Source of the DNA: Lytechinus pictus
Lineage: Eukaryota
Length of the DNA: 64,000 nucleotides
Assembly: GCF_037042905.1 (NCBI RefSeq)
Contig: NC_087250.1
Location: 23,808,001-23,872,000 of the forward strand
Reading direction: 5' to 3'
This document shows, in pieces, positions 1-64,000 of this stretch. Each line of letters begins with the position of its first letter. Positions within the stretch are counted from its first letter, which is position 1. The notes beneath the pieces are model-generated. The model did no database searches. It had not been told where the DNA came from and saw nothing but the letters and a program-made list of their open reading frames with translations. The position numbers were made by a program, and so were the translations under genes.

Positions 1-1823
1 AACAATCAAGGAATTACTGCTGAGAGTGACGAAGAAAAGGTAGAATTGTTCAACGCCTTCTTCAGCAGTGTCTTTACAGAAGAAGATTTAGAGCAAGTCC
101 CATTGCTAGATCACAGACACAGAGGGAACATGTTGTCTGACGTAGAAGTAAGGCCAAGCATGGTAAAGAACAAACTCAAAATGCTGAAGACCTGTAAGGC
201 AGCAGGACCTGATGGGTTTCACCCAAAAGTTCTGAGAGAAACAGCAGAAACGCTATGTGTACCCCTTACACTCATCTTCAGGAAGTCACTGAAAGAGGGT
301 GTCCTCCCACAGGCATGGAAAGATGCCAACATAACACCCATTCACAAAAAAGGTAGCCGCAGTGCTGTAGAGAACTACAGACCAATCAGTCTAACTTCAG
401 TCATTTGCAAGATTTTGGAATCAATCATACGAGATGCTGTTGTTAAGCACCTTGTTGAGAATGATGTCCTGCATGACTCCCAGCATGGATTTCTACCAAG
501 TAGATCATGTGTCACACAGCTGTTAGAAGTCATGGAGCTCTGGACGTCAACTCTTGATGAAGGATACAAAGTGGATGCAATCTATCTTGACTTCAGTAAA
601 GCTTTTGACTCCGTGCCTCACCAGCGGCTCATGAATAAACTTGAGTCATATGGTATTACAGGTTGTATCAAGAATTGGCTACATAGTTTCCTTTTAAGAC
701 GCAGACAAAGAGTTGCCCTTAATGGAAAAGTTTCTCGGTGGCTGCCTGTCCAAAGTGGAATTCCGCAGGGAAGTGTTCTCGGCCCCACCTTGTTTGTGAT
801 CTTTATCAATGACCTGCCTGAAGTTGTTGACAGCATTGTCAAGATTTATGCAGATGACACAAAACTATTTCGTGAAATCAAGCAAAGGAGTGACTGTGAC
901 CGACTTCAGGATGATCTAGATAAGCTGGTGGAGTGGTCAGAGAAATGGCAACTAAACTTCAATGCATCTAAGTGTAAGTCTCTACACATAGGAAAGCAGA
1001 GCGTACACTTTCAGTACAAGATTGATGACACTGTGCTTGAAAATGTCGGCGAAGAGAGAGACTTAGGAGTTATCATTGACTCTGACTTGAAGTTCCACTC
1101 CCATGTTGCAAGTGCCGTACTGAAAGCCAACCGTGTACTTGCTCTGATCAGGCGTACTTTCATTTATAGAGATAAATATACCATTGTTAAATTGTACAAA
1201 GCATTGGTGAGACCTATTCTTGAGTATGGAAATGCTATTTGGCACCCAAGGTATGTCTGTGACCTTAAAGCCATTGAAAAAGTTCAGCGACGTGCGACCA
1301 AGTTGGTGCCATCATTGAAAGATCAAGACTACAGTAGAAGGCTTCGTTCCTTGAAGTTACCTTCCATTCAGTACAGAATGCGAAGAGGGGATATGATACA
1401 TTACATACGTACAAGATCATCAATGGCATTGATGATTTGAACAAGGAGATGTTCTTTACATCTGCATCAACTCAGACAACACGTGGACATCTATGCAAAT
1501 TGTATGTGAAGAGAAGCAGACTGGATGTTAGAAAAAATACTTTCAGTGCCAGAGTTGTAAATGACTGGAACTCCTTGCCGGCAGAGATAGTTAGTAGTTA
1601 CTGCATCAACGTTGAACAGATTCAAGTCACAGTTAGACAAGTTTTGGTCTGCAGTGCAATATACTCACCCTTGGGAATAGTAACTCTGGCACAGCACACA
1701 GGCACACATTATTTTAATAGTTAGATGGAGATAGCAACAGTGATAGACCTGGAAACACGACTGCATAAGTAATTGCATTTTTCCAGTGGCAGTAGATCCG
1801 GTAATAAAGGTAATAAAGGTAAT
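1..1823 (+). mobile_element. CR1-like non-LTR retrotransposon (LINE), ORF2 reverse-transcriptase region through 3' end; runs off the window's left edge; frameshift near 1400-1440
   Basis: ORF 46-1440 has RT motifs KAAGPDG, NYRPISLTS, QHGF, LDFSKAFDSV, GIPQGSVLGP and YADD. The C-terminal TRGH...FSARVVNDWNSLP continues in another frame (1437-1724). A short (GGTAATAAA)n tail follows at about 1800-1823. Confidence 0.92.
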
Positions 1824-2235
1824 ATTAGTAAAGTATCCGGTGAAAATTATGAACTGGTTCCCAATTTCATGATAATGCCAACCAGGATAATGCCTCAATA
1901 TCTTTCCTTTATTTCATTTGATTTAATTTTTCACCTGAAATTTTCGGCGGGCAGCTGCTTCACCGGCCGGCCCAGCGAAGTCCGTCCGCGGCGATTCCCG
2001 GAGGGGCCGAGTGTTTGAAGCCGAAGCTTCGGGACCACGTCCACGGCAAGCTCGCCGACTCAATCCCGATCTGCATCTGCATGCGGAAGTTGGAGTTAGT
2101 TTTGTTCGCTATTCGTGGTCGTTTGTTACCTGTCTCATTTATATTTTCAAGACGCTATCTATCTTATACATTCCTTAAATTATAAATAAAACGATTCATG
2201 ATATAAGTGAAATGAATAACACTCAATGAACTCAC

Positions 2236-2320
2236 CAATGTAATGTTTATTTGATGAAGACAAGTCCGAAATGGTAAACGCCGGAAACTAAATTTCGCCA
2301 AATTATGGCTTCTGTAATGA
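2236..2320 (-). promoter_or_regulatory. Possible promoter/non-coding first exon of a minus-strand gene continuing left of the window
   Basis: Minus-strand donor TTG|GTGAGT at 2235, TTTGGCG (E2F-like) and CCGGAA (ETS-like) motifs, and a CpG-rich patch at 1945-2090. No coding sequence seen. Confidence 0.3.
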
Positions 2321-3277
2321 AACCAAATAAAAAGGAAAAGGACGAGGGAGGGGCACTCAGAATATCGTGGTTATTTGAGTGGAATCATAAACAATTGTTT
2401 TTTTTCAATCAGATAAGCATTTAGTTCTTCCATCCGGACGATGGGACGCACACATACACAGAATTGTGGTAATTTGATCTGAATAATATACATTCCCCCC
2501 CTGTGACTGTGATTATATAGTTCTTCCATTCCCCCAAAACTCTTGCAACATATCAATGGCCATGCATGGGAATATATAACTGTCATGAAGCAACTGATTT
2601 TCTCATTATTTTTACCCCTACAATTATTTTCCCATCTTTACAACTTATAAATACAAAAAAGAAGAATAACAAGTGCATATATGGTTATGAAAAACACATA
2701 TCATTTTGCTTTTAATGAGACTATTAATTCCAGACACACAAAATTAAACTATCCCTTTCTTATATCGCCTGTACTGTAGTTGATAGAAAACAATTAATGA
2801 CTAGATCCCCAAATCGCCTAAATAATTTGAACAAAACTAGATATTAGTAACCATGCAGATCTCCTATAGTATTGAACATTACTTTTGCCTCTTCAATTAA
2901 CGTTTTGTTTCGAATAGCAACAGCCTCATTGAGATACATGTGTATTTCTTCAATTAATTTTTAATGTGTTTTTCTAGAATCATATAATATGAACACGTGT
3001 TCAAAAGAAATAAATAATAAAAGCTTGAAGCGCAAGGAAAAGTATTTGGTCAGAGAATTGTCTTGAGACTGCATGATTTTAGTGTCATTTGTTCCTCGAT
3101 CTTGAAGGGAATATGTAATTAAACTGACAATGTTAGTGCCAGGAGTGATGAACACATACACTTAGGCCCTAAAACAAAATGTTTTATCAAATTATGGGGG
3201 AAAACAATATTTCAACTATACCGGTACTTCCTTTTTCTTTTATCACTACATTTCTCCCTCTTTCTCTCCTTTTCCCC

Positions 3278-3308
<31 letters not shown>

Positions 3309-4269
3309 GGGGGGGGGGGGGCAGCCGATGGGGGGAGGGGAGGTGCCCCTGTAGGTACGTCACTGCATGGGAACATGCATAAAACAGTCATGACAGCTAA
3401 AGGTATAGAGAGGGTTGTTGTAATTTTCATAACAGAGTGCTTCAACCCAGCTAGTAAGTGTACCTCTCAACTCATTGGTATTTTCCCATCATGCGTCTAT
3501 TCTGCATCCACCCTCCCCCTCTCGATCTATCTGGATGATACCCCCCTCCCATCGCATTTCATTTGAAGGACAACTCTTCCCCAGCAAAAGGCTGATTTTG
3601 AACTGAAAATCTCATCAAAATCGGATGAAAGGAAAATCATGAAATTTTACAATTTTGCTTAACTTCACAAAAAGTTGCACATCCTTTAATAGTTGCCTTT
3701 GACGGTATGCAGTGCGAATGAGGGAACCGACGGCATCAGCCACTCTCTCTGTCTTTTCTTCGCATTCTGTTAAATGAATTATTTTATTTCTCCTCATATG
3801 TTGTGAATCAATTATGATTCGATTCCTCCTTCAATTAATGGCATTACATTATTTGTAAAAACTAATTAAATGCCTGTGAAGCCTTAGTACAATATGGGCA
3901 AACCTGCAAGCATGTTAAATAGCATGTGTCATTTGATAAAAATATATTTCACAAAATGATTGAGTGATATCCGACATATCTCATTTGCGGATCATTTTGC
4001 TGGACATATGACTGCTCTGTGAAAGACAGCCAAATTTTTAAACTTCATAACTTTCCTAGTATATATACAATTTTTTTCCAATTTTATTATATCCAAATAT
4101 GTCCTCAGAAAAAAAAGCAGAACAAATTTTTAAACCAAGCAAGAAAAGATGCATACATATGAAAGGTTTATTAAGCATTTGAATAAGAAATCAACGGTTA
4201 TTCTCCAAATAATGGTACATTTCATTCATTATTATCAATAAAGGCACATATATCAGTTTAATGAAATGT

Positions 4270-4750
4270 TAGATATAGGCTATTTCGAAAGGGTACCAAA
4301 AAAAAAAAAAAATTGAATCCCTGAAAGTACTTTGGATAGATTGAGGAATGAAATATAATCATTGACAAGAAATGTGTATGAATGCCGTATAAAATAACAT
4401 CAAATAAAGTAATAATAAGTACATTTAATTGTACAAAATAAACAATTATCAGCATACATATATATGTATCAACATTTCATTTGTGGTAATACCAGATATA
4501 TGTTCTAAAAGAGTACCAAATAAAAAAAAAACGTTTGAATTCCTGAAAGTATTTTGAATTGATTGAGGAATGGAATATAATCATTGACAACAAGTGTGTA
4601 TAAATGCCGTATAAAATAACATCAAATAAAGTTTGTACATAATAAACACATTACGCGAATCCTGTGTTTAAAAAATACCCCACCAGCTTATAACCATGGA
4701 GCTATTAAGAGTATAGCTCCATGTTATCAGCATACATATACGTATCAACA
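4270..4750. repeat. Imperfect direct duplication of about 230 bp
   Basis: GTACCAAA...CTGAAAGTA...ATATAATCATTGACAA...GCCGTATAAAATAACATCAAATAAAGT...TTATCAGCATACATATA occurs twice, starting near 4290 and 4510. Confidence 0.7.
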
Positions 4751-4957
4751 ATGTGTTAATAACTGTATTAGATAATAACTAATATAATAGTACTGGCAGT
4801 TTGGTACACCATAATGTACATTACATGAGTAAAAATCTGTGTAAAAATATAACAATCTATAAAAGTGCTATTCATGTTTTTAAAAAACACAAGTTTTGTA
4901 TTCAATCATTATCTGCACTATTTGATCTTCTATATCAAATATCATAATCCACTATAA

Positions 4958-5546
4958 ACGGATGCTCCAGGCTGAAAATATTTATAGCTCAATAAAAAGA
5001 GTAAAATTCACAGAGCAAATTGCTGAAAATTTCATAAAAATCAGATAACAAATTACAAAGTTATTGAATTTTAAAGATTTGCGTTATTCCGGTGAAACAG
5101 TTCTAGGCATGTCTTCATGAATATTGATTAGGTAGGCTGATGATGTCACATCCCCACTTTTTTTTAACGTTATTACAAGAAATCATAATTGTTTCGATTT
5201 TTCATTAATGTGTTTCCATTATTGTGAAATAAGTTGCAGCAAGAAATAACTAATGCACTTAATCAGTTGTCAATCCAATTGTTTTAGTTCTTGGTAGGAA
5301 TATTTCAATAAACTTAATTTCATATAGTAAAATACAAAAGAACTAGTGGGGATATGATATCATCAGCCCACCTAATGAATATTCATGAAGATATGCCTAG
5401 AACTGTTTCACCGGAATCATGCAAATCTTTGAAATTCAATAACTTCGTTATTTGTTATTCGATTTTGATCAAATTTTCAGCTTTTTGCTCTGTGAATTAT
5501 ACTCTAGTTATTGAGATATAAATATCTTCAGCCCAAAGCATCCCTT
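4958..5546. mobile_element. Non-autonomous DNA transposon (MITE) with long imperfect inverted arms; related fragments near 3590, 5790, 11945-12495, 25240-25507 and 58260
   Basis: GATGCTCCAGGCTGAAAATATTTATA at the left end mirrors TATAAATATCTTCAGCCCAAAGCATC at the right. Internal CCGGTGAAACAGTTCTAGGCAT and ATGCCTAGAACTGTTTCACCGG are inverted copies. Confidence 0.75.
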
Positions 5547-7288
5547 GACCAGATTATACAATACAGGAGGTAGACTCCATTAAGTCTCAAAGTTGATTTC
5601 CTATCAAACTAGAATAACACCTAAGTTCCCAATAAAAAAAATAAAGTAGAATACCATCGGTGGACTCATGTACATCAGACATAACAATCTATACATAGCA
5701 GCATTGTTAACTTTTTGACACTGAAATTACCATTTTTATCTTTTAATAAAATATATACTTTGAAAGTTTGAATACATGTTATGTTTGACAGGGGTACGCT
5801 GGGATAGATAATTATATCTAAATAGAATAAAATTCACTGAGCAAAATGCTGAAACCTCCTTCAAAATCAGATAACAAATAACTAAGTTATTGAATTTTAA
5901 AGGTTATAAAGTTTTTAAACAGTTATGTCATCATGAATATTCATTAGGTGGGCTGATGATGATGTCACATATCCACTTTCCTTTTCTTATGTTATTTCTA
6001 GCCTTTATGATATTACAAAAGGGAAGTGACTATTGAATCTTTCTTAAGTTTTGATTCTTTGTCATTGTTTCAATTCCAACTTAATAACCGGTCGATTCCA
6101 GAACTTTGGTGGTCCTACAACATTACTGTGAGAGCACAGTCCCCCATCAGTGTTTTATTCTAGTAACTATGTGCATCTTAATGAGAACATACAGGTGTTT
6201 TGACAATAGCTACTACCAAGGCATATCTGATTATATACAAAGGGGCAGCTTTCCTGGTTTTGGTTTTGTTGGCTGATGCCCTGTACATGGTAGAAAATGC
6301 TTTTCAATCAACATGCATTAGATTTGAAGCAGATAATTTCTGACATATTTTGATCTGCATACCTCCGCACGCACATAATGACCTCAATAACATTGAGAGA
6401 TAAACGCTCTCTGCACGATATGAGCCATGTATCTCTGGAATATTAAGAGGAAAATTAGAAAAATGGGATTATAAATAAAAGACAATCAATCACAATATTG
6501 CCTCTATCTTAAAATATGCATACATTTTCCGAAGCAAAACACATGGAACTAAGATTTCCAAAGGTAAGCCAGAACTGCACATCAATTTTCTAGGATTTAA
6601 GTGATTTATCATCTTCTGCGCATACAGTTTATGCAATATCAATGTCTATTCACGAACTGCTTCTTTCAGCTCATAGCCGAATTGACGCCGGAACACGGTA
6701 GGATGAGAAATATGAAGAGAATGTAATTCAGAGCACAATGATGGTCACATGTTAGTGAATTCATTAACTATTCAATGGGTGTCCATCTCTCAATAGGTCC
6801 ATAGTTTGACCCAATGACAATGAGCTGCGCGACGCATTGAAACCTACACCAGCTTGTTCTGCTTGTATGACCCTCTTCAACAGAGAAGGGGGTGTTGGAG
6901 TTTGAGGGGGGGGGGGGGCGGGTATAAACCTGTAATCCTCCTAGATCTGCCACCATTAACAGGGCCCTCCCATCTTCTCCAAAATGACAGACACCAAGTT
7001 AAAGAAGTCCTTTATACCAGATTACGCAGCAGCATAACATGTGTCATTTAACCCCTTCTCCAGTGAAATTCTTCATTGTCAAATCAGTTTTGTGGTTCAA
7101 CAAGATTTTCCGAACCCTGCTACACAATGAAAGAATCAACATTCATCACTAGAACTGTTACTTTCTTAATAGAATATTTCAGACTAGATTATTAATCGGC
7201 AGAAGATGTGTCCCCTTCTGCAGTGAAATTCCAGTTTTGCAGTCCCAGAACTTTTTGTCTAAACCATGCCAGCACAGTAACAGATTCA

Positions 7289-10200
7289 TCAATCATTACT
7301 AGAACTGCTACTCTTCCGGTCTTTAATCATTTGTCGGTTGTTGAATGGTAATTGTGCTGGACCACCCTGAAAAACTTCCACACAATCGTCTCGTCGCATC
7401 CGCTTCAGGGCATCCTCAAGATCCTGAGGGCTACAGATCTTCTTCCGTTGCTCTGCAAGATTAATCAGATTCCCTGTAGGGTCTGTTAGATCTTCCAGAC
7501 TATCAATGACTTCCTCCATTCCTAAGGCAACGGCAAGACCTCTCCAATCGTCCAATGTTATGCGACGACCGTTCAACCGTTGACTGAGCTCCTGCCGGGT
7601 GATCACGGAGGGTTCCTGTGGCACGCCATGGCTGCCCGATGTAATGTTCACAGATTCAATATTGTAAACATTTCCATAAACTGACATACAGGAAATTTGC
7701 TGGCTGAGCTGCCTCACTTCTGAACCCACCGGTGTTGTAGGTTGTGAGCCTGGTTCAGTACTCATAAGGATTCTGGGGGATTCATCCATCGGCTGGGTGG
7801 AGTTGGTACCTGGGGTATAGAAATAAAATGGCTTTGAGTTACTTCTCATTTTGGGGTGAAGCAACATTTCTCATATAGCAATTGCTCCTACACTAAATTG
7901 TCTGAAGATTGAACTAATGTTATGTTGTTGTTGGATCTAATGCTCTTTTATTTTCAACCTGTCTTAAATGAAGACAACGCAATGCAGGATGTACAGTTTA
8001 TATATACATTATTTATTGAAGATGATTATAACTTGATGATGACAAATACATGAGTAAGTCTGATGGTGACTATACTCTGAAGTATACAAAATAGACTCTG
8101 CAAACTGATGTAATATAAATTGTAAACTCTTCTGTAGCTGTCTAAACCATTCTCAAGTCTATTCTCTATTCTGATTTGGGTTCAGAAGCGAACCCCTTTT
8201 ATATTTGTCTGGTCAAGACTCTCTACAGCCAAAAAGGTGTTGGTCAACCATAAACGCTTGACCAAAACAATCTGTACATCATAACTTTACTCTGAATTGG
8301 GGTAGTTGACCTTTTCGGGAGAACATGAAATGTAGTGAATAAGAAAACCATAAAATGTGTGTGCATCAGAAGTTTAGCTGGAAGAAGAATGAGTAATACT
8401 TTCTTAAGTAAGTTGGAATTGGTATACTTCCTGTAGAAGTATTGATTAAGTATTGATATATTATTGAATATGTGAGATATGCACAGGGGGCATGTGCCCC
8501 CCATTTTGAGAAGCAAAATAAAAAATTTGTAATGTAAAAATGCCATTAAATGAGAGGTGTGCCCCCTCTTTAGAAATTGAATACCTTTTTTTTTGCTTGT
8601 CAAAAATTTTCTCCTAAAAATTTGCCCCCCTTTTGGAAAATCCTGGATCCGCCCCTGTGCACAATGACAAGAGTTTGAAAGAAAAGACTAACCAACATCA
8701 GATGATGATTCTCCTTTCTTCCCCGCTTGACCCCTAATGGCTTTCCTCAAGCGCTCTTCGAGGTTACTATCATCGATATGTGCATTATTTAGAACCCGCA
8801 AGTGACGCGGAAGGTGTGTTTCGTCGCAGCATCGGATTACTATCACCCGGCCCTTCCAATTACCCCCATCCACCCTTGGATGTAAAGCCATGTGTGTCGT
8901 CATAGTCTGGTAAAGATCATCCGTATCACAATCCTCCTTTGTGATGATGAGGACTACGTGAGAGCAGGCCTCCAGAGCATCCTCGATGCTTATCATCTTT
9001 GGAACTCCAAGTACGGCATCCGCAGCGGTCACCAAAGTCCAGTTGTTTCTACTGATGATGTCTTTGACCTTACAAACGTGATTCGTCTCTTGGCTGAATT
9101 CAAGATAGATGTTACGTTCTGGCTCTCCTTGATCTGTCAAAGATCTATTTGTTCCAGAGTCCATGGAACCTTCAAAGAAAAGATGGAAAATAAAGAAATT
9201 CGTAAATATCAGTTATCTGATACTGAAAACAAGGTATAACCTGAAACTTCCAATCATGTTTTCTCTGTGTTTTACAATTTTCTTCTTAAAAATTCATTCT
9301 GATTAAATCAGGTAGTTGACTGGGTTTCAGTAGATCAATGTTGACAAGCTACATATTATTTCAAAGCTGAGACTCGGCTCCTTCAAACAATATCAAAATG
9401 TTAATTTCATGATAACTCTTTTTTTTCATTTCATTATTATCATTGTATTGTTTATTTGACCAATATAAAAAAGTACAAATACATACACCAGAAAAAAAAG
9501 AGTATACAAACATGCAAAGAAATATGGGAGCGGGAAGTGAGTCAGGGGTAGGCCAAGTCAGGGGGCACAAAAGTGAAATTTAACACTGTTGCCCGGAGGC
9601 ATGTGCCCAACACATGCCAGCCCGTATACATCAATAAATAAATTTACACAAAATATTGCACAATGAAAAATGGGAATGCAAAGAAAGGGGGGGGGGGGGC
9701 AAACAAAAAAATCAAAGAAGATAGAGATGTATTGGGAATACATGCGCATTTTTATCATTAGAGCCATTTCAGCAGGAGTAAATGAGAGAAGGCCATACTC
9801 ACCGAGGCTAGAAAATGATGAATCTCCAGAACCATCCACAGAGGTTGTAGCTTCCTGACTATTTGATACAGCCAGGTCTCGCTGTTGTTGACTTTCTCTG
9901 CATCTCTGATACTCTCTTATTTCTTCCTGTTGCTGTTTTTCAGCTTTAATTTAAGGCATGAATGAAAGAAGAATAACCAAGGGGACATTTTGACCTGTAA
10001 GTACGAGCCAACCTACAGACTGTACATTCTTCTACTACTAGAATCTTTATAAGAAAAGGGTCTGTGGCATGAATCAAAGACATGGGGTGGGGCTGAATTA
10101 ATGCACAAAATCAGACTTTGATGGTAATTTTAACAATTTCTGTACAATGTTCACTGAAACAGAGGATGCGCTGTAGCCCCCAAGGCACCCCCAGGGGCCG

Positions 10201-13200
10201 TGGAAGCGGGGGGCGGGCTTCAGCTCCCCACTTTTTTCCAATACTGTGTACAAAAGCATAAAAATAACCATATGATTGTGATTTTTTGCATGGTCAGCCC
10301 CCCCCCCCCCACTTTGAAAACCGTTCCGTGGCCCCTGCCCCCTTGAATTACATATGAGATTTAGAAAGTGGATGACTTACTTTTTATACAGGCCTGTGCC
10401 TTATTATACCAATAATAAAACAACAGTTTTGAAATGGAATCTAAAAAAAATTTCCCTTTCTCTCCCCCCCTCCCCATTTTGGATGCATACCTGGGCCCCG
10501 TCTTACAAAGAGTTAAGATTGATCCAATCAATGTGACTCTATGGAAATCCATCAGTGTCATGATTTTTTATACAGGAAATGTGCAAAATGTCCTTTGTAA
10601 ACTAAGGAGAACACACCAAATTATCAAGAAATCAATGAATTTAAATATACATATCTAGATTTTTTTTTTAACAGACATGGATTCTATATGTTGACTTTGA
10701 GCATTGGCTTTCCATAGTTGCGATTGATCAGATCAATCGCAACTCTTTGTAAGATGGGCTCCAGCACTTTTGTTTTTTTGTATATATTCTAATTTTGTGG
10801 AAATAAATGAAATGAAATTAATCTACTGGCACAGACCCTTAGTATTAATATCTAATGTAAAGTATGGAGATTAGATTCACTCTTGTACTGAACGGAAATT
10901 ATTCCTTTCTTTATCAAATCCTCCCTAAAGTTTCCGGGTGGGTGTTCCATAAAGCTCTTTGTAAAGTTACGCACAACTTAACGCACGATTGGAACATGTT
11001 CTTAGGTCATAAATCAATTACATATGGATAACACATAGCACAAGAAAGGATCACCAGTCGTGCATAAAGTCATTCATATCTTACGAACAGCTTCATGAAA
11101 CACCCATATTTAAGTGAGGGCCCTGGATTTATCAAGATATTCCCACTTGACTATAAATTAAAGTAATAAAAAAAATCACCTTTGGATTATTAGAAAAAAA
11201 AACAAGCAAACAGATTAAAAAAAAAAAATTGAATCATAATTCTGATGGCGAAATATGACTGGTTGCCAGATAAGACCCCCCCCCCATGTGGCTGCTCGCA
11301 ATACAAACAGAAGGTTTGATGGAGGTGACACGACATTAGCTCTTGCAACATTTGCTCTGGTCTTGATATCTCAGAGGTTAGGCTACTGGGTTAGAGTTAG
11401 GATTGTAATAGAGTTTTTTGTTCAGAATCATGTAAATATATTGATTAGGGTTTGGAGGTTGTTTTTTGGCTGCAGATTTTCCATCAGAGCAATTGTCGCC
11501 GGAGCAAATGTCAACTCATGGAACCCTGATGAAGTCTAGTCTCAAGACCCAAGACATGGTATACCTGTAAATCGTTAAATTTGAGTTTGCAATTGCAAAC
11601 TAACCTCTGACTAGTATTGTGTCTCTGATCATGAGAAGCTTGGCTCTTGTCATTGCATCACGCATCCTGCTCATCTGGTGTTCAGCTTGAACTGTTGCCC
11701 TCCAGGAAGTCAGCAAGTCAACCGTCCCTTTGGTTGTCACAGATCCAGTCAACCGATTGGTGGTGTTGCATTTGTTGATTTGAGCTCTGGTACAACCCAA
11801 GGCATTGGCTAAACGCTCCATCTGGTCATCGGTTTCCAGATTGTCGGCTATCTCTCGTAGGACGGTGCCCGATATCATCCCAGTGATAGGTCTGGAAGGA
11901 GTCAAGAAAAGAAAATGACCAAATAATATCAGCTTAACTTGCTTTAAAGGTAAGTCCACCCCAACAAAATGTTCATTTTATAAAGAAAATTTTATAAAAA
12001 GCATGAAGGTTTCATCAATGTCAGATGTTAAAGTTAAAAAATTCTTTAAAATAAGTTTTGCTTATTTTTCACAAAAAAATTTAGCCTATATGACATACTG
12101 GTCAGTATGCAAATGAGGGGACCAATGACATCACCCACTCACTATTTCTCTTGTAGTTTATGTGTAATATGAAATAATTTGATTTTCTCCTCATTGTCAT
12201 GTGATGCAAAGTTTTTCGCGCTCTGAATGGAAACATCAATAACACTTTGTGGATCAAACAAGAGGTTCTTCATTGTCAAATCTGTAAAAATGGAATTCAA
12301 ACAATAACAGACAAAAGAAAGGGTGAGTGACATCAGTGACTCTCTCATTTGCATGTCACTGAATTGTGCATATAGGCCTGACTGTTTTGTGACAAAAGCC
12401 ATAACTTTCTTATTTTACATCCTGATTTTGATAAAAATTTTCAGCATTAAATTTGTTTGATTTTTCTCTCTTAATTCAAATCTGGGTGGAATTGAATGCT
12501 AATTGTAGAGCTATATCTTTTTCCCCTCTGGTATAACTACACTATAGCCATGAGACCTGACCTATTCCTAGTGAAAGGGACATGGAATGGCCAAAAAAAA
12601 AATGAATGGGAAAAGTGTAGAGGACTAAGTTGTGGCATTCTGCTAAACAAAAATTGAATGACTTTGCATCAATCCTAATCTTTACCCAATGAGGGTCTAC
12701 TTTTTCTTTCTCAATGAACCCCAGTCAAATTGTAATCAACTTACTCTGGAATGTCACCAGGAGACTGTTTTAAAGATGACTGACTTGACTGTGCTGCTGG
12801 AATAAAGAAAGACAAAATTGTCATACATGCATGCATGAAACCAAAGTAATAATTATGATTATAATCCACTACATTTGTAAGGTACATGTTAAATACAAAT
12901 GTTTCTACGTGCAAAGTTGAATTAGAACACTTCCATAGCCAAATTATTTAATACACTAAATAATCATCTTTATTAACATTAATATGAAAATATTGATAAC
13001 ATAATATTGTGGACAATAAATACCTTAGTTATTCCTCATATTTGTACAGCAAATTTGGCATTATGCCCACAAAATCATTGATTTAGTGGGCGAAATCTCC
13101 TTATTTTGGGGGGTGAAAACCTCTTCTTATTGGGGGGCATGTAAAATGTTTCCTCGGGAAAATGTGCCCCGTTCGGAAAATCCTGGATCCGCCCCTGCAA

Positions 13201-15785
13201 TCAGTAGAGGCGCACGGCCAATATGGGAGACTCTCTCCAATAGGGGAGACAATCTCCCACATTGGAGACTAGCTTTGCAAAAGGACAAAAGAAACACCAA
13301 CAAAAACATGATTTTTTCCACCCAAAATGTTGTCTCACTTAGGTCAGAAGCCCATTTGTTTTGTGTGTGATTGACAACAAAAATCCTTATCAAAACAGAA
13401 GTAGACGGTGAATTTTTAAAGGGCCCAGCCACTGACAAATCATGGGGAAATTGAATCGATACGAAATTTGCAAAAGGCCAATTGACTTGCATAATATAAT
13501 CCGTCCGTCATGAGCGCCCGTCGGACTAATGCGATAAAAGTTTGGACAGCACGAATTTGACCGAACTCGTGATGGTTATTTACTTCGGATCGTCGCAGTT
13601 CCAGTTTCCAACAATCCCAATTTCTAGACTCATAACAGGTCTCTTGATTGCTAAACAAAAATAAATAACCTCTGTGAAGTTACATGTTTCAAAGTAAAAA
13701 CATGCAGTTTACTTCTGGTTGGTTAGTCTACTAAAACTAATGCTCTCCTAAAAACCTCCCAGACATGCCAGCGTCTATTACATAACACCCCCAGGCATGC
13801 AGCCGAGTCAAAGACTTGAATCCAGTCAGACCACAGGTCCCTATGCTAATGAGCAAATAGGCCAGATTCATCCAAAATTCCAAATCATCTCGTGGCTGAA
13901 TCCTCCTCCTGGCAAAATCTCGTGATTTGTGAGAAAGAATTTACCTGTTTTAACCTCTAGTTAAATGAAATATCATTGCACCATCAGATAGAGTAAATGT
14001 TATTCTTTCATATTGGTCATTTATTTTTTATACAACATTTTGATAAATAAGTAAATTTCTGGCCTGAAAATGTGCCTCAAAACTGAATTTTCTTCCTCTG
14101 TTTTCATTTGCAAATTGTGCAAATTTTTTATTTTGAGCCTTAATGATATATACATCACCATAAAGCTGAAGTTCTGTACTTTCTCACAATGCCATTCTTG
14201 ATATTCGGCACCTTTTAATCGGGTCAAGATCACACTTTTTCCACCAAGGTACAAGACGAGATTTCTGAAATTTTGTACTTGCATGAAATCCATGGGCCGA
14301 TTGCACGAAAGGGTCTTTCCAAGGACCGTCTTTCGTGTCGCCCATCTTTTATGATGCGCTATAAGCGGGGTGTTTCTGAAATTTATGATAAACAAATAAA
14401 ATTTGTAAGCTTGCTTTTAAATCAAATTTTATACGATTTCATGAGATATCACATCATTTTATAAACAAATATTTTGTTTATTTTAATGGACAAATAAAAT
14501 ATATTTCCAGATAATTTATTTGAAATGCGTTTCACATGGCGTATCATAAAAGATGGGCGACACGAAAGACGGTCCTTGGAAAGACCCTTTCGTGCAATCG
14601 GCCCCAGAGTTCTGATTGGCTGGATAAGGTTCACAGAACAACAGGCGCGGGTAATTTGAGGAGATTATACCACATGGGAAGTGTGACCTTCCCATGAACC
14701 CAGGCACTTGAACCGTTGGAATTTGCCATTGTGTGGTCTCTTTGACCAATCAGAGTGCAGTATTCTTGTTTTCAAGCTGCTTTATGTACTTGGACAATGA
14801 AAAAAGTGTGATCTTGACCCGATTAAACCAATTCTTATTTTCCCCATGATTTGTCAATGAAAGGTCGCTTTAAAGTAGACGGTGAATGACAAGGGGTAAC
14901 TTTTCATGAGGAATCTGCTTATCACATTTTTATTTGCCGCCAAGGTAATCCTTTTGCAGCAAATGTAAACAAACAAAATTGATCTCCAAACTGGAGACTG
15001 TCTCTGAAATTGGATACCCAAATTCTTTACAAAAGTCTCTGATAAAAATATGGAGATAATCTCCCACATTGGAGACAGTCTCCAATATTGGCCGTGCGCC
15101 TCTACTGGCAGTATGATTAAGTATGATTTGGACTCAATTTGGAGCCTTGATTCTGCCCGGCATCATTACATGGTCATGATCATTTCATTTCAAATTTCAG
15201 AAAGCATACACACGAAGGCAGTTTGAAAAAAAATAACTTTTCCATTTCAGAGCTGAAAAATATGAAAACTGACAGACTAAGCTGTCCATAGTCTACATAG
15301 AAATCTATTGGAGAGAGAAACACATATAAATTATCATACTAAAATTTAGTTCTAACGTTAGACCTCTTAATCTACTTTTGCCAAACGACCGCAATCATGA
15401 TGACATGCAGCGACAACTGTTTTCTCTTTTTTGATAATTCTTGTCTACCGGACCATGCTGAAAAAACAGTGAATCAATTATCAAGTTCAACATCAGGCCT
15501 TCACTTACCGGTATGCAATGAAGATGTATTGATTCTTAGTGAGGATAAAATTGCCTCAAGTGTGCTCCGCTTCGGCTCTGCCTCAGACAAATCCCTCCAT
15601 TCCCTCAAAATTTCAATAGTGCTTCTGAGGTAATCATTGTTCTTTTCAAGAAGTATTCTTTCCAAATTTCCAAGACTTTGTCCGAGTTTGAGTCCTAGAT
15701 CCTGATATAGATGATCAGAAACTTTCGAAGAACACACTTTCCTTGCTATCTCAAACAGTTCTTTATCAGTTATATGTGTATCCAT
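7289..15785 (-). CDS. Multi-death-domain TIR protein, DD-DD-TIR-(RHIM-like)-DD, 584 aa; exons 15785-15509, 12796-12745, 11891-11605, 9943-9803, 9169-8693, 7809-7289
   Basis: All introns are GT-AG with polypyrimidine tracts, and phases (1,2,1,1,1) give one open frame of 1755 nt from a good start context (AAACATGG). Exon 1 is DD-like (ITDKELFEIARKV...LYQDLGL...EILREWRD...LEAILSSL). Exon 3 is DD-like (GTVLREIADNL...LANALGC...DLLTSWR). Exon 5 is TIR (IYLEFS...DAVLG...IEDALEACSHVVLIIT...VIVI...LPRHLRVL). Exon 6 is a MyD88-type DD (ELSQRLN...DDWRGLAVALG...DPTGNLI...RRDDCV). Confidence 0.8.
10493..10763. mobile_element. Roughly 270-bp MITE family with GGGCCCCGTCTTACAAAGAGTT termini; further copies near 21665-21880, 31495-31770, 47262-47515, 49695-49950, 50940-51200 and 54540-54770
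   Basis: Near-identical internal sequence (CTCTATGGAAATCCATCAG...AAAGGAGAACACACCAAATT) and inverted ends (AACTCTTTGTAAGATGGG) recur about 7 times. Confidence 0.8.
10939..11105. mobile_element. Small MITE family (GGGTGTTTCATAAAGCTGTT...AACAGCTTTATGAAACACCC); copies near 31195-31365 and 50300-50465
   Basis: Inverted termini and a shared core (AAGGATCACCAGTCG) in three places. Confidence 0.7.
13202..15107. mobile_element. 1.9-kb non-autonomous TIR element in intron 1 of the minus DD-TIR gene, with a nested palindromic MITE (14294-14604); fragment at about 44695-44788
   Basis: TIRs CAGTAGAGGCGCACGGCCAATAT / ATATTGGCCGTGCGCCTCTACTG. The nested element has TIRs of about 55 bp starting GGGCCGATTGCACGAAAGGGTCTTTCCAAGGACCG. 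Confidence 0.8.
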
Positions 15786-15889
15786 GTTTGCTAACGCCGG
15801 TCTCTACGATCGACTCCAATTCCTCCCACTGCTATGCTCATCTAATGCTGAATAAACTGAGCTCAAATACTACACTAGTATAGTACAGG

Positions 15890-16281
15890 CACCGAGCAGC
15901 TAGCCCGGCCCCCAAGCGCGCCCCGCCCGTTCCCCGCCCCCGGCCCAGCTCGCACTCCATCTCCGGCCAGCTAGCTAGCGTCGCGTCGCGTCGAGCTGAG
16001 AGTTTTGAGCAGATCGATCCATCCAGTATCCAGCGCGCGAAAGATTTCTGGGGATTCCCCCGATTCCTAGTGTTATGTACGCATGCGCAGACTATACCAA
16101 AGCCGAGCTAGCGAGGCGCCTAGCCTGCCTGCCTGCCATTTCTACAGCTCGTAGTTGAACTCCCGCTTTTTAGTACTATACTAAGCCTCGGCCTACTAAA
16201 TTATTTGAAAACCACGTCAGAATCCGACTGAAGCAAGCCACGACTGAAGCCTGAAGGAAGGCAGACTCAATATTTCAGAGA
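15890..16281. promoter_or_regulatory. Putative bidirectional GC-rich promoter of the DD-TIR pair: GC boxes, NF-kB site (16050-16060), NRF1-like site (16079-16089) and probable non-coding exon 1 of the plus gene ending at 16281
   Basis: CpG-rich island in an AT-rich background, with CCCCGCCC twice, GGGGATTCCCC and ACGCATGCGCA. A plus-strand donor GA|GTGAGT is at 16282. The minus gene's ATG is at 15785. Confidence 0.6.
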
Positions 16282-16384
16282 GTGAGTAAAACTAAAAGAG
16301 TATAGGGCCTAGACTATAGGCTATAGCAGGCCTACTGCCAGACACAATAATGCCACTGCCAGCCAGGCCCAGGGCCAGGTAACT

Positions 16385-16508
16385 TAGCCTGGAGGCGTCT
16401 GGGGAGTAAAAATCATAGTACTATCGTACGCTTACTCAGTGGGGAGTAAGCGTACGAATACGATATTACTATGATTTTTACTCCCCAGATGCCTCCAGCT
16501 CCAGGCTA
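16385..16508. mobile_element. 124-bp palindromic (hairpin) element TAGCCTGG...CCAGGCTA
   Basis: CTGGAGGCGTCTGGGGAGTAAAAATCATAGTA is nearly perfectly complementary to TACTATGATTTTTACTCCCCAGATGCCTCCAG. Confidence 0.7.
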
Positions 16509-16939
16509 GGGCCAGGCGCAGGCCCAGTTCAAATTTCAATGCAGCTAGTTTCTTCTTTCCTATGCCTGGTCGACTCCCGGGGGGGGGGGGGGGGGGGGGG
16601 CACTTACATTGACGAGTGGATTACCATGGCCATGCGCGACCAAAAAAACACATAAAAAGGATGTCTTTTTCAAGATAGGGCACGTTACATACGTAACGTA
16701 ATTAAGGGTGTCAGGGTAATTAAGGGTGTATGACAATACACCACTCCAGACGGTGGTGGCCTGTACTTAGTTATTGAGAAGAAGAAGAAGAAGTCAAAAA
16801 CGCTATAATAATTAAAAAAGGGTATCTATTTCGCTAGGAAAGCTACGTGTCTAGCCTCTAGGCACCCAAGGGTTCATTACAATTTACATGCTGCCGCGCA
16901 CAGAAAAATCAAGCCATAGAAGTCCTGTGTTGTGGACAC

Positions 16940-18863
16940 CCCAGGACCAAAATCCAGTTAAAACCAATTAGGGCAAAACCAATTGAAACCAGTTGGCCAA
17001 CTGGTTTCAATAGGGAAATTGGAACAACTGGTTCCAATTGAAAACCAGTTGCCAATTGGTTCCAGTTAAAACCAATTGGTTCCAATTGAAAACCAGTTGC
17101 CAATTGGTTCCAGTTAAAACCAATTGGGCAACTGGAACCAGTTGGCAATTGGTTCCAGTTGTTCCAATTTCCCTATTAAAACCAATTGAATCCAATTGGA
17201 GGCAACTGGTTTCAATTGGTTCCAGTTGAAACCAATTGGAGGCAACTGGTTTCAACTGGAACCAGTTGAAACCAATTGGTTTCCAACTGGATCCAATTGG
17301 AACTAATTGGAATGAACTTAATTAGTTACAAATTAATTAGCATTTGCACTAACTATTGCTCATATGCCAACACAGAAGCAGTATTATATGTCTATTAATA
17401 CCAATGTAAAGGGCATTGATAAAATACAGACTTTCATATGTATATATTATATGGAAGATCTTCAAATATATGTATTTTTATTTGATGTAATTTGGTAACA
17501 GTTAGTGGTGTACTAATTATCCTTTAATCTGTTTTAATTATAATCTATAACATTTATGAACATGGTTTTCACTGTTAAGTATTCTAAATACTTATCTTTA
17601 AAAAATGTGGCACTTGAAATTGAAAAGAATTAAATAGATACATTGTTAATGATGATAAATCTCATAAAACATTAATATGTGCACACTGGCAGATAATATG
17701 CAAATTAACTGGTTTCAATTGGATCCAGTTGGCTAACTGGAAAATTTCCAATTGGAAACCAATTGGAAATCATTTCCAGTTACCCAACTGGTTCCAGTTA
17801 GGATTTCCAGTTGCCCAACTGGTTCCAGTTGGGATTTCCAGTTACCCAACTGGTTCCAGTTAGAAATCATTTCCAGTTGGAAGTCATTTCCAGTTACCCA
17901 ACTGGTTCCAGTTAGGATTTCCAGTTGCCCAACTGGTTCCAGTTGGGATTTCCAGTTAGAAATCATTTCCAGTTGGAAGTCATTTCCAGTTACCCAACTG
18001 GTTCCAGTTAGAAATCATTTCCAGTTGGAAGTCATTTCCAGTTACCCAACTGGTTCCAGTTAGGATTTCCAGTTACCCAACTGGTTCCAGTTGGGATTTC
18101 CAGTTACCCAACTGGTTCCAGTTAGAAATCATTTCCAGTTGGAAGTCATTTCCAGTTACCCAACTGGTTCCAGTTAGGATTTCCAGTTGCCCAACTGGTT
18201 CCAGTTGGGATTTCCAGTTAATCAACTGGTTCCAGTTAGAAATCATTTCCAGTTGGAAGTCATTTCCAGTTACCCAACTGGTTCCAGTTAGGATTTCCAG
18301 TTACCCAACTGGTTCCAGTTAGGATTTCCAGTTGCCCAACTGGTTCCAGTTGGAATTTCCAGTTACCCAACTGGGTCCAATTAGAATTCATTTCCAGTTA
18401 CCCATCTTTCCAGTTAGAAGTCATCTCCAGTTACCCAATTGGTACCAGTTAGGATTTCCAGTTACACATCTGCATGGTTCAAGTTAGGATTTCCAGTTAC
18501 CCAACTGGTTCCAGTTAGAAATCATTTCCAATTGGAAGTCATTTCCAGTTACCCAACTGGTTCCAGTTAGGATTTCCAGTTGCCCAACTGGTTCCAGTTA
18601 GGATTTCCAGTTGCCCAACTGGTTCCAGTTGGGATTTCCAGTTACTCAACTGGTTCCAGTTAGAAATCATTTCCAATTGGAAGTCATTTCCAGTTACCCA
18701 ACTGGTTCCAGTTAGGATTTCCAGTTGCCCAACTGGTTTCAATTGGTTTCAACTGGAAATTGTTAAATTCCAGTTAAAACCAATTGAAACCAGTTAAAAC
18801 CAATTGAAACCAATTGAAACCAGTTGGAAATCCAACTGGTTTCAATTGGATTTTGGTCCTGGG
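16940..18863. mobile_element. Non-autonomous EnSpm/CMC-like element filled with CCAACTGG/CCAGTT satellite-like subterminal repeats
   Basis: TIRs CCCAGGACCAAAATCCA / TGGATTTTGGTCCTGGG with a 2-bp AC duplication on both sides. Repeat arrays at about 16955-17310 and 17706-18850 flank an AT-rich spacer. Confidence 0.75.
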
Positions 18864-19130
18864 ACCAGAAGTGAGATCCCAGCACGCGCAATCCACTAGT
18901 TAGAAATCCACTGCCAAACGCGGTTTATGGTGCGAGGTTAGTATACTATTACTAATACTAATCCGTAATACGTGTGAGTGGCCTCTAGGATCAAATTTGC
19001 GAGGGTATAAAAAAAATGTTTTATAAAGGATATATACTTTTTGCCCCAACAGTCAACACTGTATTTAGAGTAGATTTGCAGGAGGTGTGGGAGGTGGGGC
19101 CGTACTAAACCCAATGATGTCGGTAAAGGT

Positions 19131-19674
19131 CCCGGGAGGGGGGGGCACTCAACCAAAAAAGTAGTAGGCCTGTGCCGCGGGCGAGACAAAAAACGGGGGC
19201 CTTGGAGCGGGCTTATTGTAAAAAGGAGGGTCATTGGAACGGGCTTCGGAACTACAAATGTTTGTGAAAACGGGGGTCCTTGGAACGGGTCGCCTTCGCG
19301 TGAGTGCGTATTCATCCCTATATGGAACGGGCATACGTGCACCCGGCGGCACGGGCGCCGGGTGCGCTAGCGCAGAGGCGATGGTCGGACAGCGCTTTGT
19401 GGCCGCTTTTCACCAAAATTGCGGCTCATCGTAGCAGATCAATGCGGCCGGAACGGCGTAAGGGAAAATATGCGAAGCTTTGGAGCGGATTTCTTTCTTC
19501 TTTTTCCTCGATAAGAAGAAAATGCTATGCTTTGGAGTGACTTTCTTTGTTCTTTGTCTCAATAAGATAAAAATGCTATGCCTTGGAACGGAAATTTGAG
19601 TGTAAAAATAGGGGTCCCCTCCGCGGCACATACCCACTATGCATTATATACTGAATGCCCCCCCCCCTCCGGGG
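19131..19674. mobile_element. Interspersed repeat with CCCGGGGGGGGCACTC termini; inverted copy at about 59718-60130, related elements near 16576-16860, 19744-21300 and 26200-27590
   Basis: 19410-19637 (minus) and 59758-59949 (plus) give the same spurious peptide MGMCRGGDP.FYTQISVPRHSIF, and the ends are poly-G/C inverted repeats. Confidence 0.75.
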
Positions 19675-19886
19675 TAAAGGCTGGTAAAACCGACGTCTGT
19701 GACATTAACTTTTAAAATACTTGTACTTGTTTAGGGATTCAAACCCGGGGGGGGGGGGGCACTTCCATTCACGAGTGGATACCATGCACGACCATGGGGT
19801 CTCGAAAAGCACCCTAAACTTTAGATTTTCGATATACTGAAAATGCACCCCTTAACAAGTATTGGCGTGTAAAACCCTACCCTTAA

Positions 19887-20675
19887 AGTAACCACCCACG
19901 GGTACATTACCGCCGCCGTGCACAGGATAACCACTGGCACGGCACTTGCAATAAGTTTATTCCTCTTTTGTAAAAATTAGAAATAGATACCTATCTAAAA
20001 TGAGATAAGCTTTGGATATGAAACTTACAAAACGATATGATGCCAATTTCATTTCCTCTCTGTCTATCTGGTACTTTATATCGATGATTTTTCTTAAAGT
20101 CGAAGCAGGCATGGAGCTAATTCGCTGGTTTTCTCTATACGCACAGAGAGGGCGCGCGATATTATTTAATAAACTTGCTTGTTTACGTCGTTTACGTCAG
20201 ATCAGCTGTACTGCTGGTTGCGTTCTAGGCGCTCCGCATTTTTTATCGCTGTTCAGCGTTATTTTATGATGTAGCGCCATCAGCGATTATACGTAAGATG
20301 CAACCTGTTGATTTTTTGGTACTATTTCCTATTATGCGCCGACGACTTGAATCTAGACTGTTCGATAGGAAAAATTCGCATTTTGATTGTTGTTTGCGTA
20401 ATTTCCACCGCAGTATTAAGGATTGGAGGGAGTGTCTTGGCTGAGATTTGGAGGTAAGCGTTTAAAATCCCTTTTTATAAATACGTTCGAGCACATTTCT
20501 AAAATTTAATTAAATGATAAGATTAAGATGAATAAATTTAGTATATTGTGAAGATTTTGGCGTGTTTCATTCTCTCACATTCGTGTGATGAATGAAAACG
20601 TCAAAATTCATTATGAAATGACATGCGTTGTGCGAGGTTAGTACAACTAACCTCGCATGCTTGTGTGAGTGACCC
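19887..20675 (+). mobile_element. TTAA-flanked (Kolobok-like) element nested in another repeat; related inverted copy at about 62451-63453
   Basis: TTAA on both sides interrupts the host repeat (CCCTTAA|CAAGTATTGG). Imperfect TIRs ACCACCCAC / GTGAGTGACCC. The hairpin GCGAGGTTA...AACCTCGC and the motif GGAGGTAAGCG are shared with 62451-63453. Confidence 0.55.
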
Positions 20676-21353
20676 TTAACAAGTATTGGAAACAAAACGA
20701 TCATCTTGGCAAGTATTCCTTGAATCGAACCCCTAAACAAGTAAAGCGATATTTCAATTTTTCCAGACGTCGATCGGTCGTCAGTTTTACCTTTACCTAC
20801 ATCATTGGGTTTAGTACAGCCCTATGCACCTCCCACACCTCGCGCAAATCGTACTCTAAACACGTTGTGTTGACTCTTGGGGCAAAAAGTACATTGTTAT
20901 AAAAAATTTTAGTCTCAATTTTTTATACCCTCACAAATTTGACCCTAAACGCGTAGCTTTCCTAGCGAAAATAAATACCCTTTTTTCATTATTTTAGTGT
21001 TTTTGACACCCTTATTACGTTACGTACGTAACGTGCCCTGTCTTGAAAACTATATCCTTTTTAAGTGTTTTTTTGGTCGCGCATGGTATCCACTTGTCAA
21101 TGTAAGTGCCCCCCCCCCCCCTCGGGATTAAAATCAGGGAATTCTTGCCAAGAGTATCGTTTTGTTTCCAATACTTGTTAAGGGTAGGGTTTCACACGCC
21201 ATTACTTGTTAAGGAGTGCATTTTGAGAACATGGAAAATACGTGTTTAGGGTGCGTTTTGAGACCCGATGGTCGCACATGGTATCCACTCGTCAATGGAA
21301 GTTTAGATTCTATTTGTTTGATATCCAGGTGTATGCAAGCTGCAACTTGAGGA

Positions 21354-24300
21354 ATGACCTCTGAGGCACGGTCCCAGGTCCTCCGGAACGACCGGCTCAT
21401 GTACCAACTGGCAGAGACCATAGATGCCGTCAAGTACTACTTCCCCTTAGGTCGTGACCTTCTTGGCTCCCAGGCGGCCGTCTCCAACATCATCGGACGA
21501 ACAGAACCAGATTACCAGGAGATTGTCTTCAAATGTTTGTATACATGGAGGAATGCGAATGGGAAAGGAAAGGGAGAGAGACTGGTGGAGATATTCAAAG
21601 GTGTTGAGTTAGATAAAGTTGCAGCTTACTTAGAGCATGGTAAGAAAGGTTTATTCATTATGAGTCCAGTGGCTTGTCTTACAAAGAGTTACGATCGATC
21701 CGATCAACCTCGACTGTATGGAAATCCATTGACGTCACCAGTTTTTTCTTAGAAAAATTTGCGCAATGCCCTTTGTAAGCAAAGAGAAGCATTCTGAATT
21801 TTCAAGAAATCATTGAATGTATGAAATTACACCATATCTAATAAAACATTTCAAGCAAATGTGGATCGTAGGTGTTGATGTTGCTGGCTTTCCATAGTTA
21901 TGGTTGATTGGATCAATTGCAACTTTTTGTAAGATGGAACCCAAGGTTGTATTTTATATATCTCTTTGACAGGTGACCCTTTCTTGGGAGTTAATTCGGT
22001 TCCCTGACAATGAAAAATCTGTATGTTAAGCCAAGCATAAAACCCAACCTCCAAAACTTAACCGTAATCATCTTTACATTGTTCTGAACCAAAAACTCTA
22101 TTACAATCCCACCTCTAACCCTATGCCCTCTGAGATTTTAAGTCAGGAGCAAATGTCGCAGGAGCATGCATCATATCACCATTAAATCAGCCCTATTGAT
22201 AATTTGGGGGGGGGGGGTGAAGACAACTTCCAAGCATATGAAAATGACCCCTTGCACTGAGCTGAATTGTAATATTGTCAATAATTTTCAATCCTAGTAT
22301 AGAGCATATCATGTGATCTAACATGCACTCCCAAAGGGAATTGCCTATCAATATTATCCCAGCTATGGCTCAGAAAGCTTTGTGCAGTGCACAATCATTT
22401 CAAGGAATAAATTCCCGCCAGGTTCCTGTTTCCCTTGCCTGGGGGGGTGTTTCACAGAGATTTAAGTATGACTTGGAGGCGTGCTTAAATTCTGATACGT
22501 ACGTGATATGAAACGTGCAATCCTCTTTGCATGATCTTACCAATGAGGACTTACATTTTTTAGTACATGCAACTAGGCATTTATTAAAAGTGCGACTCCG
22601 TCATACTTAAATCTTTGTGAAACACCCCCCTGGGTTGAGTGCAGCACAGTGTGGATAAATTTTTTGCTGAAGACAATGACGTGGCTGGGATTTAAATTCT
22701 CATTGAATATCCAGGCCATTTGAATCACATTTTGTAATTTTAAAAATTGATCAAAATTAATTTGTGGAACACATTCAATCATGAAACCAATTGAATATAT
22801 TAGAATGAAAAACAATGAAATTATTTATGAGAAATTTACAAGAGAATGAATAATAGAAATTCAAGTTTGACATTTGTTTGTAAACTATGTTGCTGAAAAT
22901 GCTATCTGCCGAGTTTTGCAAAAGATTTGACATCAAAACACCAAGTTCAGGGAGATAATGACAAATTTGGAAATTATACATTCATCCCATCTTGTTTGCG
23001 AAAATCCATACATGTATACCAACACCCCTAATTTCACATGGATCTGTCATTTCGCAGTGCAATTTGACCTCCTCCCCAAAAAGCCAGTCAAAATATTGTT
23101 AATCTATTTTTTAAGTGATTTCCTTATTTTATCCTTCCATTATTTCCACTGAGTTTTGCAAAAGCTTTGCCATCAAAATACCAATTTCAGGGGAATGATA
23201 ACAAAATCAGAAACACATTCATGAGATTCATCCCATTTTGCACGATTTAATTGATCACAATGTTGTCTTATTCCTCAGTCCATTTCCCCTACTGCAGCCA
23301 TATGGCGAGTTGTACCAGCTACATATAGGTGGTTTGAATGAAAATGAATGAAACTGCCGTTTTCAATTCGGGAAATGTGACTGAGGCATCATCCTCTCTC
23401 ATTTTATCCTCCAGCACTTGCAAGAAACCCAAACTGCCTTGGTGAGGATAGATTCCTACAGAGTTTGGCATCAAAGATAGACTGTGCGTCAGTCTACAGG
23501 AAACTGGGCCTTCCTCTCTTGGACAACAACTCTGCAAGATTGTCAAACCTCATCGGTCCTCTGAATATTCAATTTACCCAGTACAAAGAAGCACTCTTTC
23601 AAGTAAGATTACACTGTCGTCATTGCTGTTGATATCATTATTGTGTGAATTGCCAATTTGTCTACTGCCAGCTCGTCCACTCACCAAACAGTCTACTTTC
23701 ATTTAGTCTTATAATGCTCTTCAATCCATCAACATTTCGTCTAACATCCATTTGGTCCAATCATCACTTCGTCTAATCACAATTTCGTCTATGACCATTT
23801 CGTCTCATAACCAGTTGGTCTAATATGCATTTCATTTTCATTCATTTGACAAAACTGACACTGTGCAATTAGACCAAATGGTATATGGACTAAATGGTAT
23901 TTGACCAACTGGTTAATAGACGAAATGGCAATTAGATCATGTGGATAGTGGATGAACTGATGGTAGTAGACCAGTTGGCAATTGGACGAATTGGAATGAA
24001 CTGTTGTCGTGTCTAAAAGCTTGTGTCCTGTGCATTATTTGCTATAAAGTTCTTACCTAGCTGCCAATGAAATGGAAACTCTTAAAAGAATGGTTTCAGG
24101 GGAAGCATAAATTTCAAAACATAAAGCCAATCTTTAATGCTTTTAAGGAATATGTGAGAAAACAAAAATTGATTATCATGATAAAAACAAATGAAAACTT
24201 CTTCAGAAAACCATATTAGATTTATGTGTGTGCATGTTAACTGATTATTATGTTAAACTGTATTTCAGTAATTTCTCAGGCTCTCCCAGTCAATGTAATC

Positions 24301-27300
24301 ATACCCAACAACCAGTAAGATTTCATGAGATAAAGTAAGATTTTTTAGTTGAAATCACAAGGAATTTACAATTTTTATACTATGTGCAGGATAATTCTAG
24401 TATACAAATAGCGAATAGGCATGAGTGCGATGGTGCGAGATTTCGCATGAGGTGAAAGAAAGATGCTCTATTCAATGAGGTGTTAGCCGAGTTGAATAGA
24501 GTGTTTCTTTCTTTCACCGAATGCGAAATCTTGCACCATTGCACGAATAAGAATATTCACTATTTGTGCTGTACAATGCCTCGGACTTTAGCGAAAACTT
24601 TTCCTGCAGTAATCTATGAAAAGGGAGCAAAATATTGAAAGCAAAAAGCAAATCCCACAAGCGCGCATGACCTTGGGCAGCATTGCACATGTAGCCAGCA
24701 AGCTATGCGCGTATTTCACCTTCATTTTTTACTGAAAGCAAAGAAATGAATCGTATTGTGACGTCACCTCCTAAATTTGTGCAACGGTACATTTTGGATG
24801 GTATGTCTTTTGTGCAACGGTACGAATGTTTGACATTCAGTCTCCCATTTGCTCGCGTACAACAAGCTAAGTAGGCGTTGTACAATATCCATAACGTAAG
24901 TAATAATAATTTCTGATTTTCATACTTCTCTGTAGGTACTGATTAGGTGGAGGAATCGAGAGGGGTCGTATCTAAAATCATTGGAATCACTAAAGAAGAC
25001 ACTCCTCAGACATGGTCTCAGTGATACTGCTCGACAGCTGCATCACATGGAATATGGACATGATTCTGGTAGGTTGTTTGGATCAACTAGATGAATTCAA
25101 CTACAACTAAGATTGATCTGTCTCCGGGCCTGTGCACAAGACCCCTCATATTTGGCCATCCCTGGGAAATATCATTGGCCGGGCCTATTTCATAAAACTT
25201 GTTATAATAGATTTTGCAATAATGATTATATGTGCATATATAAAGTTCAAGTCCACTTCAGAAAAATGTTGTTTTGAATCAATAGAGAAAAATCAGGCAT
25301 GCACAATGCTGAAAATTTCATCAAAATCGGATGTATAATAAGAAAGTTACAACATTTTAAAGTTTCACTTATTTTTCACAAAATTGCACAATTTAGTCAC
25401 ATGAATGCAAATGAGAGAATCGATGTCCTCACTATTTCTTTTGTTTTGTTATTGTTTGAATTATACAATATTAAAATTTTTACAGATTTGAGGTGGACTT
25501 GTCCTTTAATTTATCAGAAGTCTCTAAGTAAGTGCTCTACAATAATGTAGCATAATTTCCCAGGCTTAAGCAGAGCAGCTACTACCGTAAGGGCACTAGT
25601 ATTCAACCCGTTTGGAGAGTTTCCTCAAATATATAGAAATATAGAATTTACCTGAATTTCAGACCTGTCTTATTTCCAAGAGCAAATGCTGGTTATTCTT
25701 TTTCCGTTATTTTTTTATTCAACCAGTTGACTGTGTGCGTGGGCGATCGAATTATACGGCGATGGATTTTGGTACTAGTATTCAACCTGTCGGCACTAGT
25801 ATTCAACCTAGCGATGAAAGATGGCCCTGTCTCTCAATCTGTCCTTGTCCCATCCGACTATGGACTAGACCATTTGAGATGAGACCAAACAGGGAATTAA
25901 TCAAAGCCAGAGACTTACATAGATCTAGATCTAATTTATCAATCTAAACCCTTTTGAGATTTGCTATCAATCCTCACTAGGTTGAATACTAGTGCCATTC
26001 AGTGCAAAAGGCCATCGCCGCATAATTCGATCCTCCGCGCATACAGTTGACAGATTGACAAAGAAAATACCAATAACAGATTACCCTGGAAATAACAAAG
26101 GTATGAAATTAAGATAAATTCCCTATTTCTAAATATTTTGGGGATATGTCAAAATCTTTTAATTATGCCGGGTTGAATACTAGTACCCATACGGTACCTA
26201 CCCAGGGGGAGTTGGGTACTCGAATTATAACATGATACCAATTTGCTGCGCCAACTAAAAATAGGGGGCTCTGGAACTAAATCTTGGTCTTAAGGACGTT
26301 CCACAGTTAAAGTGAAATCCATGTCATTTTCACCAAACTTTGCACATAGATACTTTAGAACCTTAATATTCGAAATATGCAAAAATTAACATAGGTCCAT
26401 GTGCTTGATTTTTTGCTATAGAGCTTCAAAGTTCACCCAAATTGATGTTCTGAAGAATTGCGCATTCAAACGAATTTGGCATTTTTAGACCTCGCAAGAA
26501 TACTACAATGAGTTTAAACCTCTATTACTCAGTCAAAATACATGAAAAAGTCTTCAAATTTCGCAAGAGAGTTAATAATTGTATCGTTAGTTTAGAGAAT
26601 CTAATTGTTGTGCTATTTGTTTGCAACTTTAAGTCTAACAGCACAGTCAGTTCTTAAAAATGGCGTAAAAGATAACAAAAACCCAATCTCAAAAACGTGA
26701 AATTTCAATAACAGACTACAAAAGTACAATAAATGCTGCACTTTATTCAAAATCCATGTCATTTTCACCAAAATTTGCAAAGTTGTAGAGGAAGCTATAC
26801 TTAAGAGGTACAAACATTAAAAAATAGGGGTTCATGTGCTTGTTTTCAAACTATCAGCATTTTTATTAGAGCAAACGTGCTTTTTAAAATACAAAAAATG
26901 CGCCAAATGCTTTGTATCTATGTGAAGAAAAATCGAAACCACTCTACCATTTATTCAAACTCGGGGTCATATTCGTGATTCTTGGCAGTACTGCAGAGTA
27001 AAGTATTTTGAAATTGTAGAGATATTTTTTAAAATGGTCCATGGAATAATTCAATTTTTTTAGCTTCATAAAATAACGCATCGGATCTGCAGTTAGGATG
27101 CAGATGATGAGAAAAATCAGCTCATACCCACAGCTAATTAATCACCTGTTCATCCATTGTGACGTCAGCGCGCGGAGTGTTAAATATGCGCAGATCATAA
27201 TGCGCACAAACATAACTGTGGAACGTCCTTAAAACGTGGGTCTCCAGAACTCATTAGATCGTAGGCGTAAAACGCGCGCGCGTCTTGCTAGATTCATATC

Positions 27301-30300
27301 GGGCCAGCGCAACCTAGCTGCAGGCGCGGGGGAACTTCAGCGGGCCGGCATAATGGCTTCGCGCCTATTGAGCTTGCCACTCTGACCAGCTGAGTCGATC
27401 ACGCGTCATGATGGGCACTCTCTGGAGCGAGAAATCACAAATTTAAGGGTCTCCGGAACAAGAAAAAATGGGAATTTCTATGGCTTTCTGAATTGGTGAT
27501 GCTCTGGAATGGAAATTTTGGACGAAAATGGGGGTCTCAACCGCGGCACATACGTATAATAAATTTATACTGAGGACCCCCCTCCCCCCACAACATACAC
27601 TAACTTGATATGGCAAAGCTTGTAAACTCAAGTACTAGATGAAGTCAGAGAGAGTCTATAAGCATGCATATTTCAAAGGAGTGTTTTACTGATTTGCTAC
27701 AACTAAGATTGATCTGTTAATTTGTTGTCCCATTGAAACAGATATTTACAATCATTTGTAAATAGTAAGCTTATCTCTTTAGGTAAATTAGTTAGGCCTC
27801 TGGTCCATGTAACCATCATTATGTTCCTCTATCATTGAAAATAGTATACCCCACCCAGTGGTGGACCGAGACACGGAGGAGACAATGATTGGAGGGGCAC
27901 TGTATTGTTTGTGAACAATCGCTGTGCCCCTCCGGGTCACGGTCCGCCACTGTCCTCACTGCTATAACACAGAAACCTAATGTATTTCAGTTGGGGTATC
28001 GCAACCCTGATTTTCGTTTTCCTTGTTTACAGAGTGGTCAGCACCTCGCAGATTCCCATGAGAGATTATGGTATTAGATTGCAGCTGTTCTTTTTGTTTT
28101 CTGACGTAGTAGTGTAAACAAACTCTTACTGGGGCTCCGCTTTTAAAGGAAAGGAAAAGTAGGAAATAGATATTTTACTTGTTTAAGGGTAATTTTATAT
28201 TCAAAAGTTACTCATGATTTAGAGGAAGACCTAACTGAAAGTTTGAATGAAGCGAAATGATCCAAAAGTGGCGATATAAACAATATTAACTAAAACTGGA
28301 CCGCTGACTTGCAATGTGCTCTCTAGCTCCCTCAATTGTGGTTATCTCTCTCTCTCTTTCCCGGTGAAGGTTGCTTCTCCAGGGGAGCATTTCATCAATA
28401 TTTTCATCCGACAAGTTGTCAGATCTGACATCTTTCCATGATTTTGATTGGCTGAGAGGCACTGTTCCTATGGTAACTGTCGGATAAAATGGGACTTGTC
28501 AGATAAAACATCCGACAAGTCCTTTCATGAAACGCCCCCCAGGAGTAGGATTGCATTGCACAGTGTGTGTTTACGTTAGGTTTAGGTGTCCAGTAGTGGT
28601 GGATGCCAAAAATGGGTTTCAGCATTAAAGGATAGGTTGTCGTCGTGCACAATGGTCAGCAACTTATCACTAATTTGTAAGAACAATTCTGATTGGTCCC
28701 TGGTCAGTCTTCTGAGCAAAATGCGCATGCAACAATGATCTTGATAGGCTATTTCAGTAGTGATTACCTCTGTGCTACTTCAACATGATCTGTATTTCTT
28801 CTTTTTATTTTGATGAACTTTAGGCCCCATGGAATTAACTGAAAATGACTGCAAAGAGGAAAGCACTCCTAGCTTTATAGATGAGAAGATGGAGACCGAC
28901 GGTCCTTCAGCGAACAGCGCCCTCTCTCAAGAACAATTCTATGACATTTATCTCTATGCATCGTCAAAGGACACGCAGTATTTTCTAGCCATGGAACAGC
29001 TCATACATAGAATAGGATGGAAGATGACTTCGTGTTTTGATCTTGAACTGGGTGAACCGGTGATGGGAAGCATAGAAAAGGCTCTACTGAAATGTTCTCA
29101 CGTCGTGTGTTTGATTACGAGAGATGATTGCAATCAGGTCAACGTCGAACGAACGATGACGATCGAGATGACCTTTCAGTCGCTCGAGGATAAAGGATTG
29201 TCCAGAAGTCTTATTCCGATATACTGTGGTGTGCCGAAATCTGCCCTACCGCTATCGCTAAGAGCGCTGAGAGGAGCCAGTATTGACGACCATGACCTTG
29301 AAAAGTTATTGAGGAATAGTATTGATGAGAGCATCCGTAAAAAGAGGGAAGAGGAATTTCGCAACATTTCAGGTGAGCTGGACAAAGGCTAGTAACATAC
29401 ATTACACGATAGGAATAGGACACAATTTTTTAAACACATTTTGCACTGAATAAAGGAGGTTCAAACGAGTATTCACTTGAAGTTAAGCATATTGCGGGGA
29501 ATACTAAAATCAGAATTCTGCTTTTCCACATGCCACAAACCTTTGTGGTCAGAGTAAAGTCAAAATTGGCTTCTTGTCATAGCCAGTGTTGACGTCTCTA
29601 CTATTTGGATTCAAATTTGCTTTTCTACAGGAAGGCTCAAAGTAGACTGGAATTTTTATTGTAGTATTTATACCACTATTTTGATTTTATAGGTTGGAAT
29701 TTTCATATTAAATGCAATCACAATCGGATCCAAATTGATTGTTTAGTGTGTGCAAGGCTTTACATTGTAAGGAAAAATTACACACATACATGTAAGGAAT
29801 TCAGACTCATTTTAATACAGTAATTAACTTCTCAGCTCTCCAGCATATGTACCAACTATGAGTGTCCTGATATTTTTAGATATTTTTCTTAGAAAATATT
29901 GATGCAAAACCTCTAAATCCCAGTCAATAGAATTATTTTCCAATCTTTTTATCTTGGAAATAGGCCAGGGTATTTTGGGAGATCATAAGGGGGGGGGGGG
30001 GGCTCCCAGGCCTGACTTGAGATTGGAGGTTGTCTGAGACATAATCTACAAAATTGTATTGTAATTTATTTCATGAAAATTGCTATTAATTATGCTAATT
30101 TATGTGTAATCAGTATGCAAAATCATACTTTGTCCTCTTACTCCCTATAAGATAAAGTTCAAAATGTTCTAATTTTGGGGGCAGGCACTCTTTGTGGTGT
30201 TCCTAGTAAGTATGAAAAAATTGTGATATCAGATCAATTTCTAATGTACTATATTGTTCTTTGCAATTTCTTATATATTTCCTTTTTTACCTTTTGTTTT

Positions 30301-30972
30301 TCATTGTTTTTTCGATGAAATTTGTTGGGGACTCGTATGAGATCATAAAAAGCATAAAATAAATCTATTTAGACCAGCAAAACTAAATAATCATACATTT
30401 ATGATTTTTGGTTGATTATATAATTTGCATTGACTTTGTACACATAATCATGTTTTTGAGCAATTTTTGGTCTGAGATGCAATGTTGCGTAATTTGGGAA
30501 CCGTGTACCCGGTCTCAAAAGATGCGCAAGAATTGAAAGTAAAAAGTCTGTGAGCAGCGCGGTAAAAAATGTTGTGCAAATCGTAGGACTAGATAGGGTC
30601 AAGTCTTGTTTCGGCCAGGAGATAGCATACATGCTTTGTTTCTACCTGGGGGATGGGAGGGACGAGGGGGGGGGGGGTGGCAAAGATGACTTTCCTAACA
30701 GCATTTTGATGACTTTAATTTCTTTGATGTCTGGTTTCCGATTCTTGTCACCATAAGGACAACGGGTGACCTTTGACTGTTACAAATTTTTGCATCTGCT
30801 TGCTAGTTTTGAGAACATTGTAAAAAATATATTTAAATGGCACTTTTTTTTTCTTAGAAATAACCCTTTATCTCTCTCTATCCACCCCCCCCCCAACACA
30901 GAACTGAGCACCCATACAGACGCCAATGATCCTCTACCATTGATCTCATCAAGCGAGGCAACATTCCAATGA
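21354..30972 (+). CDS. Tandem death-domain TIR protein, DD-DD-TIR-tail, 408 aa; coding exons 21354-21639, 23415-23602, 24936-25068, 28824-29372, 30902-30972
   Basis: Acceptor at 21328, with an in-frame TGA two codons before ATG 21354. GT-AG introns with phases 1,0,1,1 give a 1227-nt frame. DD1 is NDRLMYQLAETID...LGRDLLG...FKCLYTWRN. DD2 is split over two exons: EDRFLQSLASKID...LGLPLL...EALFQ|VLIRWRNREG...LKKTLLRHGLSDTARQL. TIR is FYDIYLYAS...FDLELG...IEKALLKCSHVVCLIT...LIPIY...LPLSLRAL. The last exon is the least certain. Confidence 0.8.
23648..24000. repeat. Interspersed repeat built of CCATTTGGTC/ATTTCGTCTA units with inverted halves; second copy at about 33515-33890
   Basis: AATTGCCAATT..GTCTA...ACCATTTCGTCTCATAACCAGTTGGTCT...ATTAGACCAAATGGTA is shared by both copies. 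Confidence 0.7.
25585..26194. mobile_element. Tc1/mariner-pogo-like MITE with TA target duplication
   Basis: TA|CCGTAAGGGCACTAGTATTCAACCC at the left and GGGTTGAATACTAGTACCCATACGG|TA at the right; internal copies of ACTAGTATTCAACC. Confidence 0.75.
26294..27228. mobile_element. TTAA-flanked (Kolobok-like) non-autonomous element
   Basis: TTAA|GGACGTTCCACAGTT at the left and AACTGTGGAACGTCC|TTAA at the right. Confidence 0.8.
28381..28540. mobile_element. Roughly 160-bp MITE; second copy at about 57897-58053
   Basis: TTTTCATCCGACAAGTTGTCAGAT...GATTGGCTGAGAGG...CCGACAAGTCCTTTCATGAAACGC is present at both sites. Confidence 0.7.
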
Positions 30973-33900
30973 AGGGAGGAAGGATGAAACCAATGAAGTG
31001 AATATAATCAGAGCCATGGAGAACATTTCATAAAACTTGTTATAATAACAAACTTGCAATAGCAGTGAAAAGCTACCGAAATCCTTCAATCTGATTGGCT
31101 GATAGTAAACTTGTTATAGAAATTGTGCATTTGTTCTTATAACAAGTTTTTGTGAAACAGGACCCTGAGCAATACCCTCTCACAATTGAACCAGGTGGTT
31201 GTTTCATAAAGCTGTTCGTAAAATTACGAACGACTTTACGCACGATTTGAACCTGTTCTTGGGTCATAACTCAATTACATAGGGATATCACATAACACAA
31301 GAAAGGATCATCAGTCGTGCGTACAGTCATTCGTATCTTATGAACAGCTTTATGAAACACCCACCAGGGGCCCGTAACACAAAACTTAGTGATCGTAGAA
31401 CATTTTTCTACAACTGATTCCATTGACTACAATGTCCAATCAATCGTGAAAATCAAGCGGTCGATTAATCGCTAACCTTTGTGTTACGGGACCCAGGGCC
31501 CCTTTTTAAAAAGATTTACGATTGATCCAGTCAACCTCAACTCTATGGAAATCCATCAATGGCATATTTTTTTTGTAGTACAGGAATTCTGCTCAATGTC
31601 CTTTGTAAACAAAGAGAAGCACACCAAATTATCAAGAAATTGATGAATGTATGAGTATACAGCATATCTAGAAAATATTTTGAACAAACATGCATTTTAG
31701 TTGTTGGTGTTGCTGGCCTTCCATAGTTGTGGTTCATTGGATGAATTACAACTTTTTGTAAGATGGGGCCCAGGTCAGGTTACCACCACCTCAGACCTGC
31801 AACAGTTTGTTTTTTGGTGTTGGCACGATCGATTGCTTGGTGTCTTGCGAGCTTTCACTGTCGTTGTAGGCAGTTGCACGGGTTTCATGATATTTGGCAA
31901 AAAGAAGCAAGTTACATAAGTATCATTTGTTGCAATGTGTGTTCGTTGATTCAACCCCCCCTGAGATCTTGGCCGCCGATCGCGCGAGGGCCGCAAAAAT
32001 TTGCACGCTGGTAGTGTACGATGTAATCTACAAGGCTGTATGGTAAAATTTTCCAAAATAATGAGATTTTATTTTACATGAATTAATTATGCTAATTTAT
32101 GCATAAATCATACTTTTTGCTCTAATTCACTAAATAAAGCTCCTAGAATGCTAATTTTTGGTAAAAATATTCTTTGTAGCATTCTTAACAATGGCATTTG
32201 AAAAAAACTTCGGTTTGGAAATCAATTTCTTATGTATTTTATTGTTTTATGAATTTCTTATGTATTTCTTTGTTTTTCAACCTTTTGTTTTTCTTTGTTT
32301 TTTTCACCAGATTTATTGCACAACCTTTTTGAAGCATAATTATGCTAAAATCAATTGCTTTCAGCTGTTTAAAGTAAAAATAATCATATCTTTATGAATT
32401 AGATGAGAAAACTCAATTTGCATTGACTTTGTACACAAAATCACGTTTTGGAACAATTTTTTGTCTGACATGCACTTACAAATTGTTGCGTAATTTCTGA
32501 ACCGGGTGTCGTTAATTTGTTCTCAAAAGATGCACGAGACTTAAAAGTATAAACTCTGCGAGTGGCGCAGTCAAAAAAATTTGCGCGGCGGAATGATTGC
32601 AGAAAACGTTGAGGGGGGGTTGATTCAACCCCCCCCAGCCATTTTAGGGTTAAGACATTAAAGAATTCTGGCATTTTTTTTCTTTTATGCAATAGGCCCC
32701 TTGATTTGAATGAAAAGTCGAGCCAATTTCCACTTTGAACTGTAATTTTCTTGTTTTTATTGCATTGACAATTTGAGTGTGTAATGAATTGGTTAATTAT
32801 AACAGTTTTAATAGCAGCACACATTACACTTTAACATAATGGTATCAACATTCAATTTCTATACAACATTCTATTTATTTTAATGAGGGTTTCTTATTTG
32901 GTAAATATGGACCACTTTTCATCATATCATGATAGTAACACCAGGCCCCCAAAATCTCTCCCCCCCCCCTAAAAAAAGTAACAAAAAGAGAAAATTCCTC
33001 AAATTTCTAACATTTTATGTGCATTTGCTAGAATTCAGGGTAATAATAAAATAAAGACACTGTACGTGTTTGAGGGCATAATATCAAGTTGGTAATGTGA
33101 TAAAAGTATGAAAACGATTATAAACATGATTATGAATTTTCAAAGAATGCCCCTCAAACCATAACTAGGGACAGTTATTATCTGTTCACTGGTATTTAAT
33201 TCTAAACCACCAAGGTTCTTTACTTCAATGTGAAAATTTACCTTTGCAAAACGTAATCAATGTTTACTTTCTGTTTACATTTTCATTGACAAAATGGAAT
33301 TTCCATTTCATATACAGTTTGAAATGGTATTACAGGTTTTTAGAAATGAAAAGGGCCATTCTTATAAACAGAAAATCACTGTCCATGAATAACAAAGTTA
33401 TGAAATTTTACATTTCTAGTAAACAACTGGCTCACATGTCGTATATGAAATTCAATAAATTCCTATTTTGTTGTGGTTCATGATGAATGAAAATAAACCC
33501 TCATGAAAGGGTAAATTGCCAATTCGTCTAATGCCAACTTGAACTCATCCACTCTCCACATGGTCTACCTTCATTTAATCTAATGCCATTCCGTCCAACA
33601 TTTTGTCTAACAACCATTTGGTCCAGTCATAACTTTGTTTATGACCATTTCGTCTCATAACCAGTTGGTCTGATATCCATTTATTTTCGCCCAATTAACA
33701 CTTAGTCCAATTAGACCAAATGGTACATGGACTAAATGGCTATTGGACCAATTGGTTATTAGACAAAATGGTGAGAGGACGAAATGGCAGTTAGATCCCG
33801 ATGATATAAGACTGTAAGACAAACTGATGGTAGACCAGATGATAGTAGACGAGTTGGTAATTGGGCAATTTGGCATTAGACCAATTGAAAATGAGCACAT

Positions 33901-35534
33901 AGAAGTGTGTACATGAAATTGTGTAACGATAAATGCAAATGGTGCACTGGTAGGATCAGTTTCATTTTTTTTTTAATGGCAATTTATGAATTTCATATCA
34001 CATGACATGATGATTTCATCAAAAGAGCAAAGAAGGTTAATTTCATATTTCATGTGAGAGGGAAGTGTCAGATATTCATCGATGAGGAGTGTCTAATGTG
34101 CAGTGATGGACCATGACCCGGAGAAGACAAAGCATTGGAGGGGCACAGCATTTGTTCATAAAGAATACAGTGCCCCTCCAATCATTTGTCTCCTTCTGGT
34201 CACGGTCCGCCACTGCTAATGTACATTCAGTAGAGTAGAAAATAATGACTTAATACTTCTGGCAATAAATAAATTATGAAGGGTGTCTTTTGATTGACCT
34301 TTTTTTATACAATAACATCACGTTTTAAAATGTATGTATACATTTATAATTATTTTAAAAATCATATGATCTGAATAGGGATTGGTAATTATTTATCATA
34401 TAATGTTAGAAGTATTAATAAAAGTGCATAATTAAAGCTTTTTTTTTTGTTTGTTTTTGTTTTTTGGTCTCATTGTTGGTAAGTTTTGCAAAAGCAGCAG
34501 CAATTTTCTGGCTACATTTTCTTTTCAACCGTTCAATGATTTCAGTCCAACACAGACTTTTACAAGGACAAAGCCTGGACAGAGTAGGTGAGGGGGGGGA
34601 GAGATGGGAGGAGGCAAAAGGGGGACGGGGAGGGGATGTTGACAAAGGGGGGCACCTGGGGCAGAGAAGGGGGGGGGGGCAAGACAGAAGAAAGCAAGAA
34701 GTAAACAATTTATTTTTAAAAATATTTGCTTCATGCTGTAAAGTGTTTATTTCTTTTCAATTAAAATAACAACGATAACAAAGAAAAGACTAGAAGGATT
34801 GCCCTATTCAGCATTGATAACACAACACTCTTACAGAGGGTTCCCTCTATGTCAACAAATATATATCTTTGGTAAAAATCATTTCAGATACAGTGAAGGT
34901 ATGCAGGGCTTGAATGCCCTTATGATAGGCCTATTGTTGGCATCTAGTTATGTGAGGTTGCAGTAGTACATGGGCAAGTAACTATTGAATGTACATAAAT
35001 AAGGCTATTAAAAAAGAGTTGCCAACTCATACCCATGTGTAAATAAAAATGGCAATATTCAATAGTGTTCAGCTGTGTGCACCTGAATAGGTAGCCTAGC
35101 TTAGCCGGGTAATAATAATAGCAGGGTCCGCTGGGAGAACAGTTTTCGGAACTGAAGTGGCTACCCTGGGTAAATATACTGTATTATTATTATTATTATA
35201 GTCTCTTGAATATTAACAGTCAAAATTTTGTTATAAAAAACATTAAAAACTTATTGCACATTTCATCAGGCCCCGTAACACAAACTTTGCGATCGATCGC
35301 ATATTTCAAACGAAGAATCTGATTGGCTGAAATTTATGCATTTTATATTACATAATAAATATGTGGCAGCTGCTCGTTCATGACGTCACAAATAAAAAAA
35401 CTTAAAATTCTAATAACTTTCTTAATCTTTGATGGATTTTCCTCAAACCTGCACTAATATTATCTAATATTTTTCTGCTATTTTTACAACAAACCTTTCT
35501 TCAGGGTGAACTTCCCCTTTAACCACTTTACTCA

Positions 35535-38504
35535 TTATGTCCATGGTAAGAAGTTGCAATGTAACGCGACGCCTATGACACAATATCCTAGAAAATACCC
35601 CCTCAATAATCGACCTTTCCAATCTAAATGCTTTCTCCATGTGATCTCCAATGGACTGAACTTTTGGATTGATCCATTATGTTTGCTTGAGGGTGTACAA
35701 GTATCATCTTGTTGGAGGGATGATTGGATGATGTGTGAAGCAATCCAGATAGGAATTGGAGAACTTGAAAAGAGGAATCTTGTAATGACCTGGATAGTAT
35801 GAAAGCAGAGGGGGGGGGGAAAGAAACAAGAAAATGGATGAGTTTAGCTAGTTTTGGCAAATTAGAATTAATGACTTTTTCTTGATAAAAAAAATAAAGA
35901 ATGAGGGTACTTAAAAAAAATCCTTCTCCAAAACAACAATCTTTCCACTAAAGATGGCAGAGCATTTTTTCAGCAAACCTCTATCAGGATTTCATAAAAA
36001 GGGATAAAAAAAGATTTTGGAAAAAAAGTCATACACCCTCCACTCAATATAAAACAACCCTAAAAACCGTTATCATGAAATCGATAAAGATGAATAAAAA
36101 GAGGTGTCACCCCCCCCCCCCCCCCCCCGATCCAAACAGAAAATATATCATTTTCTTTACTGACCTGTACATGCATACAAAGTACTCCAAAGATAAGGAG
36201 AACAAAATGGTGGACCAAATATACAAATACACCCGAACTATAGAAGCCCTCTGATTGGCCAGTTGGGTCATCCGTTTTCTTAACATCTCTTCTGATTGGC
36301 TGGTATAACCCAAGCACTTTCACTAGATCCCAATTCATGTTGCAGTAATCCCACACGCCATATAGACCGAGGATGATTATGGGCAGGGCAAGAATAAAAT
36401 TTGGAAGTTGTTTGAATTCGTAGTAGTTCAGCAAACCAACGTTCCAGTGTTCTGCTTGTAGCTCTGAATAAGGCAACACAAATGACTTGCGACACCACAG
36501 CGGCGCCTGATCCAATTTGTCCATCATTTGAGAGTCCACTGTATTATTGCTACCAAATTTCAATACCCAAGTCAGACAGTGTTCCATAATTGTTTGAACA
36601 GAGATTGCAGTTTCACCTTTGCATATGCGCAGGTAGCTATAGATTTGATAAAGGGCAAAGGGAGTGAGAATAATAGCTGTGGAATAAACTATTCTTGTTA
36701 AATTTATGGCAAAGACGGTGCATAGTTTCTTCAAAGTGGAGAAGCTGGAAGGTAACCCGATTCTTGCAATGACGAAGATTGTAATCTGAACCATGTGGTA
36801 CATGACGAATCCGACAGCCACGATCCCATTAGATCGTGTACACGTTCCCAGACCAAAGACGATTGCTGATATCAGGTATCGTTTCTTCTCCAAGAAAATC
36901 ATCCCGGTGAAGCTGAGTAATGAAAATGACGCTTCCGTGTACATGGCCGTCATGAAGATAGTGGCAGGGTTGATGCAGTATAGGATCCATGCTGTATGAG
37001 CCATCAGCTGATCGTTGCATACTTTCTTGGTGAGAGCATGCAGCATGACTGCTGACATGGCGAACGATGCAGTACTCACAAGCCACCCAGAGACCATCAG
37101 GACACTCTGTACGGACATCATCGTCTGGAGAGGGACGAAGAGCGTGTCTGCAAGCAACCGCGTCAGACCGGGGTACAGCGGGAAGAACACCAGCATGCGG
37201 TCCGCCGTGTAGCCATGCTCCGCAATGTGCAGGAAGTATGCCCCGTCCCACTTTCGGAAGCCTCCGAGGAGAAACTCCACGCAGCGATCAGCAAACCTTG
37301 GATTTTGGAGTGGCGCTTGGTGGAAGGCATCAGCATGGTGATCAGGTATCAGGTTTTTCAACAGGATCTACAGTAGGAAGATGAAATTACACAGGAAAAT
37401 AAAGTTGGAGATTTAAAAAGAAAACTTACATTTCGTATCAAGAATTATTGTTTTGTGATATATATACCCAGGCAAAATTATTTGCAGCACTTAGAAGCAA
37501 TGTGTTATAAGCGCTAAATGTTAATTACTCGTTATCCGAGTCCCCTTCTATGGGAAATTGGCAGTCTCAACACGGGAGGGGGACTCGGATCACGAGGAGT
37601 AATTAGACAGTTAAATAGTGCTTTTAATGTGATTAATTTTGTTTTATTTAGTGTTTTTTATCATTGTTTCATCAACTTGGAAGAATATACAGCCACAGGA
37701 GAGAAAAGAAAAAGACTATATTATTGTCGTTTGAAAAAGTGTCTGAGTCATTTGTTATTGTGTCAATGGGAAAACGTGTGGTGGAAGGAAGTCCCCGTTC
37801 AGTTAACCCAGGGAGCGCCGGCCCGCTGCGCGGGCCGGAGCTCCCTGGGTTACCGTTCAGTGAGAAGCTTCGCACCGTTTCGCATCGCGAACAATAGATT
37901 TCTTTTGAAAATCTCCCAACCGTGGATTCCATTGAAAGTTTGCTGATATTTGAGGTGTGTCTCAAGTTTGTCCCCAGTGACTTGGATGACGATAAGGCCA
38001 ATACATATAACAAATAGGCATTATCGTGGTTTATGTCACCAGTCCATTCACTGCCGTTTATTTCGTCAGCGGTGGTGACATCTTTCCAGTCCACTCCCAT
38101 TGACTTTGTACACAACGAGCGCACACACACGAGAAGAGAGGTGACAAATTTCACGATAAGGCCAACAAATAGAAGTTTGATGTCTTTATAAATTGATAAT
38201 ACCTTGACAACTTATAAATTTAACATCACTTGAAAAAACTGATCGATTCTAAATTGGTTGCCAGACAACACACAATGACACATAAAAATGAATTATCGGG
38301 ACTGCATACAAAACTCGACTAACTCCCGGCCGGCGGCCCAGCCCTCCCTAGGTCCCTACATCGCGAAATACATCAAACTTTTTTAATAAAATAGTTTTGT
38401 GATCGAATGAACCATACCTGCAAAAGAGTCACAAAAAACCTTGATAACACGGCATAATTTGCTATTGTCATTTCACTACATTTTGTGTCCATGGTCGTCG
38501 CCAT
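35535..38504 (-). CDS. PIGV: GPI mannosyltransferase 2; exons 38504 (or 38492)-38418, 37367-36165, 35789-35535
   Basis: SRFFVTLLQ|ILLKNLIPDHHADAF, GGFRKWDGAYFLHIAEHGY, FFPLYP, NPATIFMTAMYTE, RSNG, WNVGLLNYYEFKQLPNFILALP, MHVQ|VITRFLFSSSP and the C-terminal LHCNFLPWT*. Both introns are phase-0 GT-AG. Confidence 0.95.
37804..37852. mobile_element. 49-bp hairpin mini-element with a perfect 9-bp TSD (MULE/fold-back-like) in PIGV intron 1
   Basis: CCGTTCAGT|TAACCCAGGGAGCGCCGGCCCGCTGCGCGGGCCGGAGCTCCCTGGGTTA|CCGTTCAGT. Confidence 0.8.
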
Positions 38505-38830
38505 CTTTAAAAATAATTAATTCATTCTCTTAGAATTATCTCTATTTTTTACTAATTTAGTAGATAAAAATTATTAAGTAAAAGCAAAAAAAATAATTTC
38601 TAAATTTAGAATATTTTTAAAAACAATACAATTTTAAAGATTAAAATCTTAATTAATATACACATCAGTGGTTATACCTTTTTTTATTTGTCAAATTGTT
38701 TATTGGGGGTTTGAACATTTCTGACTATATCAAAAGCTACTGCCGATTTGATACGGGTACACGGAAATAAAAGGAATTAATTTTATTATTTCAGTGACCG
38801 GGTTAAGCACAGAGATGTAATTGTGGCAAT

Positions 38831-39049
38831 NNNNNNNNNNNNNNNNNNNNNNNNNNNNNNNNNNNNNNNNNNNNNNNNNNNNNNNNNNNNNNNNNNNNNN
38901 NNNNNNNNNNNNNNNNNNNNNNNNNNNNNNNNNNNNNNNNNNNNNNNNNNNNNNNNNNNNNNNNNNNNNNNNNNNNNNNNNNNNNNNNNNNNNNNNNNNN
39001 NNNNNNNNNNNNNNNNNNNNNNNNNNNNNNNNNNNNNNNNNNNNNNNNN
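38831..39049. other. Assembly gap (N run)
   Basis: Run of N. Confidence 1.
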
Positions 39050-39821
39050 GGGTCCACTTAAAGTGGGGGGATATTAAAGGGGGAAGATCGCCCTGCTGAA
39101 GAAAAGTTGTTGTTAAAATAACATAATATTGGTGAAATTAAGTTTGAGCTAGGAATTATATCAAGAGGTTATAAAACTTCAGTAAGTTTTTGATTTGTGA
39201 CGTCATAAACGAGCAGTTGTCCCATATATTATGTAATACAAATTGCATAATATATATATATATATTTCGTGATGGTAACGTTTTAAAATAATTTTCTGAT
39301 AAATTACATTTCATTGATTAAATTTACCAAACGAAAGGTATAGGAAAGCTGCATATGACAAATCAAATAATTACAATATTCTAATAGCTTTTTTATCCTT
39401 TGATGGATTTTTCTCAAACCTATCTCCGGCCTATTTTTTCATGATTTCATTTTTCTGCTATTTTACTATATAGTAGCATTTTGTCAGGGTGAACTTCCCC
39501 TAAAAAGAGGAAGTTCACCATGATGATAAGTTTGTTCTAATATAGAAGCAGAAAATTAGAGATTTATTCGAGAACTTTTGTTAATGAAAATTCCTCGTAA
39601 GAAATGACATTTCAAAGTTTTGGATTTGTGGCGTACGTGGCATACCGTGCCCCTGCTGTAATCCCGAATTACGATCATGAAAAAAGATCGAGATTTGAAA
39701 TGGTGTCCCACAAATATATCATCTTTGGGGAGAAAAGGATTATTTTTTTAATTTATACATGGCAATTAAAGAATGTGAAAGATGCATGCTCGTCTGTTAC
39801 GTCACAAATTTTCACAATTAA

Positions 39822-40407
39822 AGGAGAATGAAACCCTTGAAACCAGCTGAATCCATATCAAAGAGAAAAATCAAAGAAACATATTGTTGAAAGTTTGAGG
39901 AAGATTGAATGAATAATAAGAAAGTTATGAGCATTTGAATATTTAGATCACTAATGCCATGTAGATCTTCCTATTGGCAATGCAACCAAGATATGTGATG
40001 TCACACACGTACAACTCCCTCGATCATTACTTACTTATTTCACTTATATTCTCACTTTTATAGAGTCTATAACATAGTGAGGTGTTCTCTTTATATGAGA
40101 GGACAAGTACAGAGGTTTCACAACATTATATCATTGATGAATCGTTTGTCATATAATTAGAATGAGCAAAAATATATGTTTTGGGGTATATTTTCAGTGT
40201 CCAAAAGGGGAGAGTTGTTCATCTGTGTCATCATAAATCTTGGTCGCATTGCCAATGGGAGGATCTCCATAGCATTAGTGATCTCGACATTCAAATGCTC
40301 ATAACTCTTCTATTGCTAGTCCTATTTTACTCAAACTTTTGTTGATCTTATTCTTTGATTTTTCTGCTTTCACAAAAGCTAACTTGCTCCAAGAGTTTCA
40401 TTCTCCT
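39822..40407. mobile_element. TTAA-flanked (Kolobok-like) MITE
   Basis: TTAA|AGGAGAATGAAAC at the left and GTTTCATTCTCCT|TTAA at the right, with long imperfect inverted arms. Confidence 0.8.
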
Positions 40408-40629
40408 TTAAACAAAATCAAGAATAAATGACATTCATATATATCTTTCTTCACCAATACTGGTATACTTTTCTATAATTTTCCACTTTGAGTGGTCGAA
40501 ATAAATAAATGAAAAGAAAATTGGGGGAGGAAGGGCCGGGTTGGGGTGTTTTTTACATTTTAGTTAGCAAATTAAATGACGAAAGTACATTGTCCCTTGC
40601 CAATGCTTATGATCTTGTATAATTAGTAC

Positions 40630-42330
40630 TGTATAATATTCAGAGACCCCAGTGTTATTGCAAACGCATTCAATTCATTTTTTACTAATGTTGGTCCAAA
40701 CCTAGCTTCGAAAATTGCTACCAATGACCATGATTTTTCACAATATTTAGATAACCATAACGAACACTCCTTATTTTTTAACCCTACAAATATTCAGGAA
40801 ATGTTAGAAATTGTTCGATCCTAAAAACCCATGCAAATCCAGTGGCCATGATGGGATAAGTGTATATCTACTTAAACAAATAATTTTTTTCCTGGCTTCT
40901 CCACTTGTACATATTTTCAATCTGTCTCTCTCTCAAGGTGTTTTTCCTGAATCGCTAAAACTTGCCAAAATTATTCCAATATATAAAAAAGATGACCCAT
41001 GTCGGATTGTAAACTACCGCCCTATTTCACTGTTACCATAAGCATTTCCAAAATACTTGAAAAAAATGTTTACAATCGTTTATACTCATTTTTGGACACT
41101 AACAAATTATTAATCCCCAATCAATATGGTTTCAAAAAAAACCATTCAACCGATTATGCAATTTTACAATTATATGATAAAATAACTGATTCACTTTCAA
41201 AAAAGGAGCACACTATTGGGGTTTTTATGGATTTATCGAAGGCGTTCGATACAATGGACCATCGCATATTAGTGAGTAAACTAAAGACATATGGAATCAG
41301 AGGGATCGTACTATCTTGGTTTAAAGATTATTTAGCTAATAGACGCCAATTATGTTAATTTTAAATCCAAATCATCTAATATATGCCCCGTAATATGTGG
41401 AGTACCACAGGGTTCAATCCTGGGACCTTTATTATTTTTGATATATATGAACGACATTGTGAACACATCACCCTTACTTACATATGTTTTATTCGCAGAT
41501 GACACCAACATATTTTATTCACACCACAACTTAAACATACTTGTTGCAACTCTCAATCAAGAATTAAAGAAATTATCAATATGGTTTAAATCAAACAAAC
41601 TTTCACTTAACATAGATAAAACAAATTTCATGTACTTCAAACACATTAATTCTAAACATATATTTCGCGATAATATTTATATCAATGATATACCCATTAA
41701 TGAAAAACAAGAAACTAAATTTTTAGGTGTAGTGATCGATGCTAACATAACTTGGAGTAGTCACATTCGTAATATAAGCATGATGGCAGGAAGAGGCATA
41801 GGCATTTTGTATAAATTAAAATATTATATCTCTCAAAGATCGTTACTTATGCTCTATAACTCATTTATCTTATCGTATATATCTTATTGTAATATTGTAT
41901 GGGGAAATAGTAACAAAATCAAAATCGATTCAATATTGCGCCTTCAAAAGAAAGCACTTCGCATTTGTCATCACTCCCATTATCTCGCTCATACTGATCC
42001 TATATTTCATTATTTTAAAACATTGAAGATCTACGATATTCACACTTATCAAACTGCTATTTTTATGTACAAATTTTCCACCAACACTATACCAACACCC
42101 TTTCGAAATATATTTGTCTATAATAGAGACATTCATTCATACCCTACTCGACATTCATCTGACTTTCATTTAACAAACCCAAAACTAATAATTGCTCACA
42201 AAACAATACGGCATCACGGCCCGGATGTTTGGAACAACCTTCCGAATGATATCAAACAAGCTGCATCTCTTATATCATTTAAAGCTTCCAAAGAGGTACC
42301 TTTTATCTAAATACTTATAAATTCTCACCT
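40630..42330 (+). mobile_element. Degenerate, 5'-truncated L2/Crack/Daphne-like LINE RT (frameshifted)
   Basis: Broken ORFs 40811-41041 (SSGHDGIS, NYRPISLLP), 40999-41358 (QYGF, DLSKAFDT), GVPQGSILGP at about 41400, and 41438-42310 (FADD, LQKKALR, GPDVWNNLP). Confidence 0.9.
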
Positions 42331-43211
42331 GCACTCGCACTCACTTGCACACACTTCATCTTGCCCCTTCCCCCCTTTCCTTTTATTATATTTTAAGCAA
42401 TATAAGTGACATCACTTTTAAATAATAAAGACCCGGTATTTTTATTATGGTTTCCATGTAGCCTCTTTTCCCCTGGCTGCTATTATTTCAAGCTTTCAGC
42501 TTACGATAGCTGGCCTCTGCATTTAAATTCATTTGTTATTGTTTACATGAATATTATGTCTATATATCTACTTAACTACTATACAATCGTCACCTTTGTA
42601 ACTTGATCAGTATGTATGTTTGATTTTATATCATTGTTATAAATTTGTAATTTTGATTTATTAATAAATGCAGAAATACTGCTTTAAAAAAAAATATTCC
42701 ATTGCAAGGCAGCAAAAAATGAAATATTCCGAAGGGGGAACATGCATAGGCCTTTATATGCCACTTCATGTTGGTTCTTCAGAGGAAAGGGAAAGAAGAA
42801 AGATTCAGAACGGGTTTAATTGACATTAGAATATTTTACTTGTGAATAATATTTTTTTTACAACAAACCTACAAGAAATACATTTCAAGAGAGAAAAAAC
42901 AAAAATTAAACCATTGATTTCATGTTTTCTCTGATTTTGTACTCTTATCAGGCAATAATTCTGGTAAATATTGTGATTTTCATGATTTTTTTCAATAAAA
43001 ACAGAATTATAAAAAATCAGCTGAAAAAATTAAGTGTAGTACGTGATTCGACATTACTTTAACGATAATTTTAAATTGGCAACGATCGCGTTGACGCCGG
43101 AAATCTATTGCTTAATTCACTCCATTATGAGGCGAGAGGATGCTGCATCTAGCGTCTTCATTGTTCGGGAAACTTGCCACTTTCATTGAAGATTTCACCC
43201 AAAGGAGACGG

Positions 43212-46200
43212 ATGATGGCTGAAATTAAGGAGCTGCCATTTCAATTTCCAGAGCTAGCTCATATTGATCATAAAAAGTCATGCCCTAGGTATAATGCGGG
43301 TGAGTAATTGCGAAGGACAAATCAGCTGCTCAGCTCAGCGCTGAGCGAAAAGCCGAGCCCGGCCCTCACTCCGGGCGTCCGGCCGGGGCGCGGCACGGGT
43401 GCAGATGCTGATGGGTGCTCGGCCAAGAAAGAGATAGCTAGCCGTTCGTCGTAGCCTGGGGCCTGTTGCATGAAAGGGTCTTTCGTAGAACCATTCTACG
43501 TAAGAACGAGATATCGCTCAACTGTTTCACAAAGCCGATTTGGGCGATACGAAGAATGGTCCTTGGAAAGACACCTCCAGACTAACCCAGACTCCAGAGA
43601 GCTCCCGCCCGCGTAGCGGGCGGGAGCCCAGAAGCTTACCGTGTATTTGACCATATTCACCGGACTAGGGTGATTTATGGTCTAAATATTTCTCCAAATG
43701 AATTGTGAAAACAGAAAGTATACAATTACCACGATTATATGGATGAAGGTCTAACGAGTGGCAGTTTCCTGACATCTGGGCACAGACTGGAACCTCAAAA
43801 AAACGAAAAGTTCTCTCCTTCTACCCCCGTTTCGATCGGCCATTTTTGTTAAAAATCGTAACAAAATGGCCGATCGAAACGGGGGTAGAGGAGAGAACTT
43901 TTCGTTTTTTTGAGGTTCCAGTCTGTGCCCAGATGTCAGGAAACTGCCACTCGTTAGACCTTCATCCTTATAATCGTGGTAATTGTATACTTTCTGTTTT
44001 CACAATTCATTTGGAGAAATATTTAGACCATAAATCACCCTAGTCCGGTGAATATGGTCAAATACACGGTAAGCTTCTGGGCTCCCGCCCGCTACGCGGG
44101 CGGGAGCTCTCTGGGTTACCTCCAGACATGTCCTACGTAGGCATGATCTTCTTTGCACACCGCCCGCCACCGTCGGCATTGAGAGAAAATGCGTTTACGG
44201 CAAGCCACACTGACATATCACCTTTAAACATTTTTTGGTGTTGCACACTGATGCATTTTATCTGTGGCGCCAAGTTATTTTTTTATATGGGGGCTAGTTG
44301 TCATCAATTTCAGGTCGTCTTTTTGCATGGCAAGACGACCCAAAACGGATGTCATTTTAACTTCTCCGGGGGTAATGTAGGCCCAAATATTTTTTTAATA
44401 TGTTTTCTTTTATTCTCCCTCCGTCCTATCCCCACACCATTTCCATTAATTTTTTTTAAATATCGAAATGGGCGGCACTATCTCTCTGACCCCTTATGCT
44501 TTCTCATAATTAAACAACATGAAAACATTTTCTTCAAAAGAAATTATGTAAGGTAAAAAACTTATTTATAACGTTCAGCAAAAAAAAAAAAAAATACAAA
44601 ACTTAAATGTTAAACATGGTAAATCAAGCATCGGCCGGTAAATATCGGGAATCGTAAAATACTTGCATCGGCCGATAATTGTACAATTCATGAAATCGGA
44701 TACCCAAATTCTTTACAAAAGTCTCTGATATTGGAGATAATCTACCTCATGGGAGACAGTCTCCAATATTGGTCATGCGCTTCTACTGGCAAGCATTCAA
44801 TTCTTATTTCTCCAATCACAGAAAAAAATGTAATGAAATTCTGGTACTGATAGTGTACATGTATGATTGCCATAAATTCCAGACAAGTAAACTTTGCTTT
44901 TTCAAAAACAAGATATTTCAACTAGGCCTAATCAATTGCCTGTTGATTTGCATGTCAAAATATACAAAATGAGGTTACCCAGATTCACTGTTGAATGAGT
45001 TACAGCTATAAAGTAGCACTTAAGACATATCTCTTCCGTAAATAGTATGATTTTTTTACAGTTAATATGTCCGTAGTTAAGTTGGTATTTTAGATATGTA
45101 TAGGTAGTTACGTTGGGATGTTAAGGTAGTTAAGTTGATAAGTTAAGTAGTTAGGTTTTGTGATGTAAAGCGCTTAGAGAAATTTTGATAGGCGCTATAT
45201 AAATATTGAATTATTATTATTATAAAGTCTTGCTGTGTTTTATCAGTCCTGTAAAAGCACTTCCATTTTCATATGTACTGATTTGCGGGGGCAGCAAAAT
45301 GGTTTTGAAGGTGGTGGGAGGCTGACCATGCAAAGAAAATAGTTATGCTCTTGGATGTGACTTCCCTTTGCGACAGCTGTCGCAAAGGGAACTATTCCCT
45401 ACGTGAATTGCAAAAAAAAGTTGGAGCTAGAAATCATGTGAGTATTGTTCAGAGACAATCCTTCAGTTCCAGCAAGATTTATTATTATTTTTGAATTTTT
45501 GTTTATACAGTGGTTGACAAAGAGGAAGAGAATGGAGCCATTAGTTTAGAGGAGCTTGACTGTCTCCAGCTGGAGCTAGAAACCATGTTAGCAGCGGTAA
45601 CGAGAAGGATCCGCCAGATTCAACAGGAGGTCCAAAGCATGGCGGATCTTCAAGAAGTCAAGAAAGAAAAGAAAGGCAACAAACCGGTAAGATATATTCA
45701 AATACTCTTTGGGGGGAAGTATGTGGCAGTTAGACTAAGCAAAACATTAGACGAACTGGTTGTAGGCCAGCTGGGATGAGACCAAAAGTGGTTGTAGACT
45801 TAACAAACTTATTTTCAGCATGGAAAACTCTTCTTTCTGTACAAATTGGCTTTGTTTATCAATTAAAAGTAGCATCCCTGCAATTTACCCTTTTATTTGA
45901 GGTGAATAACCTTTTCTCACAGGATAAGAAAGAGGACAGTACAACTGGGAGTGGGACACCTTCAGGCAAACGAGGAAGAACTGAGGAGAAGTCGGAGAAG
46001 CCACCCAAAAAGATGAAAGAGTCGAGCGGAAAGGGAGGAAGTACCGCCACCCCAGGGGGCGGTTCTAATAGACCAAAGGCAAAGAGTATGCATGTGAGTA
46101 TAATAATTATGATGATGATGATGATAAATATCATATTTTGATGATACTGATCATGATATTAATATTTATAGAGCAGATACAGTTAGGCAAGGGAGAAAAA

Positions 46201-49200
46201 TGATGATGTCTATTGGGTGTCTTGGCCCCGTATCACAAAGGCTAGCGATTAATCTCTAATTTGAAAAGGCATTTCTGATTGGTTCCACGCCAGTCTACTG
46301 AGCAAAATGCGCATGCAACGATGATCTTGATAGGCCATTTTATTTAGCGATTAATTGCGAATCTTTGAGTAATGGGGCCCAGGTCAAATACAGAGCTGAG
46401 TAGGGAGGGAGAGAGGGTCAACATAGTTCAGGTGAGAAGTTTTTAAAGCCCCCAAATTTATGTTTTTCTAATAAAATTTTGAAACTGAATCTGTGAGCAT
46501 GTAGCTGGACCAGGGGGGGTGGCAAGCATAGGTAAGGATTGGGCATATGATTTCAGAGCTCAAAATCTAGTGAATGCTTCACCAAAGACGCCAAATCTAC
46601 TGACTGACTGTATGCTTGCTTATGTATGGTATACATCTTGCTTAGTAACTGAGTAAATGGGTAATATTCACATAGGTGAAAGATTAATTCCTTGAAAGCA
46701 TGAGCACTGAAAGGCAGCTCGAGCTAACCCCGAGGTAATAATAATAATAACAATGTGCCTCAGAATAGATTATTTCTAGATAGATGGCGCTAAGCAAATC
46801 CCTATTATTATTGTTATGTTAAAGTTAACAACTTAACAGGAAAGAAGAAAATTCAGGCTTTGAAATACTATACAGTAGAAATCTTGTATTTTCTTCACCT
46901 ATTAATGTGCCACCTTTCAACCATTTCCCCCTTGGACTTGCACCAACTACAGGAGTATGAGTTTACCGATGATCCGCTTGCCGACGCCGCACCCCCTCGC
47001 ATGCCTCGCAACGACACCATCGATCGGTTCTGGGCGTCCGTGGAGCCATACTGCGCCGACATCACCAATGAAGATCTGAAGGTACTGGATGAACTGATCA
47101 AAAGCGGGGAGGAGGAGTCAGAATACTTCAAGGTCCCATCGCTAGGGAAGCACTACTCTGTGCGATGGGCGCATGAAGATTTACTGGAAGAGCAGCGAGA
47201 AGGTAGTCAATATTTTGCTTTTTAAAGAGAGAAGGAGACCCGGGCCCCGTCTTACAAAGGGTTACCATCGATCCAATCAATCGTAATTCTATGGAAATCC
47301 ATCAGTGTCATAATTTTTTCTACAGGAAATGTGCAAAATGTCCTTTGTAAACAAAGGAGAACATACCAAACTGACAAGAAATCAATGAATTTATGGATAT
47401 ACATTCATATCTAGAAAATTTTTTGAGCAAACATGCCTTTTATATGTTGGCTTTGCTGGCTTTCCATAGTTGCGATTGATCAGGTCATACGCAACTCTTT
47501 GTAAGATGGGCCCCCGTTTTCATCTACTGTTTTGAACCGGTTTCCCTTCAAACCAGTTCAGGGCACCAGTTAAGGAGATTGCTTCCCTGACTTAGGGACA
47601 GGATTGAAAATCAAAAGAGAAATTATAATGAAACTGCAGCCAGAATCAACCCACAATGAATCTGGCACATGATGCAGTTTCTAAGATACATGTATATATA
47701 TGTACACATACAGTCCTTGCAGCGGGAATTAAACTGCAAAAAGCTATTGACAGGTAGCCTTATTGAATGTCTGAATTATTTTTGATTTTTGGTTTAGTAG
47801 TTCTAAGACTATTGATCTTCTATTTTTGTTGTTGATATGTACATGTACTTTTAACTAGTCAGTCATGCAATGATATTAAAATTATTGATCATTTTGAGTG
47901 TAGCAGGTAACATGAATTATATTCTTAAGGGGTTCTGCAAGAAAATATTTGCATTCAATCAATAATACTTGTTGATGCAAGAAGAAGATCAGTTTTAAAT
48001 TTGAAAAATAATGAATTTACAGGGTTCCCAGCCCATCAGGGAAATCAGGGAAAATTATTTTACTTTTTTCCTGTCAGTGAAAAATCAGGGAATTTGATTT
48101 TAAAAAATACCTCCAATCAGGGAAAAATGAGAAAAAATCAGGGAATTATGATCGGCCCAAAAGTCAAAAGCACGGTAGTCAAGTCAGACTCTGTTTTATT
48201 TTGTTACATATCAAAACAACATCCATTGAATGACTGGTTATGGTAATTTTTAGTATTTACTAATTAGTTTTACATTATTCTTTTTATACTGAAAATACAT
48301 GCAATTCACTGCAACAACTTAGAAAATATGCGAAAATGGGAATGGGTTTGAATAATTATCAGGGAATTTTTTAACTTCATCAGGGAAAAATCAGGGAATT
48401 TTGTTTTCTTGAAAAGCTGGGAACCCTGATTTATCATGTGGCCTAAAATTGACTTGCGATCAATTGCAAGTTTCTTTCAACACCCTATTGACTATTGATC
48501 AATATTTTTATTGTTGTTAGGAATAGTAACTTACTTAATCTTGCAATATCAAAAGTATTGATCAATGTAGGAGTGAGAATTATAGACACAAATAAACGAA
48601 CATCACCATTTGTAGACTGGTGATCAATTCTTTTGTTTTGTCTTGTAATTGTCCTATGTAGGTGGTAGAATCACAGACAAGAAGAAAGGACCATCACAAA
48701 AATAGACTGGTGATCAATTCTTTTGTTTTGTCTTGTAATTGTCCTATGTAGGTGGTAGAATCACAGACAAGAAGAAAGGACCATCACAAAAATAGACTGG
48801 TGATCAATTCTTTTGTTTTGTCTTGTAATTGTCCTATGTAGGTGGTAGAATCACAGACAAGAAGAAAGGACCATCACCATTCATAGACTGGTGATCAAAT
48901 CTTTTGTTTGTTTCGTTATTGTCTGATATTGGTGGTAGAATCACAGACAAGAATAAACGAGTAATGGTGGTAGCGTTAATTATATCCTAAGACTGGTGTC
49001 CAATTATTTTGTTTTGTTTGTTGCTTGTCCTATATAGGTGGTAGAATCACAGACAAAAAGAAAGGACCTTCACCAAACTCCAAAGAAGCAAAGTCCATGC
49101 TGAAGAAAGCTGACAGGTTTGTAGAATTATTCGGTCCTGGTTTCACAAAGCTAAGCTGTCGATTGTGTGGATGATTTTATGCTTGATTGCACATAATGAC

Positions 49201-52200
49201 CAATGTAATGAAGTATAGAAATCAATCGTATGATCAAGCACTAAGCTTTGTGTTTCTGGGGTTCAGATTGGACTCTGGGTTAAACATGTGATGCATTGTG
49301 GTCCAGTGGATTAGTCTTCTGACTTTGAATCAGAGGGTCGTGGATTCGAATCCCAGCCATAGCGTAATTTCCTTCTGCAAGAAATTTATCCACATTGTGC
49401 TGCACTCAACCCAGGTGACGTAAATGGGAACCCGGCAGGAATAATTCTTTGAATGCACTGAGCGCTGAAAGGCAGCTCGAGCTAAAGCCGGGGGAATGGT
49501 AATGATAATAATAAACAATGCGCCTCGGAATAGATTATTTTTAGATAGATGGCACTATATAAATTCCTATTATTATGTATGAACAGCAGTATTTAGTTTC
49601 AGAAACAAATGGGATTAGAACTGTTACAATCAGTCATAATTACTATTTTCCCTTTGCTTTCAAGTTTGAAACTTGATTTAAGATCAATCCATCATGGCTC
49701 CATCTTACAAAGAGTTACAATTGATCCAATCAATCCTAACTATGGAAATCCATGTCGTAATTTTTTTCGACAGGAAATTTGCAAAATATCCTTTGTAAAC
49801 AAAGAAGAACACACCAAATTGTCAAGAAATCAATGAAGTTATGGATAAACATATCTATAATTTTTTTTGAACAAACATGCATTTTATATGTTGACTCTGC
49901 TGGCTTGCGATTGATTGGATCAATCGCAGCTCTTTGTAAGACAGGCCCCTGATGGATAAAGAACTAGGGGGTGTTTACACATATGTAAGTGTGACTAAAA
50001 TTTCCACTTGTCAAATCAGTCATGCGCAGCAGAATTGCTGTTTTGTCGTTTTATATCAACCATGCTATGCACAGGTGTGTACATACCTGTGCATAGCATG
50101 GAGCAAGGTTGTCTGTGCGTATGTAAGACTGTACACTGCATGCAAGCCAGACTTATGCCAGGTAGGGGGCTAACTTGGATTTAAGCAATATACTTTGTGA
50201 AACATGGCCTTTGAATAGCAAAAACATTTTACTTTGGCAGAATACTGAGTAAAATGCTTCGAATTCTGACATTTGTATGGAATCGAATTTCAGTCGTTTC
50301 ATACAGCTGTTCATAAGAGTGACTTTAAGAAGGATTGGTGACCCTTTCTTGTGGTAAATGATATTCACCGTTATATGTTGATTGGTGATTATTTAGAGTG
50401 TAAAAAAGGATCACCAGTCGTTCTTAAAGTCACTCTTAACTTACAAACAGCTTTATGAAACAGCCCCTAGACCTTGGAATAATTGATTGTCATAAACTAT
50501 TGTTTCGTTTGTTTGTAGACCTGACGATGACTGCTGTCCATTTGGTACCCTGACCCAGCGTCTCATCTCAGCTTTGGTTGAAGAGAATATCATGTGTCCT
50601 TTGGAAGAGGAGTTCCTCATGGATACCACTAAGGTAAGCCCAAAAATTCTACAATCAAAGGGGGAGGGGCAAAGTTGTTAACATATATGGCAGCCTGCAA
50701 CGAGTGGGACCATATTATAACCTTAGAGGCTGATGAATTCAAGCAAGAAAATATTCTGCTCAAATGGTCTTTCCATAGTTTGAATTTGTTTCATTTAAAG
50801 TTTGAAATGTGATATCATTTGAAAATTCTATCATAAACAATCATATTTCTTGGATTTCAAGTTCTAAAGCAGTTATATTGTTCATTTATTTTTTGTACAA
50901 CCGTTCTGACAAAATCAAACTGGTCCTGACAGTCAGGATCTGGGCCTCGTCTTACAAAGAGTTATGATTGATCCAATCAATCGAAACTCTATGACTATGG
51001 AAATCCATCAGGGTCATAATTTTTTCCTAGGGGAATTCGCAAAATGTCTCTTGTAAACAAAGGAGAACACACTAAATTGTCAAGAAATCAATGAATTAAT
51101 GGATATACATTCATATCTAGAATTTTTTTGAACAAATGTGCATTTTATACGTTGACTTTACTGGCTTTCCATAGTTGCGATTGATCAGATCAATCGCAAT
51201 CGTATGTTTGACTACGGACTCGGCACTAGGTAGGTTCCGATTCGCAATGTTCAGGTGGAATATTACTTCGCGAGTGTCTTGGTAGGAAGTTTACCTTTTC
51301 AAAGTAATAATGAAATGTAGGATAGTGAAATAGACACTTATTTCGCTTGATTTCTTTCTCTCCATTATTTCATGACAAACTCACCTCTTCAGTTTATTTT
51401 CACTTGGTGTAGTAGTAGATCGTCTCATTCTCAAATTGTCTAAAGGCCACCGCACACCTTACGATTGGTCTGCGACCCGATTTCAGAATAAAATGTAATA
51501 GAATTTGATGCTAAAATTGAGACTTGGAATATCTTACTGTGTAATGTTCTAAATCATCGTACGAATACCTATGATAAAATTCGTGACTATGATATCATCC
51601 TTCTCAGAATAAAAGCGAATTTAATATCTAGTCGTAATGACGTTATAGCAGTCGTACGATTGGCTACGATAACTAATTGAAATTAATTTGGACTTTACCA
51701 AGGACTTTCAATCTTTCAAAATTGTTATAATATTATTATTTCAATTAATTTTAACCTTAAATAAAATGATATGTTCCATTCACATCTTCAGAAAATGAGC
51801 AAAATGCGATTTGTTCCAAAATCGGGTCGCAGACCAGTCGTAAGGTGTGCGGTCGCCTTAACACCGTCATCGGTAAAACCCACTTGGTCTACTGTCAATT
51901 TCGTCAATTTGCCACTTGGTCCAATCATCACTTTAGCATCTGTCAGTTAGACTAATACTATGATGGTTTATTGTGGGATGTGATCATGTGACCAAACAAA
52001 AAGAAGAAAGAATGGGTGTATATTAATTGGCAGTTTGCATTTTTGTGTCCATTGTTTCTATATTACAGGAGGAGAATGGAACGATCACTGATGGGGGTAC
52101 GGCGACTTCTCCTAAGAATGGAAACCGACCGTTCACTGTCCCACACACCAAGGCGCTTGAAGCTAGAATAAAGGAGGAACTCCTGGCTCAAGGTGAGAAA

Positions 52201-53800
52201 CTGACAATTAATGATATTAATAATAAATCTACTGATGATGGTTTTGGTGGTGATGGTGATTATGGTGGTGTTGATGGTGATGATGTTCATGATGCATATT
52301 TTCATTATAGTTTCATTTTGTATACTGGATTTTTCTTAATGTACCATTAGTTTGATCATTATTACATTATTGTTTTTATGCTACATATGCAATTGTTATA
52401 CCTTTGTAAATACATACATATCAGCTTTTTAGCTGCAGTATGTGTATGATTGTTTTACTGGAAATAAATAAACCATGAAATGAAATGAAATGATGATGTT
52501 GATGGTGGTTGTGATGTTGTTGATGACGATGGCGAGGATGATGAGGATGATGGTGATGATGATAAAAAAATTTGGTGATAATGGTGATGAGAGTAATGAT
52601 ATTAAGTCATAACTGCTCACAGAAACAACAAGAAATCTGTATTTGCAATAACATTATGAAGTGGTTGAATGATTGATTTATTTTATTAATCGGATATACA
52701 GTTGAAAGTATCAAAATACCTAGACAGGATAGCCCATGAAAATCAATGTTTATTTCCAATGGGGCCCTCACCCAGTATCTTGAGTGGGTGGCGTTATTGT
52801 TACAATATCCTACTGCTTTACATCCCATCCACAGGACTGCTTGATATGGACGACCCAATGATCATGGGGGAGGAGGATGAAGTCTTGCTTGAGCTTCAGA
52901 AGAGACAAGAAGAACTGAAAGCTCTCTACGCCCACAACCGCTCTCAGAAACAACGCCTGGTCAAACTTGCCAAAGAGGAGATAAAGCGACAGGAACTCCG
53001 ACAGAAGCTACGTGCTGCCGACAATGAGGTGAGTAGACTTAAAAGATATTTGCCATCATCAACAACACTCTGACTTGGACTCCGTATGACATCTGCCTTG
53101 CCAAAGATGTTGCAAAGAGGCTACACATCCTGGGCCGTTGAATAGATGTCCTTCCATTCAAGGCAAGAGTCACCTCATGGCTGTACGCAGAAAATTTTTG
53201 CTGGGGAAGCAGTACGTGTCAACTTTTTCGAAAAAAGAACTCAACGCCAAGGAGTGAAGTGACCGAGCTTGTCATTTGGGTGCTTTTGCATTTGGTTAAC
53301 TGAAATTGAAGGATTTTGTGCATACTTTTGGTGAATTTGAGGAAAGTTTTCAGTATAAAAATGTAAGTTTTCAAAATTTCTTGAGGGGGCATCTGCCTCA
53401 TTGTCCCCCCCCCCATGCTGTGCACGGCCATGGCCACCCCGATTGCCTTAGCCCTTGAAAATAGAAAAAAGATCCCCAGAAAATCCCCATTCAACTCATT
53501 TGGTGTTGCAGATTAAGGCATTAGGTTATAAAAAGAGCCCCCCACCCCCTTCCCCCCCCCCAAAAAAAAATGCCTGTAAGGGACAGTTTCTGAGTGGATT
53601 ACCGTGGCTTATCATAGATAAAACTTGATATGTAATAATGTTAATGCTGACTTCTCATCTTCCCACAGTGCATTGACTACTACCGCCGAATTATGGCTGC
53701 CAAACAAAAGAAACGTTCGCCGACCAAGAAGGAACGAGATGCCGCTGCCAAAGCGCTCCGAGACCGGGAAGCGATCATCAAGCAATTGGATGCTCTTTGA
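43212..53800 (+). CDS. TADA3: Transcriptional adaptor 3 (SAGA/ATAC HAT module), 442 aa; exons 43212-43299, 45511-45686, 45923-46093, 46953-47202, 49038-49116, 50519-50633, 52069-52192, 52835-53028, 53669-53800
   Basis: HIDHKKSCPRYNAV, EELDCLQLELETML, RFWASVEPYCADIT, PSLGKHYSVRWAHEDLLEEQ, CPFGTLTQRLISALVEENI, LEARIKEELLAQGLL, DEVLLELQKRQEELKAL and KKRSPTKKERD. All introns are GT-AG and the phases are consistent (1329 nt). Confidence 0.95.
43583..44118. mobile_element. 536-bp near-perfect fold-back element with a 9-bp TSD, nested in an older MITE (about 43458-44165) in TADA3 intron 1
   Basis: CCTCCAGAC|TAACCCAG at the left and CTGGGTTA|CCTCCAGAC at the right. Arms of about 260 bp are almost perfect reverse complements around a short loop at about 43850-43860. 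Confidence 0.88.
48020..48428. mobile_element. MITE with CAGGGTTCCCA termini and internal ATCAGGGAA repeats
   Basis: CAGGGTTCCCAGC at the left and GCTGGGAACCCTG at the right; ATTTA flanks both sides. Confidence 0.7.
48560..49075 (+). repeat. Tandem repeats of about 90 bp copying the TADA3 exon 5 splice acceptor and exon start
   Basis: TTGTCCTATGTAG|GTGGTAGAATCACAGACAAGAAGAAAGGACC occurs with acceptors at 48661, 48751 and 48841, plus degenerate copies. The complete exon starts at 49038. Confidence 0.9.
49290..49576 (+). mobile_element. tRNA-derived SINE; partial copies at about 46650-46812 and 22630-22700 (minus)
   Basis: A-box TGGTCCAGTGG and B-box GATTCGAATCC, body GCACTCAACCCAGG...GAAAGGCAGCTCGAGCTAA, and a (TAT)n tail. 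Confidence 0.85.
51444..51858. mobile_element. PIF/Harbinger-like MITE with TAA duplication
   Basis: TAA|AGGCCACCGCACACCTTACGA at the left and TCGTAAGGTGTGCGGTCGCCT|TAA at the right. Confidence 0.75.
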
Positions 53801-54831
53801 ACTCTGCGTTGCTCTGGACTTTAAGAGGAACCTCGGAATCAGGGTCCATCAGGAAATAAAGTTCAGACTTTGATATTGGACAAGAGTTAAAAGTGGATGT
53901 TTGTTCAGGGTATGTGGTGTAAATGATGTTTGCTGACTCACATAATTATTTATGTATGGTAACTGTACATACAACCTCCTGTACATCAGTATATACAACC
54001 TCCTGTTCATCAGCAAAACACATACATATGCCTGTATTTGCTTAGGTTATATGGAGAAAGTGTCATTTTTGCTGACTCACATGTACATATTTGTGTATGG
54101 TAACAGTAAGTGTTATAATAATAATAATAATTTTTTTTTTTTTTTTCCCTATGCGTTCTCTTGCCCAGGGTTGCGCTGCAAGTCATTCTGCGCTGTAGTT
54201 AGCACAGCTACCAAGTAGTACTAATTTTCAGTATTTAGTACTGAAGAATGAGAAGAATACTATTGGTTTCATGCAAATTACTGATATCTTAAGTTCAGTT
54301 TTATGTGTTTTCCTATGGTATTTCTTTGAAAATACTGATTTCCTCACCAAAATACTGATTTTCAGCGTTTAAAATACTGAAATGTTCATGTTTTGGTTGG
54401 CGGCTCTGATTTAGGTGGCCATTGCAGTTTGGAGAGGTGGCAAGTCTCATGTTGCTCTGTGTGAGACTCAATAGTCTCTAGTAGCTTGGTTTCATGTCAT
54501 TTTTTCCTATGACAATTTCAACTGAAAATGCGTATACAAGCCTGGGCCCATCTTTCAAAGAGTTAAGATTGATCAGGGCCCCGTCTTACAAAGAGTTACG
54601 ATTGATCCAATCAATCTCAAATATATGGAAATGCATCATTGTCATCATTTTTCATTTAGGAAATTTGCTCAATGTCCATTGAAAACAAAGAGAAGCATAC
54701 TGAATTGTCAAGAAAACAGTGAACGTATGAATATTTCTAGAAAATACTTTGAACAAACATATAGCTTTCCTTGAACATCATGGTACTGGGGCTTTGTAAC
54801 ACAAAAATCAACAATTGATCTTTTCTGATTT

Positions 54832-55310
54832 TAATAATAATAATAATGTGTCTTATAAAGTGCCAAATCCACTCTGTAGAGTGCTCAAGGCGCATAAAGA
54901 GCTAAGAGTTAAATAAAAAAGTTTTTAGAAGATTTTTGAAAGTCTCGACAGATGTACATTTTTTATGTCTTCAGGAAGGCTATTCCATAAAGTGGGGGAT
55001 GCAAAAGCAAATGATCTTTCCCCCAAAGTTTTGAAACTTTTGGAATAACAAGGAGGCCAGAAGTGAATGAGCGCACAGACCTGCTTGGTCTCTTGTAATT
55101 GATAAATGAAAGACTGTATTGTGGTGCTGATCCAAGAATACTATGAAAAGCAAGCAACAAAATCTTAAAGATAATCTGATTTTTGGTAGGGAGCCAGTGC
55201 AGCGAATTCAAGATGGGAGTGATATGAGAGTGTTTATTTGACAAAGTAACAATAAGAGCAGCTGCATTATGAAGCTTCTAAAGCTTCTTTATATAAATGA
55301 GACTGCGGTA
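54832..55310 (-). mobile_element. 3' fragment of an L2-like LINE
   Basis: Minus-strand ORF HITPILNSLHWLP...IIFKILLL, followed by a GCGCCTTGAGCA 3' motif and an (ATT)n tail. Confidence 0.8.
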
Positions 55311-58300
55311 AATTGAAATTTTTAAATACTGCAATGTTCTTTACAGGTTGCCAGCTCTGGAAAGAGAGCAAAGGAGAGAGAGAGAGTGTGTGTAAAAGGA
55401 TGAAATGTGTATAATGTATTGTTGAACCAGGGTACTAGTTATTCATTTGTACATCATTAGGATATTCAGGAGCCTATTTAACAAAACCTGTTATAAAGTG
55501 CAAGTTACACACTATTGTTGTAAGCTACTAAACTGTATCCATATGATAGGATGAGAGCAAACTCCTTGCAATAACAAGTTTTGTGAAACAGGGCGCCATC
55601 GCTGTTATGAATATGTTTTGTCAGTGTATATCATTCAACTCAATATTGGTGCAGTACATGTACAATGTAATTGATTGCATGTACAATTTGTATTCATAAA
55701 CAGTAAAACATTGCATGATGATAAAGGCAGTAACATTGATAAATCTAAATCACTGATTCAGCTTTATAGATCATAATTGCAAGTCAGTTGAAAATCAACT
55801 GAGTTTTATATGCCAAGTGGTCAGTTATTTATCAACATATTCATGATGTTGGACGAAAGTCTGAATTCAGACTAAACTTTTTCCAGCCGTAGAAAGCACA
55901 TTCTGGTGTAGAATATGATGTGGGTATACCACAGGGGTGTGAGAGTTTAGATTTTTAGCTGATTTCAGATTTTTTTGTTTTGATTTTCAGCTTAATTTCA
56001 GCTTATTTTGGGCTTTCCTCTGTACAAAAACTATGGGAGCTCTTTCTATTTCAGACTTTTTCAACACTCTTCAGCTTTTTTCAGAACTTTTTATTTGTGA
56101 CCACTGACACCACTGGCAGACAAGAGACAAGGCTCATATCGATTCAACAAGGATTCTGTTGCATACTGTATTTTATCATTCTAATTCTGTCATTGCGGCA
56201 ACTGCCAGAAAATCTTTGATTTTAATTCACTTTTTGTCCAGTGTTACAGTGGCAATTTAAATTACCATCATTCTAACTTTATGTTACTATGGTAATTTAC
56301 TATTATTCTATCTCTACAATCATTGATTGTTGATCATTGTTACCATGGCAATTACCTTTGACAGCAAAGTTAAATTTTTGCAAGTTGGTTGACTTAGGGC
56401 AGATTTATCTGTATCTGTGTTTGTATTTCAAACTGCAATCATGCTGTATAGACTTATGTGTTTTGTACAAAATTCATTTGGTAGAAAAATGAAACGCCAA
56501 GAAATGAAAAAGCCAAGAAGTGGATAAATTCAATAAATCATTTCTTATTCCAAAGCCGTCTTCGTCAGTCTATTATTTCCTCATGACCCATCTTTGTTTT
56601 TTTTCTTTTCTTGTGTCATATTTTTTATTTATTTTTTCTGTGTGTGAATGATTGTGTGCAAAATATTGATAATTGAGTGGTCATTCATTGATTTATAGCA
56701 ACCTGTCTCCTCTTGCAGAAAGGGTTCTATTCAAGCATACAGTACAATCTGCATGGGTCAAACTTAAAGTCGAATAATCGCCTAACTTTAAGGTTATTTC
56801 AAACCAGCGGCCCGTAACACAAAGCTTAGCAATGATCGTAGAGCATTTTTCTACGATTGATTCCATTGACTACAGTGTACAATCAATCGTAAAAATCAAG
56901 CATACGATTAATTGCTAACCTTTGTGTTACGGGACCCTGGTCCCCGTTTTATTGCCATCTAATGGTAACTTGCATGGAATCCTTGATTCTGATTGGCTGT
57001 TGATCATCGTTACTATGGTATTTACCATTGGATGTCAAAGTTACCATAATAGTAGCTTTTATGCAACAGCCCTGAATAGGCAACACAAGTTAAGAACATT
57101 TTTTAAGTTGACATTCAAGAGAGGTAAAAAGGGGGCTGAGAGAGACGAGATAAAGGGGCGGGGGGGGGGGGGAGGAGGCAGGGAAAGGGGTAGGCAGAGA
57201 GAAGGGGGTGGTGTAGAGATCGATAAATAGAGCTAGAGAGAGAAGTGGGGAGAATTGAGAATTTGAAAGTGAATTTGGTCCAATTGTTCTTTGATGTAGT
57301 ACCCACTTAATTATACTACACAGGGTGATATCAGTTTCGGTGTTGACATTTCGGTATTGGTGTCGGGCCATTTTTTTAAATCAGTAGAGCAACAATCTTA
57401 AATGAATCATTTGATTAAATGAGTGAGTTATGGGATGAATCTTTTTACAAATTGAAATGAGGTTTTAGAGCAAAGGCACTTTACATTCTGCTTCCAACGC
57501 CTACACCACTATCAACATCGAACTTGAATCCCTTAATGCGTTACATGTACTTAGTTTTATAAGCAATTTTGTCTATTGTGATTTGGTATTTCATCTCTTT
57601 TCCTAATCAGAATTATCAGATTCCCCTTCCCCAAATAAGAATGTAATGTTGAATGGTGTAAGGCAAACATTGGGAGAGGGTCATATTGTCTCTTCCATTC
57701 TTCCACTCCTGACCATGTCAAAAAAATCTAGATATATATTGCTGTGCCTCACAATAATAATAAGTTGCAGAAATTAATATCTAATGCATTGAATCACTTG
57801 TCAATCAATATTTTTAATTCTTGGACAAAATAGTAATATAATTTCATATCATAGAATACAAAAGAATAAGCAGGAATATGAGATCGGGGGGAGGGGGGGG
57901 TGTCTCATCAAAATTTTCATCCGACAAGTTGTCAGATATGACATCTTTCTCTGATGTTGATTGGCTGAGAGGTACTGTTACTATGGTAACTGTCAGATAA
58001 AATGGGACTTGTCTGATAAAACTTCCGACAAGTCCTTTCATGAAACGCTCCCCAGGGCTCCGTTTCATAAAACTTATTGTAATAACAAATATACAATAAC
58101 AGTTAAAAGCTACTGAAATCCTTCAATCTGGTTGGTTGATAGCACATTTGTTCTAGAATTGTGCATTTGTTATTACAAGTCTTTATGAAATGGGATGCAG
58201 ATCTGCTTGCTTATTACATATTCTCAAAGACATGCATAAAACTGCTTCACCAAAGTATTGCAAAATTTTCAAATGTCATAACTTTGTTATTCCTTGTCCG

Positions 58301-60255
58301 ATTTCGATGAAATTTTCAGTATTTTGTTTGTCTGATTTTTACTCTTTCTGTTCAACTCAAACTATTTTCTGCCTGGAGTACCCCTAATTTTGCCTATTAA
58401 AGTGAGAGTTAACTACATGACAGAGACAGTTTATTATGCAATAAAACATGAAGTAAAGTATTTATTTACAATATATTGGAAAACATTTCACATTTCAATT
58501 ATCAGGCTACATGTACATTTTAGTTAAAATACTCAACATTTTTACAATATCAATGCTCGGACAGAGACATTTAAGGAATTTCTCCTTCTGGATTCTGATC
58601 CATGAAGATATCAAATTATGAAAACGAAATAGGTACATGGGCTTTGATGCTATTGGATAAAGAATGAGAACGGACTAAAAATTACTGAGGGTCTAATTCA
58701 AAGAACCTAGAATTGTTGTCTTTTGTGTGGTTTATGAAGTAATATCGTACAGCACATACTTAGGAACAACTTGTCTTTTCTGGGGATTTTAAATTTCTGA
58801 CATTGACAGCCCACACAGTTCAGCAGATCAACCAATGATGCAGTGATTGAAGTTTTTGTTCTCGTTGTACAGATTGTGATAATTCAATTGTAATAAAAGA
58901 AAAAATCACTTTGTCCTAATTTCAAAGAAGAGAACCTCGAGCTGTAGGAACAAGACAAAACAAAAAGTATACCTATACATGTAGGTCATAATTGCCTTTG
59001 AAAACTAAAGGCAAAGATTTTAATAAATAGGATACTGTTGTTTGTTCAATGGTAGGAGAAGTGGAAATGAAGCAGTCTGAAATGCTTCAATATCTAAATC
59101 ACTACCCGAGTATAAAACCAGCTCTTGATGTATCACTTTCACATCTAACTTCCATTTCAATGTCATTTTCACTTCTGTCTTTACTCTCTGATGGTTTCTC
59201 CTGTACAATGATATCTACATCATCAACAACCATGCGTCTTAGCGTTATTTGCCTGTCTCTATTTTCTAAGCAGGCTTCCCTTGTTCAACGATATCATTAC
59301 CGTATCAACGTTGTCAACCACTATGCGTCTCTGTTCAACCCAGGGGCGGATCCAAGATTTTCCAAAAAGGGGGCACATTTTTCGGAGGAAAATTTTGACA
59401 AGCCCCCCCCCCCCAAAAAAAGGTTTTCAACCACAAATTAGGGATATTTCCTACCCGAAAAAATTTGACAAGCCCCCCCCCCAAAAAAAAAGTCTTCAAT
59501 TTCAAAAGAGGGGGCACACCTCGGTTTCAATGGCATTTTTTCATTACAAATTTTAATTTTTCTTCTCACAAGGGGGGGGGGGGGGGCACGTGCCCCCCTG
59601 GATCCGCGCCTGGTTCGTTCCCAGTGTTGCGCTGATTGAGCAGGGGTGTTTCCATTTGCCCGTCTTTTCTTTCTGAGCAAGATTCTCCTGTGCAATAATA
59701 TCTACATTGACAATAACCCCGGGGGGGGGGGGGGGGGCACTCAGTATATAATGCATAGTGGGTATGTGCCGCGGAGGGGACCCTCATTTTTACACTCAAA
59801 TTTCCGTTCCAAGGCATAGCATTTTCGTCTTGAGAAAAAGAACAAAGAAAGCCGCTCCAAAGTATAGCATTTTCTTCTCATCGAGAAAAAAGAAGAAATC
59901 CACTCCAAAACTTCGCATTTTTTTTGTTACGCCGTTCCGGTCGCATTGATCTGCTACAATAAGCTGCAATTTTGGTGAAAAGCAGCCGCCGACCATTGTC
60001 TCTGCGCGAGCGCCGGCGAGCGCACCCGGCGGCCGTGCCGACGGGCTAGCTGCATCATGCACGCATGCCCGTTCCATAGGGATGCATAGCACTCACACGC
60101 TGGCGATCCGTTCCGAGGACCCTCCTTTTTACAATAATTATTCTTCACTTGCCAGTCTTTTAAAACTAATGTTCAATAATATCCACATTGACATTAACAA
60201 AAACCCCAGTATGTCCGTTAAACCCCAGCTTTGCCCAGCTGGTACTCAGTATTTT

Positions 60256-60870
60256 TCACTTGCCAGTCTTTGCTTTCTTAGCTGGCCTTCCCAGTGCTGG
60301 TTTACCCTGCGGTGGTTTTCCCTGTTCAATAATATCCACATCAACATTGGCGACCACCAGGTAAGTCTGTTCGCCTCCGGTGTTACGCAATTTGAACGAC
60401 GATCCTTCAGGAAGGGGCTTGTTCTGATCTGAATGCTGGAAGATTACCATCAGGGAGTTCTTCTTCCCCTCCAACATACCCAGCGGAACGTTCCGTTTCC
60501 TTGTAATAACACAGTCCTTCTCCGGATGAGTGATGACTGGACCAGATGGCTTCGCAGGTTTTTTACTCCCTTCAACGTAAACGACGTCCGATTCATTATC
60601 ATCTTTTTTCTCCTTGGACCCTTTCTTGGAAGAGGCACCCTTCTTGTCTTCTGCAGCATCTTTGGTCCGACTCTCAATTTTCTGTCCCTCTGCTGAAATT
60701 GTCTCTTCCTTGTTTGAGATGGTTCCATTTGCAATCTCTTCCTTATGCGCTGTTTTGTAGTGGGTGAGAAGCTGAGGCACTGTTCGTGAGCGAGAGCCGC
60801 AGCGTGTACAGGCAAAGAATACCTCGCATGGCAGAGAAGAAGACTTCTTCTCTTTCTGAGGCGGACTCAT
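60256..60870 (-). CDS. 204-aa lysine-rich protein with one C2H2 zinc finger; single coding exon (acceptor at 60954), function unknown
   Basis: FACTRCGSRSRTVPQLLTHYKTAH fits C-x2-C-x12-H-x4-H. An in-frame TAA lies three codons upstream of the ATG, and a polypyrimidine/CAG acceptor lies 83 nt upstream. Confidence 0.6.
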   Translation of the reverse strand: MSPPQKEKKSSSLPCEVFFACTRCGSRSRTVPQLLTHYKTAHKEEIANGTISNKEETISAEGQKIESRTKDAAEDKKGASSKKGSKEKKDDNESDVVYVEGSKKPAKPSGPVITHPEKDCVITRKRNVPLGMLEGKKNSLMVIFQHSDQNKPLPEGSSFKLRNTGGEQTYLVVANVDVDIIEQGKPPQGKPALGRPAKKAKTGK

Positions 60871-61279
60871 TTTAAGTTAGTATCTCTCGCTAGTGATCAA
60901 GGAGTCAGGGAGGATTCAACCTACATGTATGCTCTTGTCTTTCACATTGATACCTGTAAAAAAGGGAAGTAAATTAGTGTTACAAGCAGCACTTCTTTGA
61001 AGTTGTTACAGTATACTCTGAGAAAAAGCCAATCTTCCATATTAAAATCAAATAGTTGGCTTACTTAAAACTTTATAAAGACTAGAAATAGACAATCAAA
61101 CATGTCTTATTTACATCATCAAAGTGAAATTTCACAATTTCAACTTGAAGTCTAACCGGTCACTGACTTCTGTTGTCCCTATTAGTATTATAGGCATAGG
61201 CAGCACTAGTCACGGATCTGTATCAACAATTTTTGTTTTCATTTTAATCATCATCATAATCAATTAAGGCATATCATCC

Positions 61280-61523
61280 NNNNNNNNNNNNNNNNNNNNN
61301 NNNNNNNNNNNNNNNNNNNNNNNNNNNNNNNNNNNNNNNNNNNNNNNNNNNNNNNNNNNNNNNNNNNNNNNNNNNNNNNNNNNNNNNNNNNNNNNNNNNN
61401 NNNNNNNNNNNNNNNNNNNNNNNNNNNNNNNNNNNNNNNNNNNNNNNNNNNNNNNNNNNNNNNNNNNNNNNNNNNNNNNNNNNNNNNNNNNNNNNNNNNN
61501 NNNNNNNNNNNNNNNNNNNNNNN
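61280..61523. other. Assembly gap (N run)
   Basis: Run of N. Confidence 1.
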
Positions 61524-62208
61524 CTCATGAGAGCATCAGACAACCCATGAATTGCACAATTATGATACTCAATGACACAAAACAGGGAAAGACTTTGGAA
61601 GAGTTCATTTTGCGACAACCACCCCATATTTTCGTTAGGAGTAGGAACTTTTTGTGTGGCTGTCGCAAACGGAAGTCTTCCCCGGAGTCCCCCCCCCCCC
61701 CCCTCCAAAAAAGTCACACTCACCACTCACCATGCTCACATTCACAACTCAGCTCACAATCACCTAATTTAAAAATTCAAAAAAGTGATTAAGTTAGATT
61801 CAGATCTAAAGTTAGTCACATGATCACACGCACACTCACTCTGACTCAGCATCACACACAGAAGAAGAGAGCTTACCCCTTACTAAGTTAGTAACTTAGA
61901 ATCCGATGCAATCAATCCATTCCAAAATTCTTAATCTGACTTGAAATTGGTAGGCCTATATGACTTAATTACATGTATGAGAGCTATAGTATTAGTATTA
62001 TTAGACTCCCTACAGTCTCTTATCCAATATCATTGCTCAAGTAAGGTATTTTCTTGATACAACAAAAATAAAATTCAACATACATTTATTTTTATTGAAA
62101 TCAATGTAATATTTTTTAGAAATCTATTTTTTAAAGGAATAAAATGGTGTAATTCAAAAGAAAAATGATAAGAACGTCTGTACCTTGAAAATATATTCCA
62201 AATCCAAG

Positions 62209-62297
62209 ATGGCAGCCTCCATGGTAAATAAAGTGTTGGCTTCAGGGCGTTACCACGATGTGTTATCCATTCTTAAAGGCCTTCGAAATGGTGCAGT
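62209..62297 (+). CDS. PXMP4: Peroxisomal membrane protein 4, coding exon 1 (gene continues beyond the window)
   Basis: MAASMVNKVLASGRYHDVLSILKGLRNGAV, then donor GTGAGT at 62298. This matches my recollection of the PXMP4 N-terminus (RYHAALAVLKGFRNGAV). Too short to appear in the ORF track. Confidence 0.8.
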
Positions 62298-64000
62298 GTG
62301 AGTAATCGAAACCATTATTATCCCTTTTTAATATTAATTGAATTCAGGTATTCATTTTGTAATATTTTCACTACCAAAGGCTGCATCTATTTAAAAGAGG
62401 TATTGAATGTGGTCCCACATACCCAGATTCATGTATGATTCATATTATAAGGGCACTCACACTATTGCGAGGTTATTATATTCTATACGAACCTCGCACA
62501 ACCATCGTAATTCGTATTTTTGTAGTGGATTTTAGAGTTGTCGTTAACATCGCTTCATAACGTGAATGATGTTAGCCGAAACCCATTCCGCTACTCACCA
62601 GTGCTTTTTATGGTATAAAGTCACTATAAACTAAGTCTAAAGCGTTCCATTTTCAATTTTTAACATATTTTTTTAATTCAAAAGGACACAAAAAAGAGCA
62701 AAATCGCTTACCTCCGCCTGGAAAGTGGCTTCGCACGTCTCTTCCACGGAAATAAAAAGGAGGTCGTTGGTGGCGCTAATACAGTTCACAACCTTAATTC
62801 AGCTGTGTGTTTTTTTTTAAACTAGATTCATTGTTTGCGCAATTCCAATAGGGTAATTGTTTGATAAAATAGAGACCCCAATAAATGCAATAACTTAAAA
62901 AACATACTTTTTTATTATTTTTGCTGACGATAATACTTTTTGGAAAATATTCAAAACGATGACAAATTAAACAAAAAATATAGAAAATTCTATGTACCTT
63001 GAACAAAGCCCCGCAAGTGCTACCGTTCGTTTGTCAATTAACGTTCCACCAAAGTCTTTACAGTAAAAAGATTGAATACTATGCCGACTTCGCGTAACAC
63101 TTTGCATCGATTTACGTGTAAGATGATTTCTGTGTCTAGTCTTTCAATTGTAGTGTCTTTGATATGAAGATAAATCGCGCGCCCTCTTTCGCTCATTAGA
63201 CGAAAAATTTGAGAGCTAGAAAGGTAGCTCTCGTATTTTGTCAATGAGAAGAAAAATCAACGCTTAAATGACGCATTTTGAGGGATATTCATCAAATTAT
63301 GAGGAATTGACTTCACATCGTTTCGTAAGTTTCTTAGGAGGTCTTCATTCTGTAAGTCCTCGTATTAATTTTTCGTAAATTAATGTTATTTGTTGAATGC
63401 GCCGTGCCTTCAATTATTCTCTAGTCGGCGGCTGAGATGTAGCCGTGGGTGGTATAAGGGAAGTTCCCCTTTGGCTTTGCTGTTTTTCGGAGATCAACCA
63501 AATGTCCAAAAAATGCAGGTGGAAAAAACTCAGATTATATCTTTTCCAGGGTAAAAGGACAACAAATACCTGTTGAATTAATTAGCATGCATCTCTAACT
63601 TTTAGTACCTATTAAACTCCTAAGTATGTACGCCTGGCCTGTATGCATGGGAACGAAACTCGATCAAGAGAAAGATCAACAGACAACAAGACCAAAAAAT
63701 TTTGGCGAAAAGCAAAAGCGAAGACATCCTTGAATGTTGAAGACTTGAAATTTGAGAACAATTGATTGGATAAACAATTGAAGAAAAAAAATTGCTGCTT
63801 CCTCTGCAACTCACAACAGTCCAAAGTAGTCTGTTCTCGGTCTTTAGACTCTAGAGACTTTGGTATAAAGTATAACCTTGATTGTTTTTTTTTATTCACG
63901 AGAGTGCTCAAAAGTATAAACTCTGATCACCTTACATCTAGCGAATAAAAACGTCTTGTCCTGGCAATTCTTTTTTTTTGTAAGACCATTTACAAAAAAA

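What the first reader, a model, noticed from the sequence alone, without database searches (positions are those of the whole stretch)
7289..30972. Head-to-head pair of paralogous DD-DD-TIR genes: candidate co-regulated innate-immune signalling module
Seen in sequence: two intact spliced genes face away from one GC-rich island. Both encode two N-terminal death domains followed by a TIR domain in a single phase-1/phase-1 exon (starting GSMD and GPME). The TIRs align at roughly 35-40% identity by eye (IEDALEACSHVVLIIT vs IEKALLKCSHVVCLIT; LPRHLRVL vs LPLSLRAL; IDDSNLE vs IDDHDLE), which points to an old inverted duplication. Their C-termini differ: RHIM-like plus DD in one, a short tail in the other. 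Established: MyD88 is DD-TIR, TICAM/TRIF has TIR plus RHIM, and plant paired NLRs such as RPS4/RRS1 sit head-to-head. Inference: the two proteins may work as a pair with different outputs. I do not recognise this architecture from a named adaptor family.
Basis: partly seen in the sequence, partly recalled or inferred. Interest (0 to 1): 0.9.

Follow-up and report, generated by a model that had tools for sequence, protein, structure and literature searches.

The report
Divergent pair of death-domain–TIR adaptors
Two neighbouring sea-urchin genes driven by one two-way promoter encode immune-type adaptor proteins (death domains plus a very divergent TIR domain) from an unnamed echinoderm family, whose slower-evolving members look like relatives of the vertebrate TRAM/TRIF adaptors.

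Summary
The window is Lytechinus pictus. The two genes reproduce RefSeq "uncharacterized" proteins LOC129263084 (minus strand, 583/584 aa) and LOC129263083 (plus strand, 408 aa), with GT-AG at every intron. Stranded RNA-seq shows both are expressed. Their transcription starts lie about 140 bp apart in a CpG island, which makes a bidirectional promoter. The head-to-head layout also occurs in S. purpuratus.

Structure prediction confirms a TIR fold in both proteins. It also confirms two canonical death domains (DD2 and DD3) in the minus protein. The remaining N-terminal death domains are only weakly supported. The "RHIM-like" motif is a conserved short motif but lacks the RHIM core.

The two genes are not sister duplicates. 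They sit in different subclades of a sea-urchin-only radiation with at least 8 loci in this genome. That radiation belongs to a rare echinoderm/hemichordate TIR family: 38 representatives among 1.84 billion proteins.

The family's slower-evolving members are TIR-DD proteins of sea stars, sea cucumbers and urchins, plus a TIR-RHIM protein of an acorn worm. These match human TRAM/TRIF TIRs far better than MyD88 or TLR TIRs. The literature I could read places the origin of TICAM in chordates.

For the window genes the TICAM link is indirect. Whether the two proteins bind each other is untested.

The parts
15509..15963 (-). Minus gene (LOC129263084) exon 1. The 5'UTR runs from about 15963; the CDS is 15785..15509. 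It encodes DD1, a putative six-helix death-like domain.
   Evidence: CDS model. RNA contig covering 15509-15963 and strand-specific depth. Six helices at low pLDDT. pLM neighbours are all Death clusters (0.89). hhalign to DD2 E=1.7e-3 and to the plus death domains E=8e-4.
12745..12796 (-). Minus gene mini-exon (52 nt, or 49 nt from the alternative NAGNAG acceptor at 12793). It encodes the A(A)QSSQSSLKQSPGDIPE linker.
   Evidence: Junction 11891>12745 in contigs and raw reads, and a 52-nt gap in the 2198-nt contig. Isoforms X1/X2 reproduced.
11605..11891 (-). Minus gene exon encoding DD2, a death domain.
   Evidence: Pfam Death E=1.7e-4, 22.1 bits (cut-off 22.6). AF2 pLDDT 88-95. RIPK1 DD Z 11.7 and FADD DD Z 11.4.
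9803..9943 (-). Minus gene exon encoding a Q/E-rich long helix (residues about 196-238) and linker. Phase 1/1.
8693..9169 (-). Minus gene TIR exon. Phase 1/1; begins G|SMD.
   Evidence: TIR_2 at only 15.7 bits. AF2 beta-alpha fold. Z 12.8 to Hydra TRR-2 TIR, 11.6 to MyD88, 11.5 to TRAM.
7289..7809 (-). Minus gene last coding exon. It holds a disordered linker, the conserved motif SVYGNVYNIESVNI (7684..7643), the C-terminal death domain DD3 (about 7603..7361) and the stop codon at 7289-7291.
   Evidence: Pfam Death 32.2 bits. UNC5H2 DD Z 12.0, rmsd 1.9 A. Linker pLDDT 23-45. Motif conserved in Lp/Lv/Sp. Coordinates. This exon is unique in the genome.
15700..16300 (.). Shared CpG-rich bidirectional promoter. 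The minus TSS is near 15963 and the plus TSS near 16105-16119.
   Evidence: GC 0.53-0.60 and CpG o/e 1.0-1.3. Opposite-strand RNA coverage on the two sides.
16105..16281 (+). Plus gene (LOC129263083) non-coding first exon. The donor GT is at 16282.
   Evidence: Covered only by first-mate-on-minus reads (depth 8-21). It sits at the end of contigs of 1313 and 1540 nt, with a 3-nt over-run (GTG) that matches the start of the exon at 21329..
21329..21639 (+). Plus gene exon 2 (CDS from 21354). It encodes death-like repeat 1.
   Evidence: Internal repeat with DD2, 33-38% identity. Weak Pfam Death in 5 of 7 family repeats, best E 0.0069.
23415..23602 (+). Plus gene exon 3. First part of death-like repeat 2.
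24936..25068 (+). Plus gene exon 4. Second part of death-like repeat 2.
28824..29372 (+). Plus gene TIR exon. Phase 1/1; begins G|PME.
   Evidence: TIR_2 at 23.2 bits (below the cut-off of 28). Best structural matches are human TRAM TIR Z 14.5/14.0, TRIF 13.3, MyD88 13.1.
30902..30972 (+). Plus gene last coding exon. Encodes a 23-residue tail and the stop codon.

Best explanation
These are two intact, expressed Lytechinus pictus genes, transcribed in opposite directions from one CpG-rich bidirectional promoter. Each encodes a cytosolic adaptor with no signal peptide, membrane span or enzyme domain.

The minus-strand protein reads: death-like domain, death domain, long helix, TIR, disordered linker with a conserved short motif, C-terminal death domain. 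The plus-strand protein reads: two death-like repeats, TIR, short tail.

Both belong to a sea-urchin-specific, fast-evolving radiation inside an echinoderm/hemichordate TIR family. The older members of that family are TIR followed by a C-terminal death domain (echinoderms) or TIR followed by a RHIM (acorn worm). Those older members have TRAM/TRIF-type TIR domains.

Inferred mechanism, not shown here:
- The TIR docks onto the TIR of an activated Toll-like receptor or of another adaptor.
- The death domains then nucleate a helical, Myddosome-like oligomer that recruits death-domain kinases or other adaptors.
- The shared promoter makes the two proteins appear together.
- The short plus protein could modulate or bridge, and the long minus protein could be the signalling platform.
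- An obligate partnership is not shown.
For: Gene models and identity.

Expression, strand, junctions and transcription starts about 140 bp apart.

CpG island.

Folds:
- TIR Z 12.8 (minus) and 14.5 (plus).
- DD2 Z 11.7 to RIPK1 DD.
- DD3 Z 12.0 to UNC5H2 DD.
- Pfam Death for DD3 above its cut-off.

Family:
- Only 38 representatives at E<=1e-3 among 1.84 billion proteins. Every one that carries a source name is an echinoderm or hemichordate protein; many of the rest are unnamed.
- At least 8 TIR exons of the family in this genome.
- The tree gives an echinoid-only group B (support 98/94), with the two genes in separate subclades, and a sister group A (96/88).
- Group B against group A by hhalign: E=5.8e-21. 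Against generic TIRs: 4e-16.

TICAM link:
- Echinoderm group A profile against all PDB sequences: TICAM2 1.6e-11 (47 bits), TICAM1 4e-6, best non-TICAM TIR 2.6e-4, MyD88 6.6e-3.
- With the acorn-worm protein added: TICAM2 1e-14.
- Acorn-worm TIR alone: TICAM2 2.4e-12, next TIRAP 8.5e-4.
- A generic TIR used as control ranks TLR2/15 and MyD88 first, with no TICAM at E<=1e-5.
- A mixed group A plus group B profile still ranks TICAM2 first, 38 bits against 27.
- The plus TIR model matches TRAM best.
- Its nearest named language-model cluster is TICAM2, at 0.89, which is only a lead.

Conservation of the pair: the same head-to-head layout in S. purpuratus. In L. variegatus the two genes have adjacent LOC numbers on one chromosome and promoter segments are conserved.
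Against: - A profile of the urchin-specific TIRs alone finds no solved TIR by sequence (TLR5 at E=1). The TICAM assignment of the window genes is therefore transitive.
- The structural Z scores of TRAM, TRIF, MyD88, Hydra TRR-2 and bacterial TIRs lie within about 1.5 of each other.
- No tree including vertebrate TICAM, MyD88, TIRAP and TLR TIRs could be built.
- DD1 and the plus-protein death domains have low pLDDT and only weak profile support.
- No functional, induction or binding data exist.
- TIR-TIR complex prediction gave no answer.
- In L. variegatus the two promoter segments lie 3.4 kb apart, so a tight bidirectional promoter may not be universal.
- The splice from 16281 to 21329 is inferred from contig ends, not read directly.
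Confidence: 0.6

Rival explanations
1. Obligate heteromeric pair. The two proteins function only together, either as a sorting adaptor plus signalling adaptor (like TRAM-TRIF or MAL-MyD88) or as a sensor-helper pair (like head-to-head plant NLRs). The shared promoter would exist to keep their stoichiometry.
For: - Head-to-head layout with starts about 140 bp apart, and similar RNA depth of the two first exons in two libraries.
- Orientation kept in S. purpuratus.
- Complementary architectures: one protein has an output death domain, the other does not.
Against: - They are not sister paralogs, and each has closer relatives at unlinked loci.
- Bidirectional promoters are common and do not imply binding.
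- TIR-TIR complex prediction gave no answer.
- No co-variation or interaction data exist.
Confidence: 0.2
2. They are lineage-specific MyD88 paralogs ("MyD88-like" expansion). They would work exactly as MyD88 does, with a TIR of MyD88 descent.
For: - Death domain(s) lie N-terminal to the TIR, as in MyD88.
- The whole plus model aligns end to end with MyD88 predictions in Swiss-Prot (E about 3e-5).
- Echinoderms are reported to have several MyD88-like genes (PMC7075850).
Against: - Family profiles score MyD88 TIR 20-30 bits below TICAM2.
- The ancestral order in the family is TIR then death domain, the reverse of MyD88.
- TIR_2 and TIR HMMs that detect MyD88 easily fall below threshold here.
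Confidence: 0.12
3. The TIR domains are NAD-cleaving enzymes (SARM1 or bacterial type), and the death domains only control their assembly. The genes would be cell-death executors rather than scaffolds.
For: TIR models align with SARM1, SPARTA and bacterial NADase TIRs at Z 11-13, similar to scaffold TIRs. Most family members keep a glutamate in the MT-x-E-MA motif.
Against: That glutamate is H in the minus protein and G in its C12 paralog. In the family alignment it does not line up with the canonical position after the WC/W-x motif. Sequence affinity is to non-enzymatic adaptor TIRs.
Confidence: 0.05
4. They are not immune genes. They would be death-domain scaffolds of a developmental or neuronal pathway; UniProt auto-names the S. 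purpuratus ortholog "Netrin receptor UNC5".
For: DD3 is most similar to the UNC5H2 death domain (Z 12.0, 25% identity).
Against: There is no ZU5, UPA, Ig or transmembrane part. TIR is present. The orthologs diverge fast (Lp against Sp 48% identity) and the family is a lineage-specific expansion, which is typical of immune genes.
Confidence: 0.03

Closest known systems
TICAM family (TICAM1/TRIF and TICAM2/TRAM; amphioxus bbtTICAM)
   Same: - They are cytosolic TIR adaptors.
- The TIR domains of the slower-evolving relatives match TRAM and TRIF specifically by sequence.
- The plus-gene TIR model matches TRAM best.
- An oligomerisation module lies C-terminal to the TIR in the ancestral members. 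The acorn-worm member has a perfect RHIM core, VQIG..N.
- A long/short adaptor pair recalls TRIF/TRAM.
   Different: - The window proteins carry death domains, in front of and behind the TIR. They have neither the TRIF N-terminal domain nor a RHIM.
- Their own TIRs are too divergent to hit TICAM directly.
- No myristoylation-type N-terminus is evident.
- The literature read here places the origin of TICAM in chordates (PMC9440496, PMC11788365).
MyD88
   Same: Death domain plus TIR in one cytosolic adaptor. The expected mechanism is TIR recruitment followed by a helical death-domain oligomer.
   Different: - There are two N-terminal death-like domains instead of one, and a third C-terminal one in the minus protein.
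- The TIR is not of MyD88 type (19-27 bits against 47-58 for TICAM2).
- The ancestral domain order of the family is reversed.
Head-to-head paired immune genes (e.g. plant RPS4/RRS1)
   Same: Divergent orientation from a short shared promoter, conserved across species. Both partners carry TIR domains.
   Different: There are no NB-ARC or LRR sensor parts and no integrated decoy. Heteromerisation is not shown. The resemblance concerns genome layout only.
RHIM adaptors (RIPK1/RIPK3/TRIF/ZBP1; Drosophila IMD cryptic RHIM)
   Same: A short conserved beta-prone motif, S-[VI]-x-G-N-V-[YF]-[NH]-[IM], lies in a disordered linker next to a death domain.
   Different: The core tetrad [IV]-Q-[IV]-G is absent, and the spacing to the conserved N differs by one residue. 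No Pfam RHIM hit.

Membership tests
Death domain (Pfam PF00531 / death fold) | HMM match above the curated cut-off, or a six-helix bundle superposing on solved death domains. | tested here: met
   - DD3: 32.2 bits against a cut-off of 22.6; UNC5H2 DD Z 12.0, rmsd 1.9 A.
- DD2: 22.1 bits, just below the cut-off; RIPK1 and FADD DD Z 11.4-11.7 at pLDDT about 90.
Death domain (Pfam PF00531 / death fold) | The same criterion applied to DD1 of the minus protein and to both repeats of the plus protein. | tested here: inconclusive
   - No Pfam hit for DD1. It has six predicted helices but pLDDT 48-67. hhalign to DD2 gives E=1.7e-3. Its pLM neighbours are Death clusters at 0.89.
- Plus repeats: Death in 5 of 7 family repeats, best E 0.0069; pLDDT 25-90; pLM 0.87.
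TIR domain | Pfam TIR or TIR_2 above the curated cut-off. | tested here: not met
   TIR_2 scores 15.7 bits (minus) and 23.2 bits (plus) against a cut-off of 28. Sea-star, L. variegatus and acorn-worm relatives do pass, at 29.1-44.1 bits.
TIR domain | Flavodoxin-like beta-alpha fold superposing on solved TIR domains over most of the domain. | tested here: met
   - Minus: Z 12.8, 117 of 125 residues, rmsd 2.5 A (Hydra TRR-2).
- Plus: Z 14.5, 148 of 155 residues (TRAM).
- Dozens of TIR chains follow at Z 11-14.
TICAM (TRIF/TRAM) family | A TIR domain specifically closer to TICAM1/2 than to other TIR classes. | tested here: inconclusive
   - Met for the slower-evolving relatives: TICAM2 47-58 bits against at most 32 for any non-TICAM TIR.
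- For the window genes the support is only transitive: hhalign of group B against group A E=5.8e-21; the mixed profile still ranks TICAM2 first; TRAM is the best structural match for the plus TIR but tied with others.
- The group B profile alone finds nothing.
TICAM (TRIF/TRAM) family | RHIM C-terminal to the TIR (TICAM1), or an N-terminal acylated membrane anchor (TICAM2). | tested here: not met
   The window proteins have no [IV]Q[IV]G core and no Pfam RHIM hit. Their N-termini are death-like domains. The acorn-worm relative P0034 does have the VQIG..N core.
MyD88 family | A single N-terminal death domain plus a C-terminal TIR of MyD88 type. | tested here: not met
   The N-terminus has two death-like domains. 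The MyD88 TIR scores 19-27 bits against 47-58 for TICAM2 with family profiles.
RHIM | Core tetrad [IV]-Q-[IV/L]-G followed by x-x-N in a stretch of about 18 residues. | tested here: not met
   The motif is SVYGNVYNI in Lp, SVHGNVYHI in Lv and NIHGNVFNM in Sp. None has the Q-[IV]-G core.
Bidirectional (head-to-head) gene pair | Opposite strands with transcription starts less than 1 kb apart. | tested here: met
   The minus transcript reaches 15963, and the plus first exon starts at 16105-16119. Read strands are opposite on the two sides.
Bidirectional (head-to-head) gene pair | The arrangement is conserved in other species. | tested here: met
   - S. purpuratus locus L010: the plus ortholog lies on the minus strand (7366..3713) and the minus ortholog on the plus strand (10001..14684).
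- L. variegatus: the two genes carry adjacent LOC numbers on the same chromosome, and promoter segments are conserved but lie 3.4 kb apart.
Enzymatic TIR (NADase) | A catalytic glutamate in the conserved structural position, and NAD cleavage. | not tested
   Only alignment-level inspection was done. No residue-level structural superposition or assay was available.

The most novel reading that the evidence does not exclude
The whole family, including this pair, would be the echinoderm/hemichordate branch of the TICAM (TRIF/TRAM) lineage. TICAM-type adaptors would then date back to the deuterostome ancestor rather than to chordates. Echinoderms would have replaced the RHIM output (still present in an acorn worm) by death domains. 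Sea urchins would then have expanded the family. This conserved head-to-head pair would act as a TRAM-like/TRIF-like two-adaptor module that couples TLRs to death-domain signalling.
Probability: 0.3. Interest if true: 0.8.

Novelty: new variant of a known kind. Interest (0 to 1): 0.6.

Why it matters
Sea urchins carry tens to hundreds of Toll-like receptor genes (68 listed for L. variegatus, 222 for S. purpuratus). The reviews I could read list only MyD88 as their adaptor (PMC6043800). They place the MyD88-independent TICAM adaptors no earlier than amphioxus (PMC9440496, PMC11788365).

This locus belongs to a TIR adaptor family that standard HMM thresholds miss. It is restricted to echinoderms and hemichordates. 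Its conservative members have TRAM/TRIF-type TIR domains joined to death domains.

If this holds, it supplies candidate second adaptors for the expanded echinoderm TLR repertoire. It moves the origin of the TICAM lineage deeper. It also shows RHIM and death-domain outputs being exchanged on one TIR scaffold. The conserved bidirectional pair is a compact, testable unit for promoter, knock-down and binding experiments in a tractable embryo.

Tried and rejected
- Direct splice of exon 1 to the DD2 exon. Rejected because the phases do not fit. This was resolved by the 49/52-nt mini-exon.
The real acceptor is at 7809, inside the long open frame.
- hhalign of DD1 and of the plus death domains against the C-terminal death domain: no signal.
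- PDB sequence search with the urchin-only TIR profile: nothing useful.
- The profile A7 was contaminated by generic TIRs and did not discriminate. It was replaced by the clean profiles A9 and A10.
- Search for relatives of the acorn-worm protein in the 5.8-billion-protein set: none.
- Full-length relatives of the minus protein: only Lp, Lv and Sp, so alignments for folding were shallow.
- The look-up of encoding contigs for P0039 and P0057: not on record.
- Complex prediction of the two TIR domains: score 0.12 against a mark of 0.34, verdict "no answer". This is neither for nor against binding.
- Rfam: no RNA family in the window.
- Earlier scan notes on this genome mention other multi-death-domain proteins but nothing on this locus. 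They did not affect the reading.
- Hibino 2006, Rast 2006 and Yang 2011 could not be read. An earlier mention of these genes as "orphan TIR" or "MyD88-like" therefore cannot be excluded.


Full report
**What is there**

The window is a sea-urchin chromosome segment (G000:C6:23.81-23.87 Mb). Translated exons are identical to Lytechinus pictus RefSeq proteins.

Assembling the exons with canonical GT-AG sites reproduces two proteins exactly:
- LOC129263084 on the minus strand: 584 aa isoform X1 and 583 aa isoform X2. The two isoforms differ by a NAGNAG acceptor at 12796/12793.
- LOC129263083 on the plus strand: 408 aa.

Without it, exon 1 (which ends in phase 1) cannot join the DD2 exon (which starts in phase 2). 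Both TIR exons are phase 1/1. They are 37% identical (E=1e-25).

**Expression and promoter**

In two stranded RNA-seq runs the minus-gene exons are covered only by pairs whose first mate lies on the plus strand. The 16.1-16.28 kb segment is covered only by the opposite kind.

The junction 11891>12745 is present in two assembled contigs and in 16 raw reads. One 2198-nt contig carries DD2, 52 further letters and exon 1.

The minus transcript extends to 15963. The plus-strand exon begins at 16105-16119 and lies at the end of contigs of 1313 and 1540 nt.

Those contigs apparently end at 16284. That is three letters (GTG) past the GT donor at 16282. It is what is expected if the exon is spliced to the exon after the acceptor at 21328, which begins GTGTATG. 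This is indirect evidence, but it is specific.

The two starts are thus about 140 bp apart. They lie inside a segment with GC 0.53-0.60 and CpG o/e 1.0-1.3, against 0.375 and 0.61 for the window.

**Domains**

*Pfam alone is weak.*
- Death passes its cut-off only for the C-terminal domain of the minus protein (32.2 bits).
- DD2 is just below its cut-off (22.1 bits against 22.6).
- TIR_2 is below threshold in both proteins (15.7 and 23.2 bits against 28).

*AlphaFold2 on family alignments gave clearer results.*

For the minus protein:
- six helices at residues 7-93, at low confidence;
- a confident six-helix bundle at 118-192;
- a long helix at 196-238;
- a beta-alpha domain at 272-408;
- a disordered stretch at 404-478;
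- a confident six-helix bundle at 479-558.

Structural comparison of these parts:
- 269-403 matches TIR domains: Hydra TRR-2 Z 12.8, MyD88 11.6, TRAM 11.5.
- 111-208 matches RIPK1, FADD and RAIDD death domains: Z 11.3-11.7.
- 479-561 matches the UNC5H2 death domain: Z 12.0, rmsd 1.9 A.

For the plus protein only the TIR is confident. Its best matches are human TRAM (Z 14.5 and 14.0), then Hydra TRR-2 13.6, TRIF 13.3 and MyD88 13.1. These rows are close to tied.

*The other death domains are supported only weakly.*
- The two plus-protein repeats are internal duplicates, 33-38% identical.
- Five of seven family repeats give weak Pfam Death hits, best E 0.0069.
- DD1 of the minus protein aligns in register with DD2 (E=1.7e-3) and with the plus repeats (E=8e-4).
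- Language-model neighbours are Death clusters at 0.87-0.89, which is only a lead.

"DD-DD-TIR" is therefore probable but not proven for the first domain of each protein.

**The "RHIM-like" stretch**

A short motif in the disordered linker is conserved in L. pictus, L. variegatus and S. purpuratus: S-[VI]-x-G-N-V-[YF]-[NH]-[IM]. It lacks the [IV]-Q-[IV]-G core. Pfam RHIM was not hit. It is a conserved linear motif, not a recognisable RHIM.

**Family**

A profile of eight TIR exons of this genome found only 38 proteins at E<=1e-3 among 1.84 billion representatives. Those that carry names come from:
- sea urchins (Lytechinus, Strongylocentrotus, Diadema);
- sea stars (Patiria, Acanthaster);
- a sea cucumber, a crinoid and an acorn worm.

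All are annotated "uncharacterized".

The tree of the TIR domains has two parts.
- Group B (support 98/94) holds the named sea-urchin proteins and unnamed ENA/Logan fragments. It contains the two window genes in different subclades. The minus gene sits with its Sp and Lv orthologs and a paralog on contig 12. The plus gene sits with its orthologs and a cluster at C6:27.0-27.9 Mb.
- Group A (support 96/88) has longer-lived members: TIR followed by a C-terminal death domain in sea stars, sea cucumbers and L. variegatus, and the acorn-worm protein.

The pair is therefore old, since it predates the Lytechinus-Strongylocentrotus split. It is not a pair of sister duplicates.

DD3 of the minus protein aligns better with the C-terminal death domains of the TIR-DD proteins (E=5e-4) than with DD2 (E=0.037). 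This fits an ancestral TIR-DD module to which N-terminal death domains were added.

**Link to a named family**

A clean profile of the echinoderm group A TIRs was searched against all PDB sequences. The results were:
- human TICAM2 (TRAM): 1.6e-11, 47 bits;
- TICAM1 (TRIF): 4e-6;
- best non-TICAM TIR: 2.6e-4;
- MyD88: 6.6e-3.

Adding the acorn-worm protein raises TICAM2 to 1e-14. That protein alone gives TICAM2 2.4e-12 against TIRAP 8.5e-4.

The acorn-worm protein has a helical N-terminal region, a TIR, a long coiled coil and a perfect RHIM core (GNVQIGDANVI). That is a TRIF-like layout.

As a control, a generic TIR from the same hit list ranks TLR2/15 and MyD88 first, with no TICAM at E<=1e-5.

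Group B relates to group A at hhalign E=5.8e-21, against 4e-16 for generic TIRs. A profile of 6 group A and 12 group B sequences still ranks TICAM2 first, 38 bits against 27. Group B alone finds no solved TIR.

The TICAM affinity is therefore well supported for the family's conservative members. For the window genes it is transitive, helped by the TRAM-first structural ranking and by the TICAM2 language-model neighbour.

The papers I could read place the first TICAM in amphioxus and list only MyD88 for echinoderms (PMC9440496, PMC11788365, PMC6043800). A 2008 survey found sea-urchin TIR domain combinations close to the human set (PMC2575513). That fits a family that falls below HMM thresholds. 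I could not read Hibino 2006, Rast 2006, Tassia 2017 or Yang 2011.

**Conservation of the arrangement**

In S. purpuratus the two orthologs are head to head, with 2.6 kb between start codons. The distance in L. pictus is 5.6 kb. There, about 1.8 kb of 31-nt tandem repeats sit in the first intron of the plus gene.

In L. variegatus the orthologs have adjacent LOC numbers on one chromosome, and PIGV follows the plus gene as it does here. Segments of the L. pictus island are found 10 kb and 6.5 kb upstream of the plus start codon, 3.4 kb apart. The orthologs diverge fast: Lp against Sp is 48% identical for the minus protein.

**Mechanism (inferred)**

These are TIR/death-fold adaptors. The TIR would be recruited to an activated receptor or adaptor TIR. 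The death domains would build a helical oligomer that recruits death-domain kinases or adaptors.

The shared promoter predicts co-expression. The depth of the two first exons is similar in both libraries. Whether the two proteins bind each other is unknown. The single complex prediction gave no answer.

**Verdict**

The genes are already annotated models, but they belong to an undescribed family with a plausible and testable TICAM connection.

Noticed in passing
not in the window: protein P0034 (Ptychodera flava XP_070542427, 1140 aa): This acorn-worm "uncharacterized protein" has a TRIF-like layout: a helical/TPR-like N-terminus, a TIR that hits human TICAM2 at 2.4e-12 (next is TIRAP at 8.5e-4), a long coiled coil and a perfect RHIM core (GNVQIGDANVI). 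It has no relatives in the 5.8-billion-protein set.
   Followed up: partly
not in the window: P0022, P0029, P0051, P0050, P0037: Sea-star, sea-cucumber and L. variegatus proteins have a long disordered N-terminus, a TICAM-type TIR and a C-terminal death domain. This order is the reverse of MyD88.
   Followed up: partly
window 17025-18826: About 1.8 kb of tandem repeats (31-nt unit ATTTCCAGTTACCCAACTGGTTCCAGTTAGG, with higher-order periods of 52-279) lie inside the first intron of the plus gene, between the shared promoter and the first coding exon.
   Followed up: no
window 13200-15100: Intron 1 of the minus gene holds repeat-derived sequence with very high RNA and contig depth on both strands, and many internal joints. 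It looks like dispersed transposon copies, not part of the gene.
   Followed up: no
window 12793-12796: A NAGNAG alternative acceptor gives the 583- and 584-aa isoforms. The 52-nt form is the one in the 2198-nt RNA contig.
   Followed up: yes
window 19050-19550 and 27100-27550: Two further CpG-rich patches (GC 0.52-0.58, CpG o/e 1.0-1.4) lie inside introns of the plus gene. They could be transposons or alternative promoters. No RNA data were laid there.
   Followed up: no
window 36060-37361 (-), 52702-53073 (+), 46-1440 (+), 41438-42310 (+): Neighbours: a single-exon PIG-V mannosyltransferase (E=2.8e-75), an Ada3/TADA3 exon (E=1e-15) and two LINE reverse-transcriptase fragments. PIGV is also next to the plus-gene ortholog in L. 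variegatus.
   Followed up: partly
L010 (S. purpuratus) and protein P0009: The older S. purpuratus model XP_011672607 (554 aa) has a second pair of death-like repeats. Its second half is only 54-64% identical to the locus fetched, where a 330-aa product is called. It is probably a chimera with, or evidence of, a further paralog.
   Followed up: no
L011 1-10000 (L. variegatus): The two conserved pieces of the promoter island are 3.4 kb apart. A LINE element (endonuclease plus RT ORFs, 4980-8142) sits in the first intron of the plus-gene ortholog.
   Followed up: partly
G000:C6:27.03-27.86 Mb (L003-L005) and protein P0001: This is a cluster of close paralogs of the plus-gene TIR on the same chromosome. 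One (P0001, 699 aa) fuses the TIR to a coiled coil and a long C-terminal region that looks repeat- or propeller-like. Pfam finds nothing in it.
   Followed up: no

What the first reader, a model, noticed from the sequence alone, without database searches (positions are those of the whole stretch)
7289..9169. Reversed MyD88-like order: a MyD88-type death domain C-terminal to the TIR, in a three-DD protein
The last exon encodes TRQELSQRLNGRRITLDDWRGLAVALGMEEVIDSLEDLTDPTGNLINLAE...LKRMRRDDCV. This shares hallmarks with the MyD88 DD as I recall it (RRRLSLFLN...ADWTALA...DPTGRLL...GRDDV). Here it follows the TIR, while two differently typed DDs precede it. Inference: the protein could engage IRAK-type DDs at one end and FADD/RIP-type DDs at the other, or act as a MyD88 decoy.
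Basis: partly seen in the sequence, partly recalled or inferred. Interest (0 to 1): 0.75.

Follow-up and report, generated by a model that had tools for sequence, protein, structure and literature searches.

The report
Sea urchin three-death-domain TIR adaptor gene
This is the 3' half of an expressed, sea-urchin-specific gene for a protein with two death domains, a divergent TIR-fold domain and a third, C-terminal death domain; that last domain is not MyD88-type but belongs to an urchin family otherwise attached to ZU5, ankyrin and Roc-COR proteins.

Summary
The sequence observation holds. The window is Lytechinus pictus, and the stretch is the last two coding exons of LOC129263084, annotated only as "uncharacterized protein" (584 or 583 aa).

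- **Splicing:** RNA contigs from two studies and stranded raw reads join the TIR-like exon (9169-8693) to the terminal exon (7809-7289) at GT..AG, both in phase 1. They also join exons 2 to 5.
- **Architecture:** DD1 (FADD/RIPK1-like), DD2 (an urchin-expanded type), a Q/E-rich linker, a divergent TIR fold, a linker, then DD3.
- **Conservation:** full-length orthologues appear only in L. variegatus and S. purpuratus.

The "MyD88-type" label does not hold.
- DD3 is 36% identical to the human MyD88 death domain. Its family profile nevertheless scores UNC5B (39.7 bits) above MyD88 (33.4).
- The genuine L. pictus MyD88 death domain scores 57 bits to human MyD88 but only 22 bits on the DD3 profile.
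- An AU test rejects a DD3+MyD88 clade (p = 0.013).
- DD3's closest relatives sit behind ZU5, ankyrin-ZU5 or Roc-COR modules.

Best reading: a fast-evolving, probably non-enzymatic multi-death-domain adaptor built by exon shuffling. This is a new domain arrangement of known parts, and its function is untested.

The parts
15509..15785 (-). Exon 1, coding part (ATG at 15785): DD1, a FADD/RIPK1/CRADD-like death domain (aa 1-92). The donor GTAAGT follows 15509, phase 1.
   Evidence: Sequence read and ORF. There is no Pfam hit, but a profile of the orthologues plus two paralogues hits FADD, RIPK1, CRADD and ankyrin death domains at E 2e-5 to 1e-3. The junction to exon 2 is not directly observed; it is inferred from phase, from contig X15 record 8 extending 495 nt beyond exon 3, and from the RefSeq models.
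12745..12796 (-). Exon 2: a 52-nt linker exon. A NAGNAG acceptor (12796 or 12793) accounts for isoforms X1 and X2 (584 and 583 aa).
   Evidence: Joint 11891|12745 in 2 contigs plus 11 and 5 raw reads. Sequence. The one-residue difference between the isoforms is seen.
11605..11891 (-). Exon 3: DD2, a death domain of a large single-exon family expanded in this urchin.
   Evidence: Pfam Death E 8.6e-5, 23.0 bits against a cut-off of 22.6. At least 44 paralogous hits in the L. pictus genome, many on the same chromosome. The family profile hits the Fas death domain only weakly (E 0.03). Joints on both sides are seen.
9803..9943 (-). Exon 4: a 141-nt Q/E-rich linker exon, phase 1-1, not noted in the finding.
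   Evidence: Joints 9943|11605 and 9167|9801 (equivalent to 9169|9803) in 2 contigs plus 8-17 raw reads per run. Sequence.
8693..9169 (-). Exon 5: a divergent TIR-fold domain encoded by one phase 1-1 exon.
   Evidence: - Pfam TIR_2 reaches only E 0.022, 15.7 bits against a cut-off of 28.
- 6 of 9 family members hit TIR_2, the best at E 3.2e-7.
- AlphaFold2 model: pLDDT 74, alternating strands and helices.
- VIA-align top matches are all TIR domains (Hydra TRR-2, Z 11.8, rmsd 2.7 A over 118 residues); MyD88 TIR scores Z 10.1 and SEFIR domains Z 9.6-10.3.
- Foldseek top hits in Swiss-Prot are MyD88 TIR domains at E 2.4e-4.
- The L. pictus genome holds 8 such exons.
7289..7809 (-). Exon 6, coding part (stop at 7291-7289): S/T/P-rich linker, conserved GNVYN-type motif, DD3 and a Ser-rich tail.
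   Evidence: Joint to exon 5; ORF. In S. purpuratus the whole exon-sized module is shared with a Roc-COR protein (75% identity over 229 aa, starting at the exon boundary).
7358..7603 (-). DD3 core (aa 481-562): a six-helix death domain of the UNC5/p75NTR/MyD88-like branch. It is an echinoid family otherwise found C-terminal to ZU5, ankyrin-ZU5 or Roc-COR modules.
   Evidence: Pfam Death E 1.2e-7. AlphaFold2 predicts six helices. Profile against PDB: UNC5B, then MyD88, then p75NTR. Fold searches. Relatives' architectures. Tree and AU test.
7634..7687 (-). Conserved beta-prone motif (VYGNVYNIESVNITSG) about 10 residues upstream of DD3.
   Evidence: Related motifs precede the death domain in relatives that have different N-termini (P0003, P0005, P0007, P0009; L012). 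No canonical RHIM core tetrad is visible by eye. Function unknown.
7000..7288 (-). 3' UTR. It continues roughly 250 nt beyond position 7000, judged from contig length.
   Evidence: Continuous stranded RNA coverage and contigs X1 record 1 and X15 record 6.

Best explanation
The stretch is the 3' end of L. pictus LOC129263084. This gene is transcribed, spliced and restricted to echinoids.

It encodes a 584-aa cytosolic protein with no signal peptide or transmembrane segment evident. The order of parts is:
- DD1 (FADD/RIPK1-like)
- DD2 (urchin-expanded type)
- a Q/E-rich linker
- a divergent TIR-fold domain
- a linker carrying a conserved beta-prone motif
- DD3

DD3 is not a MyD88-type death domain. 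It belongs to an echinoid death-domain family within the broad UNC5/p75NTR/MyD88-like branch. Its other members terminate ZU5, ankyrin-ZU5 and Roc-COR proteins.

Each domain lies on its own exon. The TIR-like exon and the Q/E linker exon are symmetric, phase 1 on both sides, and the terminal DD3 exon is entered in phase 1. The terminal 'linker + motif + DD3' exon occurs nearly unchanged behind a Roc-COR gene in S. purpuratus. The TIR-then-death-domain order therefore most likely arose by exon shuffling, not by inversion of a MyD88 gene.

Inferred mechanism (not shown): the TIR fold docks onto TIR-bearing receptors or adaptors. Urchins have hundreds of TLRs. The three non-equivalent death domains then nucleate or bridge different death-domain oligomers, so the protein acts as a non-enzymatic hub or scaffold in innate-immune or cell-death signalling. 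The position that aligns by eye with the catalytic Glu of NADase TIRs is His, Tyr or Gly in the three orthologues, which argues against an enzymatic TIR.

The gene evolves fast, as many immune genes do.
For: **Gene model and expression**
- Searches give the spliced model; searches show it is identical to RefSeq X1.

**Orthologues and constraint**
- Full-length orthologues were found only in L. variegatus (88% identity) and S. purpuratus (48%).
- Between Lytechinus and Strongylocentrotus the domains are more conserved (50-65%) than the linkers (28-41%).

**Domain identities**
- DD3: Pfam Death and a six-helix model.
- DD1 profile hits FADD, RIPK1 and CRADD death domains.
- DD2: Pfam Death.
- TIR fold: Z up to 11.8 against TIR domains, and the family hits TIR_2 down to E 3e-7.

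**DD3 is not MyD88-type**
- Profile against PDB: UNC5B 39.7 bits, MyD88 33.4, p75NTR 31.7.
- Foldseek ranks UNC5, p100/p105, NRADD and p75NTR first.
- L. pictus has a canonical MyD88 elsewhere. Its death domain scores 57 bits to human MyD88, and a TIR exon with FDAYICF and RDLLPG motifs lies about 2 kb downstream.
- That death domain scores only 21.8 bits on the DD3 profile.
- The tree separates MyD88 (100/97) from the DD3 family (87/95). The AU test rejects a joint clade, p 0.013 to 0.015.

**Shuffling**
- DD3-family members carry ZU5, ankyrin+ZU5 or Roc+COR modules.
- The S. purpuratus Roc-COR protein shares the entire terminal-exon module.
- Another L. pictus TIR-like paralogue (L007) is followed about 0.5 kb downstream on the same strand by an ORF with a death-domain-like sequence of a different type; it aligns with DD1. 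Splicing of the two was not checked.

**Rapid evolution**
- dN/dS is 0.68 for the whole gene against L. variegatus. DD3 shows 12 nonsynonymous changes to 1 synonymous.
- 15 of the 19 listed allelic differences in the coding sequence are nonsynonymous.
Against: - No functional data exist, and binding partners are unknown.
- The TIR assignment for this protein fails Pfam's threshold. It rests on family-level hits and a medium-confidence model (pLDDT 74).
- The tree has only 24 rows, long branches and few named reference death domains. The DD3 family's exact sister group is unresolved: its link to UNC5B itself is not recovered as a clade.
- By raw pairwise identity, human MyD88 is still the closest solved death domain to the L. 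pictus sequence.
- dN/dS near 0.7 could also mean relaxed constraint. The excess of nonsynonymous changes in DD3 is not significant on its own (my rough estimate is a binomial p of about 0.16).
- The catalytic-Glu argument rests on aligning motifs by eye, not on a structural superposition.
- The exon 1 to exon 2 junction was not directly observed. A DD1-less isoform is annotated in L. variegatus.
Confidence: 0.6

Rival explanations
1. Reversed MyD88. DD3 is a MyD88-type death domain that recruits IRAK4/Pelle-type death domains or competes with MyD88 as a decoy, while DD1 and DD2 engage FADD/RIP-type partners.
For: Human MyD88 is the best single-sequence PDB hit of DD3 (E 0.0019). DD3 is the second-best hit in the L. 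pictus genome to the human MyD88 death domain (37% identity, E 0.33). The TIR-like model's best Swiss-Prot structural hits are MyD88 TIR domains. The DD1 profile does hit FADD and RIPK1.
Against: The DD3 family profile prefers UNC5B. The species' own MyD88 death domain scores lowest but one on the DD3 profile. MyD88 forms a separate 100/97 clade, and the AU test rejects DD3+MyD88 (p 0.013). The nearest relatives are death domains attached to ZU5, ankyrin or Roc-COR modules. A canonical MyD88 exists elsewhere in the genome.
Confidence: 0.1
2. Negative regulator or sponge. A multi-death-domain protein with a degenerate TIR sequesters death-domain or TIR signalling components and damps signalling. 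Pathogen pressure or an arms race with paralogues drives its rapid evolution.
For: The TIR sequence is degenerate and sub-threshold. dN/dS is high and nonsynonymous polymorphism is abundant. TIR-only or death-domain-less adaptor variants act as inhibitors in other invertebrates, for example oyster MyD88s and amphioxus CIKS2 (PMC4346834; PMC11087794).
Against: Nothing here distinguishes activation from inhibition. All four domains are retained across about 50% sequence divergence, which fits either role.
Confidence: 0.15
3. Substitute adaptor for IL-17 receptor (SEFIR) signalling. Echinoderms are reported to lack CIKS/ACT1, whose ancestral form is Death + middle region + SEFIR. This death-domain + STIR-fold protein could fill that role.
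For: CIKS is reported absent from echinoderms, and its ancestral form has an N-terminal Death domain (PMC11087794). SEFIR domains are among the structural matches (9ot1_E at Foldseek rank 3, Z 10.3; IL-17RB SEFIR at Z 9.6). The family profile weakly hits a prokaryotic SEFIR (E 0.6).
Against: TIR domains outrank SEFIR in every search. No TRAF6-type PxExx[aromatic/acidic] motif is present in the three orthologues, and no U-box hit appears in the Pfam scans. The evidence is purely circumstantial.
Confidence: 0.05
4. Enzymatic TIR effector. The TIR-like domain is an NADase that triggers cell death once the death domains oligomerise it.
For: Structural matches include SARM1, plant TIR and bacterial TIR NADases. 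Paralogues keep a Glu in the xEMA motif.
Against: In the three orthologues of this gene that position is His, Tyr or Gly (the alignment to the catalytic Glu is my inference). Sequence similarity to catalytic TIRs is about 8-13%.
Confidence: 0.05

Closest known systems
MyD88 (Death - intermediate domain - TIR adaptor)
   Same: It combines death-fold and TIR-fold domains in one cytosolic protein. DD3 is 36-37% identical to the human MyD88 death domain. The TIR-like model's best Swiss-Prot structural hits are MyD88 TIR domains.
   Different: - The order is DD-DD-TIR-DD.
- DD3 lies outside the MyD88 clade.
- The TIR lacks recognisable box 1 and box 2 sequences and fails Pfam's cut-off.
- L. pictus has a separate canonical MyD88 gene on another chromosome.
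Death domains of UNC5, ankyrin and DAPK type (ZU5-UPA-DD and Roc-COR-DD proteins)
   Same: This is the best profile and structure match of the DD3 family (UNC5B: 39.7 bits; Foldseek ranks 1-5). Direct DD3 relatives in S. purpuratus follow ZU5, ankyrin+ZU5 or Roc-COR modules.
   Different: This protein has no ZU5, UPA, ankyrin or Roc-COR part, and its death domain follows a TIR fold instead. UNC5B itself does not group with the DD3 family in the small tree.
Lineage-specific TIR adaptors with shuffled domains in amphioxus and molluscs
   Same: This is the same evolutionary theme: TIR and death-fold modules recombined into lineage-specific 'direct connection' proteins (PMC2575513; PMC4346834).
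   Different: [quoted passage not shown] This family would have escaped such surveys because its TIR is below Pfam thresholds. I found no report of a DD-DD-TIR-DD arrangement in the library searched.
Ancestral CIKS/ACT1 (Death - U-box/TRAF sites - SEFIR)
   Same: An N-terminal death domain combined with a STIR-superfamily fold. CIKS is reported missing from echinoderms (PMC11087794).
   Different: No U-box and no TRAF6 motif. The fold matches TIR slightly better than SEFIR. This protein has two additional death domains.

Membership tests
MyD88 | The death domain is orthologous to the MyD88 death domain | tested here: not met
   The L. pictus MyD88 death domain (L016) scores 57.4 bits to human MyD88, while DD3 scores 21.5 bits. 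MyD88 forms a 100/97 clade excluding DD3. AU test p 0.013.
MyD88 | A single N-terminal death domain followed by a C-terminal TIR | tested here: not met
   The spliced order is DD1-DD2-TIR-DD3.
MyD88 | A canonical TIR with box 1 (FDAF-type) and box 2 (RDxxPG) | tested here: not met
   Pfam TIR_2 scores 15.7 bits against a cut-off of 28. The box 1 position reads NIYLEF. The true L. pictus MyD88 has FDAYICF and RDLLPG.
MyD88 | Assembles with IRAK4-type death domains (Myddosome) | not testable with these tools
   The only complex job (DD3 with the L. pictus MyD88 death domain) gave no verdict.
Death domain (Pfam PF00531, death-fold superfamily) | Sequence match above the curated cut-off | tested here: met
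   DD3 scores 32.2 bits and DD2 scores 23.0 bits against a cut-off of 22.6. DD1 is recognised only at profile level (FADD, RIPK1 and CRADD at E about 2e-5).
Death domain (Pfam PF00531, death-fold superfamily) | Six-helix bundle | tested here: met
   The AlphaFold2 model of DD3 has six helices (pLDDT 74). Its top structural hits are all death domains. DD1 and DD2 were not modelled.
TIR / STIR superfamily | Sequence match above Pfam's cut-off | tested here: not met
   The subject scores E 0.02, 15.7 bits. Paralogues reach E 3.2e-7, and 6 of 9 family members match.
TIR / STIR superfamily | Flavodoxin-like TIR fold | tested here: met
   VIA-align Z 11.8 (rmsd 2.7 A over 118 residues) to the Hydra TRR-2 TIR, and nearly all of the top 50 entries are TIR or SEFIR domains. 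Foldseek E 2.4e-4 to 3e-4.
TIR NADases (SARM1, plant and bacterial TIRs) | Catalytic glutamate | tested here: inconclusive
   The aligned xEMA position is His, Tyr or Gly in the three orthologues and Glu in paralogues. Its equivalence to the catalytic Glu is judged by eye, not by superposition.
ZU5-UPA-DD proteins (UNC5, ankyrin, PIDD) | ZU5 and UPA domains upstream of the death domain | tested here: not met
   Pfam finds no ZU5 in P0001, P0031 or P0003. ZU5 is present in the DD3-family relatives P0007 and P0030.
CIKS/ACT1 | U-box and TRAF-binding sites plus a C-terminal SEFIR | tested here: not met
   No PxExx[FYWDE] motif and no U-box in the Pfam scans. TIR outranks SEFIR structurally.

The most novel reading that the evidence does not exclude
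An echinoid-specific hub adaptor was assembled by exon shuffling. A mobile 'beta-motif + death domain' terminal exon, also found on Roc-COR and ankyrin-ZU5 proteins, was grafted behind a cryptic TIR fold that already carried two other death-domain types. This would wire TIR-type (or even IL-17R/SEFIR-type) receptors directly to DAPK/ankyrin-type and FADD/RIPK-type death-domain networks. It might also compensate for the CIKS adaptor that echinoderms are reported to lack.
Probability: 0.15. Interest if true: 0.65.

Novelty: new variant of a known kind. Interest (0 to 1): 0.4.

Why it matters
Sea urchins have hundreds of TLRs and NLRs, but the literature describes their repertoire of TIR domain combinations as close to the human one. 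This gene and its roughly eight TIR-like paralogues show that a family of cryptic TIR-fold adaptors, some combined with death domains in non-MyD88 orders, escapes standard domain searches.

It is also a clean case of exon shuffling, with RNA support. Each domain has its own exon, the exons shuffled here are in phase 1, and the same terminal exon occurs on a Roc-COR gene in a sister lineage.

L. pictus is a genetically tractable urchin, so the function can be tested directly. However, the headline claim of a reversed MyD88 does not hold, and nothing yet ties the protein to a specific pathway.

Tried and rejected
- **Word-index homologue search with the 192-aa terminal ORF:** nothing, because of the tool's length window. 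Searches with the full protein and with its TIR region found only the three echinoid orthologues.
- **Single-sequence PDB search of the TIR-like exon:** no TIR hit. The family profile hit only a designed Rossmann protein and, weakly, a SEFIR.
- **hhalign of the DD1 profile against the DD3 profile:** no relationship.
- **Complex prediction of DD3 with the L. pictus MyD88 death domain:** verdict 'no answer' (score 0.00). This is not evidence either way.
- **Protein-atlas search on DD3:** only generic death-domain clusters and a p75NTR fragment cluster, all scoring below 0.9.
- **The look-up of encoding contigs for isoform X2 of L. variegatus:** not on record. Isoform X1 worked.
- **Rast et al. 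2006 (PMC3707132):** not held in the library. Hibino et al. 2006 was not searchable, so older descriptions of urchin 'orphan' TIR genes could not be checked.
- **Positive selection on DD3:** considered and not claimed. The counts are 12 nonsynonymous to 1 synonymous against L. variegatus and 6 to 0 among alleles, but they overlap and are small.
- **RHIM reading of the motif at 7634-7687:** considered and not adopted. I saw no I/V-Q-I/V-G core.
Full report
**What is in the window**

The finding lies on the minus strand of a eukaryotic gene. ORF listing and Pfam show a death domain in the ORF at 7289-7867 (PF00531, E 1.2e-7). They show a weak TIR_2 match in the ORF at 8688-9164 (E 0.022, below Pfam's cut-off). 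A further death domain lies at 11600-11959. Another ORF, at 15501-15785, starts with ATG in a CpG-rich, promoter-like region.

Reading the splice sites by eye gives the following:
- The TIR-like exon is 9169-8693, phase 1 at both ends.
- The terminal exon starts at 7809 in phase 1.
- The DD2 exon is 11891-11605, entering in phase 2 and leaving in phase 1.
- The DD1 exon ends at 15509 in phase 1, so a further exon was needed between DD1 and DD2.

**RNA evidence**

A run search found transcript-like Logan contigs holding about 0.55-0.58 of the sampled words, which is the exon plus UTR share of the query. It also found three 2026 stranded RNA-seq runs of the same species. I laid two contig sets and two raw-read runs on 7000-12999.

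That gave four GT..AG joints on the minus strand:
- 7809|8693
- 9169|9803
- 9943|11605
- 11891|12745

Each joint is seen in one contig from each of two studies and in 5-17 raw reads per run, and all reads lie on one strand.

It also reveals two small exons that the finding does not mention: a 141-nt Q/E-rich linker (9943-9803) and a 52-nt linker (12796-12745).

Joining the six exons gives a 1755-nt ORF of 584 codons. The exon 1 to exon 2 junction lay outside the 6-kb limit of the read tool. It is inferred from phase, from a contig that runs 495 nt beyond exon 3, and from the public gene model.

**Identity of the gene**

An exhaustive HMMER search with the terminal exon returned a 583-aa protein that is 100% identical to it. 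This is XP_063957316.1, "uncharacterized protein LOC129263084 isoform X2" of Lytechinus pictus. Isoform X1 (584 aa) equals my model. The two isoforms differ by a NAGNAG acceptor at exon 2.

Full-length relatives are only L. variegatus LOC121416994 (88% identity) and S. purpuratus LOC100891602 (625 aa, 48%). L. variegatus also has an annotated isoform that lacks DD1.

Between Lytechinus and Strongylocentrotus the four domains keep 50-65% identity and the linkers 28-41%. All four modules are therefore under some constraint.

**The TIR-like domain**

Alone, it fails Pfam (15.7 bits against 28) and finds no TIR in PDB by sequence. The L. pictus genome holds eight such single-exon domains. Six of nine aligned members hit TIR_2, the best at E 3.2e-7.

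An AlphaFold2 model built from that alignment has pLDDT 74 and pTM 0.71, with alternating strands and helices. Its structural matches are:
- Foldseek against PDB: TIR and SEFIR domains at about E 3e-4.
- Foldseek against Swiss-Prot: MyD88 TIR domains first, at E 2.4e-4.
- VIA-align: TIR domains at Z up to 11.8 (Hydra TRR-2, rmsd 2.7 A over 118 residues), with MyD88 TIR at Z 10.1 and SEFIR domains at Z 9.6-10.3.

I accept a divergent TIR fold. In the family alignment a conserved xEMA motif carries Glu in the paralogues but His, Tyr or Gly in the three orthologues of this gene. I take this to be the position of the NADase catalytic Glu. That equivalence is an inference from motif spacing, not a superposition.

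**DD1 and DD2**

DD1 has no Pfam hit. A profile of its orthologues plus two paralogous domains hits FADD, RIPK1, CRADD, ankyrin and PIDD death domains at E 2e-5 to 3e-3.

DD2 passes Pfam Death narrowly (23.0 bits). It belongs to a family of at least 44 single-exon paralogues, many on the same chromosome. Its profile only weakly resembles the Fas death domain.

**Is DD3 MyD88-type?**

Evidence in favour:
- Human MyD88 is the best single-sequence PDB hit (E 0.0019, 21.5 bits), although UNC5H2 follows at 19.0 bits.
- When the human MyD88 death domain (taken from that alignment) is searched against the L. pictus genome, DD3 is the second hit, at 37% identity and E 0.33. The first hit scores 51 bits.

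Evidence against:
1. The first hit (L016) is the real MyD88. It scores 57.4 bits to human MyD88, 22 bits clear of p75NTR. A canonical TIR exon with FDAYICF and RDLLPG motifs lies about 2 kb downstream.
2. A profile of the DD3 family (alignment A1) ranks UNC5H2/UNC5B (39.7 and 35.8 bits) above MyD88 (33.4) and p75NTR (31.7).
3. On that profile the L. pictus MyD88 death domain scores only 21.8 bits. That is below L. pictus L012 and L013 (64 and 60), annelid ZU5-linked death domains (45-52), UNC5B (39) and two L. pictus UNC5-like death domains that follow a possible UPA-like exon (about 38). L012 and L013 themselves best-match UNC5 among solved death domains.
4. The AlphaFold2 model of DD3 (six helices) is closest to UNC5H2, NF-kB p100/p105, NRADD and p75NTR. 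MyD88 comes at ranks 13-17.
5. In a maximum-likelihood tree of 24 death domains, human and L. pictus MyD88 form a 100/97 clade. The DD3 family, with L012 and L013, forms a separate 87/95 group. Forcing DD3 and MyD88 together costs 15-16 log-likelihood units, with p-AU 0.013 to 0.015.

DD3 therefore belongs to the broad UNC5/p75NTR/MyD88-like branch but not to MyD88. The tree is small and has long branches, so its exact sister group is open.

**Where DD3 came from**

DD3's closest relatives, all from S. purpuratus or unnamed ENA assemblies, are C-terminal death domains of three kinds of protein:
- a ZU5 protein (P0007)
- an ankyrin-repeat + ZU5 protein (P0030)
- a Roc + COR protein (P0018/P0002, which RefSeq names "netrin receptor UNC5B-like")

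The Roc-COR protein and the S. purpuratus orthologue of this gene share the whole terminal module: linker, GNV[YF]N motif, death domain and Ser-rich tail. Identity is 75% over 229 residues and much higher over the last 190. The shared stretch begins exactly where the terminal exon begins.

Three observations point to exon shuffling as the origin of the arrangement, not to rearrangement of a MyD88 gene:
- Each domain has its own exon. The TIR-like and Q/E linker exons are phase 1 at both ends, and the DD3 exon is entered in phase 1.
- The terminal module is shared with the Roc-COR gene, as described above.
- A second L. pictus TIR-like paralogue is followed on the same strand by an ORF resembling a different death-domain type (L007).

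L. pictus itself has no second close copy of the DD3 exon.

**Rate of evolution**

Against the L. variegatus gene (L034), Nei-Gojobori dN/dS is 0.68 overall. For the TIR-like domain it is 0.54. For DD3 the counts are 12 nonsynonymous changes to 1 synonymous. Intron identity is about 84%, against 92-94.5% in the exons.

Of the 19 best-supported differences between the RNA-seq animals and the reference within the coding sequence, 15 change the protein, including all 6 in the terminal exon. Several of these variants recur in an older L. pictus gene model, so they are alleles.

The gene is fast-evolving. The numbers are too small, and too overlapping, to claim positive selection.

**Function**

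Nothing here measures function. The most economical reading is a non-enzymatic adaptor or scaffold. The TIR fold would provide recruitment to TIR-bearing receptors or adaptors. Three non-equivalent death domains would nucleate or bridge different death-domain assemblies.

The alternatives are given as rivals with lower odds:
- a decoy or inhibitor
- a true reversed MyD88
- a substitute for the CIKS adaptor, which Chen et al. 2024 report as absent from echinoderms (PMC11087794)
- an NADase effector

No TRAF6-type motif is present. A complex prediction of DD3 with the L. pictus MyD88 death domain gave no verdict.

**Novelty**

The protein is already in RefSeq, but only as "uncharacterized", with Pfam Death as its sole precomputed domain. 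UniProt and RefSeq automatic names for relatives say "Netrin receptor UNC5", which agrees with my classification of DD3.

The literature I could search describes urchin TIR domain combinations as few and human-like (PMC2575513). I found no mention of a DD-DD-TIR-DD arrangement. Hibino et al. 2006 and Gerdol et al. 2017 could not be read, so prior description under another name is not excluded.

I rate it as a new variant of a known kind: known domains in a new, lineage-restricted arrangement. It is of moderate interest.

Noticed in passing
window 21354-21752 (+) and 28829-29392 (+): A divergently oriented paralogue of the gene studied. It has a death-domain-like exon (no Pfam hit, but it aligns with DD1) and a TIR-like exon (TIR_2 E 1e-4) that keeps the Glu of the xEMA motif. 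The two genes sit head-to-head around 15.9-16.3 kb. I saw no downstream death-domain exon up to 36 kb.
   Followed up: partly
window 16050-16060: The kappaB-like palindrome GGGGAATCCCC sits roughly 100 nt upstream of the likely 5' end of exon 1, in the CpG-rich region between the two divergent genes. Another first-stage note (s1-322137) flagged it. I confirmed only its presence.
   Followed up: partly
window 7634-7687 (-): The motif VYGNVYNIESVNITSG lies just upstream of DD3. Similar GNV[YF]-type beta-prone motifs precede the death domain in relatives with unrelated N-termini (ZU5 and Roc-COR proteins, and L. pictus L012). It therefore travels with the death domain as one module. No canonical RHIM tetrad was seen.
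   Followed up: partly
window 12793-12797 (-): A NAGNAG tandem acceptor (cag|cag) at exon 2 explains RefSeq isoforms X1 and X2, which differ by one Ala.
   Followed up: yes
window 10200-10800, 11000-11600, 12000-12400, 8400-8800: Intronic stretches with very high contig and read depth on both strands (up to about 36,000 summed contig depth), many loose ends and internal joints. These look like high-copy interspersed repeats transcribed elsewhere in the genome.
   Followed up: no
G000:C6, many loci (e.g. L023-L033): The DD2-type death domain is a single-exon family with at least 44 hits in L. pictus, heavily clustered on the window's own chromosome and sometimes in tandem 1.3 kb apart. What these exons are attached to was not examined. 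Urchin NLRs with N-terminal death domains are one possibility.
   Followed up: no
L016 / L036 (G000:C3:43013000-43017400): The canonical L. pictus MyD88 gene. Its first exon carries a long Ser-rich N-terminal extension before the death domain. A TIR exon with FDAYICF and RDLLPG motifs lies about 2.2 kb downstream.
   Followed up: partly
window 46-1440 (+), 40999-42310 (+): Long ORFs whose translated sequences look like reverse transcriptases of non-LTR retrotransposon (LINE) fragments. I did not scan them against any family library.
   Followed up: no
window 36060-37361 (-): A 433-aa single-exon ORF with many hydrophobic segments, probably a multi-pass membrane protein. Not identified.
   Followed up: no
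window 7289-7809 and P0015: Allelic variation in the terminal exon is entirely nonsynonymous in the listed set: I495V, V505D, N525E (two linked SNPs), R550Q and N583D. An older gene model also carries a 3-aa VIP insertion before DD3.
   Followed up: partly

What the first reader, a model, noticed from the sequence alone, without database searches (positions are those of the whole stretch)
16050..16089. Consensus NF-kB site centred in the shared promoter
GGGGATTCCCC (16050-16060) is a classic high-affinity Rel/p50 site. It lies 265 bp upstream of the minus gene's ATG and about 220 bp before the plus-strand donor at 16282, next to GC boxes and an NRF1-like ACGCATGCGCA. Inference: both genes could be NF-kB-inducible from one element, giving feedback on the pathway they act in.
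Basis: partly seen in the sequence, partly recalled or inferred. Interest (0 to 1): 0.7.

Follow-up and report, generated by a model that had tools for sequence, protein, structure and literature searches.

The report
Conserved kB site between divergent TIR-adaptor genes
A perfect NF-kB-type binding motif sits between the start sites of two back-to-back sea-urchin immune-adaptor genes and is kept letter for letter in two other sea-urchin species, so it is probably a working control element, though nobody has yet shown that NF-kB binds it.

Summary
GGGGATTCCCC is at 16050-16060 and occurs once in the window (0.01 expected). The genome is Lytechinus pictus.

Stranded RNA reads and transcript contigs show two genes transcribed away from each other. 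Their assembled 5' ends are only 92 bp apart (16012 and 16105), and the motif lies in that gap.
- **Minus gene:** LOC129263084, domain order Death-Death-TIR-Death.
- **Plus gene:** LOC129263083, Death-TIR, a paralog.

**Main new evidence.** The exact 12-mer GGGGAATCCCCA, in the same orientation relative to LOC129263084, lies upstream of the orthologs in L. variegatus and Strongylocentrotus purpuratus. In S. purpuratus the rest of the non-coding DNA cannot be aligned, and this is the only 12-mer the two promoter regions share. About 0.0004-0.0025 such sites are expected there by chance.

The genome also encodes a p50-type Rel-homology protein with the recognition loop RFRYGCEGPSHGG.

**Limits.**
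- Binding and induction are untested.
- In L. variegatus, 3.4 kb of extra DNA carrying a transposon separates the motif from the partner gene's first exon. The tightly shared promoter is therefore not conserved, and the motif stays with LOC129263084.
- The GC boxes lie inside that gene's 5' UTR.

**Verdict.** This is a credible, conserved kB-type element and a new member of a known kind. The scan holds no earlier report of it on other DNA.

The parts
16050..16060 (.). kB-type 11-mer: GGGGATTCCCC on +, GGGGAATCCCC on the sense strand of the minus gene. With 16049 it forms the 12-mer GGGGAATCCCCA that is identical in three species.
16013..16104 (.). 92-bp gap between the assembled 5' ends of the two divergent transcripts. 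This is the core of the bidirectional promoter.
   Evidence: X15 contig pieces end at 16012 and 16105; strand-specific depth switches between the 15800-15999 and 16000-16199 bins
16078..16089 (-). NRF1/P3A2-like palindrome, TGCGCATGCGTA on the minus strand. Identical in L. variegatus; a one-transition variant TGCGCACGCGTA is at L010:8568 in S. purpuratus.
15509..16012 (-). Exon 1 of LOC129263084: 5' UTR 16012-15786 (contains the GC boxes at about 15915-15945) and coding part 15785-15509 (first Death-like domain).
7292..12796 (-). Remaining coding exons of LOC129263084 (583/584 aa): 12796-12745, 11891-11603 (Death), 9950-9801, 9170-8691 (TIR fold), 7810-7292 (C-terminal Death).
16105..16281 (+). 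Non-coding exon 1 of LOC129263083; the donor GT is at 16282-16283.
   Evidence: X15 contig record 6 on 16105-16284; plus-strand RNA depth
21354..30969 (+). Coding exons of LOC129263083 (408 aa, Death + TIR): 21354-21641, 23399-23623, 24936-25076, 28823-29371 (TIR), 30898-30969.

Best explanation
The 11-mer is a selectively maintained kB-type element in the proximal promoter of LOC129263084 (Death-Death-TIR-Death).

In L. pictus it lies about 40 bp upstream of the assembled 5' ends of both that gene and its head-to-head paralog LOC129263083 (Death-TIR). In this species it is therefore placed to act on both.

The most likely binding protein is the sea-urchin p105/p50-type NF-kB, alone or with the Rel-type protein. 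GGGGATTCCCC is the 11-bp near-palindrome with two 5-bp half-sites that p50-type dimers prefer (established knowledge of p50-DNA structures, not tested here). The L. pictus protein keeps the p50 recognition loop, including the histidine.

What is shown and what is inferred:
- Shown: presence, position between divergent transcripts, conservation, and a matching factor in the genome.
- Inferred: binding, and the direction of the effect. That could be activation after immune signalling, giving positive feedback on adaptor supply, or basal repression by p50-type homodimers.
For: - **Position.** Stranded RNA from two runs is minus-strand only in 15400-15999 and plus-strand in 16000-16399. Transcript contigs end at 16012 and 16105 with no mismatches.
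- **Rarity.** One copy in 64 kb against 0.01 expected. About 9e-5 expected in the gap from the genome-wide density. The promoter is single-copy.
- **Conservation in L. variegatus.** Exact motif at L009:9705-9715, 286 bp before the ATG, inside a perfect 21-nt run in a promoter that is 81% identical overall.
- **Conservation in S. purpuratus.** Exact motif at L010:9130-9140, in the same orientation, in the 2.6-kb interval between the same two head-to-head orthologs. Non-coding DNA there is otherwise unalignable. GGGGAATCCCCA is the only 12-mer shared in either orientation. The expected chance count of the specific 11-mer there is 4e-4 (Markov model) to 2.5e-3 (genome density).
- **Factor.** Rel-homology domains at three loci. 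The C18 gene reads RFRYGCEGPSHGGLPG.
- **Gene identity.** Death domains by Pfam. TIR fold by an AlphaFold model (pLDDT 71.7) whose best Foldseek match is the MyD88 TIR domain (E 4.9e-4) and best VIA-align Z is 12.3, to a Hydra TIR domain.
- **Same motif near a Rel gene.** The same exact 11-mer lies 5 kb upstream of the first Rel-homology exon on C7 (0.04 expected in the 40 kb scanned).
Against: - No binding, accessibility or induction data exist here.
- Contigs cannot give true start sites, and the reads tool reported no sharp starts (table 6).
- The unbiased test is weak: some shared 12-mer appears in 13% of shuffles. The strength comes from asking for this particular motif.
- L. pictus and L. 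variegatus are close (about 80% in introns), so that comparison alone adds little.
- The tight sharing is not conserved in L. variegatus.
- An S. purpuratus paralog of the plus gene on another scaffold has no such site upstream.
- The 11-mer is 4.4 times commoner genome-wide than its reversed control, so promoter-like DNA may carry it more often than the average density suggests.
- Only three species could be compared. No orthologs were found beyond them.
Confidence: 0.55

Rival explanations
1. The motif is conserved and functional but is read by a different protein that recognises GGGGATTCCCC-like DNA. Candidates are a HIVEP/Schnurri-type zinc-finger protein or an Ikaros-like factor (GGGAAT core), not NF-kB/Rel.
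For: That several vertebrate factors bind this same MHC class I-type site is established knowledge and was not tested here. 20 sampled genomic copies have unrelated flanks, and in the sample of 60 nearly all do. The 4.4-fold excess over the reversed control is compatible with a widely used general promoter motif.
Against: The full 11-bp near-palindrome with a G-run of four on each side is conserved, not just a GGGAAT core. A p50-type protein with an intact recognition loop is encoded. The flanking genes carry Death and TIR domains, and the same motif lies near a Rel gene, which fits an NF-kB circuit better.
Confidence: 0.2
2. The element is a real kB site, but it serves only LOC129263084. LOC129263083 is driven by its own promoter elements (NRF1-like site and others), and the 92-bp spacing in L. 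pictus is an accident of deletion or insertion history.
For: In L. variegatus the partner's exon-1 homolog (L009:6154-6270) is 3.4 kb from the motif, with a high-copy transposon in between. In S. purpuratus a good opposite-strand donor at about L010:8385-8392, an NRF1-like site at 8568 and a separate kB-like GGGAGATCCCC at 8612 suggest a partner promoter about 500-600 bp from the exact site. The motif keeps a fixed orientation and a similar distance to the LOC129263084 ATG in both Lytechinus species.
Against: In L. pictus the site is as close to the plus start as to the minus start. kB elements act in either orientation and over kilobases (established knowledge). Both genes are expressed in the same RNA samples.
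Confidence: 0.3
3. Chance: the motif has no function, and its presence in three species is coincidence plus recent common ancestry.
For: The finding was selected after the fact by a reader scanning many windows for known motifs. About 15 promoters per genome would carry the 11-mer within 600 bp by chance. L. variegatus is too close to be informative. Some shared 12-mer is seen in 13% of shuffles.
Against: The S. purpuratus test was specified before looking. It has a chance expectation of 0.0004-0.0025, with matching orientation and matching gene pair. No other non-coding similarity survives between the two genera.
Confidence: 0.1

Closest known systems
The MHC class I (H-2Kb) enhancer kB site, the palindromic high-affinity p50-homodimer site
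   Same: The 11 letters GGGGATTCCCC are the same, with two 5-bp GGGGA-type half-sites around one central base pair (from established knowledge). A p50-type recognition loop with the histidine is present in the L. pictus protein.
   Different: This one is in an echinoderm, between two Death/TIR adaptor genes, about 40 bp from both assembled transcript ends. No binding data exist.
NF-kB feedback on its own pathway components: kB sites in IkB-alpha, NFKB1, NFKB2 and REL promoters in vertebrates; infection-induced Toll/Imd pathway genes in Drosophila
   Same: A kB consensus lies in the promoter of putative upstream signalling adaptors. The same 11-mer also lies upstream of a Rel-homology gene in this genome.
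   Different: The feedback is only inferred. The adaptors are uncharacterised, found here only in three echinoid species, and have not been shown to feed NF-kB.
Bidirectional promoters of head-to-head gene pairs
   Same: Divergent transcripts have 5' ends less than 100 bp apart, in a GC-rich region (60% GC, CpG observed/expected about 1.0) without a TATA box. The head-to-head gene order is conserved in three species.
   Different: The two genes are paralogs. The close spacing is not conserved: CDS-to-CDS distance is 5.6 kb in L. pictus, 10.3 kb in L. variegatus and 2.6 kb in S. purpuratus, with a transposon inserted in L. variegatus.
MyD88
   Same: The plus gene has the order Death then TIR. 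The TIR model's best Foldseek match is the MyD88 TIR domain, and the C-terminal Death domain's best PDB sequence match is the MyD88 Death domain.
   Different: The matches are weak: E 0.0027 for the Death domain, and TIR_2 stays below the Pfam cut-off. The minus gene has the order Death-Death-TIR-Death. Orthology to MyD88 was not established.

Membership tests
kB (NF-kB/Rel) response element | Sequence fits GGGRNWYYCC, ideally the 11-bp p50-type palindrome | tested here: met
   Exact GGGGATTCCCC at 16050-16060.
kB (NF-kB/Rel) response element | Lies in the promoter or enhancer of a transcribed gene | tested here: met
   It sits in the 92-bp gap between divergent transcript ends, and both genes are expressed. 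Chromatin accessibility could not be tested.
kB (NF-kB/Rel) response element | The organism encodes a Rel-homology protein with intact DNA-contact residues | tested here: met
   PF00554 matches at three loci. The C18 gene has the loop RFRYGCEGPSHGGLPG.
kB (NF-kB/Rel) response element | Conserved at the orthologous locus in other species | tested here: met
   Exact motif in the same orientation at L009:9705-9715 and L010:9130-9140. It is the only shared 12-mer, with 4e-4 to 2.5e-3 expected by chance.
kB (NF-kB/Rel) response element | Bound by NF-kB/Rel in vitro or in vivo | not testable with these tools
   Needs EMSA or ChIP.
kB (NF-kB/Rel) response element | Mutation changes stimulus-dependent transcription | not testable with these tools
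   Needs a reporter assay.
Bidirectional promoter | Two divergent genes with start sites less than 1 kb apart | tested here: met
   Assembled 5' ends at 16012 (minus) and 16105 (plus), with a strand switch in the raw reads. Exact start sites are not resolved.
Bidirectional promoter | The close head-to-head spacing is conserved in relatives | tested here: not met
   Gene order is conserved. However, L. variegatus has 3.4 kb including a transposon between the motif block and the partner's exon 1.
Bidirectional promoter | Co-regulation of the two genes | tested here: inconclusive
   Both are covered in the same two RNA runs. No conditions were compared.
MyD88-type adaptor | N-terminal Death domain followed by a C-terminal TIR domain | tested here: inconclusive
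   The plus gene has Death-like exons followed by TIR, with TIR_2 at E 1e-4 to 5e-4, below the cut-off. The TIR fold is supported for the paralog family. The minus gene is Death-Death-TIR-Death, which is not the canonical order.
MyD88-type adaptor | Orthology to MyD88 | not tested
   There are only weak best matches to the MyD88 Death domain (E 0.0027) and the MyD88 TIR domain. No tree was built.

The most novel reading that the evidence does not exclude
The exact 11-mer, often paired with an NRF1/P3A2-like GCGCAYGCG site, is a recurrent composite promoter module in sea urchins. It wires an echinoid-specific pair of Death/TIR adaptors and a Rel-family gene into one NF-kB-driven positive-feedback circuit, which would explain why the motif is 4.4 times commoner than its reversed control.
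Probability: 0.12. Interest if true: 0.6.

Novelty: new member of a known kind. Interest (0 to 1): 0.4.

Why it matters
Sea urchins have very large innate-immune gene repertoires, yet almost no immune cis-regulatory element has been mapped in them. Here a single, exactly conserved 11-bp site links a recognisable transcription-factor family to two uncharacterised, echinoid-restricted Death/TIR adaptor genes. That gives a small, testable entry point: one site to mutate in a two-colour reporter in larvae, and one probe for EMSA. If it works as predicted, it would show that NF-kB feedback on upstream adaptors, known from vertebrates and flies, also operates in echinoderms. It would also tie these orphan adaptors to that pathway.

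Tried and rejected
- **L. variegatus RNA contigs (run X5) for footprinting.** They cover the exons (about 94% identity) but not 15800-16199, so they gave no footprint.
- **Protein search with the exon-1 ORF alone.** No hits within the length band.
- **Exact look-ups of P0001, P0002 and P0022.** Not on record. The longest isoforms P0027 and P0028 did work.
- **Diadema antillarum locus L011.** Only TIR-level similarity (30-39%), no divergent partner and no kB-like site. It is a distant paralog and uninformative.
- **Two ENA contigs carrying related TIR exons.** No DNA was served.
- **S. purpuratus paralog LOC100891758 on another scaffold (L077).** No exact site upstream. There is one 1-mismatch site before a third Death-domain gene, which is not significant.
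- **Local alignment of the L. pictus 5' UTR and partner exon 1 to S. purpuratus.** Scores were no better than shuffles.
- **Idea that these are the 'missing' echinoderm CIKS/ACT1 adaptors** (Death + SEFIR; PMC11087794 reports no CIKS found in echinoderms). Rejected for now: 10 of 13 family members hit Pfam TIR_2 and none hit SEFIR, and the top structural matches are TIR domains.
- **Idea that the genome-wide excess of the motif comes from a repeat family.** In 60 sampled sites only three pairs share flanks.
- **kB plus NRF1-like co-occurrence.** 2 of 60 sampled sites against 0.23 expected. Suggestive only.
- **Literature.** No paper names any of the six LOC identifiers, and no paper was found on kB sites at sea-urchin adaptor promoters.
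- **Bacterial promoter and terminator scan.** Irrelevant for a eukaryote.

Full report
**1. The observation**

The 11-mer GGGGATTCCCC is at 16050-16060. It is unique in the window, where shuffles give 0.01 copies. The loose kB decamer is not enriched in the window: 6 matches against 5.25 expected, and four of the six are this site read in two registers on two strands.

In the whole 812-Mb genome the 11-mer occurs 772 times on both strands, against 176 for the backwards-read control. That is about 1 per Mb, or 9e-5 per 92 bp and 6e-4 per 615 bp. The promoter DNA is single-copy.

In 60 sampled genomic copies nearly all flanks are unrelated; only three pairs share flanks. The excess over the control is therefore not caused by one repeat family.

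**2. What surrounds it**

Protein searches identify the genome as Lytechinus pictus.

- **Minus gene: LOC129263084** (583/584 aa).
  - Exons are 15785-15509, 12796-12745, 11891-11603, 9950-9801, 9170-8691 and 7810-7292.
  - Pfam finds Death domains, with the strongest at residues 484-558.
  - The middle domain reaches TIR_2 only below the cut-off.
  - A 13-sequence alignment gave an AlphaFold model (pLDDT 71.7). Its best Foldseek match is the human MyD88 TIR domain (E 4.9e-4). Its best VIA-align matches are almost all TIR domains (Z 12.3 to a Hydra TIR).
  - 10 of 13 family members hit TIR_2 and none hit SEFIR.
- **Plus gene: LOC129263083** (408 aa).
  - Coding exons are 21354-21641, 23399-23623, 24936-25076, 28823-29371 and 30898-30969.
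  - Its TIR exon is 37% identical to the minus gene's (E 1e-25).
  - The two genes are therefore head-to-head paralogs.

No relatives were found outside L. pictus, L. variegatus and S. purpuratus, apart from weak TIR-only matches.

**3. Is it a bidirectional promoter?**

The two ribo-depleted, stranded RNA runs separate cleanly by strand.

| Interval | Which first mates give depth | RNA strand |
|---|---|---|
| 15400-15999 | on the + strand only | minus |
| 16000-16399 | almost only on the - strand | plus |

The minus-strand reading is checked by the known minus exon at 11600-11999, which shows the same pattern.

- A 1,666-nt transcript contig of run X15 matches 11605-11891 and 15509-16012 without a mismatch.
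- A 1,313-nt contig matches 16105-16284.
- Minus-strand depth in 16000-16199 is essentially nil.

The assembled 5' ends are thus 92 bp apart, and the motif lies 38 bp from one and 45 bp from the other. Contigs do not give true start sites, and the tool saw no sharp starts, so these distances are approximate.

The gap and the 5' UTR are 51-60% GC with CpG observed/expected about 1.0-1.2, against 37.5% and 0.61 for the window.

**4. Phylogenetic footprint**

The orthologous loci were fetched through the longest protein isoforms.

*L. variegatus*
- The exact motif is at L009:9705-9715, 286 bp before the ATG, in the same orientation.
- The promoter aligns at 81%. The motif sits in a perfect 21-nt run, and the NRF1-like site in a perfect 19-nt run.
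- Introns are also about 80% identical, so this comparison is only weak evidence.

*S. purpuratus*
- The ortholog LOC100891602 (48% protein identity) again lies head-to-head with the ortholog of the plus gene. That gene's Death exon is at L010:7366-7082, 78% protein identity.
- The exact motif is at L010:9130-9140, in the same orientation.
- Nothing else in the non-coding DNA aligns.
- A word search between L. pictus 15786-16400 and the 2.6-kb S. purpuratus interval finds one shared 12-mer in either orientation, GGGGAATCCCCA.
- Any shared 12-mer occurs in 13% of shuffles, so the unbiased test is not significant. The specific, pre-stated 11-mer is expected only 4e-4 to 2.5e-3 times in that interval.

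I take the S. purpuratus result as good evidence that the letters are under constraint.

**5. What is not conserved**

- **L. variegatus.** The homolog of the partner's exon 1, with its donor intact, is at L009:6154-6270, which is 3.4 kb from the motif block that starts at 9674. Part of the intervening DNA matches thousands of places in the L. pictus genome at 85-91% identity, so it is a transposable element.
- **Spacing between the two coding starts.** It is 5.6 kb in L. pictus, 10.3 kb in L. variegatus and 2.6 kb in S. purpuratus.
- **S. purpuratus.** A strong opposite-strand donor near 8385-8392, an NRF1-like TGCGCACGCGTA at 8568 and a weaker kB-like GGGAGATCCCC at 8612 suggest a separate partner promoter about 500-600 bp from the exact site. 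This is inference only.

The motif therefore follows LOC129263084. The 92-bp shared core is a feature of L. pictus.

**6. Is there a factor to read it?**

Rel-homology domains are found at three loci. The C18 gene encodes RGFRFRYGCEGPSHGGLPG, which is the p50/p105-type recognition loop including the histidine. From established p50-DNA structures, that histidine extends the half-site to five base pairs. This is why an 11-bp GGGGA-T-TCCCC site suits p50-type dimers.

Upstream of the Rel-homology genes the following turned up:
- An exact copy of the 11-mer at C7:44057240, 5 kb upstream of the first Rel-homology exon of the C7 gene. In the 40 kb scanned, 0.04 copies are expected, and the search was made after the fact.
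- A GGGGAAACCCC site and a GGGACTTTCC site 7-10 kb upstream of the C18 gene. These are not significant.

**7. Mechanism and odds**

- **Functional cis-element: about 85%.** It is most likely a proximal promoter element of LOC129263084.
- **Read by NF-kB/Rel: about 55%.**
- **Drives both genes in L. pictus: about 30%.**

Activation after immune signalling, giving positive feedback on adaptor supply, is the simplest reading. Repression by p50-type homodimers cannot be excluded. That the adaptors signal to NF-kB is itself only inferred from their domains.

**8. Comparison with what is known, and novelty**

The letters are those of the classic MHC class I kB site. The logic is that of NF-kB feedback on pathway genes in vertebrates and flies. 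The setting is a bidirectional promoter of a paralog pair.

No paper in the library names these genes or reports a kB site at a sea-urchin adaptor promoter. It is a new member of a known kind: a well-supported prediction, not a new mechanism.

Noticed in passing
G000:C7:44057240-44057250 (locus L015): The exact 11-mer GGGGATTCCCC lies 5 kb upstream of the first Rel-homology exon of the C7 Rel-family gene and about 1.2-1.7 kb from a CpG-rich window. This could be an autoregulatory site. In the 40 kb scanned, 0.04 copies are expected.
   Followed up: partly
G000:C1:13231223 (L026) and G000:C1:18718914 (L032): Two of 60 sampled genomic copies of the 11-mer have an NRF1-like GCGCAYGCG site 10-25 bp downstream on the same side as in the window, against about 0.23 expected. 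A kB + NRF1/P3A2 composite may recur in this genome.
   Followed up: partly
L009:6271-9673 (L. variegatus): 3.4 kb of extra DNA lies between the partner's exon-1 homolog and the kB/NRF1 block. Positions about 8122-9527 match thousands of L. pictus loci at 85-91% identity, so they are a transposable element.
   Followed up: yes
window 16389-16498 and 16578-16600: In intron 1 of the plus gene there is a 47-nt-arm inverted repeat (89% complementary) followed by a run of 23 G. S. purpuratus also has a 22-30-nt homopolymer run in its intergenic interval (L010:8806-8835).
   Followed up: no
window 16600-16990, 11000-11200, 12000-12400, 13400-14800: RNA depth of 100-400 on both strands, with reads mostly under 95% alike and many loose ends. 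These are transcribed high-copy repeats in the introns, not part of either gene.
   Followed up: no
window 17025-18830: Long tandem arrays (31-nt unit ATTTCCAGTTACCCAACTGGTTCCAGTTAGG, with higher-order periods of 114-279) fill much of intron 1 of the plus gene.
   Followed up: no
L077 (S. purpuratus AAGJ06000001.1:7795768-7830670): A second S. purpuratus copy of the plus-gene family (LOC100891758, 619 aa with extra Death repeats) sits on another scaffold. It has no LOC100891602-like neighbour and no exact kB site. The older model XP_011672607.1 looks like a chimera of the two loci.
   Followed up: partly
window 7292-15785 (-) and 21354-30969 (+): Both adaptor genes appear restricted to echinoids. 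Searches of 5.8 and 1.8 billion proteins found full-length relatives only in L. pictus, L. variegatus and S. purpuratus. The TIR domain is so diverged that Pfam misses it at its cut-off. PMC11087794 reports that no CIKS/ACT1 adaptor is known in echinoderms, but these proteins look like TIR, not SEFIR.
   Followed up: partly
window 36060-37361 (-): A single-exon 433-aa ORF of a multi-pass membrane protein. In L. variegatus the syntenic neighbour carries Pfam Mannosyl_trans2 (PIG-V type GPI mannosyltransferase).
   Followed up: no
window 46-1440 (+) and 40811-42310 (+): Reverse-transcriptase-like ORFs of non-LTR retrotransposons, judged by eye from the translations.
   Followed up: no
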